Shown: positions 1 through 64,000 of the stretch, one piece after another
How the letters are laid out: every line of letters begins with the position of its first letter
Position numbering within the stretch: the stretch's first letter is position 1
NCBI GenBank assembly: GCA_947243845.1
Contig: CAMXIF010000010.1
Coordinates: forward strand, 39,698 to 103,697
Direction of reading: 5' to 3'
Origin: an uncultured bacterium
Lineage (GTDB): Bacteria > Bacillota > Clostridia > Lachnospirales > Lachnospiraceae
DNA: 64,000 nt
The notes under the pieces: generated by a model
Seen by the model: only the letters and a program-made list of their open reading frames with translations
Databases searched by the model: none
What the model was told of the DNA's origin: nothing
Program-made: the position numbers and the translations under genes

Positions 1-329
1 AAATTGGTATCAATTACGGCGGACGGGATGAGATTGTCCGGGCGGTGCGTAAGATCGCGCTTCAAACCGCAAAGGATGGTCTGGATGCCGAACAGATTAC
101 CGAGGAGACCATCAGCAAGATGTTGGATACCGGGGAGATTCCGGATCCGGATCTGTTGATCCGCACCTGTAACGAGCAGAGGATATCGAATTTTCTGCTG
201 TGGCAGCTGGCCTATACGGAGTTCTATTTTACACCGGTGGCCTGGCCCGATTTTACCAAAGAAGAATTAGAAAAAGCCGTGGAGGCATATAATAAGAGAG
301 ACAGACGATACGGTCTGCTCAAAGAATAG
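1..329 (+). CDS. uppS: Isoprenyl transferase / undecaprenyl diphosphate synthase, 5'-truncated by the window edge
   Basis: The frame is open from base 3. It has INYGGRDEI, PDPDLLIRT, EQRISNFLLWQLAYTE and RDRRYG motifs and lies upstream of cdsA-dxr. Confidence 0.95.
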   Translation, partial: IGINYGGRDEIVRAVRKIALQTAKDGLDAEQITEETISKMLDTGEIPDPDLLIRTCNEQRISNFLLWQLAYTEFYFTPVAWPDFTKEELEKAVEAYNKRDRRYGLLKE

Positions 330-341
330 GAAGGTGCCGGT

Positions 342-1199
342 ATGTTTCGTACAAGATTGATAAGTGGTATCCTGCTGGTGATAGCAGCGCTGGCGGTCAT
401 TATGACGGGCGGTATCTTTCTGGCGGCTGTACTGTGTATGATTTCGGTGATCGCTTATAGGGAACTGACGAAAGCCTGCGGCCTGCATCCCGGTGAGGAA
501 GGTTTCTGTAGTCTGGAGATTGCAGGATGTATTATGATACTTGTGTATTATGCGGCATTGGTAGTATTTATGCAGCAAGGGCTTACAGCGGTTTATCCGG
601 CGGCAATGATTGTAGTGGTGACGGTTTTGCTGGTACATTTGTTTGTTTATGTGTTTACGTTCCCGAAGTATCATGCCGGGCAGGTGATGGCGTCCATGTT
701 TGCTTTTCTCTATGCGCCGATGATGTTGTCGTTTATTTATCTGCTGCGGGACGGATTTGTACATGGCAGGTATTTAGTCTGGTTTGTATTCTTAAGTTCC
801 TGGGGGAGCGACACTTGTGCCTATGCGGTAGGCGTATTGATCGGCAAGCATAAGATGACACCGAAGTTAAGTCCCAAGAAATCAGTGGAAGGTGCAGTCG
901 GCGGCGTGGTTGGAGCAGCGCTCCTGTTCATGCTCTATACGCATTTGGTGATTAACAGATATACGGATGTGGTATTGCCCCTTGCGATGGCGGCAGCGGT
1001 TGGCGCTGTAGGCGCGCTGGTATCCATGGTGGGGGATTTGGCAGCTTCCGCTATAAAACGGGACCGCAATATTAAAGATTACGGCAAACTGATACCGGGA
1101 CATGGCGGGATTATGGATCGGTTTGACAGTGTGATTGTGACGACACCGGTTATTTTTATTGGGCTAGTGCTGTTGTTCAGTATGCAGGTGCGATGTTAA
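342..1199 (+). CDS. cdsA: Phosphatidate cytidylyltransferase
   Basis: Hydrophobic protein with WGSDTCAY, SPKKSVEG and KRDRNIKDYGKLIPGHGGIMDRFDS (CTP_transf_1). Confidence 0.95.
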   Translation: MFRTRLISGILLVIAALAVIMTGGIFLAAVLCMISVIAYRELTKACGLHPGEEGFCSLEIAGCIMILVYYAALVVFMQQGLTAVYPAAMIVVVTVLLVHLFVYVFTFPKYHAGQVMASMFAFLYAPMMLSFIYLLRDGFVHGRYLVWFVFLSSWGSDTCAYAVGVLIGKHKMTPKLSPKKSVEGAVGGVVGAALLFMLYTHLVINRYTDVVLPLAMAAAVGAVGALVSMVGDLAASAIKRDRNIKDYGKLIPGHGGIMDRFDSVIVTTPVIFIGLVLLFSMQVRC

Positions 1200-1218
1200 G
1201 GTATAATGGAGGAGAAGG

Positions 1219-2367
1219 TTGAAAAAGATAGGAATACTGGGATCTACAGGGTCGATTGGAACACAGACGCTGGAGATTGTGAGAAAAGAAGAGGATTTAC
1301 AGGTAGTATCACTGGCAGCGGGCAGCAATGTGGAACTGATGGAAAAACAGATTCGGGAATTCAAACCTGCGGTGGCGGCCATGTGGTCTGAGGAAGCAGC
1401 TAAAGATTTGCGGGAAAGAATCAGAGATCTGTCGGTGAACGTGGTGAGCGGCATGGAGGGGCTTCTGGAAGTGTCTACGGCGGAGCAGATGGAAGTGCTG
1501 GTCACAGGCATTGTGGGAATGATCGGGATAAGGCCCACCATTGCGGCGATAGAGGCCGGGAAGGATATTGCCCTGGCGAATAAGGAGACACTGGTGACAG
1601 CAGGGCATATTATTATGCCGCTGGCGGCCCGTAAAGGTGTCAATATCTTACCGGTAGACAGTGAACATAGTGCCATTTTCCAGTCTAAGCATGGAGAGAA
1701 TAGGTCTCGGGTCAGCCGGATTCTGTTAACGGCTTCAGGAGGTCCTTTTCGGGGGAAAAAGAGAGAAGAACTGGCCGGCATGACGGTGGAGGATGCTTTA
1801 AAACATCCCAACTGGTCTATGGGAAAAAAGGTCACCATTGACTCGGCATCTCTTTGTAATAAGGGGCTTGAGGTGATGGAAGCGAAATGGCTGTTTGATG
1901 TGGAATTGGAGCAGATTCAAGTGGTGGTGCATCCCCAGAGCATCCTGCACTCAGCAGTGGAGTATGTGGACGGTGGAATCATGGGACAGATGGGTGTGCC
2001 GGATATGAAGCTGCCCATACAATATGCGCTGTTTTATCCGGACAGAAGGCCGATGGATACTGGCAGGGTTGACTTATGTAAACTAGGGCAGTTAACTTTT
2101 GAGGAGCCTGATACGGATACATTCCGGGGATTGGCGCTGGCCTATCAGGCGGCGCGGCGCGGCGGTTCCCTTCCCACAGTGTTTAATGCGGCGAATGAGC
2201 GGGCAGTAGCGCTCTTTTTGCAGAAGAAAATACGATTTTTACAGATACCGGAGTTGATTGAGGCGTCTATGGAGGCACACCGCGTGACAGATGAGCCTAC
2301 GGTGGAGCAGATCCTTGCGGCGGAAGCGGAAACTTATGAGTTTATCAGGCAGAAATATGAAGGATGA
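1219..2367 (+). CDS. dxr: 1-deoxy-D-xylulose 5-phosphate reductoisomerase
   Basis: ILGSTGSIG, LANKE, PVDSEHSAIFQ, LTASGGPF and HPNWSMG motifs. TTG start after GGAGGAG. Confidence 0.97.
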   Translation: MKKIGILGSTGSIGTQTLEIVRKEEDLQVVSLAAGSNVELMEKQIREFKPAVAAMWSEEAAKDLRERIRDLSVNVVSGMEGLLEVSTAEQMEVLVTGIVGMIGIRPTIAAIEAGKDIALANKETLVTAGHIIMPLAARKGVNILPVDSEHSAIFQSKHGENRSRVSRILLTASGGPFRGKKREELAGMTVEDALKHPNWSMGKKVTIDSASLCNKGLEVMEAKWLFDVELEQIQVVVHPQSILHSAVEYVDGGIMGQMGVPDMKLPIQYALFYPDRRPMDTGRVDLCKLGQLTFEEPDTDTFRGLALAYQAARRGGSLPTVFNAANERAVALFLQKKIRFLQIPELIEASMEAHRVTDEPTVEQILAAEAETYEFIRQKYEG

Positions 2368-2450
2368 CTGTCCGTCATTGATGTCAGGGAGCGTAGAACG
2401 CTTCAGAACGGAGATTAGGTTATAGTAAAACTCTGATATGGAGGCATAGA

Positions 2451-3572
2451 TTGATCAAAACGATTATTTTATTTCTAATTGTCATGGGCGTGGTGGTGAT
2501 TTCCCATGAATTTGGACATTTTATCATTGGAAGAAAGAATGGTATCCGGGTCATTGAGTTTGCGGTAGGGATGGGGCCCACGCTTTTTTCCTATGAAAAG
2601 GGCGGCACAAAATATTCCCTGAAACTTCTGCCGCTTGGCGGCGCCTGTATGTTTGACGGGGAAGACGGTGTTATGGAGAAAGAAGCGGATGGATCGAGGC
2701 CGGATGTCATACCGGAAACCGGTGGGATACCAGGAGCAGGAGACAGACCAAGAGCAGAAGGCATGGCGTTCACGGAGGCTGGTGTATGGGCTCGTATCGC
2801 AACAATATTTGCCGGACCTTTTTTCAATTTTATTCTGGCTTTTGCTATGGCCGTGATCCTCAGCGCATTCAGCGGTGCGGATCTGCCGGTGGTCGGCGAA
2901 GTGCCGGATGGCTCGGCGGCGCAGGAAGCTGGCCTTGCAAAGGGAGATGTGATAACGAAGATTGGCAGGGAGCCGATTCATTTCTACAGAGAAGTCATGT
3001 TGATTTCATCCCTCAACCAGGGAGAGGCGATGGAGATACACTTTGAGCGGGACGGTGAAAAGAAAATAACGACACTGCAACCCAAGTTTGATGAAAATGA
3101 CAAGCGTTATTATATGGGGATTGTGAATGGCGGAGAGTATCTGGAATGTGGTCCGCTGCAGGTGTTCCAATACGGATTCTATGAGGTGGAATACTGGGTG
3201 AAAATTACGTATAAGAGTCTGCGGATGTTGGTACAGGGACAGGCGACCAAGGACGATGTGGCCGGTCCGGTGGGAATTGCCCAGCTTGTGGGTGACAGCT
3301 ATAACCAGGCGGAGGCAAACTATGGGACGCCCTATGCGATTCTGACCATGTTTGAGATTGTGGTTCTGCTGTCGGTCAATCTGGGTATCATGAATCTGTT
3401 GCCGATACCGGCGTTGGATGGCGGGCGGTTGGTCTTTTTGCTGGTGGAAGTGATACGGGGCAAGCCGGTGCCGCCGGAGAAAGAGGGTATGGTGCATTTT
3501 GCCGGCTTGGTAGTGTTGATGATTTTGATGGTGTTCATTATGTATAATGATATTATGAGGCTGGTGCGTTAA
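2451..3572 (+). CDS. rseP: RIP metalloprotease RseP (M50 with PDZ domain)
   Basis: HEFGH, AGPFFN, PDZ-like segment and NLLPIPALDGGR. TTG start after GGAGG. Confidence 0.95.
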   Translation: MIKTIILFLIVMGVVVISHEFGHFIIGRKNGIRVIEFAVGMGPTLFSYEKGGTKYSLKLLPLGGACMFDGEDGVMEKEADGSRPDVIPETGGIPGAGDRPRAEGMAFTEAGVWARIATIFAGPFFNFILAFAMAVILSAFSGADLPVVGEVPDGSAAQEAGLAKGDVITKIGREPIHFYREVMLISSLNQGEAMEIHFERDGEKKITTLQPKFDENDKRYYMGIVNGGEYLECGPLQVFQYGFYEVEYWVKITYKSLRMLVQGQATKDDVAGPVGIAQLVGDSYNQAEANYGTPYAILTMFEIVVLLSVNLGIMNLLPIPALDGGRLVFLLVEVIRGKPVPPEKEGMVHFAGLVVLMILMVFIMYNDIMRLVR

Positions 3573-3612
3573 GTGCCGGCCTTTTTCATGATACTTTTGG
3601 AATCATTATTTA

Positions 3613-3641
3613 TTGAAATAGAAAGATATATATAGTATAAT
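3613..3641 (+). promoter_or_regulatory. Sigma-A-type promoter for the PP2C/kinase pair
   Basis: TTGAAA (3613-3618), 17-bp spacer, TATAAT (3636-3641). Confidence 0.7.
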
Positions 3642-3776
3642 ATGCACATCGGGTTTGTTCATGAATCCAAAGGCAGATTTAGCGGGAATCCCGCACAATT
3701 CCGGAGATGGGAATTTTTAAAACGTTTTGCTTCGTTTCAGACAGTTGATTGGTGATAAGGAGGCGTGTATTAAAGA

Positions 3777-4493
3777 ATGCGATATTTGACAGGTGTATAT
3801 TGGTGCCGTGGGCGTCTGGCCAGGGAGAACCAGGATTCTGTTGTGTTGCTGCAGGGTTTGACGGCCCGCGGACGGGTACTTATGGCGGCAGTTTGTGATG
3901 GGATGAGCGGCCTTGCGCAGGGGGAAGTGGCCAGCGGCTATGTAACGGAACGTCTGCAGGAGTGGTTTTATGAAGGTCTGCTCTATGCTGTGCGCAAGAA
4001 AAAGCCATATTGGGTGATCAGAAGGTCTCTGGACCGGCTTACCTTTGATATGCAGCAACAGCTGCAGCAATATGCCGTGCGGGAGGAGATTGCGCTTGGC
4101 ACTACGATGACCGTATTGGTGGTGTGGGAACAAACGTATCTGGTCTGGCATCTGGGCGACAGCAGGCTGTACCGGATGCGAGGCAGACATATGGAGCAGG
4201 TGACAGGAGATCATATCAGACAGCGGGAACAGTTGACGAAATGTGTGGGAAGTTTTGGCTATTATGTGCCGGAGCATCATATGGGCGTATTGCGGCAGGG
4301 GGAGGGGATGCTTTTGTGCAGTGACGGGTTCAGGAACTGTGTTGCCGGAAAGGAACTGCAGGAAGCGCTTCGGCCGGGACAGATCCGTGAGGAAGCGCAG
4401 ATTGAAAGGCGGCTGACAGAGATTGGAAAGATCTGTATGAAAAGAGGGGAGCGGGATAACCTGTCGGCGGTATATTTGAAGGTAGAGAGATAA
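3777..4493 (+). CDS. PP2C/PPM-family Ser/Thr protein phosphatase
   Basis: RENQDS, VCDGMSG, GTT, HLGDSRLY, QVTGDH, LCSDG and GERDNLSAV motifs. Confidence 0.9.
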   Translation: MRYLTGVYWCRGRLARENQDSVVLLQGLTARGRVLMAAVCDGMSGLAQGEVASGYVTERLQEWFYEGLLYAVRKKKPYWVIRRSLDRLTFDMQQQLQQYAVREEIALGTTMTVLVVWEQTYLVWHLGDSRLYRMRGRHMEQVTGDHIRQREQLTKCVGSFGYYVPEHHMGVLRQGEGMLLCSDGFRNCVAGKELQEALRPGQIREEAQIERRLTEIGKICMKRGERDNLSAVYLKVER

Positions 4494-4513
4494 GGGGAAC
4501 GGAAGGTGATGAT

Positions 4514-5401
4514 ATGAGTGGTATGATGAGTGGGGAGAAAATGTTAGAAGCAGGACGGATGGTAGGAAAATATGAGATAATCAGACCCTTGGGAGCGGGC
4601 GGGGAGGGCAGTGTGTATCTGGCGAAGGACACTGTACTTTTCAGGCTGGCGGCTGTAAAGCAGATGGAAGCAGGAACAGAGATTTTACAGGAAGCTGTTT
4701 TTCTGCGGGATCTGCGGCATCCCATGCTGCCGATGGTGTATGATCTTCTGTATGAGAACGGCTGTTATCTGGTAATGGAATATATTGAAGGAGTTAGTTT
4801 ACATAACTATATAAAGAAGAGAGGAAGTGTGGGAGAGGAACAGGGAAGTATCTGGGCGGAGGCACTGCTTTCTCTTTTAGAGTATCTGCACAATAGAAAA
4901 CCACCTGTTATCTATAGAGATCTGAAGCCGGATAATATTATCGTATGTCCGGACAAGCGTCTGCGGCTGGTGGATCTGGGAGCGGCGTTCCTGAAAAACT
5001 ATGGAGAGGGAGCAAGGAAAAGGATGGCGCTGACGCCGGGATATGGGGCGCCGGAACAGCAGGCCGCGGCAGGCAGGACAGTCTATGCAGATGAGCGGAG
5101 CGATATTTATGCGTTTGGGAAAGTATTGTACTATATGTTGACAGGGGCAGAGCCGGGCAGGCCGCCTTATGGGAGTCTGCCGGTCAGCGTCTATAATCCT
5201 CTGGCAGGGGATGATTTGGAACGGGTGATTAAGAAGTGCACCAGGGAAAATCCGGACGAGCGTTATCAGATCGTGGAAGATATAAGGCAGGATTTATCTG
5301 GCCGCAAGCAGGGAAAGGAAGTATGCAGGCGCAAAAATTTTATACGGCATATGGAAAAGAGGGTATGGCTCACGGAAAAACAGACAGCGGGACTTTTGTA
5401 A
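4514..5401 (+). CDS. Hanks-type Ser/Thr protein kinase, soluble (no TM or PASTA domain)
   Basis: GAGGEGSVY, AVK, YRDLKPDNI, DLG (DFG variant), GYGAPEQ and DIYAFG motifs. Confidence 0.92.
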   Translation: MSGMMSGEKMLEAGRMVGKYEIIRPLGAGGEGSVYLAKDTVLFRLAAVKQMEAGTEILQEAVFLRDLRHPMLPMVYDLLYENGCYLVMEYIEGVSLHNYIKKRGSVGEEQGSIWAEALLSLLEYLHNRKPPVIYRDLKPDNIIVCPDKRLRLVDLGAAFLKNYGEGARKRMALTPGYGAPEQQAAAGRTVYADERSDIYAFGKVLYYMLTGAEPGRPPYGSLPVSVYNPLAGDDLERVIKKCTRENPDERYQIVEDIRQDLSGRKQGKEVCRRKNFIRHMEKRVWLTEKQTAGLL

Positions 5402-5417
5402 AAGGAGGATTATTATA

Positions 5418-5446
5418 TTTCAATATATGGTATTTTCAAGTATAAT
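5418..5446 (+). promoter_or_regulatory. Putative sigma-A promoter for ispG-polC
   Basis: TTTCAA (5418-5423), 17-bp spacer, TATAAT (5441-5446). Confidence 0.55.
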
Positions 5447-5483
5447 AAGATAGGAACTGACAGACATACAGTGGAAGCGGAGG

Positions 5484-6545
5484 ATGATTATGTATCGTGA
5501 TAAGACAAGGACAGTACAGATAGGAGATAAAGTGATTGGCGGAGGCAATCCCGTAATGATCCAGTCCATGACCAACACCGCTACGGAGGATGTGGAGGCT
5601 ACTGTGGCTCAGATACTGCGGCTGGAGCGGGCAGGCTGCGAGATTATCCGCTGTACGGTGCCTACCATGGAGGCGGCGCAGGCGCTTTCAAAGATTAAGG
5701 AGCAGATACATATTCCGCTGGTGGCGGATATACATTTTGATCATAAGATGGCCATTGCGGCAATCGAGAACGGCGCCGATAAGATTCGCATCAATCCGGG
5801 CAATATCGGCAGCCGGGAGAAGGTGGCAGCTGTGGTTGCGGCGGCCAAAGAGAAGAATATTCCCATCCGTGTAGGCGTCAACAGCGGCTCCCTGGAACGG
5901 GAACTGGTGGAGAAGTATCAGGGTGTGACGGCACAGGGCATTGTGGAGAGCGCTCTGGATAAGGTGCATATTATAGAAGAATTAGGCTATGACAATCTGG
6001 TCATCAGTATCAAATCCTCTGACGTGATGATGTGTGTCAGGGCGCATGAACTGTTGGCGGAGCAGACGGATTATCCTCTGCATGTGGGTATCACAGAATC
6101 GGGAACGGTGGCAAGTGGGAATATCAAGTCGGCAGTGGGGCTTGGCATTATTTTGCATCAGGGAATCGGTGATACCATCCGGGTGTCTCTGACAGGCGAT
6201 CCGGTGGAGGAGATTAAGTCTGCAAGATTGATCCTGCGTACCCTGGGACTTCGTAAGGGCGGGATTGAGGTGGTGTCCTGTCCCACCTGCGGCAGAACGA
6301 AGATTGATCTGATCGGATTGGCGAATCAGGTGGAAGAGATGGTGGCGGACATTCCTCTGGATATTAAGGTGGCCGTCATGGGCTGTGCGGTGAACGGCCC
6401 CGGAGAAGCCAGGGAAGCGGATATCGGAATTGCAGGCGGCATCGGAGAGGGACTTCTGATTAAGAAGGGCGAGATTGTAAAAAAAGTACCGGAGGCGGAG
6501 CTTTTGGATACACTGCGGGAGGAACTCCTGCACTGGCAGGGATAA
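5484..6545 (+). CDS. ispG: (E)-4-hydroxy-3-methylbut-2-enyl-diphosphate synthase, flavodoxin-dependent
   Basis: [45 protein letters not shown] and [12 protein letters not shown]. The start could be 5490. Confidence 0.97.
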
Positions 6546-6590
6546 AGGACTGTTGCAGCGTGATATAGGGCGACAGAAAAGAGGACTGGT

Positions 6591-9500
6591 ATGAGCAAGG
6601 CTTTTTTTGAGGTGTTTCCATCTTTAAAACTGGATACGGGATTGCAGGATTTGTTTGCGCAGGTCACCGTGGATAAGGTGACGAGTACCAAGCGTAAGGA
6701 TTTTCTGCGCGTGTATATCGTTTCGGAGCGCCTGATCCAGAAGGAGGATATCTTCCGGGTGGAGAAGGAGATCAAGAAGCAGTTTTTTCCGAATATGCCG
6801 ATTGTCGTCAAATTTTATGAGCATTTTCATTTATCAGCCCAGTATGATCCCAAGAAACTGATGGATGCCTACGGGGATAGTATCCTCCTGGAATTGCGGG
6901 AGTATTCCCCGGTAGAGTATAACCTGTTTAAGCGGGCAGATATAGGATTTGAGAACGACCAGATGCAGCTGATTGTGGAGGACACGGTGCTGGGACAGGG
7001 AAAGGCAGAGGAACTTTCCAGGATTCTGGAGAAAATATATAACGAGCGTTGTGGAATTCCGGTGCAGGTGAATATCTCTTATAAGGAACGTGCTGCCGGG
7101 AAATATAAGGAAGAAGACGAGAAACGGCTGGCCATGCAGGTGGCGGAGATAGCCGCCAGGGCGGGTTATGCAGTAAATGCGAAGGCTTCCCGTGTGTTTG
7201 ACTGGGAGCAGCCGGCGGACGGCGCGGGGGCAGGAAATAGCGTTCAGATGGCGGACGGCGCCGGGGTAGGAGGCAGTGTCCAGAATGTCGGTGGAGCAGG
7301 GGCGTCAAATGGTGTTTGGCCGGCGGATGGCGCCAGGGCTGGTGAGCAGTTGGCGGGAGAGCGGGCACCATCTCAGGCAGACGCAGCAGGAAGCGGGCTT
7401 CTGGCATCCGAGAGTGCTGCAGCAGGCAGTAGTACTTCTGACGGGGAACAGAGCGGTTTACATAACAACAAGAAATTTACATCCCCCACACCGGGCAAAA
7501 AGGGAGAGTGGGGAAGGAAGAACGACAGGGCAGATGGCCGGCGTGCCGTGAAACGCTCTGATAATCCCGATGTACTCTACGGCAGGGATTTTGATGAGGA
7601 AGCAATGCCGATCGAAGATATTATCGGTGAGATGGGCGAAGTGGTCATCCGTGGACAGATTCTGAAGATGGATAAGCGGGAGATTAAGAACGAGCGCACC
7701 ATCCTGATTTATGACGTTACGGATTATACGGATACCATGACGATCAAATTGTTTGCTCACAATGACCAGGTGAGTGAAATAACAGATGGTATGAAACCGG
7801 GAGCCTTTGTGAAACTTAAGGGAATGACGACCATTGATAAGTTTGATCATGAACTGACCATAGGTTCGCTGGCGGGTGTCAAAAAGATACCGGATTTTAC
7901 GACTTCGCGGGTGGACAGGAGTGTGCGCAAGCGCGTGGAACTGCACTGTCATACGAAGATGAGCGATATGGACGGGGTGTCTGAGGCCAAGGATATCGTG
8001 AAGCGGGCTTACAAGTGGGGACATCCGGCAATCGCCATTACCGACCATGGTGTGGTGCAGTCTTTTCCGGATGCCAATCATGTGTGGGAGGATTTGTGGA
8101 AGGCTGAGAAGAACCGTTGTAAGGAAGCGGGAGAAGCGGAACCGGACAAGCAGAATTTCTTTAAAGTGATTTATGGGGTGGAGGCCTATCTGGTGGACGA
8201 TCTGCATGAAATTGCCACCAATGAGAAAGGACAGGATTTTCAGGCAGATTTTGTGGTATTTGATATCGAGACCACAGGCTTTTCACCGGTGGAAAATCGG
8301 ATCATTGAGATTGGAGCAGTAAAAGTCTGCGGGGGTAAGATCGTGGACCGTTTTTCCAGCTTTGTGAACCCGGAAGTGCCGATTCCCTTCGAGATAGAGA
8401 AGCTGACGGGCATTTCCGATGATATGGTGATGGGGGCCAGAAAGATTGAGGAGGTATTGCCGGAATTCCTGATGTTCTGTGAGGGCTGCATGTTGGTGGC
8501 TCACAATGCTTCTTTCGATATGAGCTTTATCATGGAAAACTGTAACAGGCAGGGTATAGCCCATGACTTTACCTATATTGATACGGTGGGGATTGCCAGG
8601 GTGATGCTGCCTGGTTTGAAAAAGCATACCCTGGATACCGTGGCGAAAGCCTTAATGGTATCCCTGGAAAATCATCACCGGGCGGTGGATGATGCGGAGG
8701 CTACTGCAGAGATTTTTGTGAAACTGATCCCCATGATGGAAAAAGAGGGGATTACTACGCTTGCGCAGATAAATGTGAGAGGAGAGTCCAACCCGGATAT
8801 TATCAAGAAACTCCCCACCTATCATGCCATCATTCTGGCGAAAAATAATGTGGGACGAATGAATCTTTATCGTCTGGTGTCGGATTCTCACTTGACATAT
8901 TTTGCCAGAAGGCCTCGGATTCCCAAGAGGCTGTTAAATCAGTATCGGGAAGGCCTGATTCTGGGAAGCGCCTGTGAGGCGGGGGAATTATATCATGCGT
9001 TATTAGAGCATAAGCCGGATGCAGAGATTGCCAGGCTGGTGGAATTCTATGATTATCTGGAGATTCAGCCCTTGGGGAATAACCAGTTTATGATAGAATC
9101 CGAGAGGATGCCGGAGATCAACTCCATGGAGGATATCATGGAGATCAATCGCAGGATCGTGCATCTGGGGGAGCAGTTCCACAAGCCGGTGGCAGCTACT
9201 TGTGACGTACATTTTTTAAATCCGGAGGACGAGATTTACCGCCGTATTATTATGGCAGGGCAGGGTTTTCCCGATGCGGATAACCAGGCGCCGCTTTATT
9301 TCCGGACCACTGAGGAAATGCTGGAAGAATTTGCCTACCTGGGCAGCGACAAGGCGGAGGAAGTGGTTATCACCAATACCAACCTGATCGCGGATATGAT
9401 TGATACCATGTCTCCGGTGCGGCCGGACAAGTGTCCGCCGGTCATCGAGGACAGCGACAGACAGTTGACGGAGATTTGTTATAATAAGGCTCATGAACTT

Positions 9501-11330
9501 TATGGGGAAACGCTGCCGCAGATCGTGGAGGACAGACTGCAGAAGGAACTAAATTCCATCATTTCCAACGGGTTTGCGGTGATGTATATCATTGCCCAGA
9601 AATTGGTGTGGAAATCGGTGGAGGATGGATATCTGGTGGGATCCAGAGGCTCCGTGGGCAGTTCCTTTGTGGCTAATATGGCGGGGATTACGGAGGTTAA
9701 CTCTTTGAGCCCCCATTACCTGTGCCCTAAATGCCATTATTACGATTTTGATTCCGAGGAAGTGCGGGCTTACGGCGGCGGCGCCGGATGCGATATGCCC
9801 GATAAAGACTGCCCGGTCTGCGGCACACCTTTGCAAAAAGAAGGGTTTGATATTCCCTTCGAGACATTCCTGGGATTTAAGGGGGATAAGGAGCCGGATA
9901 TCGATCTGAATTTCTCCGGAGAATACCAGAGTAAGGCTCATAAATATACAGAAGTTATCTTTGGATTCGGACAGACCTTCCGGGCGGGCACCATCGGTAC
10001 TTTGGCGGATAAGACGGCCTATGGCTATGTGAAGAATTATTATGAGGAGCGGGGCAAACATAAACGGGTCTGTGAGATTAACCGGATTGTTACAGGCTGT
10101 ACGGGCATCCGCAGGAGCACCGGACAGCATCCCGGCGGTATTGTGGTTTTGCCGGTGGGAGAGGATATCAACTCCTTTACGCCGGTACAGCACCCGGCTA
10201 ATGATATGACAACAGATATCGTCACCACGCATTTTGATTATCACTCTATCGATCACAACCTGTTGAAGCTGGATATTCTGGGGCATGATGATCCTACCAT
10301 GATTCGTATGCTGCAGGATATGACGGGAATCGATCCGGTTAAGATTCCTTTGGATGACAAGCAGGTCATGAGCCTTTTTCAGAATACGGAAGCGCTGGGG
10401 ATTACCCCAGATCAGATTGGCGGCTGTAAGCTGGGCTGTCTGGGGATACCGGAGTTTGGTACGGACTTTGTTATCCAGATGGTTATAGACGCCAAACCTA
10501 AGTGCTTCACAGATTTGGTGCGGATATCGGGACTTTCTCACGGCACGGACGTGTGGCTGGGCAATGCGCAGACATTGATCGAGGAGGGAAAGGCCACGAT
10601 TTCCACGGCAATCTGCTGTCGAGATGATATCATGATCTATCTGATTCAGCAGGGCGTGGATCCGTCCCTGTCCTTTACCATTATGGAGAGTGTGCGTAAG
10701 GGCAAGGGGTTAAAGGATGACTGGATCAAGGCCATGACGGATCAGGGAGTGCCTGACTGGTATATTGGTTCCTGTAAAAAGATTAAATATATGTTCCCCA
10801 AGGCTCATGCGGCAGCTTATGTCATGATGGCCTGGCGTATCGCTTACTGCAAGGTGAACTATCCGTTAGCATACTATGCGGCCTATTTCAGTATCCGGGC
10901 CTCGGCGTTTTCCTATGAGCTGATGTGTCAGGGTCAGGCTCATCTGGAACAGGTTATGGCGGATTATAGGAAGCGGAACGATGAACTTTCCAAGAAGGAG
11001 CAGGATTCTTACAAAGATATGAAAATAGTGCAGGAGATGTATGCCAGAGGCTTTGATTTTGTACCCATTGATATTTTCACGGCGCAGTCCAGACTGTTTC
11101 AGATTGTGGACGGTAAGCTGATGCCTTCTTTAAACAGTATTGACGGCTTGGGAGAACGAGTGGCGGACGCTATAGTGGAGGCAGTTAAAGATGGCCCCTT
11201 CTTAAGCAAGGATGATTTCAGGGAGCGGACGAAAGCGCCCAAGTCCGTGATAGATCTGATGAGTGAATTGGGACTGTTGGGTAATCTGCCGGAGTCCAAT
11301 CAGATCAGTTTGTTTGACTTTGTGAGTTAG
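6591..11330 (+). CDS. polC: DNA polymerase III PolC-type
   Basis: OB domain, PHP (HCHT..SDMDG, TDHG), DEDDh exonuclease (DIETTG, HNASFD, HRAVDDA), GSRGSVGSS, CPKC/CPVC Zn finger and PDIDLNF. Confidence 0.98.
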   Translation: MSKAFFEVFPSLKLDTGLQDLFAQVTVDKVTSTKRKDFLRVYIVSERLIQKEDIFRVEKEIKKQFFPNMPIVVKFYEHFHLSAQYDPKKLMDAYGDSILLELREYSPVEYNLFKRADIGFENDQMQLIVEDTVLGQGKAEELSRILEKIYNERCGIPVQVNISYKERAAGKYKEEDEKRLAMQVAEIAARAGYAVNAKASRVFDWEQPADGAGAGNSVQMADGAGVGGSVQNVGGAGASNGVWPADGARAGEQLAGERAPSQADAAGSGLLASESAAAGSSTSDGEQSGLHNNKKFTSPTPGKKGEWGRKNDRADGRRAVKRSDNPDVLYGRDFDEEAMPIEDIIGEMGEVVIRGQILKMDKREIKNERTILIYDVTDYTDTMTIKLFAHNDQVSEITDGMKPGAFVKLKGMTTIDKFDHELTIGSLAGVKKIPDFTTSRVDRSVRKRVELHCHTKMSDMDGVSEAKDIVKRAYKWGHPAIAITDHGVVQSFPDANHVWEDLWKAEKNRCKEAGEAEPDKQNFFKVIYGVEAYLVDDLHEIATNEKGQDFQADFVVFDIETTGFSPVENRIIEIGAVKVCGGKIVDRFSSFVNPEVPIPFEIEKLTGISDDMVMGARKIEEVLPEFLMFCEGCMLVAHNASFDMSFIMENCNRQGIAHDFTYIDTVGIARVMLPGLKKHTLDTVAKALMVSLENHHRAVDDAEATAEIFVKLIPMMEKEGITTLAQINVRGESNPDIIKKLPTYHAIILAKNNVGRMNLYRLVSDSHLTYFARRPRIPKRLLNQYREGLILGSACEAGELYHALLEHKPDAEIARLVEFYDYLEIQPLGNNQFMIESERMPEINSMEDIMEINRRIVHLGEQFHKPVAATCDVHFLNPEDEIYRRIIMAGQGFPDADNQAPLYFRTTEEMLEEFAYLGSDKAEEVVITNTNLIADMIDTMSPVRPDKCPPVIEDSDRQLTEICYNKAHELYGETLPQIVEDRLQKELNSIISNGFAVMYIIAQKLVWKSVEDGYLVGSRGSVGSSFVANMAGITEVNSLSPHYLCPKCHYYDFDSEEVRAYGGGAGCDMPDKDCPVCGTPLQKEGFDIPFETFLGFKGDKEPDIDLNFSGEYQSKAHKYTEVIFGFGQTFRAGTIGTLADKTAYGYVKNYYEERGKHKRVCEINRIVTGCTGIRRSTGQHPGGIVVLPVGEDINSFTPVQHPANDMTTDIVTTHFDYHSIDHNLLKLDILGHDDPTMIRMLQDMTGIDPVKIPLDDKQVMSLFQNTEALGITPDQIGGCKLGCLGIPEFGTDFVIQMVIDAKPKCFTDLVRISGLSHGTDVWLGNAQTLIEEGKATISTAICCRDDIMIYLIQQGVDPSLSFTIMESVRKGKGLKDDWIKAMTDQGVPDWYIGSCKKIKYMFPKAHAAAYVMMAWRIAYCKVNYPLAYYAAYFSIRASAFSYELMCQGQAHLEQVMADYRKRNDELSKKEQDSYKDMKIVQEMYARGFDFVPIDIFTAQSRLFQIVDGKLMPSLNSIDGLGERVADAIVEAVKDGPFLSKDDFRERTKAPKSVIDLMSELGLLGNLPESNQISLFDFVS
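7209..7352 (+). repeat. Four degenerate in-frame 36-nt (12-aa) repeats inside polC
   Basis: Units start at 7209, 7245, 7281 and 7317: QPADGAGAGNSV / QMADGAGVGGSV / QNVGGAGASNGV / WPADGARAGEQL. Confidence 0.75.
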
Positions 11331-11391
11331 ATTATGATTTCCTGCCCAAAACAAGAAATCCATAAAAATTTAAAAAATTTGAAAAAACCCC

Positions 11392-11420
11392 TTGCATTAT
11401 TGGAGGAAATATAATAGAAT
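11392..11420 (+). promoter_or_regulatory. Promoter of the tRNA gene
   Basis: TTGCAT (11392-11397), 17-bp spacer, TAGAAT (11415-11420), preceded by an A-rich UP-like tract. Confidence 0.65.
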
Positions 11421-11439
11421 AAGCAAGTGTCAAACAGAT

Positions 11440-11511
11440 GGCTCGTTGGTCAAGCGGTTAAGACGCCGCCCTCTCACGGCGGAAACAGGGGTTCGATTCC
11501 CCTACGAGCTG
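11440..11511 (+). tRNA. tRNA-Glu, anticodon CTC
   Basis: Acceptor stem GGCTCGT/ACGAGCT, D arm TGGTCAAGCGGTTAAGA, anticodon stem CCGCC-CTCTCAC-GGCGG, T arm AGGGG-TTCGATT-CCCCT. CCA is not encoded. Confidence 0.95.
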
Positions 11512-11549
11512 TTGACTGTTAATTACATAACAGCCCAACCCGAAGAAGT

Positions 11550-11588
11550 GCTGGAAACCTTAAATTATTGAGGTTTGCGGCATTTTTT
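11550..11588 (+). terminator. Probable intrinsic terminator after the tRNA
   Basis: GCTGGAAACCT...AGGTTTGCGGC imperfect stem followed by T6. Confidence 0.5.
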
Positions 11589-11636
11589 GATAAGCAATAT
11601 AATATAATGTGATATGAAATAAGAGGTTAACATAAT

Positions 11637-12797
11637 ATGTATATCTCGCAGACAGCAGCCCAGTCGATTGTGGAAGAGATCGGCCGGGAAATTCAGGAAC
11701 ATATTAACTTTATGGATCAGGAAGGCTACATCGTGGCCAGTACGGACGAGGCTCGTCTGGGGACGCTTCATACGGGTGCGCGGCGTATTATTGAGGAGAA
11801 ACTGCCGGAACTGTATATTACGGAGGAGATGGAAAATCCTACCACAAAGATGGGCATCAATCTGCCTATCACGATTAAGGGAGAAATCGTGGGTGTGGTG
11901 GGTATCACCGGGGAAAAGGAACGGGTAGCCGGTTACGGAAACATTGTGCGCCGGATGACGGAGATTATGGTGGAGGACAGCTGGTTAAAAGACCGCAGAA
12001 GATATGACAGGCGTGTCAAGTATCGTTTTATGGAGGAGTGGATTGCCAGATCCGGCGCTTATTATGACAGGAGTTTTGTGGAACGGGGTGTTCAGATTGG
12101 GATTGATATCACGCGCCCCCGCAGAGCCATGGTCATTCACTTTGAGCGTTATTCCAGTCTTTCCGCTACCCAGGAAGGACAGAGGAAGCTGGATGAGATG
12201 GAATCTGCGGTACGCCATTATGTGGATAAGGAGGGAATCCTCTATCTGCGGGAACCGCCCAAACAGATCTGCCTGACGGCGGCCTGCGGCGATGATGGTA
12301 TCCGAAAACTGGCGGAAAATATCAGGGCATTATTGCTGGATAAATATGAGGAGCGTGTGGTGATAGGGATTGATTCCGTGGACGGGGGAAGCATCCATAT
12401 CAGCCAGCTGTGTAAGGAAGCGGAACGGGCGGCGGAGGCCGGAAGAGCAGGAGAGATTGTTTTTTATAAAGACCTGTATGTGGAACTCTTCCTGCGTGAT
12501 ATTTCAGATGAAGTCAAGGCGGAGTATCTCGGCAAACTGTTTCCGGACGTGCGGGCGGAGGAACTGGATGCCTTTATGAAGATCATAGATGTGTTTTTTG
12601 AGGAAGATGGTTCCCTGGCAAGAATGTCGGAAAAACTTTATATGCATAAGAATACCATTCAGTATAAATTTAAGAAGATGGAAGCCTTAAACGGCCGGGA
12701 TATCAGAACGCCGGACGGTGCAGCAGTATATTATATGGCATTGCAGTTTTACCAGAATGCAGGAAATGATATGCCATCGCTGCTCAGGAATCTGTAA
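11637..12797 (+). CDS. cdaR: CdaR/SdaR-family sugar-diacid transcriptional regulator
   Basis: N-terminal diacid-recognition motif (AQSIV..INFMD..G.IVASTD..RLGTLH.GA) and C-terminal PucR-type HTH (LYMHKNTIQYK). Confidence 0.88.
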   Translation: MYISQTAAQSIVEEIGREIQEHINFMDQEGYIVASTDEARLGTLHTGARRIIEEKLPELYITEEMENPTTKMGINLPITIKGEIVGVVGITGEKERVAGYGNIVRRMTEIMVEDSWLKDRRRYDRRVKYRFMEEWIARSGAYYDRSFVERGVQIGIDITRPRRAMVIHFERYSSLSATQEGQRKLDEMESAVRHYVDKEGILYLREPPKQICLTAACGDDGIRKLAENIRALLLDKYEERVVIGIDSVDGGSIHISQLCKEAERAAEAGRAGEIVFYKDLYVELFLRDISDEVKAEYLGKLFPDVRAEELDAFMKIIDVFFEEDGSLARMSEKLYMHKNTIQYKFKKMEALNGRDIRTPDGAAVYYMALQFYQNAGNDMPSLLRNL

Positions 12798-12954
12798 TAT
12801 GAACAAAGATTTCATGGAAGGGACATTCCCGGTGTCTGGTCATCGCATCAGGCTGTTCTGGCATGAAATTTTGTGTGAATGTTTTTGGGAACAAAAATTA
12901 TGAAAAACATATGTGCACGGTAACATATACAAACTTAAGAATATATAGTATTTT

Positions 12955-12986
12955 AAAAGAAGATTACAAAAAAATCTTCTTTTTTT
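12955..12986 (+). terminator. Terminator-like hairpin between cdaR and glycerate kinase
   Basis: AAAAGAAGATT-acaaaa-AATCTTCTTTT followed by more T; the stem is very AT-rich. Confidence 0.45.
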
Positions 12987-13049
12987 CTATTTTATTGGTA
13001 AAATTACACAACTAGTTGAACGGGTATCATTGTATGAAAGAGAGGGGAC

Positions 13050-14282
13050 ATGGGATTAAGGGAAGATGTAGATCGGATTATTGAGAAGTCCATTCAGGCA
13101 GTGCTGCCGGATGAGGCGGTGGCCAAAGCACTGAAGGGCAGGGAATTCGGACAGGGAAAGATTTATATGGTGGCAGTCGGTAAGGCTGGCTGGCAGATGG
13201 GAAAAGCGGCGGCGGATATCCTGAAAGACAGGTTGGAAGCCGGCGTGGTGGTAACGAAGTACGATCATGTGAAGGGAGAAATCCCAAAGACAAGATGTTT
13301 TGAGGCCGGGCATCCGGTGCCGGATGAAAATTCTTATCTGGCAACACAGGCGGCGCTGGATCTTGTGGCGCAGGCGGCCAGCGGGGATGTGGTTGTATTC
13401 CTGCTCTCCGGCGGCGGTTCGGCATTGTTTGAAAAACCATTGGTGTGCGGAGAAGAACTGCAAGATATCACCACGCAGCTTCTTTCCTGCGGCGCGGATA
13501 TCGTGGAGATGAATACTATCCGCAAACGGCTTTCCGCAGTGAAGGGCGGCAGATTTGCACAGGCCTGTGAACCGGCCAGGGTGTTTAGTATTGTACTCAG
13601 TGATATTCTGGGGGACCCTCTGGATATGATTGCTTCCGGTCCGGCTTATCCGGATTCCTCTACTTGTGAGGAGGCATTGGCGATCGCAGCCAAATATGAT
13701 CTTCGGCTTTCTGAGGCGGCGCGGGAGTTTTTGCGGCAGGAAACACCGGAATCCTTACATAATGTGGAGACGCAGATTACGGGCAGTGTCTCGGATCTGT
13801 GCAGGGCAGCGGCCTCGGCCTGCGAGGAACTGGGATATGAGCCGTATATATTGACAGATCAGTTAAATTGTGAAGCGAGAGAAGCAGGACGGTTTCTTGC
13901 ATCTATTGCCAGAACTTATCAGAACACGGATAAAAGTCTTGCCTTTTTGGCAGGCGGGGAGACAGTAGTGCATCTGACTGGCAAAGGAAAAGGAGGCAGA
14001 AACCAGGAACTGGCGCTGGCGGCTGCGGAAGAGATCGCAGGTCTTAAGGGTACAGCGGTATTCAGTGTGGGAAGCGATGGCACGGACGGTCCTACCGATG
14101 CGGCGGGCGGCTATTGTGACGAGAGCACACAGGAGAGACTTTTAGCAGAGGGAATTTCTATTTATGATGTATTACAGGAAAATGACGCCTATCATGCGCT
14201 GGAGAAGACAGGGGGATTGATCATTACCGGCGCTACGGGAACGAATGTGAATGATGTGTCAGTGCTGCTGATCAAACGTTGA
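13050..14282 (+). CDS. Class II (MOFRL/TtuD-type) glycerate 2-kinase
   Basis: VGKAG, AGHPVPDE, LSGGGSAL, SDILGD..DMIASGP, GGETVV, GGRNQE, SDGTDG and TGTNVND motifs. Confidence 0.9.
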   Translation: MGLREDVDRIIEKSIQAVLPDEAVAKALKGREFGQGKIYMVAVGKAGWQMGKAAADILKDRLEAGVVVTKYDHVKGEIPKTRCFEAGHPVPDENSYLATQAALDLVAQAASGDVVVFLLSGGGSALFEKPLVCGEELQDITTQLLSCGADIVEMNTIRKRLSAVKGGRFAQACEPARVFSIVLSDILGDPLDMIASGPAYPDSSTCEEALAIAAKYDLRLSEAAREFLRQETPESLHNVETQITGSVSDLCRAAASACEELGYEPYILTDQLNCEAREAGRFLASIARTYQNTDKSLAFLAGGETVVHLTGKGKGGRNQELALAAAEEIAGLKGTAVFSVGSDGTDGPTDAAGGYCDESTQERLLAEGISIYDVLQENDAYHALEKTGGLIITGATGTNVNDVSVLLIKR

Positions 14283-14365
14283 TTATGAATAGACGTTTGA
14301 TAATACGATAAAGCGGAATGTCAAAAGACGGCAGGAGTATAAGAAGAGGAAAAGGAGAAGGCATT

Positions 14366-15196
14366 ATGATAGTTCTTCGTACTTTATTGGAAAACCAGCT
14401 TTCACAAAACAGAGCGCTCACAGCAGAGCATGGACTGTCTTTTTTGGTGGAGATAGGAAGTAAAAAGATTTTGTTTGACTGCAGTGCGGGTAAGGCGGCC
14501 CGCCGGAATGCCAAAAAGATGAATGTGTCTTTAAAGGATGTGGATTACGTGGTACTAAGCCACAGCCATTATGACCATGCGGGCGGTTATCCGGATATGG
14601 AAGAGCATGGCGTGCGTGCACCGCTGATTACAGGGCCCCAGTTTTTCGAGGAAAAATATGCGAAGGATGGTAGTAAATACGTGTACTTAGGCTGCGGGTT
14701 TGGCAGGGATTTTCTGAAAAAGGAGAGGATCACGCACCGGGTATGCGAGGAGAACATCACACTCTTTCCGGGCTGTCATGTAGTGGGTGGTTTTGAGCGG
14801 AAATATGAGTTTGAGAAAGCTCCGGCGCGGTTTGTGCGTCAGACACCGGCAGGCATGGTGGCGGACGATTTTGCAGATGAGGTCTGTCTGGTGATTGAAA
14901 GTGAAAAAGGCCTGGTGGTTATCGTGGGGTGCAGTCATCCCGGTATTCTAAATATGGTAGAGACGGTGAAAAATCGTTTTGGAAGACAGATATATGCAGT
15001 TTTTGGCGGTTCCCATCTGGTGGAGGCAAACGAGGAACGTCTGTCGATGACGATGGATATCCTGCGGGATATGGGAATCAGTATCGCTGGTTTCAATCAC
15101 TGTACCGGCGATGTGGCGTTAAAGTGCATGGGAGAGTGTGAGGATGGTACGGTCTATGCCCATCTGAAAGTGGGAGACTGTATTTTCCTTCCATGA
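14366..15196 (+). CDS. MBL-fold metallo-hydrolase (COG1237-like)
   Basis: EHGLS, SHSHYDHAGG, GCSHPG, GGSHL and HCTG motifs. ATG 14366 follows AAGGAG. Confidence 0.85.
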   Translation: MIVLRTLLENQLSQNRALTAEHGLSFLVEIGSKKILFDCSAGKAARRNAKKMNVSLKDVDYVVLSHSHYDHAGGYPDMEEHGVRAPLITGPQFFEEKYAKDGSKYVYLGCGFGRDFLKKERITHRVCEENITLFPGCHVVGGFERKYEFEKAPARFVRQTPAGMVADDFADEVCLVIESEKGLVVIVGCSHPGILNMVETVKNRFGRQIYAVFGGSHLVEANEERLSMTMDILRDMGISIAGFNHCTGDVALKCMGECEDGTVYAHLKVGDCIFLP

Positions 15197-15296
15197 GCGG
15201 AGGGTCCGAAAGCAAGGAAAGAGGAGGAAGAGATTCCTTTTCTTTATAGATTAATATGTCTTATGGGGCATAAGTTTATCAAAGGAGGGTGAAAGT

Positions 15297-16637
15297 ATGT
15301 CAGCTCTATTTATGTTTGCGGTTATCGTTCTGGCGGTTGTTGCCATGGTAATTGCAATCTCGAAGTTCAAACAGCATCCGTTTCTCGTGCTGGTGGTAGT
15401 GGCAGTGGTGGTAGGTCTTGTCTGCGGGATACCCACAGAAGACGTGATCACAACGGTCAAGAATGGTTTCGGTAACATTCTGGCCAGCATCGGTATCGTA
15501 ATCCTGGCGGGTACGATCATCGGTACAATCCTGGAGAAGACAGGTGCGGCGCTTACGATGGCCAACAGTATTCTCAAGGTGGTAGGTAAGAAAAACAGTG
15601 TACTTACGATGGGACTTACCGGTTATGTGACGGGTATTCCGGTGTTCTGCGATTCCGGCTTCGTTATCTTAAGTCCGATATCCAGAGCGCTTGCAAGTCA
15701 GAGTAATGTCTCTCTGGCAGTGATGGCAACGGCGCTTTCCGGTGGCCTGTATGCGACTCACTGTCTGGTGCCGCCCACGCCTGGTCCGATTGCTATGGCG
15801 GGTACTTTGGAAGCGGATCTTGGCCTGACCATCCTGGTTGGTCTATTGATTTCTATTCCGGTTACGTTGGTGGCAATTGTTTATGCCAAGAAAGTGGCGA
15901 GCAAGATTGATATTCCGGCAAATCCGGAGTATACGGTGGATGAACTGGTTGAAAAATACGGCAAACTGCCGGGTACTTTACACAGCTTTTCCCCGATTCT
16001 TCTGCCGATTGTATTGATTGCTTTGAAATCTGTGGGTGATTTCCCCAGCGCGCCTTTTGGAAGCGGTATCTTTAAGATGATTGTTTCCTTCGTAGGTAAT
16101 CCTGTGATCGCCCTGATTTTAGGGGTGTTCCTGGCAATGACTCTGATTCCGAAAGAGGAGAAGAAAAATACGCTGAACTGGATTACCGAAGGGGTTACCA
16201 ACTCCGCAGGTATTCTGGCGATTACCGGTGCTGGCGGTTCCTTCGGCGCTATCTTACAGCAGCTTCCGATTGCAGATACGCTCAGCGGTTCCATGATGGG
16301 ACTTGGTATTGGTATTGTGCTTCCTTTTGTGATTGCGGCCCTGTTAAAGACGGCTATGGGCGCTTCCACGGTAGCGATGATCACCACATCAGCAATGATC
16401 GCGCCGATGATGGATGCTCTGGGATTTACCAGTCCTATTGCCAAGGTTCTGGTGATCATGGTGATCGGCGCAGGTTCCATGACTGTATCCCATGCCAATG
16501 ATTCTTATTTCTGGGTAGTATCCCAGTTCTCGGATATGGATACTAAGTCAGCTTATAAGTGTCAGACAGGTGTGACGGCGGTGATGGGAATCACGACTCT
16601 GATCATTGTGTTCCTGTTATCTTTGTTTCTGATATAA
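15297..16637 (+). CDS. GntP-family organic-acid permease
   Basis: Polytopic membrane protein with PVFCDSGF, VPPTPGP and HANDSYFWV; RBS AAGGAGG. Confidence 0.9.
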   Translation: MSALFMFAVIVLAVVAMVIAISKFKQHPFLVLVVVAVVVGLVCGIPTEDVITTVKNGFGNILASIGIVILAGTIIGTILEKTGAALTMANSILKVVGKKNSVLTMGLTGYVTGIPVFCDSGFVILSPISRALASQSNVSLAVMATALSGGLYATHCLVPPTPGPIAMAGTLEADLGLTILVGLLISIPVTLVAIVYAKKVASKIDIPANPEYTVDELVEKYGKLPGTLHSFSPILLPIVLIALKSVGDFPSAPFGSGIFKMIVSFVGNPVIALILGVFLAMTLIPKEEKKNTLNWITEGVTNSAGILAITGAGGSFGAILQQLPIADTLSGSMMGLGIGIVLPFVIAALLKTAMGASTVAMITTSAMIAPMMDALGFTSPIAKVLVIMVIGAGSMTVSHANDSYFWVVSQFSDMDTKSAYKCQTGVTAVMGITTLIIVFLLSLFLI

Positions 16638-18554
16638 GATTTCCGGCAGCATTGCCGTAATCAGATAAAAGGGCAGACAAAGCACCATGAAATAAACATA
16701 GCGAAATTCTGTAGCCACAGGTGTTGCGATGAGAACTGTGATCAGGAGTGCAATACTTGGCAGATAACAGATCAGTTTATGATTTTCCCTGCGGATGATG
16801 GCGGTGCCGATACTGAAGAGCATGATCCAGCAGGCCACGCCCATACTCCAGAGCGTACCGTAGATGGGCACCATACTGCCCAGCTTGATGGCGATCTCCT
16901 TGCCCTTGATGACAAGGGGGCCGCCGATCAGCGGGGTATGAGAGACTCCATATTTGGTGGCGCTGACGCCCTCAGCCTCAGCCACCAGATAAAAAGAGTC
17001 GGGATACCAATATCCGTAAGTCTGCTTGACATAGGCGGTGAGATAATCGCCCGGATAACGCAGTCCCAGTTCTATCCATAATCTTAAGAATTCTTTTTTG
17101 TGGGCGGTCAGGTAATCCTGGTTGCCGGCCCGCACCAGTTCTTTGATATTGTCTGCAAAAGTCGGATTGTACAAGTCTTTGATATAGGTTAAGTCCACTA
17201 CATTTTCCACCAGGGCAAGCTGTTGGTCAGTGAGTTCCCGGTCATTACATATAACAGCTGTTATTTGCTGCATGGGAATACAGACAGACTCGATAAAGTC
17301 CGGCTGTTCCACGCGGAAGGCTTTCATCACAGGATATTTGACGATGACGGCGGTGCAGAGAATCACAAGAAGCGCCGGATAGAAGATTTTTGCCTTTTTA
17401 CGGTAGGCAAACAGCAGAAACGGCAGGGCTAACAGGAAAGCATACCAGCCATTGGAGCGGAACAGGCATATCATAATGCCGGATATAATAAAAAGCGCTA
17501 TTTCCGGTAAGCGAATCCGTTCCATGTAGATCAGCCGCAGAATGGTACAGCTGAAGAACAGCACTGCCGCCGCAAAGGGAATGTCTTTCCAGATGGTAAC
17601 GGAAAAGACCGCATGGTAGGGAATCAGGGCGTAGAAGGCCGTGATCAGAAGCAGGACAAAAGGGCGGATCCGGCGGATTCGCAGAGTACTGATAAAGTAA
17701 CTGATACTGCCGGCCAATAGACACATCTGGAAGAAGGTATAGAAGGACACGGCAGTCACCATATTTCCGGTCAAAGCATAGCCGATATGATAGAAGAGTC
17801 CAAACAGCATGGTATGTATCCAGGGATGATGATTGCTATAAGGCGCTATTCCAAGAACCTGGGTAAACTGATTGATGCTGTCCGGCGTCATGATGCCCGG
17901 ATACTGATAGAGATAGTAGGGCAGCCAGCATAACAGGCAGATGCCAAAGGTAGACAGTGCCGTGTGGTTTTTATAAAAACGGATGATCCGTGACAAGCAG
18001 GCGGAAATCCGCGGATGTTCTATTAGTATATAGGAAGAGGGATTGTAGTTCGCCAGCAGGAATTTGTATAGATTCATCTTGTTGCAGGTATAGGAAAACA
18101 GGAATTTCAACAGATAATAAAACAGCGTCACAAACCCCACAAATACCACGGCAAGAATGATGAAGCGGTAGAGCCCGCTTGTGAGAAGTTCAATATAATA
18201 ATTGTAGTCCACCAGCATATAGAGAAGGGTAAAAATAATGGAAGTGATTATCGCAACGCGGTTGGTCACCGGATCGGTATGTAATATGAAGCTGTCCATA
18301 GCGCTGCTTTCGATCAGTTCTCCGCGCAGTGCAAGGAGATTGCGGCCATCCAGCCGGCGGCTTACATGGCGGTAGAAGAAAAAGACCAGGAGGAAGAAGA
18401 CAAATGTCAGGATATTGCCCGGTTCCATACGGGACGCCTTCATCAGAGCCCAGGTTGTCAGGAAACTCTGGAATAAGTGTAATAGAAGTGTTAAATTTAA
18501 TCTGTTGTTCATAATGCCCCCTGCACATAGATAAACTGCTGACTGATACGTCAT
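16617..18554 (-). CDS. Polytopic membrane protein, DUF6020-like (possible GT-C-type glycosyltransferase)
   Basis: 645 aa with many TM segments. YPGIMTPDSINQ, SNHHPWIHT, WKDIPF, FRSNG and FRY motifs recalled from this family. Confidence 0.7.
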   Translation of the reverse strand: MTYQSAVYLCAGGIMNNRLNLTLLLHLFQSFLTTWALMKASRMEPGNILTFVFFLLVFFFYRHVSRRLDGRNLLALRGELIESSAMDSFILHTDPVTNRVAIITSIIFTLLYMLVDYNYYIELLTSGLYRFIILAVVFVGFVTLFYYLLKFLFSYTCNKMNLYKFLLANYNPSSYILIEHPRISACLSRIIRFYKNHTALSTFGICLLCWLPYYLYQYPGIMTPDSINQFTQVLGIAPYSNHHPWIHTMLFGLFYHIGYALTGNMVTAVSFYTFFQMCLLAGSISYFISTLRIRRIRPFVLLLITAFYALIPYHAVFSVTIWKDIPFAAAVLFFSCTILRLIYMERIRLPEIALFIISGIMICLFRSNGWYAFLLALPFLLFAYRKKAKIFYPALLVILCTAVIVKYPVMKAFRVEQPDFIESVCIPMQQITAVICNDRELTDQQLALVENVVDLTYIKDLYNPTFADNIKELVRAGNQDYLTAHKKEFLRLWIELGLRYPGDYLTAYVKQTYGYWYPDSFYLVAEAEGVSATKYGVSHTPLIGGPLVIKGKEIAIKLGSMVPIYGTLWSMGVACWIMLFSIGTAIIRRENHKLICYLPSIALLITVLIATPVATEFRYVYFMVLCLPFYLITAMLPEILYQKQR

Positions 18555-18660
18555 CTTTCTTATATGTATGCAATTCTGTTATTTGCGGGACGATGACGGA
18601 TCAGATGATTATAGATTAATCGATATTGGGGTTTCTGTCAATTATACTGCGTAAAAGTGC

Positions 18661-18689
18661 TTGCAATAGGGAAAAATTGGTGCTATAAT
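18661..18689 (+). promoter_or_regulatory. Sigma-A promoter of the rimP-nusA-infB operon
   Basis: TTGCAA, 17-bp spacer, TG-c-TATAAT. Confidence 0.8.
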
Positions 18690-18718
18690 GGCAAAAGTAT
18701 GAAAGTGATTACTGAGAT

Positions 18719-18747
18719 AAAGAGTGGACTTGCGAGTCCACTCTTTT
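18719..18747 (+). terminator. Leader attenuator hairpin upstream of rimP
   Basis: AAAGAGTGGAC-ttgcga-GTCCACTCTTT(T) lies between the promoter and the rimP start. It matches the position of the Firmicute rimP(ylxS)-nusA leader terminator. Confidence 0.75.
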
Positions 18748-18780
18748 CAGGTACATGAAGTAGATTAAAGGAGTGCAGAC

Positions 18781-19245
18781 ATGTCGAAAAGAGAGACATA
18801 TGAAGAACGGACGGAAGGGCTGCTTGTTTCCATTGTGGAAGAGTTTGGCGTGGAAGTCTACGATGTGGAATATGTGAAGGAGGGGAGAGATTATTACCTG
18901 CGGGTTTATATTGATAAGCCGGAGGGTGTCAATATCCTGGACTGTGAGAATGTAAGCCGTGCACTGTCTGATGTGCTCGATGCGGAGGACTTTATTCCGG
19001 ATGCCTATATTCTGGAAGTCAGCAGTCCCGGCCTTGGACGGACGCTCAAGAAAGATAAACACTTACAGAAGAGTCTGGGGGAAGCGGTGGAGATTAAGAC
19101 TTATAAACCCATCGATGAGCAAAAGGAATTTGCGGGAATCTTAAAAGCATATGATGATGCGCAGATCACCATCGAGGAGGAAGGCGGCGAGCGCATATTT
19201 GAAAGGGCGGACATTGCACTGATAAAACTGGCGCTTAATCTATAG
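18781..19245 (+). CDS. rimP: Ribosome maturation factor RimP
   Basis: LRVYIDK, DCENVSR and YILEVSSPGLGR motifs; position upstream of nusA. Confidence 0.95.
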   Translation: MSKRETYEERTEGLLVSIVEEFGVEVYDVEYVKEGRDYYLRVYIDKPEGVNILDCENVSRALSDVLDAEDFIPDAYILEVSSPGLGRTLKKDKHLQKSLGEAVEIKTYKPIDEQKEFAGILKAYDDAQITIEEEGGERIFERADIALIKLALNL

Positions 19246-19285
19246 TAATATTATAAATCTGGTGAACATAGGAGGATAATGGAAA

Positions 19286-20476
19286 ATGAATAAGGAATTG
19301 ATGGAAGCATTGAATATCCTGGAGAGGGAGAAAGAAATCAGTAAGGAAACTCTCTTTGAAGCGATTGAAAACTCATTGCTCACGGCCTGTAAGAATCACT
19401 TTGGCAAGGCGGATAACGTGATAGTGGAGATTGACAGGGATACCTGTGACTTCCTTTGTTATGCGGAGAAAGAGGTGGTTGAGGAAGTGGAGGATTCGGT
19501 GCTGCAGATTTCCGTGGAGGATGCACAGGAGATTACTGAGGGCGCTAAAGTCGGAGATGTGATTCGTGTGGAGATCAAGTCCAAGGAGTTTGGGCGTATT
19601 GCAACGCAGAACGCCAAGAGCGTGATCTTGCAGAAAATCCGGGAGGAAGAGAGAAGCGTCATCTATAATCAGTACTTTGAGAAAGAGAAGGATGTGGTCA
19701 CAGGTATTGTACAGCGTTATGTGGGAAGGAACATCTCCATCAATCTGGGCAAGGCGGATGCCATCTTAAATGAGAACGAGCAGGTGCGGGGCGAGAACTT
19801 CAGGCCGACCGAGAGGATTAAGGTATATATCCTGGAGGTGAAGAATACGCCCAAGGGTCCCAGAATCCTGGTGAGCCGTACCCATCCGGAACTGGTCAAG
19901 AGATTGTTTGAGTCGGAAGTGACGGAGATCAAAGACGGCACTGTGGAAATCATGAGTATTGCCAGAGAGGCCGGCAGCAGGACGAAAATTGCCGTGCGTT
20001 CCAACAATCCCAATGTGGATGCGGTAGGTGCCTGCGTAGGTATCAATGGTGCCAGGGTCAACTCTATTGTGGATGAACTGTGTGGTGAGAAGATTGACAT
20101 TGTCAACTGGGATGAGAATCCGGGTAATCTGATTCAGAACGCCCTCTCTCCGGCCAAGATCGTGGCGGTGTTTGCAGATCCTGATGAGAAGACAGCCAAG
20201 GTAGTGGTGCCTGATTACCAGCTTTCCCTGGCAATCGGTAAGGAAGGACAGAATGCCAGACTGGCGGCCAGACTGACAGGCTATAAGATTGATATTAAGA
20301 GTGAGACACAGGCAAAAGACGCGCCCGGCTTCCGTGTTGAAGATTACATCTATGATGATGAGGATGAGTATGAAGAGGATGCCTATGAAGAAGGCGGGTA
20401 TGAAGAAGAATATGTGGAAGAAAGTGGTGAGGATGCCGGCGAATATGTAGAGGATGAGACGGCGGTACAAGAGTAG
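19286..20476 (+). CDS. nusA: Transcription termination factor NusA
   Basis: FGRIATQNAK, S1, KH domains (AREAGSRTKIAV, LSLAIGKEGQNARLA) and an acidic tail. Confidence 0.97.
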   Translation: MNKELMEALNILEREKEISKETLFEAIENSLLTACKNHFGKADNVIVEIDRDTCDFLCYAEKEVVEEVEDSVLQISVEDAQEITEGAKVGDVIRVEIKSKEFGRIATQNAKSVILQKIREEERSVIYNQYFEKEKDVVTGIVQRYVGRNISINLGKADAILNENEQVRGENFRPTERIKVYILEVKNTPKGPRILVSRTHPELVKRLFESEVTEIKDGTVEIMSIAREAGSRTKIAVRSNNPNVDAVGACVGINGARVNSIVDELCGEKIDIVNWDENPGNLIQNALSPAKIVAVFADPDEKTAKVVVPDYQLSLAIGKEGQNARLAARLTGYKIDIKSETQAKDAPGFRVEDYIYDDEDEYEEDAYEEGGYEEEYVEESGEDAGEYVEDETAVQE

Positions 20477-20512
20477 ATATCCGGGATATGCCGGGACAGA
20501 GAGGACGATGCT

Positions 20513-20785
20513 ATGGCAAAAAAGATTGCCCTGCGACAGTGTGTGGGATGCGGGGAGATGAAAGACAAGAAAGAGATGATGCGGGTGTTAAAGACCGCAG
20601 AAGGGCCGATCGTCCTGGATATGACCGGCAGAAAGAACGGCAGGGGAGCTTATCTGTGTAAGGATAGGGAATGTCTGATCTCAGCCAGAAAGAAAAAGGG
20701 GCTGGAACGTTCTTTTAAGATGAGCATACCCGATGAAATATACGAGAATCTGGAGAAGGAGTTTGAGGAGGGCGAGCATGAATAA
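20513..20785 (+). CDS. rnpM: YlxR / RNase P modulator RnpM
   Basis: RQCVGC, GRGAYLC; canonical position after nusA. Confidence 0.88.
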   Translation: MAKKIALRQCVGCGEMKDKKEMMRVLKTAEGPIVLDMTGRKNGRGAYLCKDRECLISARKKKGLERSFKMSIPDEIYENLEKEFEEGEHE

Positions 20786-21101
20786 TACGCTGGGAAAAGA
20801 TAAAGTGTTATCTCTGCTGGGGCTTGCCACCCGCTCCCGGAATGTTGTCAGTGGCGGATTTGCAACAGAGCAGGCAGTCAAAAGTGATAATGCGTGTCTG
20901 GTCATCATAGCGGAGGATGCTTCGGGGAATACCAGAAAGAAGTATAGCAATATGTGTGAATTCTATGAGGTGCCCTATGCGTATCATGGCACCAAGGAGG
21001 TGCTTGGACACTCAATGGGCAGGGCGGAGAGATCAGTCCTTGCTGTGACAGATAAGGGATTTGCAGATTCAATACAGAAGCATTTGGTGGATTCGGAATA
21101 G
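20778..21101 (+). CDS. ylxQ: L7Ae/L30e-family RNA-binding protein (YlxQ)
   Basis: LSLLGLA..., IAEDASGNT, LGHSMGR. ATG 20778 overlaps the ylxR stop and follows GGAGG. Confidence 0.85.
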   Translation: MNNTLGKDKVLSLLGLATRSRNVVSGGFATEQAVKSDNACLVIIAEDASGNTRKKYSNMCEFYEVPYAYHGTKEVLGHSMGRAERSVLAVTDKGFADSIQKHLVDSE

Positions 21102-21116
21102 TTGGAGGTAGTAAGT

Positions 21117-24002
21117 ATGGCGAAAATGAAAGTACATGAGCTGGCAAAAGAGCTGGATAAGAAGAGCAAGGATCTGATAGATTTTTTGCAGGATAAAGGA
21201 TATGATGTGAAGGTGGCGCAAAGTTCTATTGAGGATGAGGCCATTGACCTTGTGCGCGGTCAGTTCGGAAACACAGAGAAAGCGGCACCGACAGCAGTAA
21301 AGCCAGTAGAAGCGAAAGCATCAGTGGCGGATAAGACAGCGGAAGCAAAGCCGCAGGTGGAAGAGAAAGCGGCAGGAGTAAAACCGCAGTCTACAGAGAA
21401 AGCAGCAGAAAAGGCGGCAGAGGCGAAACCGCAGACAGCACAGAGAGCGGAAGCGAAAGCTTCAGCAGACAGACCGGCAGAGTCCAGGGGACAGCAGTCA
21501 GGGGACAGGTCAGCGCAGCCTAAGAAGAAAAAAATTATTTTTGTGAGTAACCCGCACAATTCCAAAATGTCAGGACAGCGTCCTGCCCAGGGTGGAAATA
21601 GCGGCGGAAACCGCAATACGAACAATAATCGGCCGGCAGGAAACGGCGGTCGTCCGGTACAGGTACAAAATACGCCGCATAAGATTGTAAGGCCGACCCA
21701 GAAACCGATTCCTGTAACGGCAGAACCCTATGATGTGCGCCAGCGTCAACAGCAGGAGCGCAGAATGGAACAGCGTCAGCAGGAGAAACGGGAACAGAAC
21801 AAAAATGCTGTGGCGCAGACGCAGGAGCGCAAACCGGCACAGACGCCGGCATCAGGACAGGAGAGAACAGTCAGTGCAGGAGAAAATCGCAGACCTGAAG
21901 GTCAGGGCAGACCGGCTTATAACAATAATAAAAACGATCGCAGCCGCAACGGCGGCGGTTTCAATGCTAACCGCAGCAATACAGGTAGTGAGCGCCCTCA
22001 GAGAGGAAATGGCGGACAGGACAATAGATTTCGGAAAAATAACGGTCCGAAGGACTTTGTGCCCGAGACGCCTGTCAAGGAAGTTGAGAAGCACAGAGAT
22101 GAAGAGAAGCGCAGAACGAATCAGGACAGGGATAAACGCTCGAAGAAAGATCTGATCTACGAAGAGGATGATGCAGCGGTTAAGAGCCGCAACAAAGCAG
22201 GCCGGTTTATCAAGCCGGAGAAGAAGGTTGAGGAAAAAGCAGAAGAGCAGATCAAGGTAATTACCATTCCGGATTCCCTGACAATTAAGGATCTGGCAGA
22301 TAAGATGAAGGTACAGCCGTCTGTGATCATCAAGAAACTGTTCCTGCAGGGGCAGATTGTAACATTGAACTCTGAGATCAGCTTTGAGGATGCGGAGAAT
22401 ATTGCGATTGAGTATGAGATCATCTGCGAGAAGGAAGTCAAAGTAGATGTGATCGAAGAACTTCTGAAAGAAGACGAGGAAGATGCTGCTGCCATGGTGG
22501 CGCGTCCGCCGGTTATCTGTGTCATGGGACACGTAGATCATGGTAAAACATCCCTTTTGGATGCAATCCGCAAGACCAATGTGACGGATAAGGAAGCGGG
22601 CGGCATCACACAGGCGATCGGCGCCTACACGGTAAGCGCCAAGGGACAGAGCATCACGTTCCTGGATACGCCTGGACATGAGGCGTTTACGGCTATGCGT
22701 ATGCGCGGCGCTAACTCTACTGATATCGCTGTTTTAGTAGTGGCGGCGGATGACGGTGTCATGCCCCAGACGGTGGAGGCGATCAACCATGCGAAGGCGG
22801 CCGGTATAGAGATTATTGTAGCAGTGAATAAAATAGATAAACCCAACGCTAACATTGACCGCGTGAAGCAGGAGATGACAGAGTATGAACTGATTCCTGT
22901 AGACTGGGGCGGATCTACGGAGTTTGTGCCTGTATCAGCCAAGTCCGGAGAAGGAATCGAGAACCTGTTGGAGACCATACTGCTTACGGCAGAGATTATG
23001 GAATTGAAAGCCAATCCTAACAGAAATGCCAGAGGTCTGGTTATAGAGGCGGAACTCGATAAGGGACGCGGTCCGGTAGCTACCGTGCTGGTGCAGAAAG
23101 GTACGCTCCATGTGGGAGACTTTATCTCAGCAGGGGCAAGTCACGGCAAAGTGAGAGCTATGATCGATGACAAGGGTAGACGTGTGAAGGAGGCTGTGCC
23201 TTCCACACCGGTGGAGATTTTAGGCCTTTCCGATGTGCCCAGTGCCGGCGAAGTATTTATTGTCCATGAAAATGACAAGAGTGCGAAATCTTATGCGGAG
23301 ACTTATCTGGCACAGCATAAAGAAGAAATGCTTGCAGATACTAAGACCAGAATGTCTCTGGATGACCTGTTCAACCAGATTCAGGAGGGTAATCTGAAGG
23401 AACTGAACCTGATTGTCAAGGCGGATGTACAGGGCAGCGTGGAGGCAGTGAAACAGAGCCTGATGAAACTTTCCAATGAGGAAGTGGTGGTAAAATGTAT
23501 CCACGGCGGCGTAGGCGCCATCAATGAGTCGGATGTATCCCTGGCTTCTGCTTCTTCGGCTATCATCATCGGCTTTAATGTAAGGCCGGATGCCACCGCC
23601 AAGACAGTGGCGGAGCGCGAGGGCGTGGATGTGAGACTTTACAAAGTCATCTATCAGGCAATCGAGGATATCGAGGCAGCCATGAAAGGCATGCTGGATC
23701 CGATCTTTGAAGAAAAGGTGATCGGCCATGCTGAGGTGCGTCAGATATTCAAGGCTTCTGCAATCGGTAATATCGCTGGTTCCTATGTGCTGGACGGCGA
23801 GTTCCAGAGAGGCTGTAAGATTCGTATCCGCAGAGATGATGAGCAGATTTATGAAGGTGAACTTGCTTCCTTAAAGAGATTTAAGGACGATGTGAAAGAA
23901 GTCAGAGCCGGTTTTGAGTGCGGACTTGTGTTTGACGGCTTCGATAAGATGCAGGAACTGGATATCGTGGAAGCATATATTATGGTGGAAGTACCCAGAT
24001 AG
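21117..24002 (+). CDS. infB: Translation initiation factor IF-2
   Basis: [11 protein letters not shown]-terminus, [20 protein letters not shown] and NKID. ATG 21117 follows GGAGG. Confidence 0.98.
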
Positions 24003-24090
24003 CAGGGTGAAAAGTACTTCTAAAGTTCACGCTTTAGGACGCTTCGCTAAGAAGTACCAGGAGTTACAAAGCAGCTCCGTTTCATCCGGG

Positions 24091-24117
24091 AGAATGCCTG
24101 AAATGCGGGCATTCTCT
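24091..24117. repeat. Inverted repeat in the infB-rbfA gap
   Basis: GAGAATGCC-tgaaatgcg-GGCATTCTC with no U-tract. Confidence 0.55.
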
Positions 24118-24157
24118 GCGGTGGTACAGAATAAAGGCGAGATGGAATAAAAGAGTA

Positions 24158-24275
24158 CTATAAAGTAAATAGGACTATAGAGTAAAAAGCGCTATAGAGT
24201 AAAAAGCGCTATAGAGTAGAAAGCGCTATAGAGTAAAAAGTGTTATAGAGTAGAAAGTGCTATAAAGTAAAAGTA
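24158..24275. repeat. 17-bp tandem repeat, about 7 copies, consensus CTATAGAGTAAAAAGCG
   Basis: Units start at 24158, 24175, 24192, 24209, 24226, 24243 and 24260; the edge copies are degenerate. Confidence 0.9.
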
Positions 24276-24330
24276 TTATGGAAAGAGAGCGTTATATGAG
24301 TTATATAATAAGTAAGAAAGGGCTGGGGTC

Positions 24331-24735
24331 ATGCGTAAGAACAGTGTAAAAAATACCCGGATCAACGGGGAAGTACAGCGTGAATTGGCACAGATCATCA
24401 GGGGAGGCATCAAGGATCCCAGAATCGCACCGATGACTTCTGTGGTTGCGGTGGAAGTGGCGCCGGATTTAAAGACATGTAAGGCGTGGATTAGTGTTCT
24501 CGGAGATGAGAAGGCGCAGCAGGACACACTTGCAGGACTCAGAAGCGCGGAAGGATTTATCCGGGGCAGGCTGGCGAAGACCATTAATCTGCGCAATACG
24601 CCCCAGATTACTTTTATCATGGATCAGTCCATTGCTTACGGTGTCAGTATGTCAAAAAAGATTGAGGAAGTGATGGCAACAGACCGGGAGGCAGTAAAGG
24701 CAGATGAGGTAAATGACAATGCGGATAATCAGTGA
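24331..24735 (+). CDS. rbfA: 30S ribosome-binding factor A
   Basis: IKDPRI, VEVAPDLKTCKAWIS, LRSAEGFIR and LRNTPQITF. Confidence 0.95.
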   Translation: MRKNSVKNTRINGEVQRELAQIIRGGIKDPRIAPMTSVVAVEVAPDLKTCKAWISVLGDEKAQQDTLAGLRSAEGFIRGRLAKTINLRNTPQITFIMDQSIAYGVSMSKKIEEVMATDREAVKADEVNDNADNQ

Positions 24736-25687
24736 GGTAAGAGAGGCAAAGAAAATAGCGATCGGTGGGCATGTGCGACCGGATGGAGACTGTGTATGTT
24801 CCGTCATGGCCCTGTATCGTTATCTGCAAAAAGAACTTCCGGAAGCAAAGATTGATGTGTATCTGGAACAGCCCTCAGAGGTTTTTGACTGTATTTGGGG
24901 AATTGAGGATATCTGTTCTGATTTTGAGACAGAAGAGGTTTATGATGTTTTCCTGGCATTAGACTGCAATGATGAGAGGCTTGGAGGCGCACTGCCGATT
25001 TATCAGAGGGCAGGCAGACGAATTAACATTGACCATCATATCAGCAACGCCGGCTGCGGGGATCTCAATATCATTGAGGTGGACAGGAGTTCCACAGCTG
25101 AACTTCTATATGATTTGATGGATCCGGAGAAGGTGGACGAGGAGATTGCGAAAGCAATTTATATTGGAATAGCCCATGATACAGGGGTGTTCCGGTATTC
25201 CAACACATCCCCTCACACATTGGAGATTGCGGCCAGATTACTTGCGTTCGGGTTTGATTTCTCAGCGTTGATTGAGCATACTTTTTATGAAAAAACCTAT
25301 GTGCAGACACAGATCATGGGCAGAGCAGTATTGGAGAGCATTCGGTTCATGAACGATCGGTGTATCGTCAGTATGGTGAGCCGCCGTATGATGGACTTCT
25401 ATCAAGTGACATCTAAGGATCTGGATGGTATCGTAAACCAGCTGCAGGCGGTAAGCGGTGTGGATTGCGCGATTTTCATGTATGAGATCGGCACGTTGGA
25501 ATATAAGGTGAGTATGCGGTCCAATGGCAAGGTGAATGTGGCACAGGCAGCCATGAAATTTGGAGGCGGCGGTCATGTACGGGCGGCAGGCTGCACCATG
25601 AACGGTACATATCACGATAATATCAACAATCTGTCCAGAGAGATTGCCGGACAGCTTAAGAAGGAAAAACAAGAGGATCAGGAATAG
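24713..25687 (+). CDS. nrnA: DHH/DHHA1 phosphoesterase (NrnA-like nanoRNase / pAp phosphatase)
   Basis: HVRPDGDC, IDHH, HDTGVF, SMRS and FGGGGHVRAAG. The start may be 24719. Confidence 0.88.
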   Translation: MTMRIISEVREAKKIAIGGHVRPDGDCVCSVMALYRYLQKELPEAKIDVYLEQPSEVFDCIWGIEDICSDFETEEVYDVFLALDCNDERLGGALPIYQRAGRRINIDHHISNAGCGDLNIIEVDRSSTAELLYDLMDPEKVDEEIAKAIYIGIAHDTGVFRYSNTSPHTLEIAARLLAFGFDFSALIEHTFYEKTYVQTQIMGRAVLESIRFMNDRCIVSMVSRRMMDFYQVTSKDLDGIVNQLQAVSGVDCAIFMYEIGTLEYKVSMRSNGKVNVAQAAMKFGGGGHVRAAGCTMNGTYHDNINNLSREIAGQLKKEKQEDQE

Positions 25688-25690
25688 AAT

Positions 25691-26614
25691 ATGGCAGAGA
25701 CCTTTCCATATAATGGAATCATGAATGTATATAAAGAGGCGGGTTTTACTTCCCATGATGTGGTAGCCAGACTCCGGGGGATCTGTAAACAGAAAAAGAT
25801 AGGACATACAGGGACACTCGATCCGGATGCGGTCGGCGTGCTTCCTGTATGTTTCGGTTCCGGCACCAAATTGTGCGATATGCTCACGGACTGGGATAAG
25901 GAATATGTTGCGGCGCTGCGGCTGGGGATCACAACGGATACCCAGGATCTGTCCGGACAGGTGTTGACTGAGGCTGGACAGGCGCAGATGGCGGCTCTCA
26001 CAGAGGACATTGTGTACAGGGCGGTTATGGGATTTGCGGGAGAGTATGAACAGATTCCGCCCATGTATTCGGCGCTCAAGGTTAACGGCAAGAAACTTTA
26101 CGAACTGGCAAGGGCAGGGAAAGAAGTGGAACGAAAGCCAAGACCGGTGCAGATTAAGGAGATAGAGATTCTTACGATGGCGCTGCCCGTTGTGAAATTC
26201 CGGGTGGTGTGTTCTAAGGGAACCTATATCCGGACGCTGTGTCATGATATCGGGGACAGGCTTGGCTGCGGTGGGGTCATGGAGTCACTGACCAGAAGCA
26301 GGGTTGGGTTCTTTTGCATTGAGGAAGCGCTGACGCTTGCCAAGTTAGAGAAACTGCGGGATGAAGGAAAGCTGTCGGAGGTCATTACGGCGCCGGACAG
26401 GATTTTTGAGAATTGCAGGGCGGTCACTGTGACACAGGCGGGGCAGAGGATGGCGGCAAACGGCAATCGTCTGCGGGATAGTTTACTGACCGTACATATC
26501 ATGCCGGCGGAGCGGGAACAGGTGAGAGTATATGATGAGGCGGGCAGGTTTTACGGCATCTATCAGTATGATAAAGAAGCCGGGGATTTTAAGCCCGTGA
26601 AGATGTTTTTATAG
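25691..26614 (+). CDS. truB: tRNA pseudouridine(55) synthase
   Basis: KIGHTGTLDP, QIPPMYSALKVNGKKLYELAR and CSKGTYIRTL. Confidence 0.97.
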   Translation: MAETFPYNGIMNVYKEAGFTSHDVVARLRGICKQKKIGHTGTLDPDAVGVLPVCFGSGTKLCDMLTDWDKEYVAALRLGITTDTQDLSGQVLTEAGQAQMAALTEDIVYRAVMGFAGEYEQIPPMYSALKVNGKKLYELARAGKEVERKPRPVQIKEIEILTMALPVVKFRVVCSKGTYIRTLCHDIGDRLGCGGVMESLTRSRVGFFCIEEALTLAKLEKLRDEGKLSEVITAPDRIFENCRAVTVTQAGQRMAANGNRLRDSLLTVHIMPAEREQVRVYDEAGRFYGIYQYDKEAGDFKPVKMFL

Positions 26615-26642
26615 ATGAGGAGAGTGCAGACGGGGTGGCAGA

Positions 26643-27563
26643 ATGTTGATCATAGAAAACACGACAGAGTTTGCTTTGGAGCATAAAAGCGCTGTGGCGG
26701 TAGGCAAATTTGACGGCATCCATCTGGGACACCGGAAGCTGCTGGGCAAGATTTTGGAACAGAAAGAAAAGGGGCTTACAGCGGTGGTGTTCACATTTGA
26801 TGCATCGGCTTGCGCCTTCTTTGGCGGGGAGGAGAAAGAATTGTCCACCAGAGAGGAAAAGAGGGCTGTCTTTGCGCAGATGGGGGTCGATGTGCTGATT
26901 GAATTTCCCTTAAACCAGGAGACGGCGGCTACGGAGCCGGAGGTGTTTGTCAGACGGTATCTGGCCGAGCAGATGCGTACGGCTTATCTGTGTGCGGGAC
27001 CGGATGTCACCTTTGGCAGGCGGGGAGCGGGCAATAAGGAACTTTTGGCCCGTTATGAGAAAGAGTGCGGGTATCGGCTGGAATTGATCGATAAGGTGCA
27101 GGTGGATGGCAAAGAAGTCAGTTCCACCAGAGTGCGCAGCGCAGTCCGGGAAGGGCAGATGGAAGCAGCAGCCCGGATGCTGGGGATACCCTACAGTGTG
27201 AGCGGCCGGGTGGAACATGGCAGACGGCTGGGACGTACGCTGGGGATGCCTACGGCGAACCTTCTGCCGGAGACAGATAAGCTTTTGCCGCCGGATGGTG
27301 TTTATTATTCCAGCGTGCTTCTGAATGGCTGTGTTTACCGGGGGATTTCTAATATTGGCTGTAAACCAACGGTATCCCAGGAGAATATTATGGGGGTGGA
27401 GACCTATCTGTATGATTTTGACGAGTCGATTTACGGCAGTCAGATCACGGTACAGCTCCACGCGTTTCGCAGACCGGAAGAGAAGTTTGACAGTGTGGAG
27501 GCTCTGCGGGCACAGCTGAAATTGGATATTGTTGCGGGCAGGGAATTTGAAGCGGGACGATAA
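26643..27563 (+). CDS. ribF: Bifunctional riboflavin kinase / FAD synthetase
   Basis: GKFDGIHLGH, VSSTRVR, GRTLGMPTAN, NIGCKPTV and ETYLYDF. Confidence 0.95.
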   Translation: MLIIENTTEFALEHKSAVAVGKFDGIHLGHRKLLGKILEQKEKGLTAVVFTFDASACAFFGGEEKELSTREEKRAVFAQMGVDVLIEFPLNQETAATEPEVFVRRYLAEQMRTAYLCAGPDVTFGRRGAGNKELLARYEKECGYRLELIDKVQVDGKEVSSTRVRSAVREGQMEAAARMLGIPYSVSGRVEHGRRLGRTLGMPTANLLPETDKLLPPDGVYYSSVLLNGCVYRGISNIGCKPTVSQENIMGVETYLYDFDESIYGSQITVQLHAFRRPEEKFDSVEALRAQLKLDIVAGREFEAGR

Positions 27564-27597
27564 GTGTCGATGAGAGTCGTTTTTTTTGCCAAAAGGC

Positions 27598-27626
27598 TTG
27601 TAAGTATGTTTTTTTTTCGATACAAT
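27598..27626 (+). promoter_or_regulatory. Putative promoter of the Na/Pi cotransporter
   Basis: TTGTAA, 17-bp spacer containing T9, TACAAT. Confidence 0.55.
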
Positions 27627-27675
27627 GATAACGGTGCATTTATGTGAGGAACAAAGGAAGGAAACATAAATTGAG

Positions 27676-29313
27676 ATGAATCCAACAATCATTCTTTCCA
27701 TGGCAGGCGGCCTGGGGTTGTTTTTGTATGGTATGCGCATAATGAGCGACAGTATAGAAAAGGTTGCCGGCGCGAAATTGAGAGAAATCCTGGAACGGCT
27801 GACGACTAATCGCTTTATGGGGATTTTAGTGGGTGTATTTTTTACTGCTGTTATTCAGTCATCATCGGCGTGTACCGTGATGGTGGTCAGTTTCGTAAAC
27901 TCCGGGCTGATGAATCTGACACAGGCAGCGGGCGTAATCTTTGGTGCTAATATCGGTACTACGGTGACAGCCCTTCTGGTTTCCCTGAAATTGGAGAAGG
28001 CGGCGCCGGTGTTTCTATTGGTGGGCGTGCTGTTAGTCATGTTTTCCAAGAAGCAGAAAGTGTCCCGCTGGGGTGAGGTGATCATTGGGTTCGGTGTGCT
28101 CTTTATGGGACTTAGTACCATGTCGGGTGCCATGTCCGGCATGAAGGATTCTCCGGCAGTCTTACATATGTTTGCATCCCTGCAGACACCGATTTTGGCA
28201 GTCCTTTTGGGAACTGTCCTGACTGCCATTATCCAGAGTTCATCGGTGACGGTCAGTATCATGGTTCTGCTTGCCAATCAGGGACTGATGGGGATGGATA
28301 TTTGTATGTTTATTATCCTTGGCTGTAATATTGGCGCCTGTACATCCGCATTGCTGGCTTCCTTAAATGGTAAAAAGGATGCGAAGCGGGCAGCGGCGAT
28401 TCATCTGATCTTTAACGTGATCGGGACGATCGTTGTGTACATTATCTTTAAACTGGCGGTAAGCCAGGTGGTGGCGGCGCTTACCCTGATAGCCGGCAGT
28501 GATCCGGGACGTGTGGTGGCATATGCCCATATTACGATCAAGGTATTCCAGGTTATCATTATGATGCCGTTTATCAAGGGAATTGTTAAAATGACTTACC
28601 TGCTGGTGCCGGGCGATGATAAGAAAGTCGGATACCGGGACAGCTATCAGCTCAAATATATTGGTGAAAAGGTGGTCTTAAATCCGGCTACGGCTGTGGT
28701 GGAGGTTATCAAAGAACTGGATCGTATGGCGTCCCTGGCGGATGAGAACTTAAACCGTGCCATGAATGCTTTGATGACACTGGATCAGGAAGAAATTGAT
28801 GAAGTTTATGAGGTAGAGAAAAATATCGATTTCTTAAGTCATGCGATCACCAATTATCTGGTGAAGATCAATCAGACTACACTGCCGATCGAGGACTTGA
28901 AAAGTATCGGCGCCCTCTTCCATGTGGTCAATGATATCGAAAGAATCGGTGATCATGCGGAGAACATTGCAGATGCGGCGGTGCGGAGGATTGAGACTGG
29001 GGTAGGATTCTCCAAGGCGGCACAGAAAGAAATGGGTGAGATGATAGATATGGTGAATACCATATTGCATTTTTCCATAGAAATGTTTGTCAAGAGCACG
29101 GAGGAGCACGTAGAAGATATCAGACATCTTGAGGAAGCCGTTGACGAAAAAGAGAAAGAGTTACAGCAGAAGCATATCACCAGGCTTTCCAATAACGAGT
29201 GCACGCCGGAGGCGGGCGCCCTCTTCTCCGAAGTGGTGTCCGGGCTTGAGAGAGTGGCAGATCATGCAACGAATATCGCCTTTGCGAATACATATTATGA
29301 GACGGGAATGTAG
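27676..29313 (+). CDS. Na/Pi cotransporter family protein with C-terminal PhoU-like domains
   Basis: Duplicated QSSS and GANIGT/GCNIG motifs; DIERIGDHAENI and LERVADHATNIA. The start may be 27676. Confidence 0.9.
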   Translation: MNPTIILSMAGGLGLFLYGMRIMSDSIEKVAGAKLREILERLTTNRFMGILVGVFFTAVIQSSSACTVMVVSFVNSGLMNLTQAAGVIFGANIGTTVTALLVSLKLEKAAPVFLLVGVLLVMFSKKQKVSRWGEVIIGFGVLFMGLSTMSGAMSGMKDSPAVLHMFASLQTPILAVLLGTVLTAIIQSSSVTVSIMVLLANQGLMGMDICMFIILGCNIGACTSALLASLNGKKDAKRAAAIHLIFNVIGTIVVYIIFKLAVSQVVAALTLIAGSDPGRVVAYAHITIKVFQVIIMMPFIKGIVKMTYLLVPGDDKKVGYRDSYQLKYIGEKVVLNPATAVVEVIKELDRMASLADENLNRAMNALMTLDQEEIDEVYEVEKNIDFLSHAITNYLVKINQTTLPIEDLKSIGALFHVVNDIERIGDHAENIADAAVRRIETGVGFSKAAQKEMGEMIDMVNTILHFSIEMFVKSTEEHVEDIRHLEEAVDEKEKELQQKHITRLSNNECTPEAGALFSEVVSGLERVADHATNIAFANTYYETGM

Positions 29314-29342
29314 TTAGGTAGTATACTTTTGTCTGAAATGAC

Positions 29343-29393
29343 GCCTGAACAGATATAGCTTGAGCATTTTATATCTGTTCAGGCTAATTTTTT
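29343..29393 (+). terminator. Intrinsic terminator after the Na/Pi cotransporter
   Basis: Perfect 15-bp stem GCCTGAACAGATATA / TATATCTGTTCAGGC, then TAATTTTTT. Confidence 0.75.
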
Positions 29394-29446
29394 GGCGTAG
29401 GAGTGGACAGTAACGCAGATTAATATCAATAATAATCGCACAGGGA

Positions 29447-29475
29447 TTGACAAAGGATTGTAGACTTGTTATAAT
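29447..29475 (+). promoter_or_regulatory. Consensus sigma-A promoter of the NlpC/P60 gene
   Basis: TTGACA, 17-bp spacer, TG-t-TATAAT. Confidence 0.85.
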
Positions 29476-29537
29476 AACCTCGCAATTGTTACAAAATTAT
29501 TACGATTGTTACAAAAAAACGAGAGGACAATCCTTCT

Positions 29538-30728
29538 ATGAAGAGACGGGAAATATCTTTGATTTTAGCAGGTTTTCTGCTTTTTATGATTCCGATACAG
29601 CTGCAGGCGACAGTTGCGCTGCCGGGCATTGTTTCAACTAAGCAGATCAATCTTAACAGAAATATTACGGGAAGTATACAGAATGTCACAGAATCGGATA
29701 TGGTGCAGGCTGATGCTGCGGCTCTGGATGTGGCACAGGTGGATGCCAGTACCTGGAACCGGACAGGGGAGAACCCGGTAGAGAGTATCCGTGACGTTTT
29801 GGGAGATCCGGTCGGATCCGCCAGCATTTATTCTGTGGATAAGACAATTGAGGATTATAAGCTGGCATATGAGCGCGCCAAGAACGCTAACTGGGGATAT
29901 ACAAATCTGGGAATCGCCAATGTGAGCGATAATCTAAATGTTCGTGCGGCTGCAGCGGAAGACGGGAAGATCATCGGTAAACTGCCCAAAGACGCCGCTT
30001 GTGAGGTGCTTGAGACGGATGATATCTGGGCACATATCAAGTCCGGAAGCGTGGAGGGATATGTGAGCAGGGAGTATCTTCTTACTGGAATCCCCGCGAA
30101 ACATAAAGCAGAGGAACTGGCGACAACGATGGCGAGAGTCACCACAGACAGCCTGAAAGTGCGGGCGGAAGCAAATACTGATTCGGAAGTTATCACTATG
30201 GTGCCAAACGGTGAGGAACTGGAAGTTGCTGCCGTGGAGGGAGACTGGGTGAAAGTACTTCTGGATGACGAAGAGGTATATGTATCCGCAGAATTTGTAG
30301 AGGTCAGCGCGGAACTTAGCACGGCAGTCACGATGTCGGAACTGCTTTACGGACAGGGAATCTCTGATGTGCGTGTGGATCTGTGCCAGTATGCGAAGGA
30401 ATTTCTGGGTAATCCCTATGTATGGGGCGGCACCAGTCTGACCAAAGGTGCGGACTGCTCCGGTTATGTGATGAGCCTTTATAAGAAGTACGGCGTGAAT
30501 CTGCCGCACTCCTCCAGGGCACAGGCCAATTGCGGCACCACCATCAAGGTATCCGAGGCACAACCGGGAGATTTGATCTTTTATGGCAAAGGCAGTACCA
30601 TCAATCATGTAGCCATGTACATTGGCGGCGGAAAGGTGATTCATGCCAGCAGTCCCAAGACAGGAATCCGTGTTTCCAATGTTTCTTACAGAACGCCGTT
30701 TAAGGCTGTAAGGATTTTACAGGAGTAA
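29538..30728 (+). CDS. Secreted SH3_3(x2)-NlpC/P60 peptidoglycan endopeptidase
   Basis: Signal peptide, two SH3b-like repeats (LNVR, LKVR) and YVWGG..GADCSG...HVAMYIGGGKVIHAS. Confidence 0.92.
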   Translation: MKRREISLILAGFLLFMIPIQLQATVALPGIVSTKQINLNRNITGSIQNVTESDMVQADAAALDVAQVDASTWNRTGENPVESIRDVLGDPVGSASIYSVDKTIEDYKLAYERAKNANWGYTNLGIANVSDNLNVRAAAAEDGKIIGKLPKDAACEVLETDDIWAHIKSGSVEGYVSREYLLTGIPAKHKAEELATTMARVTTDSLKVRAEANTDSEVITMVPNGEELEVAAVEGDWVKVLLDDEEVYVSAEFVEVSAELSTAVTMSELLYGQGISDVRVDLCQYAKEFLGNPYVWGGTSLTKGADCSGYVMSLYKKYGVNLPHSSRAQANCGTTIKVSEAQPGDLIFYGKGSTINHVAMYIGGGKVIHASSPKTGIRVSNVSYRTPFKAVRILQE

Positions 30729-30825
30729 GAGCGGTATTACGATAACGCTAAAAGTGCTTTGGGCGTAACAGATAGCAGCGCAGCAGATAACAGCCAGCGC
30801 AGCAGCAGATAACATGAAAAGGCAC

Positions 30826-30854
30826 TTTACAATAAGACTGGTTTGTGATACACT
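30826..30854 (+). promoter_or_regulatory. Promoter of rpsO
   Basis: TTTACA, 17-bp spacer, TG-a-TACACT. Confidence 0.65.
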
Positions 30855-30867
30855 ATATCAGTATGAT

Positions 30868-30945
30868 TTTAGCCGATACGCAGAGGCGGGACACTCCGAC
30901 CCCTTCTTGGTATCAGGCGGTTATCAGGGCAGCCCCCTGAAGGAA
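30868..30945 (+). promoter_or_regulatory. Candidate S15 (rpsO) autoregulatory leader RNA
   Basis: Nested stems GCC-GATAC...GTATC-A-GGC and CGG-gacact-CCG in a 5' UTR of about 95 nt. S15 leaders are known in Firmicutes; covariance model not run. Confidence 0.45.
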
Positions 30946-30955
30946 AGGAGAAATT

Positions 30956-31222
30956 ATGATTTCTAAGGAAAAGAAGACAGCAATTATCAAAGAGTATGCC
31001 AGATCAGAAGGCGATACCGGTTCACCGGAAGTGCAGGTAGCAGTTCTGACAGCGAGAATCCAGGAACTTACCGAGCATTTGAAGGAGAATCCTAAGGATC
31101 ATCATTCCAGAAGAGGACTTCTGAAAATGGTCGGTCAAAGACGCGGCCTGCTTGGCTATTTGAAAGAGAAGGATATCGAGAGATATCGTGCCTTGATCGA
31201 GAGGCTCGGACTTCGTAAATAG
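30956..31222 (+). CDS. rpsO: 30S ribosomal protein S15
   Basis: [27 protein letters not shown] and LGLRK. Confidence 0.98.
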
Positions 31223-31232
31223 GACGGACAAT

Positions 31233-31277
31233 AAAGCGGAGATAGGGTTGACAGGGTCTACCTTAAATCCGCTTTTT
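31233..31277 (+). terminator. Terminator after rpsO
   Basis: AAAGCGGA...TCCGCTTTTT. Confidence 0.6.
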
Positions 31278-31381
31278 ATGTGTATATTAGCAGCAGTCCG
31301 GATAAATCGGATGGCTGCGGACTTTCGGCGGGAGGAGGATCTGCCGGAAGGAGGAAGCGAGAAGAAAAAGGAGAGAAGATT

Positions 31382-33472
31382 ATGTACAAGAGTTATACCA
31401 TGGAACTTGCCGGGCGTACCCTGCGTGTGGACATCGGCAGAGTTGGTAAGCAGGCAAATGGCTGCGCATTTATGCAGTATGGAGAGACCACCGTGCTGTC
31501 CACGGCAACGGCGTCTGACAAGCCTAGGGATGGAATCGATTTCTTCCCCTGCAGCGTAGAGTATGAGGAGAAGTTCTATTCTGTCGGAAAGATTCCCGGC
31601 GGATTCAACAAGAGAGAGGGCAAGCCTTCTGAGAATGCAATTCTGACAAGCCGTGTGATTGACCGGCCCATGAGACCGCTTTTCCCGAAGGATTACCGCA
31701 ACGATGTAACCCTTAATAATATGGTCATGAGCGTGGATCCGGCTTGCCGTCCGGAACTGGTGGCCATGATCGGTACCGCGATTGCAACCTGCATTTCAGA
31801 TATTCCCTTTGCAGGTCCCTGTGCAATGACACAGATGGGTATGGTGGACGGTGAGTTGATCGTTAATCCTTCCCAGGAGCAGTGGGACAAGGGTGATCTG
31901 AAGATGACGGTGGCATCTACTGCAGAGAAAGTGATGATGATTGAGGCCGGTGCGAATGAGGTGCCGGAGGCCAAGGTGCTGGAGGCGATTTATAAGGCTC
32001 ACGAGATCAATCAGACGTTGATTGCCTTTATCAATAACATTGTAGCGGAAGTCGGCAAGCCGAAGCATACTTACGAGAGCTGCGCGGTTCCCGAGGAGAT
32101 GTTTGAGGAGATGAAGAAGATCGTGACACCGGAGGAGATGGAGACTGCAGTCTTCACCGATGAAAAGCAGGTGCGCGAGGAGAATATCAAGAATATTACG
32201 GCCAAACTGGAAGAGGCATTTGCAGAGAAGGAAGAGTATCTGGCAGTGCTTGGCGAAGCCGTATACCAGTATCAGAAAAAGACTGTCCGTAAGATGATCT
32301 TGAAGGATCACAAGCGTCCGGACGGCAGGGCATTAGACCAGATCAGGCCTTTGGCGGCAGAAGTGGATATCATTCCCAGAGTGCATGGATCCGCTATGTT
32401 TACCAGAGGGCAGACACAGATCTGCAATGTATGTACCTTGGCGCCTTTATCCGAGATGCAGAAAGTGGACGGCTTAGATGAGAACATCACAGGCAAGAGA
32501 TATATGCATCATTATAATTTCCCGTCCTATTCCGTAGGCGAGACTAAGGTCAGCAGGGGACCGGGACGCAGGGAGATTGGTCATGGTGCATTGGCGGAGA
32601 GGGCTTTGCTTCCGGTACTGCCTTCTGAGGAGGAGTTCCCGTACGCAATCCGTACGGTGTCCGAGACTTTTGAGTCAAACGGTTCCACCTCCATGGCATC
32701 CACCTGTGCTTCCTGTATGTCGCTGATGGCGGCGGGTGTGCCGATTAAGAAGATGGTTGCCGGCATCTCCTGCGGTCTGGTGACCGGTGATACGGATGAT
32801 GATTTCGTACTGTTGACAGATATCCAGGGACTTGAGGATTTCTTTGGCGATATGGACTTTAAGGTGACGGGTACCCATGAAGGTATCACGGCAATCCAGA
32901 TGGATATCAAGATTCACGGATTGACCAAGCCCATCGTGGAGGGCGCTATCGCAAGATGCCGTGAGGCAAGAGAATTTATCATGGCTAACTGCATGACACC
33001 TGCAATCGCAGCGCCTCGTAAAGAGGTTGGTAAGTATGCACCCAAGATTATATCTATTCAGATCGATCCGGATAAGATCGGTGATGTAGTGGGTCAGCGC
33101 GGCAAGACCATCAATGAGATAATTGCCCGTACAGGTGTGAAGATCGATATCACGGATGATGGAAATGTATCCGTGTGCGGTACAGACCATGAGATGATGG
33201 ACAAGGCAGTGGATATGATTAAGCTGATCACTACAGATTTTGAGGAAGGACAGATTTTCCAGGGAACTGTAGTCAGCATTAAGGAGTTCGGCGCTTTCAT
33301 TGAGTTTGCACCGGGCAAAGAAGGTATGGTTCATATCTCCAAGATTGCCAAGGAGAGGATCAATCATGTGGAGGATGTGCTTACGCTGGGTGACAAGGTG
33401 ACGGTAGTGTGCCTTGGCAAAGATAAGATGGGCAGAATCAGTTTCTCGATGAAGGATGTGGCCCAGAAGTAA
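31382..33472 (+). CDS. pnp: Polyribonucleotide nucleotidyltransferase
   Basis: RVIDRPMRPLF, RREIGHGALAE, ESNGSTSMAS, GDMDFKV, KH and S1 domains. ATG 31382 follows AAGGAG. Confidence 0.97.
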   Translation: MYKSYTMELAGRTLRVDIGRVGKQANGCAFMQYGETTVLSTATASDKPRDGIDFFPCSVEYEEKFYSVGKIPGGFNKREGKPSENAILTSRVIDRPMRPLFPKDYRNDVTLNNMVMSVDPACRPELVAMIGTAIATCISDIPFAGPCAMTQMGMVDGELIVNPSQEQWDKGDLKMTVASTAEKVMMIEAGANEVPEAKVLEAIYKAHEINQTLIAFINNIVAEVGKPKHTYESCAVPEEMFEEMKKIVTPEEMETAVFTDEKQVREENIKNITAKLEEAFAEKEEYLAVLGEAVYQYQKKTVRKMILKDHKRPDGRALDQIRPLAAEVDIIPRVHGSAMFTRGQTQICNVCTLAPLSEMQKVDGLDENITGKRYMHHYNFPSYSVGETKVSRGPGRREIGHGALAERALLPVLPSEEEFPYAIRTVSETFESNGSTSMASTCASCMSLMAAGVPIKKMVAGISCGLVTGDTDDDFVLLTDIQGLEDFFGDMDFKVTGTHEGITAIQMDIKIHGLTKPIVEGAIARCREAREFIMANCMTPAIAAPRKEVGKYAPKIISIQIDPDKIGDVVGQRGKTINEIIARTGVKIDITDDGNVSVCGTDHEMMDKAVDMIKLITTDFEEGQIFQGTVVSIKEFGAFIEFAPGKEGMVHISKIAKERINHVEDVLTLGDKVTVVCLGKDKMGRISFSMKDVAQK

Positions 33473-33517
33473 ATTTCTTCAGAATTAACTTCGCGAGATT
33501 TGCTTTGCAAACGCGGA
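33467..33517 (+). repeat. Two-hairpin REP/MITE-like element, degenerate copy 1
   Basis: AAGTAAATTT-CTTCAGAATTAACTTCGCGAGATTTGCTTTGCAAACGCGGA aligns with 40613-40665. Confidence 0.7.
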
Positions 33518-33524
33518 ATATGTG

Positions 33525-33573
33525 AAAAAGGAGCCTTTGGCATGATCGTTTGGTCATGTGATGGCTCCTTTTT
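33525..33573. terminator. Bidirectional terminator between pnp and pyrI
   Basis: AAAAAGGAGCC...GGCTCCTTTTT with an inner CATGA/TCATG stem. Confidence 0.75.
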
Positions 33574-33662
33574 AATGGCTTGCTATTTTGCTTAATATTT
33601 TAATAGCTTAATATTTTAATAGCTTGAGATTTTAATAGCTTGAAGGTATTAATAGTTTGAGA
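33572..33662. repeat. About 16-bp tandem repeat with core TTAATAGCTT
   Basis: Cores at 33600, 33616, 33632 and 33649, plus a variant at 33572. Confidence 0.8.
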
Positions 33663-33709
33663 TTGAATCAGTATCTGTCAGCGCCTGGCGCAGCTGACGG
33701 CCGCTTAGT

Positions 33710-34150
33710 CTACCACTGTGTGGCGGAACGGCTCGCTTTTTCCTCGCAGTATTTGCAGCGGTAGATTTCTTTTTCTTCATCCGCCAATACGAAGATGTGG
33801 GGAAGTTCCTGTTCGATGGAAGTGATGCAGCGGGGGTTTTTACACTTGATTACGTTGTGTATTTCCTGAGGGAGCACCAGTTCCTTTTTATCAACGATTT
33901 CACCGTCCTTGATCACGTTGACGGTGATATTGTGGTCGATGACGGCCAGAATATCGAGATTTAGTGTATTAATGTCACACTCTACTTTCAGAATATCTTT
34001 CTTGCCCATTTTATTGCTTCTGGCATTTTTGATGATAGCCACCGTACAATCCAGTTTATCCAGTTTCAGATGGTGGTAGATGGACAGGCTCTTGCCTGCT
34101 TCTATGTGGTCGAGCACGAAGCCCTCCTCGATTTTTCCTACATTTAACAT
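33710..34150 (-). CDS. pyrI: Aspartate carbamoyltransferase regulatory subunit
   Basis: GFVLDHI, GKKDILK and Zn ligands CKNPRCIT / YRCKYCE. Confidence 0.9.
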   Translation of the reverse strand: MLNVGKIEEGFVLDHIEAGKSLSIYHHLKLDKLDCTVAIIKNARSNKMGKKDILKVECDINTLNLDILAVIDHNITVNVIKDGEIVDKKELVLPQEIHNVIKCKNPRCITSIEQELPHIFVLADEEKEIYRCKYCEEKASRSATQW

Positions 34151-34215
34151 GTTAGCTCCTTTTCAGCGCCATAGTTGCGCATATCATTGTCGATAGAGAT
34201 GATTTCTTTCTTTTG

Positions 34216-34263
34216 ATCCGAGTCCGTGAAGCGGATCACGCAATCGAGCGTTGCTCGATTTGT
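34216..34263 (-). repeat. Two-hairpin REP/MITE-like element, copy 2
   Basis: The reverse complement matches 49038-49085 at 43 of 48 positions. Confidence 0.85.
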
Positions 34264-34279
34264 TAACCTTCGCAGTAGT

Positions 34280-35191
34280 TTACGCCAGTTCCAGCAGAGT
34301 TAGGATTAATGCCATTCTCACGTAGACACCATATTGTGCCTGTTTAAAGTAAACGGCGCGGGGATCATCATCCACTTCCACGGAAATCTCATTGACGCGG
34401 GGCAGGGGATGAAGTACCAGCATATCATCCATTGCGGCGGAAAGTTTATTCTTGTCCAAGATATAGAAATCTTTCAGACGGACATAGTCTTCTTCGTTGA
34501 AGAACCGTTCTTTCTGCACTCTGGTCATATAGAGGAGATCCAGATTGGGCATACAGTCCTCTAAGCGGATCACTTCCTCGTAGGCAATATTTCGTTCGGT
34601 GAGCATATCCGTGATGTAATCAGGAACTTTTAATTCCGGCGGGGAGATGAAGATAAAGCGGATATCCGGATATCTGATCAATGCATTGATCAGGGAATGT
34701 ACGGTACGGCCAAACTTAAGGTCACCGCATAGACCGATAGTAAAATCACCCAGCCGCCCCTTCAGGGAACGGATTGTGAGCAGATCTGTCAATGTCTGAG
34801 TAGGATGCTGATGTCCGCCGTCACCGGCATTGATGACCGGGATACCGGAGCGGCTGGCTGCCACCATGGGCGCGCCTTCTTTGGGATGGCGCATGGCGCA
34901 GATATCGGCATAGCAGGAGACGATACGGATGGTATCCGATACGCTTTCTCCTTTGGCGGCCGAGGAGGAGGAAGCATCCGAAAAACCAAGTACCTGTCCG
35001 CCGAGATTGAGCATGGCAGCTTCAAAGCTTAAGCGTGTGCGTGTACTGGGTTCGTAGAAGCAGGTAGCCAGTTTCTTTCCTTCACAGGCGTGCGCATATT
35101 TGGCCGGATTGGCCTCGATGTCATTGGCCAGATCAAAGAGTTTTTCCAGTTCCTCCACGGTAAAATCAAGAGGGTTCATTAAATGTCTCAT
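34280..35191 (-). CDS. pyrB: Aspartate carbamoyltransferase catalytic subunit
   Basis: [37 protein letters not shown] and LHPLPR. ATG 35191 follows GGAG. Confidence 0.97.
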
Positions 35192-35268
35192 ATGGGTCTC
35201 CATTCCGGAGTGTCTGCGAGATGGTGCTGCGCAGCGCTCCTTATTTAAGTAATAGGAATTCCTCGTCT

Positions 35269-35300
35269 AAAAAAATAGAAGAGAATGAATCTCTTCTATT
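35269..35300 (-). terminator. Terminator after the nitroreductase gene
   Basis: On the minus strand, AATAGAAGAGA-ttcat-TCTCTTCTATT followed by a T-run. Confidence 0.7.
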
Positions 35301-35308
35301 TGTATGAT

Positions 35309-35851
35309 TTATGATTGATAGGATAGTAACTCCTCCACAGGTTTTCTTCTGGGTGCAACAGGGGTCTCGTCAGGATAACCCACAGGAATGAGCGCCACCA
35401 GTTCTCTGTCTTCAGGAATCTGTAATAAGGACTCTGCCTCTTTCTGGTCGAAGAGTCCAAGAATTACGGAACCAAGGCCCTTTTCATAGGCCGCAAGGCA
35501 TAAGCACTGAGATGCGATGCCGGCATCATACATCTGCCAGCCATCACCGCGGGGAGTGCTGAAAGAACCGTCACGTTCGTAACCGCTGCGGTTCTTGATA
35601 ATGGTAACTGCCATCAGGACGGGAGCGGCAGCAATAATATCACCGTTAGGAGGATACATAGTGGTGCATTCTCTGGCAATCTGATCTTTCAATGCGCCCT
35701 CTACTGCAATATAGCGGGTAATCTGGGTATGTTTCCAGCTGGGTGCGTAGGAAGCTGTCTCGACAATCTCTGCCAGCAGTTCATGGGAAACGGCGTCAGC
35801 CTTGAACTTGCGGATACTTCTGCGTCCTAAGATACAATCTTTTGCGGTCAT
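35309..35851 (-). CDS. Nitroreductase family protein
   Basis: RRSIRKF, APSWKHTQ, DAGIA..LCLAA..GLGSVILG and IPVGYP. ATG 35851 follows AAGGAGGG. Confidence 0.9.
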   Translation of the reverse strand: MTAKDCILGRRSIRKFKADAVSHELLAEIVETASYAPSWKHTQITRYIAVEGALKDQIARECTTMYPPNGDIIAAAPVLMAVTIIKNRSGYERDGSFSTPRGDGWQMYDAGIASQCLCLAAYEKGLGSVILGLFDQKEAESLLQIPEDRELVALIPVGYPDETPVAPRRKPVEELLSYQS

Positions 35852-35906
35852 GTGTGTTCCCTCCTTATAATGTGGTGATGTAATAAACAGCATCTATATT
35901 TTGTAT

Positions 35907-35935
35907 ATCATATCACAAAGGCAGGGGGGATTCAA
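35907..35935 (-). promoter_or_regulatory. Promoter of the nitroreductase gene
   Basis: On the minus strand, TTGAAT, 17-bp spacer, TG-a-TATGAT. Confidence 0.65.
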
Positions 35936-36077
35936 GTGGAGGAGTATGATATTTTTTAGACAATATCACGCGAGTGTTTTTGAGGGAACTTGTGAAATGA
36001 GATGGGGTATGATATAGTAATCAGGGAGAATATACCCGGTAAATGGGATGAGTGATATTTGGAAGGAGAGTATAAAT

Positions 36078-36527
36078 ATGGAACAAAATAAGGTACAGAA
36101 AGGTATGGAACAGCAGAAGCCGGAGAATGATGCGAAGAAGGAAGAAGGTATGAAGGAGGCGGCCAAGGAGTATGTAGAACGTAAGCGGTGGCTGTTTTTC
36201 GGACTTCCTTTTACTTTTACAAAATATAAGGTGAATGAACAGGTAGTCACGATCAATGCCGGATTATTCAGCACAACAGAAAATGACTGCTATTTATATA
36301 AGATACAGGACGTGGAACTGCGGACGAGTCTTATTGAGCGTATCTTCGGATTAGGAACGGTGGCGTGTTTTACAGGCGATAACACGCATCCGCAGCTATT
36401 TCTGGAGCATATCAAACATGCCAAGGAGATCAAGGACTATATCCTGCATGTATCAGAGGAAGCCAGAAGAAAGAGGCGCACGCTGAATACGCTCAATATT
36501 GATGCGGATGACATTGATGAAATGTAG
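36078..36527 (+). CDS. Bacterial PH-domain (bPH_2-like) protein
   Basis: TKY...INAGLFS...YKIQDVEL..SLIERIFGLGTV pattern. ATG 36078 follows AAGGAG. Confidence 0.75.
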   Translation: MEQNKVQKGMEQQKPENDAKKEEGMKEAAKEYVERKRWLFFGLPFTFTKYKVNEQVVTINAGLFSTTENDCYLYKIQDVELRTSLIERIFGLGTVACFTGDNTHPQLFLEHIKHAKEIKDYILHVSEEARRKRRTLNTLNIDADDIDEM

Positions 36528-36941
36528 TCAGTCCGGGCGCAGGGTTTCATCGTTTTCCCGCAGGAGCCGCTCGAACAGCAGACCGCTGATAAACCAGAAT
36601 GGCGCGTAGTCAAGGCGAACTACCTTGGCCAGATTCCAGCGGGAGTTTTCGTAATTCCAGGGACACAGTTCGCGCCGGTTGAGCCATATGCCGGTGAGAA
36701 ATTCCCCGATGAAAATCAGGCAGGTGTAAATCAGTCCGCGGACAATCAGGCTGCAGTTTTTGATCAGGCGGCAGACTGGCGCAAGAAAGGCAGCCATCCC
36801 ATAAATGGGGAACATCCAGATGGAAGTGGCTCCAGGCAGTTTCAGATCTCTTCTGCGGAAGGCATGAAAGGCCGTGAAGGAGATTTCCAGAAACCATCCC
36901 AGCAGTCCGCAGTGTATGAAGTTGTGAATCAATTTTTTCAT
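36528..36941 (-). CDS. Small membrane protein, putative ABC permease family (DUF1113/CmpB-like)
   Basis: GWFLE, WMFPIYG, EFLTG, CPWNY and VRLDY motifs. Confidence 0.7.
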   Translation of the reverse strand: MKKLIHNFIHCGLLGWFLEISFTAFHAFRRRDLKLPGATSIWMFPIYGMAAFLAPVCRLIKNCSLIVRGLIYTCLIFIGEFLTGIWLNRRELCPWNYENSRWNLAKVVRLDYAPFWFISGLLFERLLRENDETLRPD

Positions 36942-37011
36942 AGTTACAGTATGGACGGAAATAACACTTTTATTCAGTGTGATATATATCGTTTATTGGA
37001 AAGGGGAGCAC

Positions 37012-38343
37012 ATGAACTACAGGGAAGCCATGGATTATATAGAGCAGCTGAAGCCGCTTGGCAGTGTCATGGGAATCGAGACGATGCATGGCTTGTGTGA
37101 GCGTCTGGGTAATCCGCAGGATAAGCTTAAGTTTGTGCATATTGCCGGTACCAATGGCAAAGGATCCGTGCTCGCCTATATTTCCACGGTACTGCAGACA
37201 GCCGGCTATAAGGTGGGACGTTACATTTCACCTGCGGTATTGGATTATCGGGAGCGCTTTCAGGTGGATGGCAGGATGATCACCCAGTCAGGGCTTTGTA
37301 AGTATCTGGAGCCTGTAAAAGAGGCAGCAGACGCCATGGCCGAAGAAGGGGGAGCGCATCCCACGCTCTTTGAGGTGGAGACGGCAGTGGCCTTTCTGTA
37401 TTTTGTGGACAGGGGCTGTGATCTGGTGGTGTTGGAGACGGGACTTGGAGGTTCTCTTGACGCTACCAATGTGGTAAGAAACACGGTGGCGGCTGTTTTT
37501 TCATCTATTAGTATGGATCATATGGAGATTCTGGGGGATTCGCTGGAGCAAATAGCGTTGTCCAAGGCAGGAATAATCAAGAACAAGTGTTATGTAATAT
37601 CAGCCAAGCAGCCGCCGGAAGTTATGAAGGTTCTTCGGCAGGCAGCATTGCTTCGCAAGGCCAAGTTCTTTACGGCGGATGCGGGCAAGGTTAAGAACGT
37701 GAAAAGCGGTGTGGCTAAACAACATTTCAGTTACGATAAATATAAAAACCTGGAGATAGGCATGCAGGGACAGTTCCAGATTGAGAACGCAGTGGTGGCA
37801 GTGGAGACGATTATAATGCTGGGCCGCTGTGGTTATCCTGTGCCGGAAGATAAATTGCGCGAGGGTCTTATGCAGACGAAGTGGCCGGGGCGCTTCCAGG
37901 TAATCGGAAAGAAACCGTTATTTATTGCAGACGGCGCGCACAATGAAGACGCGTCTAAGAGGCTGGCAGAAAGCATCCGCTTTTATTATGCGGACAGAAA
38001 GATTATATATATCATGGGCATGCTGCGGGACAAGGAACACGATAAGGTCATTCGTAATACCTTTGAACTGGCACAGCATATTATCACGGTGACGCCGCCT
38101 ATTAAAGAACGAGCGTTATCAGCCTATGAACTGGCGCAGAAAGTCGGGGAATATCATGACAGTGTGACAGTGGCGGACAGTGTACAGGAGGCGGTGGAGA
38201 TTGCCTATCTTCTCGCAGGTGCGGACAAGGAGACGGTGATCATCGCTTTTGGTTCCCTATCTTATCTTGGGGAATTGATGAATATAGTGGAACATAGAGA
38301 TACGATCAGGAGAGACTCTCATGGTAGATCAGAACAAAATTAG
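37012..38343 (+). CDS. folC: Folylpolyglutamate synthase / dihydrofolate synthase
   Basis: [28 protein letters not shown] and DGAHN. Confidence 0.95.
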
Positions 38344-38905
38344 AACGGCAGTGGAAATGCTGCTAGAAGGCATCGGAGAGGATGCAGCGAGGGAAGGCCT
38401 GCGGGAGACACCGGATCGGATAGCCCGCATGTACAGCGAAATTTTTGCGGGGATGGACGAGGATGCGGCAGAGCATCTGTCTAAGACATTTCCGGTTGCA
38501 AGCAATGAGATTGTGGTAGAGAAAGACATCACCTTTTATTCAATCTGTGAACATCATCTGATGCCTTTCTACGGTAAGGCACATATCGCTTATCTGCCGA
38601 ATGGCAGAGTGGTGGGACTCAGCAAATTGGCAAGGACGGTGGAAGTGTATGCAAGAAGGCCGCAGATTCAGGAGCAGATGACCATACAGATTGCCGATGC
38701 CATCATGGATCATCTGACGCCTCAGGGGGCTATGGTGATGCTGGAAGCGGAGCATATGTGTATGACCATGCGGGGAGTGAAGAAACCGGGGAGCAAAACG
38801 GCTACAGTTGCCGCCAGGGGGTGTTTCCGTGATGATCCGCAGTGGCAGAGATTATTCTTTGAATTGATTCGGAAGGATGCGAAATTTAATCAGGACTTAA
38901 TCTAG
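38321..38905 (+). CDS. folE: GTP cyclohydrolase I
   Basis: [29 protein letters not shown] and HMCMTMRG. Confidence 0.97.
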
Positions 38906-38965
38906 GACTGAATTGAATCAGAAAAAATAACAATTTGAATCATTACGAAGGAAGGAGGAGCGCAA

Positions 38966-39784
38966 ATGAGGATTGGACAAAGGGATTTCAGGACAAAAGG
39001 CCATACTTATGTGATGGGGATTCTTAACATAACACCTGATTCTTTTTCTGACGGGGGCAAGTATATTGATCTCGATAAAGCATTAGCCCATGTGGAGGAA
39101 ATGATTAAGGAAGGTGCGGATATCGTGGATGTGGGGGGAGAGTCTACCAGACCCGGTTACACGATGGTTTCCGAGCAGGAAGAGATCGACAGAGTGGTGC
39201 CCGTGATTAAAGAAATCAAATCAAGATTTAATATACCGGTGTCGCTTGACACCTATAAGGCAGAGGTGGCGCGTGCCGGTATTGCTGCCGGAGCAGATAT
39301 GATCAATGATATCTGGGGGCTCAAATATGATGAAAAAATTGCGGAAGTGATTGCTCAGGCGCAGATTCCATGCTGCCTGACACACAACAGGAAAGAGCCG
39401 GTATATACGAAGCTGATAGAAGAGATTCTCTTTGATCTGGAAGCATCCCTGGAAATTGCCCACAAAGCCGGTATTGCGGACGGCAATATCATTATTGATC
39501 CAGGCGTGGGATTTGGTAAGAATTATGAGAACAATCTGGAAGTGATAGACCGGCTTCAGAATTTCCACTCCTTGGGGTATCCGCTGCTTTTAGGCGCAAG
39601 CCGCAAATCTGTGGTGGGTATGGGGCTTGATCTTCCGGTGACGGAGCGTGTGGAAGGTACCCTGGTGACCACGGTATATGGCGTGAAAAAGGGTGCGATG
39701 TTTGTCCGTGTACATGATGTGAAGGAGAATGTGCGGGCAGTTAAGATGACAGAGGCGATCAGGGACGGCTATAAACATGGATGA
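38966..39784 (+). CDS. folP: Dihydropteroate synthase
   Basis: MGILNITPDSFSDGG, DVGGESTRPG, DPGVGFGK, GASRKS and RVHDV. Confidence 0.97.
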   Translation: MRIGQRDFRTKGHTYVMGILNITPDSFSDGGKYIDLDKALAHVEEMIKEGADIVDVGGESTRPGYTMVSEQEEIDRVVPVIKEIKSRFNIPVSLDTYKAEVARAGIAAGADMINDIWGLKYDEKIAEVIAQAQIPCCLTHNRKEPVYTKLIEEILFDLEASLEIAHKAGIADGNIIIDPGVGFGKNYENNLEVIDRLQNFHSLGYPLLLGASRKSVVGMGLDLPVTERVEGTLVTTVYGVKKGAMFVRVHDVKENVRAVKMTEAIRDGYKHG

Positions 39785-40631
39785 AATAATTATTGAAGAC
39801 CTCCAGATATACGCTCATCATGGCGTGTATCCGAAGGAGAATGAAATAGGACAGAATTTCTATGTCAGTGCCAGGCTGGAGACGGACACCAGAAGGGCAG
39901 GTGTGATGGATGATTTGAGCCTGTCCACAAACTATGGGGATGTCTGTCGGTTTCTACATACATTTCTGACAGAACATACCTATAAACTGATTGAGACGGC
40001 GGCGGAGCGGGCGGCAGAAGCGCTTCTTTTGACTTTTCCCCATATCAGGAGGGTTACTTTGGAAGTCAAAAAACCGGAGGCGCCGATTCCCCTTCCTTTT
40101 GGTTCCGTATCGGTCAGGATATGCAGGGGATGGCGGCGGGCCTATATCGCCTGCGGTTCCAATATGGGAGAGCGGGTACAATATTTAAACGCGGCAGTGG
40201 AAGCTTTTCGGGCGGATCGTAAATGTAACGTGGTACGCATCTCAGAATGGATGGAGACGACAGCTTACGGCGGTGTGGAACAGGACGATTTTATAAACGG
40301 TGCGATTGCGCTTGATACGATCTATACACCGGAGGAACTGTTGGAGAAGATTCATGTGATCGAGAAGGAGCAGGGACGGGAAAGACTGGTACATTGGGGT
40401 CCCCGTACACTGGATCTGGACATCCTTCTCTATGAAGATTGTGTGATGGATACAGAGGAATTGACGATTCCCCACAAAGATATGAAGAACCGTGACTTTG
40501 TACTGAAACCGCTTGCCCAGATTGCGCCCTATGAGAGACATCCCATCTTTGGGAAATCTGTCCTGCAGATGTATGAGGACGTAAAACAAGACGGAGAGGA
40601 ACACGTCAAAAAAAGTAAATTTACTTCGTAA
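39777..40631 (+). CDS. folK: Fused dihydroneopterin aldolase (FolB) + HPPK (FolK)
   Basis: N-terminal AHHGV..E..GQ, NYGDV, KLIET and KPEAP (FolB); C-terminal GSNMG, FINGA, WGPRTLDLDIL and IPH (FolK). Confidence 0.93.
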   Translation: MDEIIIEDLQIYAHHGVYPKENEIGQNFYVSARLETDTRRAGVMDDLSLSTNYGDVCRFLHTFLTEHTYKLIETAAERAAEALLLTFPHIRRVTLEVKKPEAPIPLPFGSVSVRICRGWRRAYIACGSNMGERVQYLNAAVEAFRADRKCNVVRISEWMETTAYGGVEQDDFINGAIALDTIYTPEELLEKIHVIEKEQGRERLVHWGPRTLDLDILLYEDCVMDTEELTIPHKDMKNRDFVLKPLAQIAPYERHPIFGKSVLQMYEDVKQDGEEHVKKSKFTS

Positions 40632-40665
40632 ATTAACTTTGCGAGATCTGCTACGCAGACTCGGA
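40613..40665 (+). repeat. Two-hairpin REP/MITE-like element, copy 3, overlapping the folK 3' end
   Basis: AATTTAC-ttc-GTAAATT then GCGAGATCTGC-tac-GCAGACTCGGA. A 21-bp part (40620-40640) is directly repeated at 40682-40702. Confidence 0.8.
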
Positions 40666-40708
40666 CAAGCAGAAGGATTGGTTTACTTCGTAAATTAACT
40701 TTTTTTAC

Positions 40709-40742
40709 TAAAAAAGAGGGCTGGCACCGGGCGGTGTCAGCC
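40709..40742 (-). terminator. Terminator for the DUF5050 gene
   Basis: GGCTGGCACC-gggc-GGTGTCAGCC hairpin. The A-run at 40709-40715 reads as the U-tract on the minus strand. Confidence 0.55.
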
Positions 40743-41780
40743 TATATTTTCGATAGCAGCCTGTTTGGCGGCATCAAATGTAGTCACATTGACAGGACCG
40801 AAAGTACTCGTCTTGTAGACAGGGACTGATTCGTTAAAGCCGTTAAAGTAAACATAGCTGGAGGTGATGTTGATGTTCTGGAACACACCTTCACGCACGA
40901 CTTCCTGGGCGGAACCATCAACGACCATTCGTTTGAGGGCGGGTGCATCTGCGGAACTGACCTGATAATAGATATAACTGCCGTAGACATTGAACATGTC
41001 GATACGGTCGTTGGTCAGTACTTCCACCACATTTCCGGATAAAGAATAGCGGCACAGACGGTAGTTTTCCGAAACATCCATATAATAGACATAACCGTCC
41101 TGGACGATAGGATTCCAGATATTGCCCTGCCATATGACGGAGTCTTTGTCGGTGGAAGTATCGAGGGCGTGGAGATAATGATCTTTATCGGTGCCCTGAT
41201 AATAAATCTTACCGTTCACATAGCAGTTTGGGTTAATGATTTCGTTTGCAACGGTCTGCTTTTCTTTCTTGTTGATCATGATCTTATCCAGAGAAGTTCC
41301 GGCGTTATTGTCATATTTTTCATAATAGAGATAGTTGCCGCACAGCTGCATGCTGACGATGTGGCATCTGTCCAGATTGACCACTGATTTACCCTTCAGA
41401 TTGCTTCTGTAGATACCGGAAGTCTTCATCATGTATCCCAGACCATCTCCGCCGGATGTGCTGGAACCGCTGGTCATGGCAAAGTACAGATATTTACCTG
41501 CGGCATTGATGGAGGAAACAGGACTGCTGTTCAGCTTCTTGATATCTGTCTCATCGGGATTCATGGAATAGAGAGCATTGTTGTCATATGCGTTGGCGAA
41601 GTATACCCGCCCGTCCAGTTCACAGAAGAATCCGCCATTGTTGAGATTCCCGGCAGTATTGCCGCTGGTATTTTCATCATTCAAGGTAATTCTGCCGCTC
41701 AGTGTGGCAAGCAGTAATAGCAGAATAAGTATAACGCATGTTATTGAGATGATCAGGATGTTCTTGCGTGTACTAGTCAT
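40737..41780 (-). CDS. DUF5050-like beta-propeller protein with an N-terminal membrane anchor
   Basis: N-terminal TM, GNLNNGG..C..DGRVYFAN, and repeated G.YLYF / YIYY strands. Confidence 0.75.
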   Translation of the reverse strand: MTSTRKNILIISITCVILILLLLLATLSGRITLNDENTSGNTAGNLNNGGFFCELDGRVYFANAYDNNALYSMNPDETDIKKLNSSPVSSINAAGKYLYFAMTSGSSTSGGDGLGYMMKTSGIYRSNLKGKSVVNLDRCHIVSMQLCGNYLYYEKYDNNAGTSLDKIMINKKEKQTVANEIINPNCYVNGKIYYQGTDKDHYLHALDTSTDKDSVIWQGNIWNPIVQDGYVYYMDVSENYRLCRYSLSGNVVEVLTNDRIDMFNVYGSYIYYQVSSADAPALKRMVVDGSAQEVVREGVFQNINITSSYVYFNGFNESVPVYKTSTFGPVNVTTFDAAKQAAIENIG

Positions 41781-41810
41781 TTCTCTCTCCCCCTACTGAC
41801 TGATACCTCT

Positions 41811-41839
41811 ATTATATCTATAATCTTGCTTGCTATCAA
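41811..41839 (-). promoter_or_regulatory. Promoter of the DUF5050 gene
   Basis: On the minus strand, TTGATA, 17-bp spacer, TATAAT. Confidence 0.7.
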
Positions 41840-41920
41840 GGGGGATTTGGGGTAAACTGTTGTTAAGTTTATGGTGAAGAGTTGACCGGATTACAGATGA
41901 GTTTAGGAGAGGCAGAAGAC

Positions 41921-43048
41921 ATGGATTTACTGACATTACGCGGACAGCTGGATGAGATTGATGAGCAGATTGTGAAGCTTTATGAGGAGCGCATGGAAAT
42001 CTCATCTCAGGTAGCTGATTATAAAATAGAGACCGGTAAGAAGGTGTTTGACAAGACCAGGGAGCAGGAAAAGCTGCAGAAGGTGAAGTCCCTGACGCAC
42101 AATGATTTCAATGCATATGGAGTGCAGGAACTTTTTGAGCAGATCATGTCCATGAGCCGTAAGCTGCAGTACAATAAGTTGGCAGAGGCAGGCGCCCTTG
42201 GCAGACTGCCGTTTATCGGCGTTGACAGTCTGGATGTCGGGAAGGCCAGGGTAGTCTTTCAGGGGGCGGAGGGATCTTATTCCCAGATGGCGATGATACA
42301 GTATTTTGGCGAAGCGGTCAACGCATTTCATGTGGATACATTCCGGGATGCTATGTGCGCGATTGAAGATGGCAGCGCTGACTTTGCAGTGCTTCCCATA
42401 GAAAATTCCACAGCCGGAATCGTCAATGAAATTTATGACCTTCTGGTAGAGTTTGAGAATTATATTGTAGGAGAGCAGATCATTAAGATTGAACACTGCC
42501 TGATGAGTGTGCCGGGTGCGGATATTGCCGGGATTGAAAGGGTCTATTCCCATCCCCAGTCCCTGATGCAGAGCGCAAGATATCTGAGCGGGCATGAGAA
42601 CTGGCAGCAGATCAGTATACAGAACAATGCTTTTGCGGCGAGAAAGGTCAGTGAGGATCAGGATGCCACACAGGCTGCCATAGCCAGCGAACAGGCGGCG
42701 AAGATTTATGGACTGGAGATTTTAAAGCGGGGCGTCAACCAGTCAGAAACAAATTCCACCCGCTTTATCATCGTTACCAATCAGAAAATATTCTTAAAAG
42801 AGGCAGGAAAGATCAGCATATGTCTGGAAGTACCCCATGAGAGCGGTTCTTTATATCACATGCTGTCGCATTTTATCTATAACAATCTGAATATGACCAA
42901 GATTGAGAGCCGTCCCATTGAGGACAGAAACTGGGAATACAGGTTTTTTATTGATTTTGAGGGAAATCTGGCGGACGGTGCGGTTAAGAATACGCTGCGG
43001 GGACTTCGGGAAGAGGCACGCAATATGAAGATTCTGGGAAATTACTGA
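41921..43048 (+). CDS. pheA: Bifunctional chorismate mutase / prephenate dehydratase
   Basis: LRGQLDEIDEQIV (CM_2), QGAEGSYS, PIENST, SHPQ, NSTRF, GSLY..L, NMTKIESRP and ILGNY. Confidence 0.93.
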   Translation: MDLLTLRGQLDEIDEQIVKLYEERMEISSQVADYKIETGKKVFDKTREQEKLQKVKSLTHNDFNAYGVQELFEQIMSMSRKLQYNKLAEAGALGRLPFIGVDSLDVGKARVVFQGAEGSYSQMAMIQYFGEAVNAFHVDTFRDAMCAIEDGSADFAVLPIENSTAGIVNEIYDLLVEFENYIVGEQIIKIEHCLMSVPGADIAGIERVYSHPQSLMQSARYLSGHENWQQISIQNNAFAARKVSEDQDATQAAIASEQAAKIYGLEILKRGVNQSETNSTRFIIVTNQKIFLKEAGKISICLEVPHESGSLYHMLSHFIYNNLNMTKIESRPIEDRNWEYRFFIDFEGNLADGAVKNTLRGLREEARNMKILGNY

Positions 43049-43067
43049 TACGGAGAGGCATAAGACA

Positions 43068-44357
43068 ATGAGAGAAGAAGAATTGGTTATTTACAGGGAG
43101 TTTGCGGACAGTGCGATCCTGAAGGATATGGTATGGCTGATGGAGCATTACCGGGCAGGGGACGGCAGGGCGAGGCCGCTTCTCTACGAGTGCATGCACG
43201 GCCTGTTAAAGACAGCGGCGGATCACGGTTTTTACGGGAATCTCTGGCATTGTTATCTGACAAATCTACTGGTCAATAATGAGAACAGCTATAGTATGGC
43301 CTGTGAGATCAGAGGCGAGGTGGAGGGCAGCATCAATGAACTGGTTCTGCACGATATCACCATATTTAAAGAATTTTATGATTATAATTTCCTGGAGATG
43401 ATGGAAATCCTAAAGGCGCCGGAGTTTGCGGTCATCTTATCTTATGAGAAGCCGTCTCATGCGGGAAAGGTCTATAATAAACGTATCCGCGACAGAATCT
43501 GTACGCTGGCGAAGCAGTTTGTGGAGAATGAGGATGCCCGCGCCATGAAGGCTACGCTTACCCAGTTCTATCGGGAGTACGGTGTGGGTAATATGGGACT
43601 GCACAAGGCTTTCCGGGTAGCACATACCGATGAGGGAGCAAAGATCGTACCGATTCTGAACATTGCCCATGTGCATCTGGATGACTTGGTGGGATATGAG
43701 ATTCCCAAGAAAAAACTGATCGATAATACAGAGGCCTTTGTATCGGGCAGACGAGCCAATAACTGTCTGCTCTTCGGAGATGCCGGGACGGGAAAATCCT
43801 CCTGCGTAAAGGCCATTGCCAATGAGTATTATGACAGAGGGCTTCGAATCATTGAACTGTACAAGCACCAGTTTCAGGACTTGAACAGCGTGATATCCCA
43901 AGTGAAGAATCGGAATTATAAATTCATTATCTACATGGACGATTTGAGTTTCGAGGATTTTGAGATTGAATATAAATATCTGAAGGCTGTCATCGAGGGC
44001 GGCCTTGAGAAAAAACCTGCCAATGTACTGATCTATGCCACATCCAACAGACGGCATCTGATCCGGGAGAATTACAGTGACAAGGCAGACCGCAGGGAAG
44101 AGGACATGCATGCGGGAGATACGGTGCAGGAGAAGTTGTCCTTAGTCTATCGGTTCGGGGTGTCTATTTTCTTCTGCGCACCGGATAAAAAGCAGTTCCA
44201 GCAGATTGTCAAGGTGCTGGCAGACAGAAACGGTGTGAACATGGATGAGGAGACACTGTACCTGGAGGCCAATAAGTGGGAACTTGCCCACGGAGGACTC
44301 TCCGGCAGGACGGCACAGCAGTTTATCGATTATCTGCTGGGACAGAAGGCAGAGTAA
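43068..44357 (+). CDS. DUF815-family AAA+ ATPase with an N-terminal extension
   Basis: ANNCLLFGDAGTGKSS, YMDDLSFE, YATSNRRHL and SGRTAQQF. Confidence 0.85.
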   Translation: MREEELVIYREFADSAILKDMVWLMEHYRAGDGRARPLLYECMHGLLKTAADHGFYGNLWHCYLTNLLVNNENSYSMACEIRGEVEGSINELVLHDITIFKEFYDYNFLEMMEILKAPEFAVILSYEKPSHAGKVYNKRIRDRICTLAKQFVENEDARAMKATLTQFYREYGVGNMGLHKAFRVAHTDEGAKIVPILNIAHVHLDDLVGYEIPKKKLIDNTEAFVSGRRANNCLLFGDAGTGKSSCVKAIANEYYDRGLRIIELYKHQFQDLNSVISQVKNRNYKFIIYMDDLSFEDFEIEYKYLKAVIEGGLEKKPANVLIYATSNRRHLIRENYSDKADRREEDMHAGDTVQEKLSLVYRFGVSIFFCAPDKKQFQQIVKVLADRNGVNMDEETLYLEANKWELAHGGLSGRTAQQFIDYLLGQKAE

Positions 44358-44392
44358 AACGCGGCAGACTATATAGGGAAGAGGGGATTCAT

Positions 44393-45916
44393 ATGAAAAC
44401 ATTTGCGGCCATTGATGTGGGCTCCTACGAACTGGCGATGAAGATTTTCGAGATATCTTCCAAGAGCGGAATCCGGGAGATCGATCATATCAGGCATCGT
44501 ATTGATCTGGGGTCGGATACCTTTGCCACCGGTAAGATCAGCTATGAGCGGGTGGATGAACTGTGCAGGGTACTGCGGGATTATGCGGCCATCATGAAAG
44601 GATACCGGGTGGAGGATTACAGGGCATACGGTACCAGTGCCATTCGGGAGACGGAGAACACGGCGATTGTCTTGGATCAGATCGCTCAGAGGACAGGAAT
44701 CCGGATTGAGGTTTTGAGCAATTCTGAGCAGCGGTTTCTAAATTACAAATCCATTGCTTCCAAAGGTGACGCCTTTAACAAGATTATAGAGAAGGGGACG
44801 GCCATAGTCGATATTGGCGGCGGCAGTATCCAGATATCTTTGTTTGATAAGGATACGCTGGTAACTACGCAGAATATGAGGCTTGGTGTTTTAAGGCTGC
44901 AGGATCAGATCGGGCGGTTGAATATCCGGCCCGGTCAGTATGACGAGATTCTGGATGAAATGGTCAGTTCCCAGCTGGCAGTGTTTAAGAAACTGTATCT
45001 GAAAGACAGACAGATCGACAATATCATTGTGGTGGATGATTATATCTCGGAAATTGTGGGTAAGAATGTGCTTGGTCTGGAGCAGAGCAATATCGAAGCG
45101 CCTGCCGTGGAGGTGTTCCTGGAGCGGATCAAGAACAAATCCACACAGGAGGCGGCGCATGCGCTGGACATGCCGGAGGAAAATATCCCGCTTCTGTTTA
45201 TTGCCTGCGTGCTGGTCAATCGAATCGCCAAAGTGATGGATGCCAAGATGATCTGGGCGCCGGGTGTGACGCTCTGCGATGGTATGGCATATGAATATGG
45301 CGAGAAAAATAAGATCATCAGAGAAAATCATGACTTTGAGCAGGATATCATCGCCTGTGCACAGAATATCAGCAAACGTTACATGGGCAGCAGGCGCAGG
45401 AGCGAGACACTGGAAAAGATAGCGCTAACCATCTTTGACAGTATGAATAAGGTGCATGGATTGGGGAAGAGAGAGCGGCTGCTTCTGCGGATTGCTACAC
45501 TTTTGCATGATTGCGGTAAGTACATAAGTCTGGTGAATCTGGGCGAATGTTCTTATAATATCATCATGTCCACGGAGATTATCGGACTTTCCCATATAGA
45601 GCGGGAGATTGTGGCCAATGTGGTAAAATACAATCATATGGATTTCGAGTACAGCGAGGTGGTAGGAAGCAGGGCTATCGATAAGGCCGCTTATCTGACG
45701 ATTGCCAAGTTGACGGCGATTTTGAAGATTGCCAATGGTCTGGACCGCAGTCATAAGCAGAAATTTAAAAACGTGAAGACAGCCTTGAAGGATGAAAAAC
45801 TTGTCATCACGGTGGATGCCTCAGTGGATATCACGTTGGAGAAGGGACTGTTTACAAAGCGGGCGGAGTTCTTTGAAGAAGTATTTAGCGTGAAACCGAT
45901 TATAAAACAGCGTTAG
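44393..45916 (+). CDS. ppx: Exopolyphosphatase Ppx/GppA family with HD domain
   Basis: AAIDVGSY, GTSAIRE, DIGGGS and LLHDCGK; adjacent to ppk1. Confidence 0.88.
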   Translation: MKTFAAIDVGSYELAMKIFEISSKSGIREIDHIRHRIDLGSDTFATGKISYERVDELCRVLRDYAAIMKGYRVEDYRAYGTSAIRETENTAIVLDQIAQRTGIRIEVLSNSEQRFLNYKSIASKGDAFNKIIEKGTAIVDIGGGSIQISLFDKDTLVTTQNMRLGVLRLQDQIGRLNIRPGQYDEILDEMVSSQLAVFKKLYLKDRQIDNIIVVDDYISEIVGKNVLGLEQSNIEAPAVEVFLERIKNKSTQEAAHALDMPEENIPLLFIACVLVNRIAKVMDAKMIWAPGVTLCDGMAYEYGEKNKIIRENHDFEQDIIACAQNISKRYMGSRRRSETLEKIALTIFDSMNKVHGLGKRERLLLRIATLLHDCGKYISLVNLGECSYNIIMSTEIIGLSHIEREIVANVVKYNHMDFEYSEVVGSRAIDKAAYLTIAKLTAILKIANGLDRSHKQKFKNVKTALKDEKLVITVDASVDITLEKGLFTKRAEFFEEVFSVKPIIKQR

Positions 45917-45971
45917 GACGCAGCGTTGACAGCCTGTGTTCCAAGAATATATAGAAGGAGGCCATAGGGGG

Positions 45972-48101
45972 ATGGCGGAAGTAAAAGATTTTTCCAGAGA
46001 TGAATATTACAGCAACCGGGAATTGAGCTGGCTATTGTTTAATAAGAGAGTTCTGGCGGAAGCGAAGGATAAGCAGATGCCTTTGTTTGAAAGATTAAAG
46101 TTTCTTGGCATCACAGCATCCAATCTGGATGAGTTCTTTATGGTGCGGGTGGCATCTTTAAAAGATATGGTGAATGCCGGTTATAAGAAACGGGATATCG
46201 CAGGAATGACTACGGAAGAACAGCTTGTGAGGGTGAATGAGGAGACACATAAGCTGGTGGCACAGCAGTATAATACCTATAACAGGTCTCTTTTGCCGCA
46301 GCTTTTGGAAAACGGTCTGCATCTGATCAATCATCATGAGGATTTGAAAAGAGAGGAAGCCGCTTATGTGGATCACTATTTTGCTGAGAGTGTATACCCG
46401 GTACTCACACCCATGGCGGTGGATTCCTCCAGACCATTTCCACTAATCCGCAATAAATCCCTGAATCTGGGTGCTCTTGTCACGAAGAAAAATGGCGTGG
46501 GAGAGTTGGAGTTTGCCACCGTGCAGGTGCCAAGCGTTCTCTCAAGGATCGTGACGATCCCTTCTGAGGAGGGTGTCAAACTGATTTTGCTGGAAGAGGT
46601 GATTGAGCGCAACATTCATAAACTGTTCTTAAATTATGATATTGTCTGCACCTATCCTTTCCGGATCATGAGAAATGCGGATCTGACGATCGAGGAGGAA
46701 GAGGCGGAGGATCTGCTGCAGGAGATTGAGAAACAGCTGAAAAAGAGACAGTGGGGTCAGGTAATCCGTCTGGAAGTGGAAGAGGGAATTGACAGCAGAC
46801 TTTTGAAACTGATCAGGGAAGAACTTATGATTCCGAAAGAAGATATCTATGCCATCAACGGCCCTTTGGATCTGACTTTCCTGATGAAGATGTATGATCT
46901 GGACGGCTTTGATCACTTGAAAGAGCACAGTTACTTAAAGCCCCAGCCGGTGCCGGAACTGCCGGAGGATGCAGATGTGTTTGCAAAAATCCGGGAAGGG
47001 GATATCCTGATGCATCATCCTTACCAGACTTTTGAGCCTGTGGTGCGTTTTATCAGACAGGCGGCAAAAGATCCCGAAGTACTGGCTATCAAGCAGACAT
47101 TGTACCGTGTCAGCGGTAATTCCCCGATCATAGCTGCGCTGGAGCAGGCAGCGGAGAATGGCAAACAGGTGTCGGTGCTGGTGGAATTAAAAGCCAGGTT
47201 TGACGAGGAGAACAATATTGTCTGGGCCAGAAAACTGGAAAAAGCGGGCTGTCATGTCATCTATGGACTGGTGGGGCTTAAGACGCACAGCAAGATTACC
47301 CTGGTGGTCAGAAGAGAAGAGAATGGCATCCGGCGGTATGTGCATCTGGGCACCGGCAACTATAATGATTCTACGGCGAAACTGTATACGGATGTGGGAT
47401 TGTTCACCTGTTCGGAGGCCATCGGAGAGGATGCAACAGCCGTGTTTAATATGCTCTCCGGCTATTCAGAGCCGAGAAGCTGGAATAAGCTGTCCCTGGC
47501 GCCATACTGGCTGAAGGATAGATTTATATATCTGATCGGCAGGGAGCGTGACCATGCCTTGGAAGGGCGGCCTGCCAGAATCATTGCCAAGATGAATTCT
47601 CTGTGTGATAAGAGTGTGATTGAAGCGCTCTATGCGGCCAGCACTGCCGGAGTAAAGATTGACTTGATCATTCGGGGAATCTGCTGCCTTAGGACAGGAA
47701 TCAAGGGTGTCAGTGAAAATATCACAGTGCGCTCTATTGTGGGTAATTATCTGGAACATGCCAGAATCTTTTATTTTGAAAACGATGGCAAACCGGAATA
47801 TTATTGTGCCAGTGCGGACTGGATGCCGAGGAACCTGGACCGCCGTGTGGAGATTCTGTTCCCCATAGAGAAGGCGCCTTTACAGGAAAAACTCTGGCAT
47901 ATTCTGGAGTGCCAGCTTAAAGATACGGTGAAGGCATCTATTTTGCAGCCGGACGGCAGTTATGAAAAGATAGACAAGCGGGGGAAGGAAGTGTTTAACG
48001 CCCAGCTCAACTTCTGTAAAGAGGCGAAATCTGTGTCTAAAGAAGAGTCAGAGACTGCCCATAAACGTATATTTATTCCTAAGATGCATCATAATGATTG
48101 A
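45972..48101 (+). CDS. ppk1: Polyphosphate kinase 1
   Basis: NRELSWL, SNLDEFFMVRV, HHPY, ELKARFDE, LKTHSK, GTGNYN and SADWMPRNLDRRVE. Confidence 0.97.
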   Translation: MAEVKDFSRDEYYSNRELSWLLFNKRVLAEAKDKQMPLFERLKFLGITASNLDEFFMVRVASLKDMVNAGYKKRDIAGMTTEEQLVRVNEETHKLVAQQYNTYNRSLLPQLLENGLHLINHHEDLKREEAAYVDHYFAESVYPVLTPMAVDSSRPFPLIRNKSLNLGALVTKKNGVGELEFATVQVPSVLSRIVTIPSEEGVKLILLEEVIERNIHKLFLNYDIVCTYPFRIMRNADLTIEEEEAEDLLQEIEKQLKKRQWGQVIRLEVEEGIDSRLLKLIREELMIPKEDIYAINGPLDLTFLMKMYDLDGFDHLKEHSYLKPQPVPELPEDADVFAKIREGDILMHHPYQTFEPVVRFIRQAAKDPEVLAIKQTLYRVSGNSPIIAALEQAAENGKQVSVLVELKARFDEENNIVWARKLEKAGCHVIYGLVGLKTHSKITLVVRREENGIRRYVHLGTGNYNDSTAKLYTDVGLFTCSEAIGEDATAVFNMLSGYSEPRSWNKLSLAPYWLKDRFIYLIGRERDHALEGRPARIIAKMNSLCDKSVIEALYAASTAGVKIDLIIRGICCLRTGIKGVSENITVRSIVGNYLEHARIFYFENDGKPEYYCASADWMPRNLDRRVEILFPIEKAPLQEKLWHILECQLKDTVKASILQPDGSYEKIDKRGKEVFNAQLNFCKEAKSVSKEESETAHKRIFIPKMHHND

Positions 48102-48165
48102 GTGCAGGGAGAAGTGGAAGAGGCAGGGCGTAAGAGCGCGGTATACTGCACATATGGAGGTTAAC

Positions 48166-48762
48166 ATGAAAATATATCTGGCTTCGGCATCGCCTAGGCG
48201 GAAAGAACTGCTCAGACAGGTGGGACTTCCCTTTAAGGTCATGCCCAGTACGGTGGAGGAAAAAGTCACCAAAGAAAAACCGGATGAGGTGGTGGAAGAA
48301 TTATCCTATCAGAAAGCAGTGGATGTCTGCGGCAGACTGACGGCGGAAGGCAAAGAAGACTTTGTGGTCATCGGTGCGGATACGGTAGTGGCGGCCTGGG
48401 GCAAAATCCTCGGAAAGCCAAAGGACAAAGAAGACGCAGAGCGGATGCTTGGCGATCTGCAGGGGGCAGGCCATCAGGTTTATACAGGAGTTACTCTTGC
48501 CTGGAGGTATAAGGATATGTCCGCCATGTACGCCACCTTCAGTGAGTGTACGGATGTGACCATGTATAGCATGAGCAAAGAGGAAATTAAGCGATATGTG
48601 GACAGCGGCGAACCCATGGACAAGGCAGGGGCTTATGCGATTCAGGGTCTGTGCGCCGCCTATATTCAGGGAATCTGCGGAGATTACAATAATGTGGTGG
48701 GACTGCCTGTGGGAAGGCTCTGTCAGGAACTGAAAAGAAGAGGGCTTTTCCCGGACAAGTAA
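48166..48762 (+). CDS. maf: Maf-family nucleoside triphosphate pyrophosphatase
   Basis: LASASPRRKELL, IGADTVV, DKAGAYAIQG and NVVGLP. Confidence 0.95.
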   Translation: MKIYLASASPRRKELLRQVGLPFKVMPSTVEEKVTKEKPDEVVEELSYQKAVDVCGRLTAEGKEDFVVIGADTVVAAWGKILGKPKDKEDAERMLGDLQGAGHQVYTGVTLAWRYKDMSAMYATFSECTDVTMYSMSKEEIKRYVDSGEPMDKAGAYAIQGLCAAYIQGICGDYNNVVGLPVGRLCQELKRRGLFPDK

Positions 48763-48772
48763 GGAGGGTATT

Positions 48773-49030
48773 ATGTTTGATGAGAAGGTAGTACAGTGTT
48801 TTCTGGATAATCAGTTGCAGCTGTATCCGGAAAAAGTAGCAGAAACGCCGGAGGAGGCGGAGAATTTCTTGGAAGAATGCATGGCAGTGGTGGTAGATTC
48901 TGTCAGGGAAGTCTGGGAGTTCTTTGAGGAAGAAGGCATGGATATGGAGGGCGCCGATGAGGAAGAGATTCTGGAAGCGTCCGAAGTGTTTGAGGTCGGT
49001 GACGGCAGATATTTAATCGTAGAAGGCTGA
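48773..49030 (+). CDS. Small, highly acidic hypothetical protein (85 aa)
   Basis: Strong RBS AAGGAGG; about 30% Asp/Glu; function not recognisable. Confidence 0.75.
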   Translation: MFDEKVVQCFLDNQLQLYPEKVAETPEEAENFLEECMAVVVDSVREVWEFFEEEGMDMEGADEEEILEASEVFEVGDGRYLIVEG

Positions 49031-49037
49031 ATCGAGC

Positions 49038-49085
49038 ACAAATCGAGCATTGCTCGATTGCGAGATCCGCTGCGCGGACTCGGAT
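49038..49085 (+). repeat. Two-hairpin REP/MITE-like element, copy 4, with flanking partial copies
   Basis: AATCGAGC-att-GCTCGATT + GCGAGATCCGC-tgc-GCGGACTCGGAT. Partial repeats lie at 49030-49038 and 49107-49121. Confidence 0.85.
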
Positions 49086-49141
49086 GTATGTACGGACTAG
49101 AATCTGTGCGCGGACTCGGATTCGCGTGAGGTTTTAGGCTG

Positions 49142-49960
49142 TTAGAGGTGGAGCAGGCGGCGCATGGTGTCTGCCAGTCCGTCATGTTCATTGTCCAGGT
49201 CGGTGATTACATCGGCCTGTTGCTTTACCTTGTCTGGGGCGTTTTGCATGGCGATACCGGTGCCGGCGGCGTTAATCATGGAGATATCATTGTCCGCATC
49301 TCCGGCGGCGTAGGCGTCTGAAAGAGGAACGCGGAAATAGTCGCAGAGAAAACGCACGGCATTTCCCTTTCCGGCATCCCAGTCAAAAAGTTCCAGATAC
49401 ATGTGGTTGGAGTAGATGGTTCGAACTTTGTTTTCTGCCCAGGTGGAGATACTCCTGCGGAAAAACTCCAGTTTCTCCGGGTCATCGAGACTGATTGCCA
49501 GCATCTTAAAAGGACCCTCGGTAAGGGCTTTGCTTAAAACGGGAGAGATGACCAGAGGCAGATGGATTTTTTGACGATAGTATGTCACCTCTGCATCTTC
49601 TGCAGGGGAGATAATGGCATCACTCCGGTAAGTCTGGATATGCAGATTGAATTGATCTGCCTGATTTTGCAGATAGGAGATATAGGAAAGAGGCAGTCTC
49701 TTTTCCAAAATGCTGCAGGAGCGGTCACAATCATAAATCTGGGTGCCGTTGCTGCAGGTCAGAAAGATACCGGACTGGGTGAGTCCGGCTTTTTCTTTGA
49801 CTTCCAATATACTTAGGAGCGGTCTGCCGGAAGACAAGATCAGCTTATTGCCGGCATTTAGAAATTCGTCCAGAAAGGCTTTGGTGCCGGGAGATACCTG
49901 GCTCTTGTTATTTAAAAGGGTACCGTCTAAATCTGTAAATAGAAGTTTCATGTGTTTCAT
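49142..49960 (-). CDS. Cof-type HAD-IIB hydrolase
   Basis: TDLDGTLL, SSGRP, KGNA and GDADNDISM. Confidence 0.92.
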   Translation of the reverse strand: MKHMKLLFTDLDGTLLNNKSQVSPGTKAFLDEFLNAGNKLILSSGRPLLSILEVKEKAGLTQSGIFLTCSNGTQIYDCDRSCSILEKRLPLSYISYLQNQADQFNLHIQTYRSDAIISPAEDAEVTYYRQKIHLPLVISPVLSKALTEGPFKMLAISLDDPEKLEFFRRSISTWAENKVRTIYSNHMYLELFDWDAGKGNAVRFLCDYFRVPLSDAYAAGDADNDISMINAAGTGIAMQNAPDKVKQQADVITDLDNEHDGLADTMRRLLHL

Positions 49961-49984
49961 TTCCCTGTCAATCTCTTGAATATG

Positions 49985-50863
49985 TTATGTTAACTTATTC
50001 TGGCGCATTGCAGCATCCTTGATACAATCCAGTATTTCTTCCGGGATAAATAGCCGGCCATAACCGGTGCCAAGATCCAGTTTCGGCTTGTTGGCGCCAT
50101 GGAAATCGGAACCGCCGCTCAAGAGCAGGCCGTACTGATCGGCAATCCTGCGCATGTCCCGTTCATCTTGTGGAGTATAGGTGCTGTAGAAAGCTTCAAT
50201 CCCCATGAGACCGACTTCTTTTAAAGAAGCGACAAGAGCGCAGAGCCGGTCATTACCCATATGGTATAGAGGAGGATGCGCTAAGATGGGGATACCCCTC
50301 GCCTGCAGGATCAGCTCCACAGCCTGGGCAGGCGTCACCTTTTCACGGGGGACAAAATATTTGGTGTGATCTCCCAGATATTGAGCGAAAGCATCCGGGC
50401 GGCTTTTGACATAACCGTGTTCGAGAAGATAGGTGGCGTAGTGTGCGCGGGTAATCACGGCACCGGGGTTTTCCGCCTGCAATTTGTCAAAGGTAATATC
50501 GATACCTGCCGTCTGAAGATTCAGACACATCTTATAATTGCGATTGACTCGTGAATCCACGAAGGCATTGAGCCTGTCCTGAAAGGCCGGGGCATCGTAG
50601 GAGATGTAAAGTCCTACGATGTGTACGTCCTTTTGCTCATATTTGGTGGAAAATTCGATTCCTGGGATAACTTCGGGACAGGGAACGCCCTTCTTTGTCA
50701 GCGAAGCCGCATAGGAGAGGGCTTCGTCCAGGCCGTCCGTGGTGTCGTGGTCTGTGATGGCTACGGCGGCAAGTCCCTTCTCCATGGCATAATCCACCAG
50801 CTGTGTGGGTGTAAAACTGCCGTCTGATTTGCAGGTATGGGTGTGCAGGTCGACAGGTCTCAT
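49985..50863 (-). CDS. PHP-domain phosphoesterase (YciV/TrpH-like)
   Basis: DLHTHTCKSDG, AITDHD, GIEFS, HIVG, LAHP and GGSDFHG. Confidence 0.9.
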   Translation of the reverse strand: MRPVDLHTHTCKSDGSFTPTQLVDYAMEKGLAAVAITDHDTTDGLDEALSYAASLTKKGVPCPEVIPGIEFSTKYEQKDVHIVGLYISYDAPAFQDRLNAFVDSRVNRNYKMCLNLQTAGIDITFDKLQAENPGAVITRAHYATYLLEHGYVKSRPDAFAQYLGDHTKYFVPREKVTPAQAVELILQARGIPILAHPPLYHMGNDRLCALVASLKEVGLMGIEAFYSTYTPQDERDMRRIADQYGLLLSGGSDFHGANKPKLDLGTGYGRLFIPEEILDCIKDAAMRQNKLT

Positions 50864-50865
50864 GG

Positions 50866-52506
50866 TTAGTCGTCCTCTTCCTGGTTGGCGGTACTGGTGT
50901 AGACGGTACGTTTTCTTGCCATCTCATCGTTTGCCAGATACTCATCGTAGGTGGTGATCTTATCTACTAATGTGCCGTCCGGTAGAATTTCCATAATGCG
51001 GTTTGCTGTAGTCTGCACGACCTGATGGTCATGACAGGAGAACAACTCCACACCCTTGAATTTCTTCATGCCCTCGTTGAGAGCGGTGATGGCTTCCATA
51101 TCCAGATGGTTGGTTGGTTCATCGAAGAGCAGGCAGTTTGCACCGCTGATCATCATCTTGGAGAGCAGACACCGAACCTTCTCACCACCGGATAAGACCT
51201 TCACCTTTTTGACACCGTCCTCTCCGGCAAAGAGCATACGTCCCAGGAAACCACGGACATAGGTCACATCCTTCACGGGAGAATAACCCATAAGCCAGTC
51301 GGTGATAGTGTAATCATTGTCAAATTCTGCGGTATTGTCCTTCGGGAAATAAGCCTGGGAGGTGGTAACGCCCCATTTATAGGTGCCCTCGTCAGGTTCC
51401 ATCTCGCCCGTCAGGATCTTAAACAAAGTGGTCTTTGCAAGTTCATTGCCGCCCACCAATGCAATCTTATCGTCATGTCCCACAATAAAGGAAATGTTGT
51501 CCAGCACCTTTTCCCCATTGATGGTCTTGGAAAGCCCCTCCACAGTCAGCACCTCGTTGCCAATCTCGCGTTCCGGTCTGAAATCGATGTAGGGATATTT
51601 ACGGCTGGAAGGACGGATGTCATCCAGTTCAATCTTTTCCAGAGCACGTTTTCTGGATGTGGCCTGTTTTGATTTGGATGCATTGGCGGAGAAACGGGAG
51701 ATAAACTCCTGCAGTTCTTTGATCTGCTCCTCCTTCTTCTTATTGGCTTCCTTGCGCTGTTTGATGATCAACTGGCTGGATTCATACCAGAAATCATAGT
51801 TGCCTGCATAGAGCTGAATCTTGCCATAGTCGATGTCCGCGATCTGGGTGCAGACTTTGTTCAGGAAATAACGGTCGTGGGAGACCACGATGACCGTATT
51901 TTCAAAATCAATCAAAAAGTCCTCCAGCCAGGCGATGGCGTCTAAGTCCAGATGGTTGGTGGGCTCGTCAAGAAGCAGGATGTCAGGATTGCCAAAAAGC
52001 GCTTTGGCTAACAACACCTTGACTTTCTCATTACCGTTTAAATCTGCCATCATACTGTAATGCAGGTCTGTCTCGATGCCAAGACCGTTTAAGAGCATGG
52101 CGGCATTGGTCTCTGCGTCCCAGCCGTCCATTTCCGCAAATTCTGCTTCCAGTTCACTGGCACGGATACCATCTTCATCGGAAAAATCTTCCTTGGCATA
52201 GATGGCGTCCTTCTCTTTCATGATCTGGTAGAGCCGTTCATTGCCCATGATGACCGTATCCATGACAGGGTAGGAATCATATTTAAAATGATCCTGCTCC
52301 AGGACGGACAGACGCTGTCCCGGCGTGATGGACACATCGCCATTGGTGGTCTCCAGAACACCGGAGAGGATTTTCAGGAAAGTGGACTTGCCGGCGCCGT
52401 TGGCACCGATCAGCCCATAGCAGTTGCCTTCCGTGAATTTGATGTTCACATCTTCAAAGAGCGCTTTTTTGCCTACGCGCAATGTTACATTATTAGCCTG
52501 TATCAT
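50866..52506 (-). CDS. ABC-F family ATPase (YbiT/YkpA-like)
   Basis: Two NBDs (GANGAGKST; GGNELAKT / LSGGE; DEPTNHLD twice), a KSKQATSR linker and no TM domain. Confidence 0.93.
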   Translation of the reverse strand: MIQANNVTLRVGKKALFEDVNIKFTEGNCYGLIGANGAGKSTFLKILSGVLETTNGDVSITPGQRLSVLEQDHFKYDSYPVMDTVIMGNERLYQIMKEKDAIYAKEDFSDEDGIRASELEAEFAEMDGWDAETNAAMLLNGLGIETDLHYSMMADLNGNEKVKVLLAKALFGNPDILLLDEPTNHLDLDAIAWLEDFLIDFENTVIVVSHDRYFLNKVCTQIADIDYGKIQLYAGNYDFWYESSQLIIKQRKEANKKKEEQIKELQEFISRFSANASKSKQATSRKRALEKIELDDIRPSSRKYPYIDFRPEREIGNEVLTVEGLSKTINGEKVLDNISFIVGHDDKIALVGGNELAKTTLFKILTGEMEPDEGTYKWGVTTSQAYFPKDNTAEFDNDYTITDWLMGYSPVKDVTYVRGFLGRMLFAGEDGVKKVKVLSGGEKVRCLLSKMMISGANCLLFDEPTNHLDMEAITALNEGMKKFKGVELFSCHDHQVVQTTANRIMEILPDGTLVDKITTYDEYLANDEMARKRTVYTSTANQEEDD

Positions 52507-52555
52507 GTTGAAACCTCATATTTTCTTAGATTTTCTGCCTTTGGTTACTCATATC

Positions 52556-52583
52556 ATTATACATGAAAACATTGTTTTTTCAA
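52556..52583 (-). promoter_or_regulatory. Putative promoter of the ABC-F / PHP / Cof cluster
   Basis: On the minus strand, TTGAAA, 16-bp spacer, TATAAT. Confidence 0.5.
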
Positions 52584-52708
52584 GGGAAAACATGGCGGGG
52601 GGTGAGAGGAAGATAAAAGAGAACAGAAAATAGAAAATATGAAACCTTTCCCCAAGCTGAATCGTATTACTATATATAGGAATACAAAAGCTGTGGGGGA
52701 GGGACAAC

Positions 52709-53587
52709 ATGAGCGGATTTTTAATGACACCGATGACACGCCTCTATATAGAAACTTTACAGAATATGAACAATGCTGCCGGGCAAGCGGCTACCAAGAA
52801 TCCAGTCAGCGGACAGACAGGCAGTGCCGGGGCGGGTACAGCGGACGCGGGGAGGACGAATGCCGGCAGATTTGCGGATGCCGTGAATGAGCAGCTGGCC
52901 CGCAAGGACGGCGCTTCCCCTGATGCGGCCGGGATGGTCACCGGCAGGAATGAGGCGTTGGTGCAGGCCATGTCCAGAGAAGAATATAAGCTGTATATTT
53001 ATCAGAAGATCACAGGAATGCCGATGCATCCTTCCCAGAGATGGGATGCCGTGATGGTCAATATCTCAGAGGAAGGTTTTGCTGCCATGCAGGCGGATCC
53101 TGCTTACGAAAAGTGGGTGCTCGATACCCTGCGCAAGGATTTTGCCTTCCATAATCCCTGGAGCGATTATGCCGGCGGAAGCTATCGGAACCATTATTTT
53201 GGTGCCACCAAGGAAGAGTACAGGGGAGAGAGTATTCCCATGGGATGTCGAAAAAGAGGCAAACGCAAGAAAGCTTCTAAGCAGAAAGAGAAAGGGTTCT
53301 GGGAAAAGCGTGCCGAACGGCATAAATTGTATATGGATCTGCTTCAGAAGGCCCGGTATAAGCATGAGAATGAACAGAAATACCGGGTGGCAATCGACAT
53401 ACAGCGCAAGGAAGTAAGCAGTGCATTGTTACAACAGTGGGCAATGGAACAGATTACGGGAGAAGAACAGGAACTGGGGATAAATCCATCGGTTTTATCC
53501 CAGGCGGCAACGGACTTTGCCCAGGGCTATATTTTCTTTAAGATTCCCAGTGCGCTGATGAATCCGCGGCCGAAGACCGGTAAGTAA
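52709..53587 (+). CDS. Hypothetical protein (292 aa)
   Basis: RBS GGAGG and a long ORF. Ala/Gly-rich N-terminus, central NISEEGFAAMQADPAYEKWV segment and a basic stretch. Confidence 0.75.
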   Translation: MSGFLMTPMTRLYIETLQNMNNAAGQAATKNPVSGQTGSAGAGTADAGRTNAGRFADAVNEQLARKDGASPDAAGMVTGRNEALVQAMSREEYKLYIYQKITGMPMHPSQRWDAVMVNISEEGFAAMQADPAYEKWVLDTLRKDFAFHNPWSDYAGGSYRNHYFGATKEEYRGESIPMGCRKRGKRKKASKQKEKGFWEKRAERHKLYMDLLQKARYKHENEQKYRVAIDIQRKEVSSALLQQWAMEQITGEEQELGINPSVLSQAATDFAQGYIFFKIPSALMNPRPKTGK

Positions 53588-53606
53588 CGGATTGATAGGA
53601 ATACAA

Positions 53607-54920
53607 TCAGGGAAGCATCACCGTAAAGATACTGCCGCCGCCCGGATTGTCGGAAACGGTGATCGTGCCATGATGGAATTTAATGATTTCTGCGGCGATA
53701 GATAAACCCAGCCCGAAGTGCCCTTTGGTGCTTCGGGATTTTTCTGCCCTGTAAAAGCGGTCGAAGATTTTCTTCTTGTCTTCGTCCGGTATGCCGATTC
53801 CGGTGTCAGAGACGGTAAGATAAAAGCGGGATTTCTTATATTGAAGAGACAATTCAATCTGGCCGCCGGCAGGTGTGTAGCTGATGGCATTGTGCAGAAG
53901 GATGGAGAGCACCTGACTGATGCGCTCATCGTCAGCCATGCAGACAGGGACAGAGGTGTCCGGCAGAGTGATGCTGAGTGTCTGGGATTTTTTACGGGCT
54001 ACGGGTTCAAAAGCTTCGTATGTGTTCATCAAAAGGGTATCCAATTCCACTTCTTTGGGGCGGATTGGAAAATTGTGGTTATCAGAGTTGCTTAAAGTGA
54101 GCATGTCATTGATCAGGGATGACATCAGGGCGCCTTCCTGCTGTATGGTGTCAAGAAATCCCTGCTGCTTTTTCGCATCGGCATTGTGGCAGCAATCTAC
54201 GGCAGTGAGGATGACGGATAAAGGCGTGCGCAGTTCATGGGAAGCAGCCGCAATGAAGGCGGTCTGGCGGCGGCGGTTCTCGATGATGGGCTGTAAAAGC
54301 CTGCCTGTAAAAAAGAAGGAAAAGAGTGTTAAGACGAGCACAGCCGTCACATCAATCAGTAGAAAGCGGACCCGTTGTCTTCGGATCTGTTCTTTCAGAA
54401 AATCCAGAGAGTGCAGTATCACCATCTGCAACGAAGAATCATTTCGGTTCAGCTCAATGACGCTGGCGTAGAATTCATGTCTGCCGCCATTAGGGTTAAA
54501 GGGAAATTCGGCGTGAAAGCAGGTATTGTAGAGGCCGGAGTTGAGTTCTTTTCCGGTGACCGTATACTCATATTCATAGGAAGCGTGGTAAGTGTCGAGA
54601 CATTTCTCCAGAAGTTCTTCCGTATCTGTCATTTCAGAAAAACCACCAAGACGATTATATAGAAACGGGATACCGTTATCCATAACAAAAAAGGAATAAT
54701 TGCCGCTGGATTCCATTTTAGAGAGCCATTCCATGGAGATGACGGACTGCTGCTCTAAACTGGTAGTAATGGTATTGATATCGTTTTGAAATGAAGTATA
54801 TTGGTTGTCATAAAGCCCCTTTTCTGAAATATAAAGATAACACAGGGACATTACGATCATGATGGCGGCGGTGATGCCTGCGCACATTGCCGTCAGATAC
54901 AGGTGTACTTTCTGAAACAT
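53607..54920 (-). CDS. Membrane sensor histidine kinase (HisKA/HATPase_c)
   Basis: Two TMs, ASHELRTPL, LLHNAISY, DTGIGI, FDRFYR and GLGLSIA. ATG 54920 follows GGAGG. Confidence 0.92.
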   Translation of the reverse strand: MFQKVHLYLTAMCAGITAAIMIVMSLCYLYISEKGLYDNQYTSFQNDINTITTSLEQQSVISMEWLSKMESSGNYSFFVMDNGIPFLYNRLGGFSEMTDTEELLEKCLDTYHASYEYEYTVTGKELNSGLYNTCFHAEFPFNPNGGRHEFYASVIELNRNDSSLQMVILHSLDFLKEQIRRQRVRFLLIDVTAVLVLTLFSFFFTGRLLQPIIENRRRQTAFIAAASHELRTPLSVILTAVDCCHNADAKKQQGFLDTIQQEGALMSSLINDMLTLSNSDNHNFPIRPKEVELDTLLMNTYEAFEPVARKKSQTLSITLPDTSVPVCMADDERISQVLSILLHNAISYTPAGGQIELSLQYKKSRFYLTVSDTGIGIPDEDKKKIFDRFYRAEKSRSTKGHFGLGLSIAAEIIKFHHGTITVSDNPGGGSIFTVMLP

Positions 54921-54973
54921 GGTTCCTCCGCATATCCGAGTCCACAAACGAACTTTGCTTGTCTGTTATAACA

Positions 54974-55651
54974 TTATTCAGGTTTGACGATGCAATACCC
55001 GACACCCCGGACGGTCTTAAGGGTGAGACGACTGCCCACACTCTTTAATCGTCTGCGGAGAAAATGGATATAATTGTCCAGATTGCCTTCCTCCACGTCA
55101 CTGTCGGGACCCCAGACTTTTAAGAGCAGCGTGGAACGGGGAACAGTGGCCTCGCCGTTTTTTAAGAATGTTTCCAGAAGCGCAGATTCCCGCTTGGAAA
55201 TGGTACAGCTTCCGGTGGGGCCGGTCAGGCGGCTCTGATTGGCTGACCAGGTAATATCAAACAAGGTGACGCTTTCTTCGTCCACAATCTGATGCGGCCG
55301 TCTTGTCACACAGCGGATGCGTGCCAGAAGTTCCTCCAGGGCAAACGGTTTGACCAGATAATCATCGGCGCCCATATCCAGGCCGGTCACTTTATCGGAG
55401 AGGGTGCCAAGCGCGGTGATCAGAATGATGGGTGTGTAGATACCGTTTGCGCGCAGGGCTTCCAGGACATCAGTGCCTTCCATATAGGGCAGCATACGGT
55501 CTAAGAGGATGACGTCATAGATGTTCTGCTCCCCATAGAAAAGGGCGTCCTCCCCGTCAAAACAGGAGTCCACGGCAAAGCCGGCCTGTGTCAGCCCGTA
55601 GGTGAGAGTCTCATTGAGTTTTGCATCGTCTTCGGCTAGAAGTATTCGCAT
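54974..55651 (-). CDS. OmpR/PhoB-family response regulator
   Basis: AEDD, LLDRMLP, LITA, KPF and winged-helix VWG..GNLDNYIHFLRRRL..TVRGVGY. Confidence 0.95.
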   Translation of the reverse strand: MRILLAEDDAKLNETLTYGLTQAGFAVDSCFDGEDALFYGEQNIYDVILLDRMLPYMEGTDVLEALRANGIYTPIILITALGTLSDKVTGLDMGADDYLVKPFALEELLARIRCVTRRPHQIVDEESVTLFDITWSANQSRLTGPTGSCTISKRESALLETFLKNGEATVPRSTLLLKVWGPDSDVEEGNLDNYIHFLRRRLKSVGSRLTLKTVRGVGYCIVKPE

Positions 55652-55720
55652 GTTTTTGGGGTTCCTTTTTACGTATGTTTGTAGGGCTTTGCCCTATCAA
55701 TGCTTATTGCTTTCGTGTAT

Positions 55721-55754
55721 AGTATACCACAACAATCTTGAAGGAATCTCTAAA
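55721..55754 (-). promoter_or_regulatory. Promoter of the OmpR two-component system with a tandem direct-repeat box
   Basis: On the minus strand, TTTAGAGA-ttc-CTTCAAGA, 9 nt, then TATACT (TG-g extended). Confidence 0.7.
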
Positions 55755-55883
55755 AATGTTTTGGAAAAGAATGGGGGTTGAAGAATGGTTATTGCTTTGG
55801 ATGGGAAAAGCGTATATAATTATCGAGTATGACGTACGTGAGATTGCAGCTTCTGAAAAATGATGTAACGAGAGAGACGGATT

Positions 55884-56630
55884 ATGTATTCGATTGCCAT
55901 TTGTGATGACGAAACAGAAGAATTGGATAGAACACAGGAAAGCCTGAAGGATTATATGAAACAGAAATCCATCAGGGATTGTGAGGTGGGGCGGTTTGTA
56001 AATGCGGAAGAACTGCTTTATTCGATGAAGCACAATGATTATATGCCGGATATTCTTCTGCTGGATATTTATATGCCGGAGAAGCTGGGAACAACGCTTG
56101 CCAGGGAAATTCGGGATATGGGCGGTACCAGCCGGATTATCTTCCTGACTTCTTCTAAGGAGCATGCGCTGGAGGCATTTCGTCTGGAGGCGGCCCAGTA
56201 CCTGGTGAAGCCGGTGGTGGAGGCAGAACTGTTTGCAGTGCTTGACAAGTGTTTCCGGGATATTGAGGAGGAGGCGAAGAAGTATCTGCTGTTTAAAGTG
56301 GATGGCAGGATCCGCAGGATCTCGTTAAGTGATATTCTCTACTGTGAGGCGCAGGGCAAACGGCAGTACCTGCATTTTTCGGACGGCACGCATTTAGTCT
56401 TAAATATGACGATGGCTGAGATTGGGAATCTGGTGTTGGATTACCCGGAGTTTACCAAGGTCGGCATTTCTTATATCATCAATATGAATCATCTGGATAC
56501 TTTAAATGCCAGAGAAGCACATCTTGACAATGGACATTCTATCTATCTGCCCAGAGGTTCCTATGGGGTACTGCGGGAGAATTATTTCCGTTATTACTGT
56601 GGGGGGGGGGTAGATCGAGATAAGGTATGA
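55884..56630 (+). CDS. LytTR-family response regulator (AgrA/LytR type)
   Basis: ICDD, LLLDIYMP, FLT, KP receiver; ILYCEAQGK, LNMTM and SYIINMNH LytTR domain. Confidence 0.92.
   Translation: MYSIAICDDETEELDRTQESLKDYMKQKSIRDCEVGRFVNAEELLYSMKHNDYMPDILLLDIYMPEKLGTTLAREIRDMGGTSRIIFLTSSKEHALEAFRLEAAQYLVKPVVEAELFAVLDKCFRDIEEEAKKYLLFKVDGRIRRISLSDILYCEAQGKRQYLHFSDGTHLVLNMTMAEIGNLVLDYPEFTKVGISYIINMNHLDTLNAREAHLDNGHSIYLPRGSYGVLRENYFRYYCGGGVDRDKV
56601..56610 (+). repeat. G10 homopolymer in the last codons of the LytTR gene
   Basis: TGT-GGGGGGGGGG-TAG. Confidence 0.9.
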
Positions 56631-56651
56631 GTGGTATTATGTAAACTAAAA

Positions 56652-56721
56652 TGCAAAGTATACCATAAAAAGTGCAAAGTATACCAAAAACTTTTAATAT
56701 TTTTTTGTTTTATGTTAGAAT
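56652..56721 (+). promoter_or_regulatory. LytTR-type binding site and promoter of the MCP gene
   Basis: TGCAAAGTATACCA at 56652 and 56673 (21-bp period; AAAGTATAC-N12-AAAGTATAC), poor -35, TG-t-TAGAAT at 56713-56721. Confidence 0.75.
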
Positions 56722-56763
56722 AATCTTTACAGAATTTTTGCAGAACTGACTGATGAGAGGTGC

Positions 56764-58770
56764 ATGAAGATGGCAAAGACTATGAAAGGCCGGCTGACGA
56801 TCAGTGTAATCTGCATCGTTGCGGCAAGTATTCTACTTACCACGATGGGAATCGTTATCATTGCGGGACAGCGCATGCTGGTGGAACAGAAAGATATTTT
56901 ACAGCTTTATGCGGATAAATACGCAGAAGAGATTAATACCTGGATCGAGAATGAAAAGATGCTGGCAGGCGGAACTGCGGACAGTATTGAAGCGGCAGGA
57001 GTTCTGGATACGGATTATCTGCAGTCTGTGGTTAATGTACATGCGGCGGGCAGGGAAGAACTGCTGAATCTGTACTGCGGTACAAGGGACAGTGCTTTTA
57101 TTCAGTCCAACAAGGAAGCGGCAATACCGGAAGGATATGATCCGGTACAGCGGGGCTGGTATCAGCAGGCGGCAGCAGCGAAAGAGACGATCGTGACGGA
57201 TCCCTACTGGGATGTGCTGACGGGACAGATGTGTACGACCATTGCCTCACCAGTATACATAGAAGGAGAATTGGCGGCGGTAATTGGTCTGGATGTAACA
57301 CTGGCTACAGTGACGGATCTGACCGGCAGTATCAACTATGCAGAAGGCGTCTATGGATTCCTTGCAGATAGCAGTGGGCAGTATGTATCCCATAGAAATA
57401 AAGAATATGAACCTTCCGAGGAGTCTGCGGTTGCAGTCATGGATATCATGCCGGCGTTACAGTCCCTGATGGAAGGAAATGATAGAAGTATCATCAGAAC
57501 GGCGGATTATGATGGAACCAAATGCTATTTTGCGGCGGCGCCCATTGAGGGCAGCAGCTGGAAACTCGGTGTAGTGTGTCCCAATGCAAATGTTTGGAGT
57601 TCCCTGGTTACTATGATTGTGGTGGCTGTGGTGACTGCGCTTGTGCTTATTGCCCTGGTGGCCGTATTTATGACGGGACTGATCGGCAGGACACTTGCGC
57701 CGGTACAGATGCTCAAACAGTTTGCTTCCGGCGATTTTTCGGAAGATGCGGTGGTGGAGAAAGGGATTCCCAGCCAGTATAAAAATGAGATTGAGCAGAT
57801 AAAGACCGCAACGGTGGAAGTTAAACAGCAGATTCGGGGAATTATTTTAAATACCAAGGAAGAGGCCGGGAATATCAATACCATTGCGGAGGAGACATCT
57901 GCGAAGATGACGATGTTAAATGGTGATATTTCGGCAATGGCATCCACTGCGGGTGAGGTCATGAGACAGACTGCCGAGGCAAAGGCACTGGCGGAACAGA
58001 TCAAAGGCACAGGGGAAGAACTGAGCAGAGTGATCGAAAATGTAGCCAGGAAGGCTGGTGAGGCAGCCAATCAGTCCGGTGATATCATGAGCCGCGCAGG
58101 CAGACAGCATGAGGCTTCCCAGAAATCGGCCAAGGTGGCTGTAGACATGTGCAGTTCTACCATGGAGGAACTTAGCAGCGCCATCAAACAGAGTCAGAAA
58201 GTGAAAGAGATTGATACCCTGACAGAGGAGATTCTGGCCATCAGTTCCCAGACCAACCTGCTGGCGTTAAATGCTTCTATTGAGGCATCGAGGGCAGGAG
58301 AGGCCGGCAAGGGATTTGCGGTGGTGGCAGATGAGATCAGGCAGCTGGCGGATCATTCCAAGAAAGCCGTAGACCAGATCCGCAAAGTGACAGAGGATGT
58401 GGTGCATAGTGTGGCATTCCTTTCAGAAAGTTCCGAGAAACTTCTGACTTTCATGAACGAAAAAGTCATGGAAGATTATCAGGGCATGACGGAACTGGCG
58501 GGCATGTATGAGAAAGATGCCGCCTTCTACAGTGATATTTCCAGTGACCTGGGCGCATCATCTCAGGAGATGAGCGCCAGCATGGACGGCATCAGCGATT
58601 CGCTTGCTACGATCACAGGGCTTGTGGGAGATATCGCAGAATTTATGAAGGAGATGGAGCAGGCGGCGGCAGAGTCCAATGAAAACTCCAGCGCGGTGCT
58701 TGCGCAGATGGAGGAGTTATCGGGACTGAGCGAACAGCTGAAACAGACGGTGGCTTCCTTTAAGGTATAA
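56764..58770 (+). CDS. Methyl-accepting chemotaxis protein (dCache-like sensor)
   Basis: TM1, YDPVQRGWY and TDPYWD (dCache-like), TM2, HAMP-like region and [34 protein letters not shown]. Confidence 0.95.
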
Positions 58771-58806
58771 GAGACACTAGGATGTTGAGATGATATGAGT
58801 ATGATG

Positions 58807-58840
58807 AAAAACGGCATGGCTTGTGGGCTATGCCGTTTTT
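58807..58840 (+). terminator. Terminator after the MCP gene
   Basis: AAAACGGCATGGC-ttgtgg-GCTATGCCGTTTTT. Confidence 0.75.
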
Positions 58841-58941
58841 GTGAAACTTTAATACTCCTTTTTGTGAAACACATAAGCAGTGAGCGGGCAGGACAGAAAA
58901 TGGCGCTCATGAAATATCCTTTCACAAAAATTAAAAGGGTA

Positions 58942-58972
58942 TTGACCCTAACGTAACGTGATGGTTTACAAT
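58942..58972 (+). promoter_or_regulatory. MerR-type promoter with a 19-bp spacer and dyad operator
   Basis: TTGACC (58942-58947), 19-bp spacer, TACAAT (58967-58972). Imperfect dyad ACC.T.ACGT-A-ACGT.A.GGT at 58945-58965. Confidence 0.85.
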
Positions 58973-58996
58973 AATATCACGCGGGAGGATGAGGAT

Positions 58997-59722
58997 ATGA
59001 GGACAGTAAAGGAAGTAAGCAGACTGACAGGGGTGAGTGTGCGCACACTCCACCACTACGATGCAATCGGGCTTTTAAAACCGACAAAGGTAACTGAGGC
59101 AGGCTATCGGCTGTATGACGATATGGCGCTGGGCCGTCTACAAAACATTTTACTGTTTCGTGAATTGCAGTTTCCCTTAAAAGAGATCAAGGAGATTCTG
59201 GGCAATCCGGATTTTGATTCCGATACGGCCCTTGCCCAGCAGATCAGACTTTTGGAACTGCAGTATGAACGAATAGGGAATCTAATCACTTTTGCCCGTG
59301 AAATACAGGAAAAAGGAGTGCGTAAAATGGAATTTGATGTTTTTGATAAAAGCAATATTGAGCAGTATAAGGAAGAGGTAAAGAGCAGGTGGAAACAAAC
59401 CGAAGCCTATCAAGAATTTGTGCAAAGACAGGAGAACGGCGAGGACTTTCATAAGGCGGGAAAAGCATTGATGGATCTGTTTGAGGAAATCGGTATGTTA
59501 CGTGAGTTACCGCCGTCTGACGGGAAAGTGCAGGGGAAGATTCGTGAACTGCAAGGTTTTATTATAAAGCATTATTACAACTGTACCGAGGAAATCTTAA
59601 AAGGCCTGGGGACAATGTATGCGGAAGATGAGCGGTTCCGGCAGAATATTGACAAGGCCGGCGGCAGTGGAACGGCAGAGTTTGTCAGACAGGCGATAGA
59701 GGTTTATTGCTGTGGGGAATAA
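58997..59722 (+). CDS. MerR-family regulator with TipAS-like C-terminal domain (Mta/TipA-like)
   Basis: VSVRTLHHYDAIGLL, GYRLY, LFRELQFPLKEIK and C-terminal GLGTMYAEDERF..NID..G.GTAEFV..AI. Confidence 0.92.
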   Translation: MRTVKEVSRLTGVSVRTLHHYDAIGLLKPTKVTEAGYRLYDDMALGRLQNILLFRELQFPLKEIKEILGNPDFDSDTALAQQIRLLELQYERIGNLITFAREIQEKGVRKMEFDVFDKSNIEQYKEEVKSRWKQTEAYQEFVQRQENGEDFHKAGKALMDLFEEIGMLRELPPSDGKVQGKIRELQGFIIKHYYNCTEEILKGLGTMYAEDERFRQNIDKAGGSGTAEFVRQAIEVYCCGE

Positions 59723-59766
59723 GCCTGAGGGCTTGTAAAGTGTGATAGATGAGCCTATAAGTAAAT

Positions 59767-59812
59767 AATAAGACAGCATACTTTATTGATGGTGGTATGC
59801 TGTCTTATTTTT
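59767..59812 (+). terminator. Terminator after the MerR gene
   Basis: Perfect 15-bp stem AATAAGACAGCATAC / GTATGCTGTCTTATT followed by T residues. Confidence 0.8.
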
Positions 59813-59873
59813 ATATCACCTTTTGGCAGATAATCCGTTAATCCATCAATCTCTGTTTAGATACGGCGCTTCT

Positions 59874-59907
59874 TTTAGAGACACTTTAGAGAAAATCCTG
59901 CTATGAT
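59874..59907 (+). promoter_or_regulatory. Direct-repeat box and extended -10 upstream of lipoprotein 1
   Basis: TTTAGAGA-cac-TTTAGAGA, 9 nt, then TATGAT (TG-c extended). Confidence 0.75.
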
Positions 59908-59976
59908 GTGAAATTAAAAAAGCGGGCCATACATACAAAAACAATAAAAGAAGGCCCGCAGAAAGGATGCAGCAGG

Positions 59977-60672
59977 ATGAGAATGACAAAAAAATGGATA
60001 ACGGCAGGATGCATGGGGATTATGCTCCTGACAGGATTCACAGGGTGTACGAAAACAGAGGAAGCATTACAGCAGACACAGGGGGAGACAGGAAATAAGA
60101 CGGATATGCAGATACCGGAAAAGTCAGGAGACAAAGCGGAGAATCAGAAGGAAACTGATAGCAAGACAGACAATCAGACGCCAGAAAAATCAGGAGACAA
60201 AGCGGAGAATCAGAAGGAGACTGATTACAAAGCGGAGAATCACGCAGACACAGATGAGATGGCTGGACAGAATGCGCAGAACCAGTCGGATTCCGATAAC
60301 GCAGCGGATAACCAATCAGGCCAATCAGCGCCGCAGAAATATAACCCCAGCGAGGGAACAGAACATCTTGGCGGGAAGATACAAAGCGTGGCGGAAGATG
60401 GCATGATTGTTGCCCAGACCACTGTGATGGGAGAGGGAGAAGATGCCGATCTAGTCACGTTAGTGGACGAGAAGGATGCGAAGAAAATCCCCGTGCAATT
60501 TACCGCAGATACCAGGGTGGAACACTGGATCATCCAGGGCGGCGGTGCCGGGATTGATATGCGGGATGCCACGATTTCAGATTTGAAGTCCGGTCTGGGT
60601 GTGGAGTTAGAAGGATATTACGAGGGAGAGAACTTTATAGCTACGCGGATTTTGATTGAGGAATATAAATAA
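59977..60672 (+). CDS. Predicted lipoprotein: disordered linker + C-terminal OB-fold-like domain
   Basis: Signal peptide with lipobox FTG-C. The C-terminus DLKSGLGVELEG...FIATRILI resembles DUF5666-type OB folds (recalled, not searched). Confidence 0.75.
   Translation: MRMTKKWITAGCMGIMLLTGFTGCTKTEEALQQTQGETGNKTDMQIPEKSGDKAENQKETDSKTDNQTPEKSGDKAENQKETDYKAENHADTDEMAGQNAQNQSDSDNAADNQSGQSAPQKYNPSEGTEHLGGKIQSVAEDGMIVAQTTVMGEGEDADLVTLVDEKDAKKIPVQFTADTRVEHWIIQGGGAGIDMRDATISDLKSGLGVELEGYYEGENFIATRILIEEYK
60115..60236 (+). repeat. In-frame 66-bp (22-aa) duplication in lipoprotein 1
   Basis: PEKSGDKAENQKETD at 60115 and 60181, plus a third KAEN. Confidence 0.85.
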
Positions 60673-60682
60673 GGTCGGACGC

Positions 60683-60727
60683 CTAAGAGAGTACTTAGAG
60701 ATTCTTTAGAGAAAAATTTGCTATCAT
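60683..60727 (+). promoter_or_regulatory. Triple direct-repeat box and extended -10 upstream of lipoprotein 2
   Basis: CTAAGAGA-gta-CTTAGAGA-ttc-TTTAGAGA, 9 nt, then TATCAT (TG-c extended). Confidence 0.75.
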
Positions 60728-60745
60728 AAGAAGGAGATTATTAGA

Positions 60746-61342
60746 ATGATGTTACGGATGATGAAAAAGAGCAGGGGAATTTTGACTTTGGTTTGTGCTA
60801 TGATGGTGATGATGCTGGCAACAGGCTGCGGAGAAGATAAGGAAGCGCCGATACCGGTGGACTTGTCTTCGGGGAATCAGCAGGATGAGGCAGAGAATAG
60901 AAAGAGCAGTCAGGCAGACGATGACAGGAGCTCAGATGCGGAGAGTCAAGAAGACAATCGTTCACAGACAGATGGTAAGTCGGAAGGCGAAAACTTACAG
61001 ACAGGACAAACTTGTGGCAACGAGGAGTTAGTAGGTGATGTAAGAGGTATAGGGCAGGACAGTTTTGTCCTCTGTGAATATACGATTGAATCTGACGGCG
61101 CTGTTGCTATTGCAGTGGCGCCGGGGGCCGAAGAGGAAGATGATCTGATTACAGTGTATGTGAATCAGGGCTGTACATATCGACACAAGACGGTCAGAAA
61201 CGGCGGTATCAATCCGGAAGATATTTCAGAGCGGGAAGGATCTTTTGGAGATTTGAAGGATGGGATGACCTGTATCTTGAAAGGAAGCTGGCGGGACGGT
61301 TCTTTCTATGCAGACAGTATCGAGATGGAGGAGTTTGTCTGA
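60746..61342 (+). CDS. Predicted lipoprotein, paralog of 59977-60672
   Basis: Lipobox ATG-C, acidic linker and C-terminus DLKDGMTCILKG...FYADSIEM. Confidence 0.78.
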   Translation: MMLRMMKKSRGILTLVCAMMVMMLATGCGEDKEAPIPVDLSSGNQQDEAENRKSSQADDDRSSDAESQEDNRSQTDGKSEGENLQTGQTCGNEELVGDVRGIGQDSFVLCEYTIESDGAVAIAVAPGAEEEDDLITVYVNQGCTYRHKTVRNGGINPEDISEREGSFGDLKDGMTCILKGSWRDGSFYADSIEMEEFV

Positions 61343-61497
61343 CAGGCGTTGCCCGATGCTGATGGCCATATAGGGCGTCAGCCATGAAACCCGGTTATCA
61401 AAGAATTACAATAGACCAAGATAGAACACAGAGAAAGGCAGAGTGACAGAAATAAATGGATTATTTTTTGAAAGATAAGGAAAAGCAATGTAAGGGC

Positions 61498-63903
61498 ATG
61501 AAAGGGAAAAAACTATTAGCAGTTATTCTTATCCTTTCCCTGATGACAGGACTGCTTGGCGGCTGTGGGAACAGAGATCAATCCACAACCACTGATAAGC
61601 AGGGAGCAGATACAGCACAAGGAAATGTATCCGGTGCCGGGACAGGCACAGAGGACGAAGGGAATGACGCAGAGGATACAGGAACTGCTAACAAGGCCAT
61701 GGGACGCTATGTGGAAAATCCGGTGGACATTTCAGAATACACGACTCTGTCCTGTGGGGTTACCGCGCTGGCGGACGGCAGTTTTATCATTCTGGATAAG
61801 GAAGCGGGTATGCTGGTATCTGAAGATGGCGGTGTGACCTGGAAGGCGGAGGCGGTACCGGGGATTCCGGATTTTGCAGCCTTTACGAAGGACAATTATA
61901 TCTTTACCATGAAGGCAGATACGGACGGCACGATTGCAGTGCTGTCATCCCCCAATACAGATGGGACAGGGGCATTTCATACGGGATTGATTGTAACAGG
62001 ACCGGACGGTGATTCCCGGACGTTTACGGAACTGACGGCTGCAGAGGAAGGATACGTGTCGAATATCTGGTTCGGTCCAGAAGGGCGGCTGTTTGCCGAG
62101 ATTAGGGGAGGCAGTGCACTTTATGAGGTGGATACGCAGTCCGGTGAAATGCATAAGTATATGTCTCTTCCTGTGATGCCGGATCTGCTGCAGTTCCAGG
62201 GGGATTATATGATTCTTCTCACATCGCAGGATGGGATTACCTTTTATAATATGAAAGAAGAGAAGTGGGTAGAAGATTCTGTGCTTGCGGAGTTTATGCG
62301 TCAGAATTATCTGGATGAATATTATTGTTATGAGACCTTTTCAGTCTATATGGTGCCGGGAGAAGAGGAAATTGTCTATGTGGCCGGAAAGGGCGGTGTG
62401 TATCGTCATGTGATCGGCGGCAGTGCGATGGAGCAGATCATTGACGGCGGCCTGTCCACTTTCAGCAATCCGGCAATGAGCATTGTCAATATGATCACAC
62501 TGGAAAACAATGAGTTTATGGCGCTTTTTAGCAGTGGTAAGCTGGTTCGGTATACGTATGATCCGAACGTGCCTACGGTGCCGGATGAACTGGTGACGGT
62601 CTATTCCCTGCGGGAAGAAGATAAAGTACGTCAGGCCATTGCCCAGTACCAGGCCCAGAATCCCCAGACCTTTGTCAGATATGAGGTGGGAATGAGCGGT
62701 TCGGATGCAGCGGGCAGGGAAGATGCCATCAAGAAACTGAACACGGAACTGATGGCGGGCAGAGGGCCGGATATATTGATCCTGGATGATCTGCCGGCAG
62801 ACTCTTATATAGCGAAAGGCGTGCTGTTGGATTTAAGCGATCATATCAGCCAGATGACCGGTGAACAGGAACTGATGCCCAATATTGTGGAGAGTTTCAG
62901 ACGGGACGGTAAGATATACAGTATGCCGGTTTCCTTTACGATTCCGGCGATATATGGCGGGAAAGAGGATTTGACGCAGATTCATGATCTTACCTCTTTG
63001 GCGGATACCATGGAGCGGCTGCGGGAAGAAAATCCCGGCAAGGAGATTATCGGTATGTTTTCGGAGGAAGTGGCGGTAAAGTGGCTTTTGCCGATTTCTG
63101 CGCCGGCCTTTGTGGATCAGTCGGGAAATCTTGATGCACAGGTAATCGCAGATTATCTGGAGCAAATCAACCGGATTTATACAGCATCTATGGACGGCCT
63201 GTCCGATACCTTGCGGGAAACTCATGAAAACAGACGGGAAAGGTACAGAACGGTGGATGCAGATCATTACTATATGGAGGCATATAACAGTCTGGGAAAT
63301 GTTTCGACACAGTTTTTCTTGAATGAGGCTGTGTTTGCGGCGGGAAATCTGAAAAATACTTACGTGTTTCAGGAGGTACTTTCTATCAATAAGATAGAGG
63401 GTTATGAGGATATGAGGATGGTGCCCCTTGACGGGCATTGCAGTCATGTCTTCGTGCCGGAACTTATGACGGGAATCAATGCTTCATCGACACATAAGGA
63501 AGGGGCAGAGGCGTTTTTCGATGTGTTGATGGGCAAAGAGGTGCAGCAGCTTTTCTATGACGGATTTATGGTCAATAAGGCTGCTTTGGAAAATCAGTTG
63601 AGTTCTGAGTGGAAGGTTCTGTTAAACGGCGGCATGAATGTGGATTATGGCGAGATTTCAAGCAGCATTGGCGGCAGTACGGGAGACGGGCGGGAATTCA
63701 GTATGAGTATTTATATGCCAACGCAGGAAGAGTATCAGGAACTATATGATATCTTCTGTGAACTGGACACACCATATATTGCCCAACCGGTGATGGAAGA
63801 GGCATTGGTGGAGATGGGAGCTCAGTATCTGATGGGGTATCTGACTCTGGATGAGGCCGTGCAGAAGATTAAGAGCAAAGTGGATCTGTATATGGCGGAA
63901 TAG
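61498..63903 (+). CDS. Large lipoprotein: N-terminal beta-propeller-like region + C-terminal extracellular solute-binding domain
   Basis: Lipobox LGG-C, Asp-box SEDGGVTW, and SBP-like KLNTELMAGRGPDIL, KGVLLDL and DGKIYSMP. Confidence 0.85.
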   Translation: MKGKKLLAVILILSLMTGLLGGCGNRDQSTTTDKQGADTAQGNVSGAGTGTEDEGNDAEDTGTANKAMGRYVENPVDISEYTTLSCGVTALADGSFIILDKEAGMLVSEDGGVTWKAEAVPGIPDFAAFTKDNYIFTMKADTDGTIAVLSSPNTDGTGAFHTGLIVTGPDGDSRTFTELTAAEEGYVSNIWFGPEGRLFAEIRGGSALYEVDTQSGEMHKYMSLPVMPDLLQFQGDYMILLTSQDGITFYNMKEEKWVEDSVLAEFMRQNYLDEYYCYETFSVYMVPGEEEIVYVAGKGGVYRHVIGGSAMEQIIDGGLSTFSNPAMSIVNMITLENNEFMALFSSGKLVRYTYDPNVPTVPDELVTVYSLREEDKVRQAIAQYQAQNPQTFVRYEVGMSGSDAAGREDAIKKLNTELMAGRGPDILILDDLPADSYIAKGVLLDLSDHISQMTGEQELMPNIVESFRRDGKIYSMPVSFTIPAIYGGKEDLTQIHDLTSLADTMERLREENPGKEIIGMFSEEVAVKWLLPISAPAFVDQSGNLDAQVIADYLEQINRIYTASMDGLSDTLRETHENRRERYRTVDADHYYMEAYNSLGNVSTQFFLNEAVFAAGNLKNTYVFQEVLSINKIEGYEDMRMVPLDGHCSHVFVPELMTGINASSTHKEGAEAFFDVLMGKEVQQLFYDGFMVNKAALENQLSSEWKVLLNGGMNVDYGEISSSIGGSTGDGREFSMSIYMPTQEEYQELYDIFCELDTPYIAQPVMEEALVEMGAQYLMGYLTLDEAVQKIKSKVDLYMAE

Positions 63904-63932
63904 TGCAAGGGGCAGACGGTATTACGAGGAGC

Positions 63933-64000
63933 ATGAAGATGGCAGGACAGAAGAAAAACAGACAAAAGAGAGGCGGTATCGTTATGGCGGTTAGGCATAA
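63933..64000 (+). CDS. 5' end of a CDS running off the window (MKMAGQKKNRQKRGGIVMAVRH...)
   Basis: GAGGAG RBS, open frame to the window edge, basic N-terminus. Confidence 0.4.
   Translation, partial: MKMAGQKKNRQKRGGIVMAVRH

Follow-up and report, generated by a model that had tools for sequence, protein, structure and literature searches.

The window analysed here, a 64,000-nt stretch of a mouse-gut Lachnospiraceae genome, carries four copies of a small two-hairpin element at the ends of pnp, pyrB, folK and an ORF for an acidic protein of 85 aa (Table 1). All four had been placed at these gene ends in the original prediction and all were confirmed in the sequence; the count of 43/48 matching positions between the pyrB copy and the copy at 49038 is exact, and the inner stems TCCGC/GCGGA, TCTGC/GCAGA and TTTGC/GCAAA are as written there. 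The GTAAAT of the element provides the pnp stop codon, TAA at 33470-33472, and copy 1 lies within the 3' UTR, since the pnp terminator is found downstream of it. Copy 2 (nhmmer match 34180-34282, E 1.8e-16) supplies the last two codons of pyrB together with its TAA stop (34280-34282). The folK stop (TAA, 40629-40631) sits within the 3' arm of hairpin A of copy 3, and copy 4 (nhmmer E 9e-14) begins 1 nt past the stop of the acidic ORF (TGA, 49028-49030). The fold predicted for copy 3 is identical to that of the model (z -4.5 as RNA, -5.6 as DNA), and copies 3 and 4 (z -3.6) fold clearly better than shuffled sequences; for copy 2 (z -1.4) and the decayed copy 1 (z -1.0) the fold was not clearly better than the shuffles. 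Tail D, the second-unit remnant, the partial C repeat and the marginal minus-strand fragment of Table 1 had been overlooked earlier.

Table 1. Repeat modules and repeat-related features of the window (R1, covariance model).
Feature	Position	Strand	Structure or sequence	Score or remark
Hairpin A			AAAGTAAATTTGC-TTC-GCAAATTAACTTT	head module
Hairpin B			AAATCGAGC-AAA-GCTCGATT	alternative head module
Hairpin C			GCGAGATCCGC-TTC-GCGGACTCGGA	core module
Tail D			..TTTCCTATACCATAAAA	ends in A-run
Copy 1	33463-33527	+	decayed hairpin A 33466-33492, hairpin C 33493-33517	R1 51.4 bits
pnp intrinsic terminator	33525-33574	+	AAAAAGGAGCC...GGCTCCTTTTT	read from sequence, 3' of copy 1
Copy 2	34163-34290	-	A remnant, hairpin B, hairpin C, tail	128 nt between pyrB and pyrI
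Copy 3	40609-40674	+	canonical A-C: hairpin A 40612-40640, hairpin C 40641-40665	R1 89.8 bits
Second-unit remnant	40675-40702	+	linker and hairpin-A remnant GGTTTACTTCGTAAATTAACTTT	
Copy 4	49031-49099	+	duplicated B 5' arm 49031-49039, hairpin B 49040-49059, hairpin C 49060-49084	
Partial C repeat	49106-49121	+	3' half of hairpin C, TGCGCGGACTCGGAT	nhmmer 49107-49135, E 0.43, weak alone
Marginal fragment	54923-54948	-	3' half of C and start of D	nhmmer E 0.013 only, uncertain

These look-alike hairpin pairs belong to a family of small, mobile DNA repeats at gene ends for which no catalogue entry was found. A unit of 70-85 nt consists of a head hairpin (A or B), the core hairpin C and tail D, and units are frequently repeated in tandem, the clusters being A-C(-D) units arranged as head-to-tail direct repeats. 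The conserved 5' motif GTAA(A)T has its G and T paired and an A.A mismatch within the stem. Heads are alternative or truncated at the 5' side, copies made up of C-D only and A/C chimeras being present, and the A-run is just 4-7 nt long. Terminal inverted repeats are absent, as judged by reading the ends, and the 5' end (AGTAAATTTGC or AAATCGAGC) is unrelated to the 3' end (CCTATACCAT). Many further copies had been expected elsewhere in the genome, and they are there: R1 gave 89 matches at E<=0.01 and nhmmer gave 147, with 109 at E<1e-3, for a genome total of ~100 copies, or ~90-150 beyond the four in the window. Module C occurs 102 times genome-wide when up to 5 mismatches are allowed and variants of A occur 67 times; the copy number is far beyond chance, since neither module occurred in shuffled sequence. 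The assembly is a draft (77 contigs, 95.7% complete) and many copies are located at contig ends. The only Rfam match in the window was a tRNA, the best E value over copy 3 being 0.15, far below the gathering score, and no earlier description of the family's sequence was found in Rfam or in the literature searched, in line with the suggestion that it might be undescribed.

The repeat is restricted to one genus. Matches were found in 22 of its 41 species, with 1 to at least 85 per genome, and the other 19 had none; among 249 genomes from other genera of Lachnospiraceae there was one marginal match, and 16 further families within the order gave none. The exact core was found in mouse-gut Lachnospiraceae records only, plus one MAG labelled Bacteroides.

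We have shown that units were inserted and lost repeatedly since the split of the species, and even of the strains, of this genus, and the empty sites that the original prediction had proposed to look for were found, along with filled ones, between sister species as well as between strains. At 7-8 of 14 loci the comparison with the closest relative, G301, showed no copy there, and outgroups are likewise empty at several of the loci lacking a copy in G301. Copy 2 is missing in G301 and others, and contigs with identical PyrI (93% nucleotide identity) either carry it or have 14 nt (GAATTGAGGTATAG) in its place. The site after pnp lacks the element in most relatives of the same genus, where pnp ends GTx-TAA, and holds different arrays at the same spot in G301 and in the sister lineage L173/L174; the pnp terminator is kept both among strains and in this sister lineage. 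Copy 4 was found in 5/5 same-species contigs examined, and its site is empty in G003, G298, G009 and G021. We have also shown that arrays expand and shrink. The composition of the array after pnp varies between lineages, strains L189 and L191 have a full second A-C unit after copy 3 (a 33-nt indel, +33 nt in these strains), and only a B-like remnant occupies the copy 3 site in G301. At some sites the head differs between two species (A vs B), which could reflect repeated insertion, conversion of one copy by another, or remodelling of copies that have been resident since ancient times.

Some copies lie within coding sequence without a change of frame. The 81-nt insert at C11:4654-4734 has AAAA(A) at both junctions and is missing from orthologues of 94-96% identity, and the 24-codon insert at C6:81835-81905 is missing in G301. 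A flanking duplication is clear in one case only, and the filled/empty pairs at C1:99383, pnp and pyrB resemble replacement of a few bases, not simple insertion.

The covariation claimed in the original prediction persists on a larger scale. An alignment of 87 copies, taken from 13 or more genomes, has 98.3% of the cells at paired positions paired and 14/21 pairs changed on both sides; these values were matched by 0/500 shuffles, slid controls were paired at 19-44%, and RNAalifold, run independently, returned the same two hairpins. Mismatches are nearly all transitions, and since the top strand shows G.T (28) as often as A.C (32), there is no special tolerance of G.U in the sense RNA. Fold quality is equal on both strands. 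The strand symmetry of the mismatches points to a palindrome at the DNA level rather than to selection on RNA. Selection for structure had also been proposed; it appears to operate while copies are being made and not on each resident copy.

The expectation of non-random placement held as well, with copies adjoining stop codons. The element is intergenic in 75/88 loci, and divergent promoter regions are avoided (4/67 intergenic loci). About half of the A-type copies begin at the TAA of the upstream gene: in this genome 23/48 copies have a same-strand gene end within -9..+16 nt of the G of GTAAAT, in other genomes 30/57 have one within -9..+19 nt, and the commonest distance is -6. Among those 30 element-linked stops, 28 are TAA, compared with 45% TAA genome-wide. 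Of the TAAAA(A) motifs located outside coding sequence, only ~5-6.5% represent stop codons, and stop-codon sites are ~8-fold above the prediction from the target motif alone, so that strong purifying selection elsewhere, real targeting or a benefit is needed. A detectable terminator lies downstream of the element at 10 loci and upstream at 1, and hairpins A and C, with no T-run directly after them, do not qualify as intrinsic terminators. Of the claim that copies read in the sense of the adjoining gene, a bias of ~2:1 in co-directional gene runs stands; in majority-strand runs it is gone (20 sense vs 18 antisense).

The position between stop codon and terminator, the sense bias, the fixed stop-codon distance and the stable hairpins with compensatory changes would all suit a functional cis-acting RNA under selection after stops, that is, one that protects the 3' UTR from 3'-5' exonucleases, shapes the context of termination or works as a terminator. 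REPs near stop codons influence mRNA decay and translation, the malE-malF REP being an example, and Liang, Rudd and Deutscher reportedly described such effects in 2015. We consider a role of this kind unlikely to explain the family, however, because 19/41 species of the genus have no element, orthologous genes manage without it, both orientations occur, some copies lie within coding sequence, G.U is tolerated no better than A.C, no U-run follows hairpins A and C, and resident copies 1 and 2 have decayed. In mobilisation of the REP/REPIN type, single-stranded hairpins would be cut and copied by a RAYT, the name for a Y1 HUH transposase in the IS200/IS605 superfamily. The conserved GTAA beside or inside the 5' arm of these short hairpins does recall the REP GTAG tag, and the T-N-C loops of 74/87 C hairpins read as G-N-A, a very stable DNA triloop type, on the opposite strand. 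The element's top strand is on the minority gene strand in 48/80 loci, which resembles the replication-strand bias that IS608 shows, and target duplication would not be required. The REP GTAG tag also often provides TAG stops for flanking ORFs (PMC3733652). Against this, a search of 41 species with PF01797 yielded no RAYT or IS200/IS605 TnpA partner of the kind that had been suggested, and a six-frame search of this draft genome with PF01797 gave no match while control profiles matched. The two richest genomes among the 41 species (85 and 43 matches) are without a Y1 gene, G305 has 20 Y1 genes yet one element, and Y1 genes in these draft assemblies do not track copy number (3/9 copy-rich vs 9/32 copy-poor genomes). 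The tag is GTAA rather than GTAG or CGTC, and the units stand in tandem direct orientation instead of the inverted pairs of REPINs, so a RAYT is an improbable agent here.

A classical MITE driven by a DDE transposase, with a short target duplication, would agree with the small size and AT-richness of the element, with AAAA(A) flanking one clean insertion and with TA or TAAA(A) repeats that may be present at two further junctions; RUP is moved by IS630-Spn1. With two unrelated ends, no terminal inverted repeats and junctions that are inconsistent across loci, this origin is very unlikely, and self-BLAST for multi-copy IS revealed no repeat of at least 400 bp except one tandem pair, in an assembly type that collapses IS copies. 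A SINE-like route, with RNA-mediated copying and target-primed reverse transcription at T/A-rich sites, would account for the conserved 3' part terminating in an A-run, the A-rich repeats at the flanks, the alternative or truncated 5' heads and the location of copies in transcribed 3' UTRs. It is the remotest of chances, the A-run being so short and DNA slippage being a simpler account of the tandem arrays and loop-to-loop deletions; we know of no such mechanism in bacteria. There is a slim chance that the hairpin cassette is mobilised without an HUH enzyme or a TIR-dependent DDE transposase and is placed precisely at stop-headed T+A-run sites, for example by target-primed copy-in from an RNA or ssDNA template. 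Such a route would be compatible with ends that are unrelated to each other, with the A-runs at tail and flanks, with heads that vary at the 5' side, with the richest genomes having no Y1 gene and with the excess at stop sites. If true, the element would regularly rewrite the last codons and stop of housekeeping genes and add in-frame peptides.

Small dispersed repeats have been well characterised in proteobacteria, streptococci, neisseriae and rickettsiae. Like the REP/BIME elements of proteobacteria, the family consists of short imperfect palindromes in high copy, mostly extragenic and often in mosaic clusters, with copies that often touch or run across the end of a gene and provide its stop codon, some copies inside ORFs, and site occupancy that varies among close relatives; CGTC-type REPs, too, are without a dedicated transposase (PMC3733652). 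Unlike REPs, with their unpaired terminal GTAG/CGTC tag, it has its GTAA partly within the stem, its unit is two different hairpins plus a tail in head-to-tail order rather than inverted pairs, its repeats are direct where BIMEs alternate REP orientation with defined linker motifs, no RAYT was found for it in the draft assemblies, and its host is a Firmicute. BOX of Streptococcus pneumoniae (boxA-boxB(n)-boxC) shares the Firmicute host, a modular build with a variable number of internal modules, strong folding, enrichment 3' of genes, co-transcription and limitation to close relatives, and its mobiliser is uncertain (PMC3049150). However, BOX has terminal inverted repeats, target duplications and ends that pair together (PMC3049150), whereas here every module forms a hairpin by itself and the two ends bear no relation to each other; by eye only, sequence and module order show no likeness, and the resemblance is one of modular design alone. 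Pneumococcal SPRITE and terminator-like repeats are also strongly enriched just after gene 3' ends (PMC3049150), but hairpins A and C lack a U-run and the element is usually followed by a canonical terminator distinct from it; G017, a relative, has a module B that forms a perfect hairpin of the terminator type with a T-run after it. Rickettsia palindromic elements (RPE) likewise insert in frame in protein genes and leave them unbroken, but most copies of our family are outside genes and there is no sequence relation. Our verdict is a new family of REP/BIME/BOX-like dispersed repeats with a putative mobiliser, and we think it probable that these are genus-specific, non-autonomous mosaic hairpin repeats of that type. 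No mobilising gene was identified in the draft assembly by the Y1 profile search or by self-BLAST for IS, and a transposase could be absent from the data, as 77 contigs make up a genome that is 95.7% complete.

For such a mobile, non-autonomous repeat, new copies would enter at a T followed by an A-run, often the A-run that starts with the gene's TAA stop. Surviving copies would gather between stop codon and terminator, where they would be transcribed as 3' UTR, possibly because the other non-coding DNA of a 90%-coding genome is mostly promoter or 5' UTR. Array size may shift by slippage or recombination at the GCTTCGC motif common to the hairpin tips. The palindromes may be retained because the putative copying machinery needs a DNA hairpin, resident copies probably decaying neutrally after insertion, and if the element affects the 3' ends of mRNA or the termination of translation, this would be a side effect.

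Lachnospiraceae are a dominant bacterial family of the gut, for which no description of dispersed repeats was found in Rfam or in the literature searched. The family breaks assemblies, given the many copies at contig ends, and it alters the C-termini and stop codons of the core genes pnp, pyrB and folK; proteins gain 24-27 residues in frame. Since it varies from strain to strain, it has a bearing on annotation, on strain typing and on how 3' UTRs are read in these genomes. A copy-rich family without any HUH transposase found is a usable case for how hairpin repeats spread, and a hairpin on the stop codon provides a natural series for the effects of 3' structure on termination and mRNA decay in Firmicutes.

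All four copies claimed by the original prediction are present at their predicted positions: copy 1 after pnp, copy 2 between pyrB and pyrI, copy 3 at the end of folK, and copy 4 after an 85-aa acidic ORF. The identity of 43 of 48 nucleotides between copy 2 and the copy at 49038 (copy 4) is exact, and the proximity to stop codons holds throughout, as each copy either encloses the upstream gene's stop codon or begins 1 nt after it. The element is built from a head hairpin (A or B), a core hairpin (C) and a tail (D), with A-C-D as the complete unit. Copy 3 is the cleanest of the four; it reads AAAGTAAATTTAC-TTC-GTAAATTAACTTT and then GCGAGATCTGC-TAC-GCAGACTCGGA, and its predicted fold consists of exactly two hairpins (z of -4.5 for RNA and -5.6 for DNA). 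Copies 2 and 4 share an alternative head, AAATCGAGC-nnn-GCTCGATT, and copy 1, an A-C unit that has decayed, has a fold z of -1.0.

The expectation of many copies genome-wide was borne out in the 3.39-Mb draft of 77 contigs, of which the window covers C10:39698-103697. A strict core occurred 12 times and a somewhat looser core 20 times, an HMM built on core copies gave 147 matches at E<=1, of which 109 reached E<1e-3, forming 88 loci, and R1, a covariance model of A plus C, gave 89 matches at E<=0.01. Ungapped (Hamming) scans detected module C 102 times, module A 67 times (it comes in three length variants), module B 22 times and, above chance, about 48 D tails, and in shuffled sequence the same scans found neither A nor C. 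A loose regular expression (2+2 mismatches) was discarded in favour of the HMM and covariance model searches, having matched 883 times in the real sequence versus 980 times in shuffled sequence. A complete unit reads (A-run) GTAAATTTGC-TTC-GCAAATTAAC TTT GCGAGATCCGC-TTC-GCGGACTCGGA TAAGCGGAGGAATTTCCTATACCAT (A-run), with module B taking the place of the TTT spacer or of the whole of module A. Units form head-to-tail arrays, the longest with five or more units, and contig ends are the site of many copies. In some chimeras the 5' arm of A is joined directly to the 3' arm of C, which points to deletion between the GCTTCGC motifs common to both hairpin tips. The G017 version of module B hints that this module is derived from, or usable as, an intrinsic terminator. 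A by-eye look at tail D for outward promoter or SD-like signals found weak hexamers only.

Coordinates of element loci and neighbouring features (C, contigs of this genome; G, genomes of other species of the genus; G301, the closest of these species)
Feature	Location	Observation
Copy 3	window 40609-40674
Gene neighbouring copy 3	window 40737-41777	Exact-protein look-up returned no record
pnp terminator	window 33525-33574	Downstream of copy 1
16-nt tandem repeat (ATATTTTAATAGCTTA-like)	window 33575-33665	Directly 3' of pnp terminator; copy number varies (+16 nt, +46 nt variants) among contigs with identical PyrI
Array	C11:88.8k
Array	C3:135.4k
Array	C6:51.2k
Array	C50:10k
Array	C8 end
A/C chimera	C2:86019
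A/C chimera	C32:20752
Element	C8:66722	No copy in G301
Element	C19:9897	No copy in G301
Element	C41:3957	No copy in G301
Element	C9:88315	No copy in G301
Element	C1:99383	No copy in G301
Three-unit array	C11:88784	No copy in G301
Element	C1:140268	Built differently in G301 (B head there, A head here)
Element	C11:90786	Built differently in G301
Element	C22:28412	Built differently in G301
In-gene A-C-D unit, complete	C11:4654-4734	81 nt, antisense, +27 codons in frame
In-gene B-C-D unit	C6:81835-81905	+24 codons in C-terminal tail; not in G301
Third candidate in-frame insert	C9:55514-55587	In 1307-aa ORF; no orthologue matched across it
Three tandem variant hairpins (TCTCGTTTGCGAGGATTGCTTCGCAACCTCGG)	C6:114229-114330	Within ribosomal protein operon, directly upstream of rpsH (ribosomal protein S8) start
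Perfect terminator-like module B (AAAAAACGAGCAAAGCTCGTTTTTT)	L165 (G017:C4:285350-285700)	Straight after stop codon; locus orthologous to C19:9897
Single TnpB/Cas12f-like ORF	C7:533-712	512-aa open frame, PF07282 E 4.7e-11; genome without Y1 TnpA

Across the GTDB genus, R1 found 1 to 85 copies per genome in 22 of the 41 species (E<=1e-6, among 127 candidates scored per genome), with the highest counts in G303 (85), this genome (43), G292 (12), G306 (12), G002 (11) and G003 (10). Among 249 genomes of other genera of the family there was one marginal match, and a search of 16 other families of the order gave none. The exact 25-nt core occurs at more than 100 loci in mouse-gut Lachnospiraceae MAGs, one Bacteroides-labelled MAG and the isolate 'bacterium 0.1xD8-71'. 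The labelled MAG, CAYUKT01 ('uncultured Bacteroides sp.'), carries many element copies on its contigs (L004, L006, L025, L037, L039, L054, L063 and L075) and encodes a PyrI identical to that of the window; its label is probably wrong.

Occupancy of element sites varies between close relatives. G301, with flank identity of 80-92%, has no copy between pyrB and pyrI and is empty at further sites (table), several of which are also empty in outgroups, indicating gains in the present lineage. The folK site in G301 holds a B-like remnant only, the site after pnp holds three A modules, and at the 49038 site, which a match crosses with 45 nt fewer, the alignment has no recognisable module. Contigs with identical PyrI fall into one group with a 128-nt pyrB-pyrI element and another (93% nucleotide identity) with 14 nt instead. 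After pnp, this second group, a sister lineage, carries A-C-D-A-C or A-C-D-A'/C' versus the single decayed A-C of the window, and same-species strains have either a full or a truncated second unit at copy 3; copy 4 is fixed across the five contigs examined. The cleanest insertion events are those inside genes. Orthologues in G292 and G304 (94-96% identical) miss exactly the 81 nt of the C11 insert, and the empty site, CCTGTAAAAATA, places an A-run on both sides of it.

The compensatory changes seen in the window persist in a structure alignment of 87 copies (the window copies plus 80 loci from at least 13 other genomes), where 98.3% of pair cells hold standard pairs and 14 of 21 pairs have changed on both sides, a figure that understates variation in helix C, because the set was chosen by exact core, and inflates double changes in helix A, because B hairpins were forced onto it. 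None of 500 shuffles attained the observed pairing values, sliding the partner by 1-3 columns reduced pairing to 19-44%, and RNAalifold recovered the same two hairpins independently. Within this genome the variants of the C inner stem are CCGC/GCGG (48), TTGC/GCAA (6), TCGC/GCGA (5) and CTGC/GCAG (5), and outer stem variants of A include AAAGT/ACTTT, AAGGT/ACCTT, GGAGT/ACTCC, AGAGT/ACTCT and GAAGT/ACTTC. These pairing changes uphold the proposal that structure is under selection, but selection seems to act as copies are made and not on each resident copy, which shows no special tolerance of G.U as expected of a sense RNA. Of the cells in 87 resident C hairpins, 87% are paired, and the unpaired cells, the variable T7-A19 position aside, are nearly all transitions, with 28 G.T versus 32 A.C on the top strand; such near-equality fits a neutrally decaying DNA palindrome, since a selected sense RNA should tolerate G.U and not A.C. 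T-N-C is the loop of C in 74 of the 87, which reads as G-N-A, a very stable DNA triloop type, on the opposite strand; in two copies the loop is flipped and the top strand itself carries GAA. A switch-like pairing of the C 5' arm (TCCGCTT) with AAGCGGA in tail D covaries in copy 3 alone and is broken elsewhere, and a terminator/antiterminator-like switch was rejected as a general feature of the element.

Most loci (75 of 88) are intergenic. Between co-directional genes the element lies in sense at 32 loci and antisense at 16; 15 loci are between convergent genes and only 4 between divergent genes. The claim that copies read in the sense of the upstream gene describes the overall excess, but not runs of genes on the locally dominant strand, where sense and antisense number 20 and 18; in minority-strand runs they number 11 and 0, and the element top strand is the minority gene strand at 48 of 80 loci. 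An orientation bias exists, and it may follow transcription, replication or both. To approximate replication direction, majority gene strand was used here and not GC skew, which gene strand confounds: the G-rich strand carries 85% of the genes. A canonical terminator, where detectable, is downstream of the element at 10 loci and upstream at 1, which usually places the element within the predicted 3' UTR, as after pnp. We rejected frameshifting at A AAA AAG, because it falls 3' of the stop codon in most copies, and an integron attC-like reading, because the genes concerned are core ones whose order is conserved.

In this genome a predicted same-strand gene end lies at -9 to +16 nt of the G of GTAAAT in 23 of 48 A-type copies, peaking at -6 with 9 copies and at -3 with 6, and in other genomes one lies at -9 to +19 nt in 30 of 57 copies, again with a peak at -6 (11 copies). 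TAA makes up 28 of those 30 stops, its genome-wide share being 45%. The motif TAAAA(A) alone does not account for this link, since only 5-6.5% of its non-coding occurrences outside elements are stop codons. We infer that the element would insert at a T plus A-run, that insertions in promoters and leaders would be purged, the genome being 90% coding, and that the stretch from stop to terminator, which often opens with TAAAA, would remain as the surviving site; such insertion with purging elsewhere would explain the link. Alternatively, the element may truly target stops, or a benefit may lie behind the link. At C1:140268 the element directly follows the final sense codon and directly precedes the original TAG, preserved downstream of it. 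In proteobacterial REPs a GTAG tag supplies stop codons, and REPs are also found inside ORFs (PMC3733652), so the supply of stop codons here parallels a trait already on record.

In design the family resembles the BIME and BOX mosaics: its short hairpin modules are scattered and also clustered, vary between relatives, lie mostly after genes and, here by prediction, are co-transcribed. It differs from REPs and REPINs in having neither the tag nor a RAYT, from BIMEs in lacking alternating orientation, and from terminators in lacking the U-run; its ends are unrelated to each other rather than inverted, and it is therefore not a classical MITE. A RAYT or IS200-IS605 partner, the lead suggested by the original prediction, is made less likely by a search with the Y1 transposase profile PF01797, which was positive in six control genomes and found no match in this genome. 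The profile matched in 12 of 41 genomes of the genus, the two copy-richest not among them, and Y1 genes do not track copy number, being present in 3 of 9 copy-rich versus 9 of 32 copy-poor species; G305 has 20 Y1 genes and one element. The TnpB-like ORF on C7 was rejected as a partner, no element adjoining it, and the draft assembly shows no IS in multiple copies. The suggestion that the family is undescribed agrees with Rfam, which gave no match to the element at gathering or permissive thresholds, and with the literature searched, in which it is not described. The family belongs to a known kind, the small dispersed hairpin repeats of bacteria, as a new family, and three of its traits are notable: no HUH partner was found for it, it regularly takes over stop codons, and it resides in frame within proteins.

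Follow-up and report, generated by a model that had tools for sequence, protein, structure and literature searches.

The pho boxes of the E. coli PhoB/PhoR and Bacillus subtilis PhoP/PhoR systems consist of 7+4-nt tandem repeats with an 11-bp period, which replace the −35 element and lie about 10 bp upstream of the −10. The pho system activates its own expression, and its core targets include an ABC importer together with the solute-binding protein (SBP). Among cellulolytic Clostridia, where sugars are sensed by three-component systems, CuaDSR controls cuaABC in Ruminiclostridium cellulolyticum. In Streptococcus pneumoniae, the CiaR box of the CiaRH system, TTTAAG-N5-TTTAAG, is located 10 nt from the −10 (PMC3091779).

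We compared these systems with a two-component system (TCS) encoded in a 64,000-nt stretch of DNA from a gut bacterium of the Lachnospiraceae (the window). Its response regulator (RR) gene and the genes for two lipoproteins, 1 and 2, are each preceded by a box with the consensus yTTAGAGA-N3-yTTAGAGA-N6-TGnTAnnnT. Written as hexamers, TTAGAG-N5-TTAGAG-N10-TAnnnT, the box has the geometry of the CiaR box, also with no −35 element, at 96 of the 108 sites found at related loci. Both systems have an OmpR-family RR of Gram-positive bacteria, two hexameric direct repeats with an 11-bp period, and a small regulon (about 5 to 15 promoters) that includes envelope proteins and the TCS operon itself. However, the half-site is TTAGAG here and TTTAAG for CiaR, and the recognition helix is NLDNYIHFLRRRL here and VVEVYVSKVRKKL in CiaR, which rules out the RR as a CiaR orthologue. 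The predicted targets differ as well, being propeller-SBP proteins with ABC permeases, OB-fold lipoproteins, and an amidase, with no csRNAs or HtrA, and the TGn of the extended −10 is nearly universal in the present system. As in the pho system, 11-bp tandem repeats stand in place of the −35, and an ABC importer with its SBP is among the predicted core targets, but the half-site is different and the SBP combines a propeller and a CUT1 sugar-type domain in one protein. The locus resembles CuaDSR in that a TCS adjoins, and is predicted to control, a CUT1-type importer with lipoprotein SBPs, which may help sensing. To our knowledge, regulators of the CuaDSR type do not belong to the orthologous group of the present RR, and neither a propeller fusion, an HlyD-like partner, OB-fold lipoproteins, nor an amidase has been described for such systems. 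The predicted regulon is new, but conventionally built, around an unusual propeller-fused transporter binding protein.

Direct-repeat promoters in the window and the genome

The sequence-only reading of this DNA had described three promoters of one layout, with an 11-bp period, a TGn extended −10, exactly 9 nt from the box to the −10, and no canonical −35. All of these features were exact to the base at the three sites. The promoter of the operon for the RR and its histidine kinase (HK) lies on the minus strand (55754-55721) and reads TTTAGAGA-ttc-CTTCAAGA-ttgttgTGg-TATACT. Its box, predicted to be autoregulatory, occupies 55736..55754 and scored 34.4 bits in the matrix scan described below; the extended −10, TGgTATACT (55721..55729; 9 nt from box to −10), predicts a start at about 55714. 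The repeat nearer the promoter departs from the consensus, which is typical, as 36 of 49 RR promoters have an off-consensus proximal repeat, and the position of the box is kept at orthologous RR promoters. On the plus strand, the lipoprotein 1 promoter (59874-59907) reads TTTAGAGA-cac-TTTAGAGA-aaatccTGc-TATGAT, with the box at 59874..59892 (37.6 bits; unchanged in the close relatives L131 and L132) and the extended −10, TGcTATGAT, at 59899..59907. The lipoprotein 2 promoter (60683-60727, plus strand) has three repeats, CTAAGAGA-gta-CTTAGAGA-ttc-TTTAGAGA-aaaattTGc-TATCAT, with the box at 60683..60712 (38.0 bits; all three repeats kept in close relatives) and the extended −10, TGcTATCAT, at 60719..60727. 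No TTGACA was found at the −35 positions of box sites, where a conserved AGAww is present instead. A degenerate two-repeat pattern matched four times in the window, compared with 0.06 matches expected from shuffled sequences.

The 3.39-Mb genome (6.8 million positions) was then scanned with a 34-nt matrix trained on sites of other species. Five sites scored 34.4-38.4 bits, including the three in the window, and the next best reached 22.1 bits. The fourth site (C38:17147-17180) lies upstream of a second propeller-SBP lipoprotein paralogue, and the fifth (C13:56146-56179) upstream of a membrane-anchored muramoyl-alanine amidase (Amidase_2 cell-wall hydrolase). The TGn is present in four of the five promoters, the amidase promoter having AG instead. 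From these matches we infer a regulon of five promoters in this genome, serving the RR-HK operon, lipoprotein 1, lipoprotein 2 with its operon, the C38 SBP, and the C13 amidase. The earlier description of the system as self-contained did not hold, since two of these promoters are on other contigs.

The regulator and the box in related genomes

The RR (225 aa; 54974..55651, minus strand) is of the OmpR/PhoB family, with a receiver domain at residues 3-113 (Pfam Response_reg, 1.7e-24) and a winged helix at 150-220 (Trans_reg_C, 1.2e-15). The receiver residues D8/D9, D51, T79, and K101 are present in the translation, and the best solved relatives are DrrD, PrrA, and M. tuberculosis PhoP. The sensor kinase (437 aa counted from ATG 54920; 53607..54920, minus strand) is encoded 53 nt downstream in the same operon, and its orthologues come after the RR gene in 34 related loci. 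Two transmembrane helices enclose an extracytoplasmic domain of about 155 aa, followed by HisKA (Pfam, 2.3e-15) with the H-box SHELRTPL and HATPase_c (2.6e-28); no HAMP domain was found. All NCBIfam equivalogs were below cut-off for both proteins. PhoB was ruled out by TIGR02154, which gave 166.2 bits against a cut-off of 296.2, and no pst/pho phosphate-acquisition genes are present behind the five boxes.

Related loci were chosen only by RR homology, and the site search constrained the repeats alone. The box was present, with unchanged geometry, upstream of RR orthologues of 50-81% identity from Lachnospiraceae and Neglectibacter, comprising those of the same genus (64-81%) and those of Blautia, Diplocloster, Anaerosporobacter, Suilimivivens, and Neglectibacter (50-58%). 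Loci of RR orthologues contained 108 box sites in 404 kb, and the 279 kb of loci around RRs with 47% identity or less contained three, all of them loose and lacking a −10. TAnnnT was located at exactly N9 in 96 of the 108 sites, compared with 0-7 sites for any other box-to-−10 offset, and 87 had the full TGnTAnnnT. Of 151 Lachnospiraceae genomes, 16 carry the RR, and 12 of these had a TG-containing box match, as did 5 of the 135 genomes that lack the RR (Fisher p = 5e-11); the strict pattern had no match in the other four RR-positive ones. Five genomes of the genus (G009, G015, G018, G022, and G023) have neither the RR nor the propeller-SBP, and four of them also have no box. The orthologous group occurs in about 10% of Lachnospiraceae genera, plus Neglectibacter.

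The genes behind the boxes in relatives encode the RR (55), propeller-SBP proteins (48), small lipoproteins (17), permeases (8), amidases (6), and the HK (3). The conserved core target is a propeller-SBP with two CUT1-type permeases and an HlyD/YknX-like protein, the propeller-SBP being the most conserved target next to the RR itself. This range of genes bears on whether the likeness of the boxes reflects nothing but common descent of duplicated promoter cassettes, with no common trans-acting factor. Promoters could have been copied along with their genes, as lipoproteins 1 and 2 are paralogous and so are the SBPs. However, the same box stands before unrelated genes (RR, HK, permease, and amidase), only the repeats and the extended −10 are conserved while spacers and flanks vary, and the box is still present where protein identity has fallen to 25-50%, which together make such descent exceedingly improbable as the explanation.

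The recognition helix of the RR, GNLDNYIHFLRRRL, is invariant in 40 of 40 orthologues. RRs of 42% identity or less have a different helix and no box around them. It can be asked whether another protein binds the box and the adjacency of the RR is coincidental, as genes for a LytTR regulator (55884-56630) and a MerR/TipAS regulator (58958-59722) lie between the TCS and the lipoprotein genes, and other OmpR-type RRs could also be considered. Yet both of these genes are missing from most related loci that keep the box, and the box follows the RR orthologue with its invariant helix across families. The helix occurs only once among the winged helix-turn-helix (wHTH) regulators of the genome; the recognition helices of the five others found by tblastn are unrelated to it. 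An 11-bp period of direct repeats is typical of OmpR/PhoB-family regulators. Binding by another protein is therefore very improbable. The sequence-only reading assigned the box to the adjacent RR, with the RR-HK operon, the two lipoproteins, and the operon of the propeller-SBP as predicted targets. This agrees with the computational tests, namely the presence of the box upstream of RR orthologues, its absence around distant RRs, the joint presence or absence of RR, box, and propeller-SBP, and the invariant helix.

Predicted mode of regulation

It is quite likely, as judged from sequence, that the direct repeats are binding sites of the RR encoded at 54974-55651 and that the RR acts on them by the following mechanism. 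The HK (53607-54920) would sense an extracytoplasmic cue and phosphorylate the RR at D51. A head-to-tail RR dimer would then bind at about −40 to −22, on two (or three) yTTAGAGA half-sites phased by 11 bp, and the bound RR would recruit RNA polymerase with the housekeeping sigma factor to the extended −10 (TGnTAnnnT), because the half-sites occupy the place of the usual −35 element. The RR-HK operon would be positively autoregulated through its weaker, off-consensus site.

Activation is the direction that we infer for this regulation, and the geometry shared with pho-box and CiaR promoters makes activation in place of a −35 likely. The opposite arrangement would have the box serve as a repression operator, at which the RR, phosphorylated or not, blocks RNA polymerase by covering −40 to −22; the promoters would be constitutive through their extended −10, the system negatively autoregulated, and the signal would de-repress it. 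Since promoters with a TGn extended −10 do not always need a −35, repression by a protein bound at −40 to −22 is conceivable in principle; the TG occurs at 87 of the 108 sites. Some OmpR-family regulators, such as CovR, are mainly repressors. However, the orientation and spacing of the box are fixed (N9 at 96 of 108 sites), which fits a stereospecific contact between activator and polymerase and would be unneeded for occlusion. The geometry is that of promoters activated through pho and CiaR boxes, and the −10 hexamers are often weak (TATGAT, TATCAT, and TAAAAT). Repression thus appears improbable.

As the mechanism is conventional, these predictions offer no new principle; they are of value for annotation and for the biology of the target module. 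Hardly any two-component system of gut Lachnospiraceae has been characterised, and what is gained here is a precise predicted binding motif that can be transferred between species, a complete predicted regulon of five promoters, and an orthologous group with an invariant helix. The regulator is also linked to a family annotated only as 'extracellular solute-binding protein', which combines a beta-propeller with a sugar-type SBP and is multiplied in these genomes. Once the signal is known, the box could become an inducible promoter part for Lachnospiraceae genetics.

The propeller-SBP operon and the lipoproteins

The propeller-SBP lipoprotein (801-815 aa; 61498..63903, plus strand; Pfam SBP_bac_8) consists of an N-terminal Asp-box beta-propeller (residues 68-360) fused to a CUT1-type solute-binding domain (364-801), with a pLDDT of 84 for the structure model. 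Its gene in the window has no box of its own, the top upstream matrix score being −15. Read-through from the lipoprotein 2 promoter probably places the gene on one transcript with lipoprotein 2. Its membership in the predicted regulon follows from this read-through, since no terminator is predicted between the two genes and the SBP gene starts 0-75 nt past lipoprotein 2 in the closest relatives. The sequence-only reading had listed the propeller-SBP operon as a probable, downstream target; its place as a target stands through this read-through, but its peripheral rank does not, given its conservation among relatives.

The operon continues into ABC permease 1 (5' end at 63933..64000, plus strand, running past the window to 104541 in contig C10), ABC permease 2 (104557-105420; Pfam BPD_transp_1), and an HlyD/YknX-like protein (105432-106799; Pfam HlyD_3 and Biotin_lipoyl_2), the last two beyond the window. 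Their gene order is the same in relatives. The term surface binding in the sequence-only reading is therefore better replaced by uptake system. BPD_transp_1 is matched twice, by the permeases, and SBP_bac_8 and SBP_bac_1 by the SBPs, so that the cluster-B/family-1 SBP and the two MalF/MalG-like permeases of a CUT1-type importer are found. No ATPase gene of the MsmK/MalK type is present in the locus; Firmicutes CUT1 systems often share an ATPase encoded elsewhere. The regulon most likely yields an inducible system for capture at the surface and uptake of a ligand, which is probably of carbohydrate type.

The closest solved relative of the SBP domain is CbpC of Clostridium thermocellum (PDB 7x0o), with a profile E of 1e-24, a fold E of 1.3e-17, and a TM of 0.74 on target. 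It was the top Foldseek match of the propeller-SBP, followed by sugar SBPs, and the profile search matched CbpC together with WD40-type or designed propeller proteins. CbpC likewise belongs to a CUT1 transporter but has no N-terminal propeller. CbpC has no confirmed ligand, a loop blocks its pocket, and knock-out of its transporter gave no phenotype on glucose, cellobiose, or cellulose (PMC9601137). CbpC thus offers no guide to the ligand of the present SBP.

It is conceivable, though doubtful, that the box marks a conserved, undescribed Clostridia-wide module, in which an uptake apparatus of unusual make spans the envelope under the control of an OmpR-type TCS. Such a module would comprise lipid-anchored Asp-box-propeller/SBP fusions, frequently arrayed in tandem as two to six paralogues with a box each, type-I-importer permeases with an HlyD/YknX-like membrane-fusion protein (joined in some genera by a MacB-PCD protein), OB-fold lipoproteins with long linkers, and an amidase that opens the wall. 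Matched changes of helix and half-site would insulate paralogous modules in one genome from each other (GNLDNYIHFLRRRL with TTAGAGA, SNLDNYIYFLRKRL with TTAGAAR, and GNVDNYISFLRKRL with TTATAGA). At the surface, the propeller would trap a polymeric ligand, such as host or dietary glycan or cell-wall fragments, and it may in addition pass the signal on to the kinase.

Lipoproteins 1 and 2 are paralogues (E 1e-13). Lipoprotein 1 (59977..60672, plus strand; lipobox LTGFTGC) combines a C-terminal barrel domain (about 100 aa) with a long linker, which is acidic, of low complexity, and contains an internal peptide repeat; the protein matched no Pfam or NCBIfam family, and its homologues are also found behind boxes in relatives. 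Lipoprotein 2 (60746..61342, plus strand) is a member of a small unnamed family with no Pfam domain. Its AlphaFold model has a disordered linker (residues 1-92) and an OB-fold-like beta-barrel (93-197, pLDDT above 90), and its fold resembles those of CusF, SilB-C, and YobA only weakly (E 7e-3 and above). The predicted start of its transcript, at about 60734, falls inside the Shine-Dalgarno sequence GGAG (60733-60736), as it does in L131 and L133.

The box in the source genome and its neighbouring genes

The sequence-only reading had described three window promoters with a common layout, in which a direct repeat of 11-bp period and TTAGAGA type (the box) lies 9 nt before an extended −10. All three were present base for base: upstream of the gene for an OmpR/PhoB-type response regulator, RR (55754-55721, minus strand; TTTAGAGA-ttc-CTTCAAGA-ttgttgTGg-TATACT), of lipoprotein 1 (59874-59907, plus strand; TTTAGAGA-cac-TTTAGAGA-aaatccTGc-TATGAT) and of lipoprotein 2, where there are three repeats (60683-60727, plus strand; CTAAGAGA-gta-CTTAGAGA-ttc-TTTAGAGA-aaaattTGc-TATCAT). 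A degenerate two-repeat pattern matched the window four times, against 0.06 matches expected from dinucleotide shuffles. Both strands of the whole source assembly (3.39 Mb, 77 contigs, 46% G+C), in which the window corresponds to C10:39698-103697, were scanned with a 34-nt weight matrix trained on 94 sites from other species, the lowest of which scored 26 bits. Since five sites scored 34.4-38.4 bits and the next best 22.1 and 19.3, the motif marks five promoters in this genome, the three already noted and two new ones. On contig C38, a box (17147-17180; TTTAGAGA-tta-CTTAGAGA-taagatTGc-TATACT) precedes the gene for a lipoprotein of about 800 aa (17255-19681; 808 codons from a TTG start), which is a full-length paralogue, 35% identical, of the window propeller-SBP, a beta-propeller fused to a solute-binding domain. 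On contig C13, a box (56146-56179, minus strand; TTTAGAGA-tat-TTTAAAGA-ttatccagc-TATAAT) precedes the gene for a 370-aa Amidase_2-domain protein that also has an Arg-rich cytoplasmic tail and a single TM helix; a gene for a FeoB-associated Cys-rich peptide comes next.

RR (54974-55651, minus strand) has D8/D9, D51, T79 and K101 in place. Its partner histidine kinase, HK (53607-54920, minus strand), has an outer domain of roughly 155 aa between two TM helices, lacks HAMP, and carries HisKA and HATPase_c domains, as judged from Pfam, NCBIfam and the translation. No NCBIfam equivalog named either protein above its cut-off. Lipoproteins 1 (59977-60672) and 2 (60746-61342) are paralogues (E 1e-13) with no known domain. 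The propeller-SBP lipoprotein (61498-63903; about 801-815 aa) carries a C-terminal SBP_bac_8 domain, and its operon continues on the same strand past the window end with two BPD_transp_1 permeases followed by a 455-aa HlyD/YknX-like protein (C10:103633-106799). The predicted lipoprotein 2 transcript start (about 60734) falls inside the gene's own Shine-Dalgarno GGAG (60733-60736), leaving a leader of about 12 nt, and this arrangement (60722-60748) is kept in close relatives (loci L131 and L133).

Genes for a LytTR regulator, a dCache chemoreceptor and a MerR/TipAS regulator, not kept in related loci, lie between the two-component system (TCS) and the lipoprotein genes. When 55884-59722 was compared with L131, L133 and L134, its content varied among close relatives: LytTR, MCP and MerR genes here, a GntR/ABC-2 pair with a ParE toxin gene in L131, and only an MCP gene in L133. 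The stretch looks like an insertion hotspot, because most other genera have the SBP operon directly divergent from the TCS. The gene for the LytTR response regulator (55884-56630) has ten consecutive G at its 3′ end (56601-56610), which might serve for slippage or phase variation, or else be an assembly artefact. After the MerR/TipAS gene lies a strong terminator hairpin (59770-59812; AAGACAGCATAC, a 13-nt loop, GTATGCTGTCTT and a T-run), which the consensus terminator scan missed because of its loop size; this predicted terminator shields the lipoprotein 1 promoter from transcription arriving from upstream.

Proposed assignment of the box to the adjacent regulator

The proposal that the box belongs to the adjacent RR is supported by five independent lines of sequence evidence: footprinting, an unbiased site count, phyletic pattern, the recognition helix and its uniqueness. 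Footprinting of 19 same-genus loci (RR 64-79% identical) revealed a same-orientation box upstream of nearly every RR orthologue, and often a second, divergent box facing the neighbouring gene. A wider search, with one genome per prokaryotic species, found relatives of RR in Lachnospiraceae bacterium 10-1, Suilimivivens aceti, Anaerosporobacter mobilis, Diplocloster agilis, Blautia MAGs and Neglectibacter. The box was present with orthologues down to about 50% identity and absent with RRs at ≤42%.

To keep the site count unbiased, only the two repeats were sought (≤2 mismatches), with the downstream sequence unconstrained. Loci picked by RR homology (≥50% identity; 404 kb) yielded 108 unique sites, 96 of them with TAnnnT at exactly N9 and 87 with TGnTAnnnT. 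Around more distant RRs (≤47% identity; 279 kb) there were three loose sites, none with either feature. Any other repeat-to-hexamer offset from 5 to 13 nt accounted for 0-7 sites each in a larger set of 142. The resulting consensus is yTTAGAGAwwnyTTAGAGAwwnnynTGnTAnnaT.

Presence of the box followed presence of the regulator. Five genomes of the same genus (G009, G015, G018, G022 and G023) lack both RR and the propeller-SBP, and four of them also lack the box; system-bearing genomes of the genus have 2-8 pattern matches, against 0-1 for a reversed control in most of them. Among 151 Lachnospiraceae genomes from 150 genera, an RR orthologue was found in 15 genera, and a TG-containing box match in 12 of 16 RR-positive versus 5 of 135 RR-negative genomes (Fisher p = 5e-11). 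The module is kept in about one-tenth of Lachnospiraceae genera, and also outside the family.

The recognition-helix stretch VE-GNLDNYIHFLRRRL is identical in 40 of 40 RR orthologues, while overall identity falls to 50%, and every control RR at ≤42% identity has a different helix. One control at 47% (L087) retains it, and there a box-like site precedes the SBP. Of six wHTH regulators found in the source genome by tblastn with the RR DNA-binding domain, RR alone carries this helix.

Several known systems were considered and set aside. RR is not PhoB, as its 166 bits fall short of the equivalog cut-off (296) and the boxes are followed by no pho genes; nor is it CiaR, from which both recognition helix and half-site differ. 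The system is not a Bce-type module either: Bce-type kinases are not known to have an extracytoplasmic sensor domain, and HK has one of about 155 aa. A literature search found no earlier description of the motif or regulon, the motif matches being primers and unrelated items. The promoter architecture is textbook; neither the regulator group nor the propeller-SBP family has been characterised. The regulon prediction lends itself to direct testing and, for purely computational work, has unusually good support.

Mode of regulation and transcription of the propeller-SBP operon

If transcription starts 7 nt past the hexamer, the repeats would lie at about −40 to −22, the usual place of the −35, where the conserved bases are AGAww and not TTGACA. 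The pho box, an activating element, places its tandem 7+4-nt repeats some 10 bp before the −10. The CiaR box, TTTAAG-N5-TTTAAG, stands 10 nt from the −10 (PMC3091779), and its geometry is alike when the present box is written as hexamers, TTAGAG-N5-TTAGAG-N10. The promoters examined here match both activating architectures. Because a single spacing and orientation is allowed, RR would touch RNA polymerase stereospecifically, which argues for activation over simple occlusion. The earlier proposal that RR activates its own gene, HK, the lipoproteins and probably the propeller-SBP operon can be kept as a well-supported prediction: RR probably binds and activates the box promoters. Repression by RR is unlikely; TGn promoters can function without a −35, as that reading would need, but the fixed spacing and orientation fit polymerase contact better than occlusion. 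Explanations other than activation or repression by RR have very little probability.

No box was found upstream of the window propeller-SBP gene (best matrix score in 61301-61500, −15 bits). A candidate decayed box at about 61395-61427, resembling by eye the intact orthologue boxes of L021 and L046, was rejected at −15 bits, and the closest relatives also lack a box there. In these relatives (L131-L134; SBP 79-86% identical) the three boxes recur, the lipoprotein 2 box with all three repeats, and the SBP gene begins 0-75 nt past lipoprotein 2. The 156-nt gap between lipoprotein 2 and the SBP gene in the window held no terminator or attenuator by consensus scan, and its fold was no better than shuffles (z = −0.56). 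From the boxless SBP gene, the boxes and contiguity in L131-L134, and the lack of a predicted terminator or significant structure in the gap, we infer that the lipoprotein 2 promoter most likely also serves the SBP, permease and HlyD-like genes.

Regulon composition, encoded proteins and sister modules

In related loci the first gene behind the box was RR at 55 sites, propeller-SBP at 48, a small lipoprotein at 17, permease 1 at 8, the amidase at 6, HK at 3 and unclassified at 7. Typically, a box-driven RR-HK pair diverges from a box-driven series of SBP(s), permease 1, permease 2 and the HlyD-like gene. Blautia-like loci have a separate box for each of RR, HK, SBP and the permease operon. In some genera, but not in the source genome, the gene after the HlyD-like one encodes a MacB_PCD membrane protein, and no ATPase gene was found within the module. 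At 36 of 49 RR and 5 of 6 amidase promoters the promoter-proximal repeat departs from consensus, mostly as TTAAAGA, whereas it is the consensus TTAGAGA at SBP (32/43), lipoprotein (12/16) and permease (7/8) promoters. The source genome obeys this rule, with CTTCAAGA at RR and TTTAAAGA at the amidase. The conserved difference between promoter classes suggests graded affinity for RR.

A propeller-SBP model built from a 29-sequence alignment (pLDDT 84, pTM 0.82) comprised a beta-propeller (68-360) and an SBP domain (364-801), and the family consensus includes an Asp-box, SxDxGxTW. Foldseek and profile search agreed on C. thermocellum CbpC (7x0o) as best match, and CUT1 sugar-binding proteins came next; the N-terminal half resembles WD40-type and designed propeller proteins. 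Reading a ligand from this closest solved relative was abandoned, as CbpC has no confirmed ligand (PMC9601137). Public homologues bear generic names only. In the lipoprotein 2 model a disordered linker (1-92) leads to a confidently modelled OB-like barrel (93-197), which weakly resembles CusF, SilB-C and YobA (E 7e-3 and above). A metallochaperone role for the small lipoproteins was unsupported, as the invariant columns (V, G, G, A) are all structural and none is Cys, His or Met. In lipoprotein 1 the acidic linker holds the peptide repeat PEKSGDKAENQKETD twice in tandem (60100-60235), and linker length differs widely among aligned homologues.

One relative carries six propeller-SBP paralogues in tandem (G008:C13:35269-50096), with a box (…TGTGATATAAC/A) in most intergenic gaps; by this array, the family appears to be expanding inside the regulon. 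Four relatives (G002, G004, G017 and G013) have paralogous TCS/propeller-SBP modules (RR 43-45% identical) with variant helix/box pairs (L135:7340-7470, L136:5215-5300, L138:5262-5296 and L139:4340-4400). Helix SNLDNYIYFLRKRL pairs with four 11-bp-phased TTAGAAR/TTAGAGA repeats at N10 spacing, and helix GNVDNYISFLRKRL with TTATAGG-N4-TTATAGA-N9-TATACT. Such matched protein and DNA changes look like insulation between sister modules. In the source genome, a third propeller-SBP paralogue (C23:34917-40100; 785 aa, 35% identical to the C38 copy), without a box, comes after another OmpR-type TCS (RR 28% identical) and a gene that, judged by eye, is VanY/M15 D,D-carboxypeptidase-like. Alongside the box-driven amidase, this neighbourhood would be a second link of the propeller-SBP family to cell-wall enzymes.
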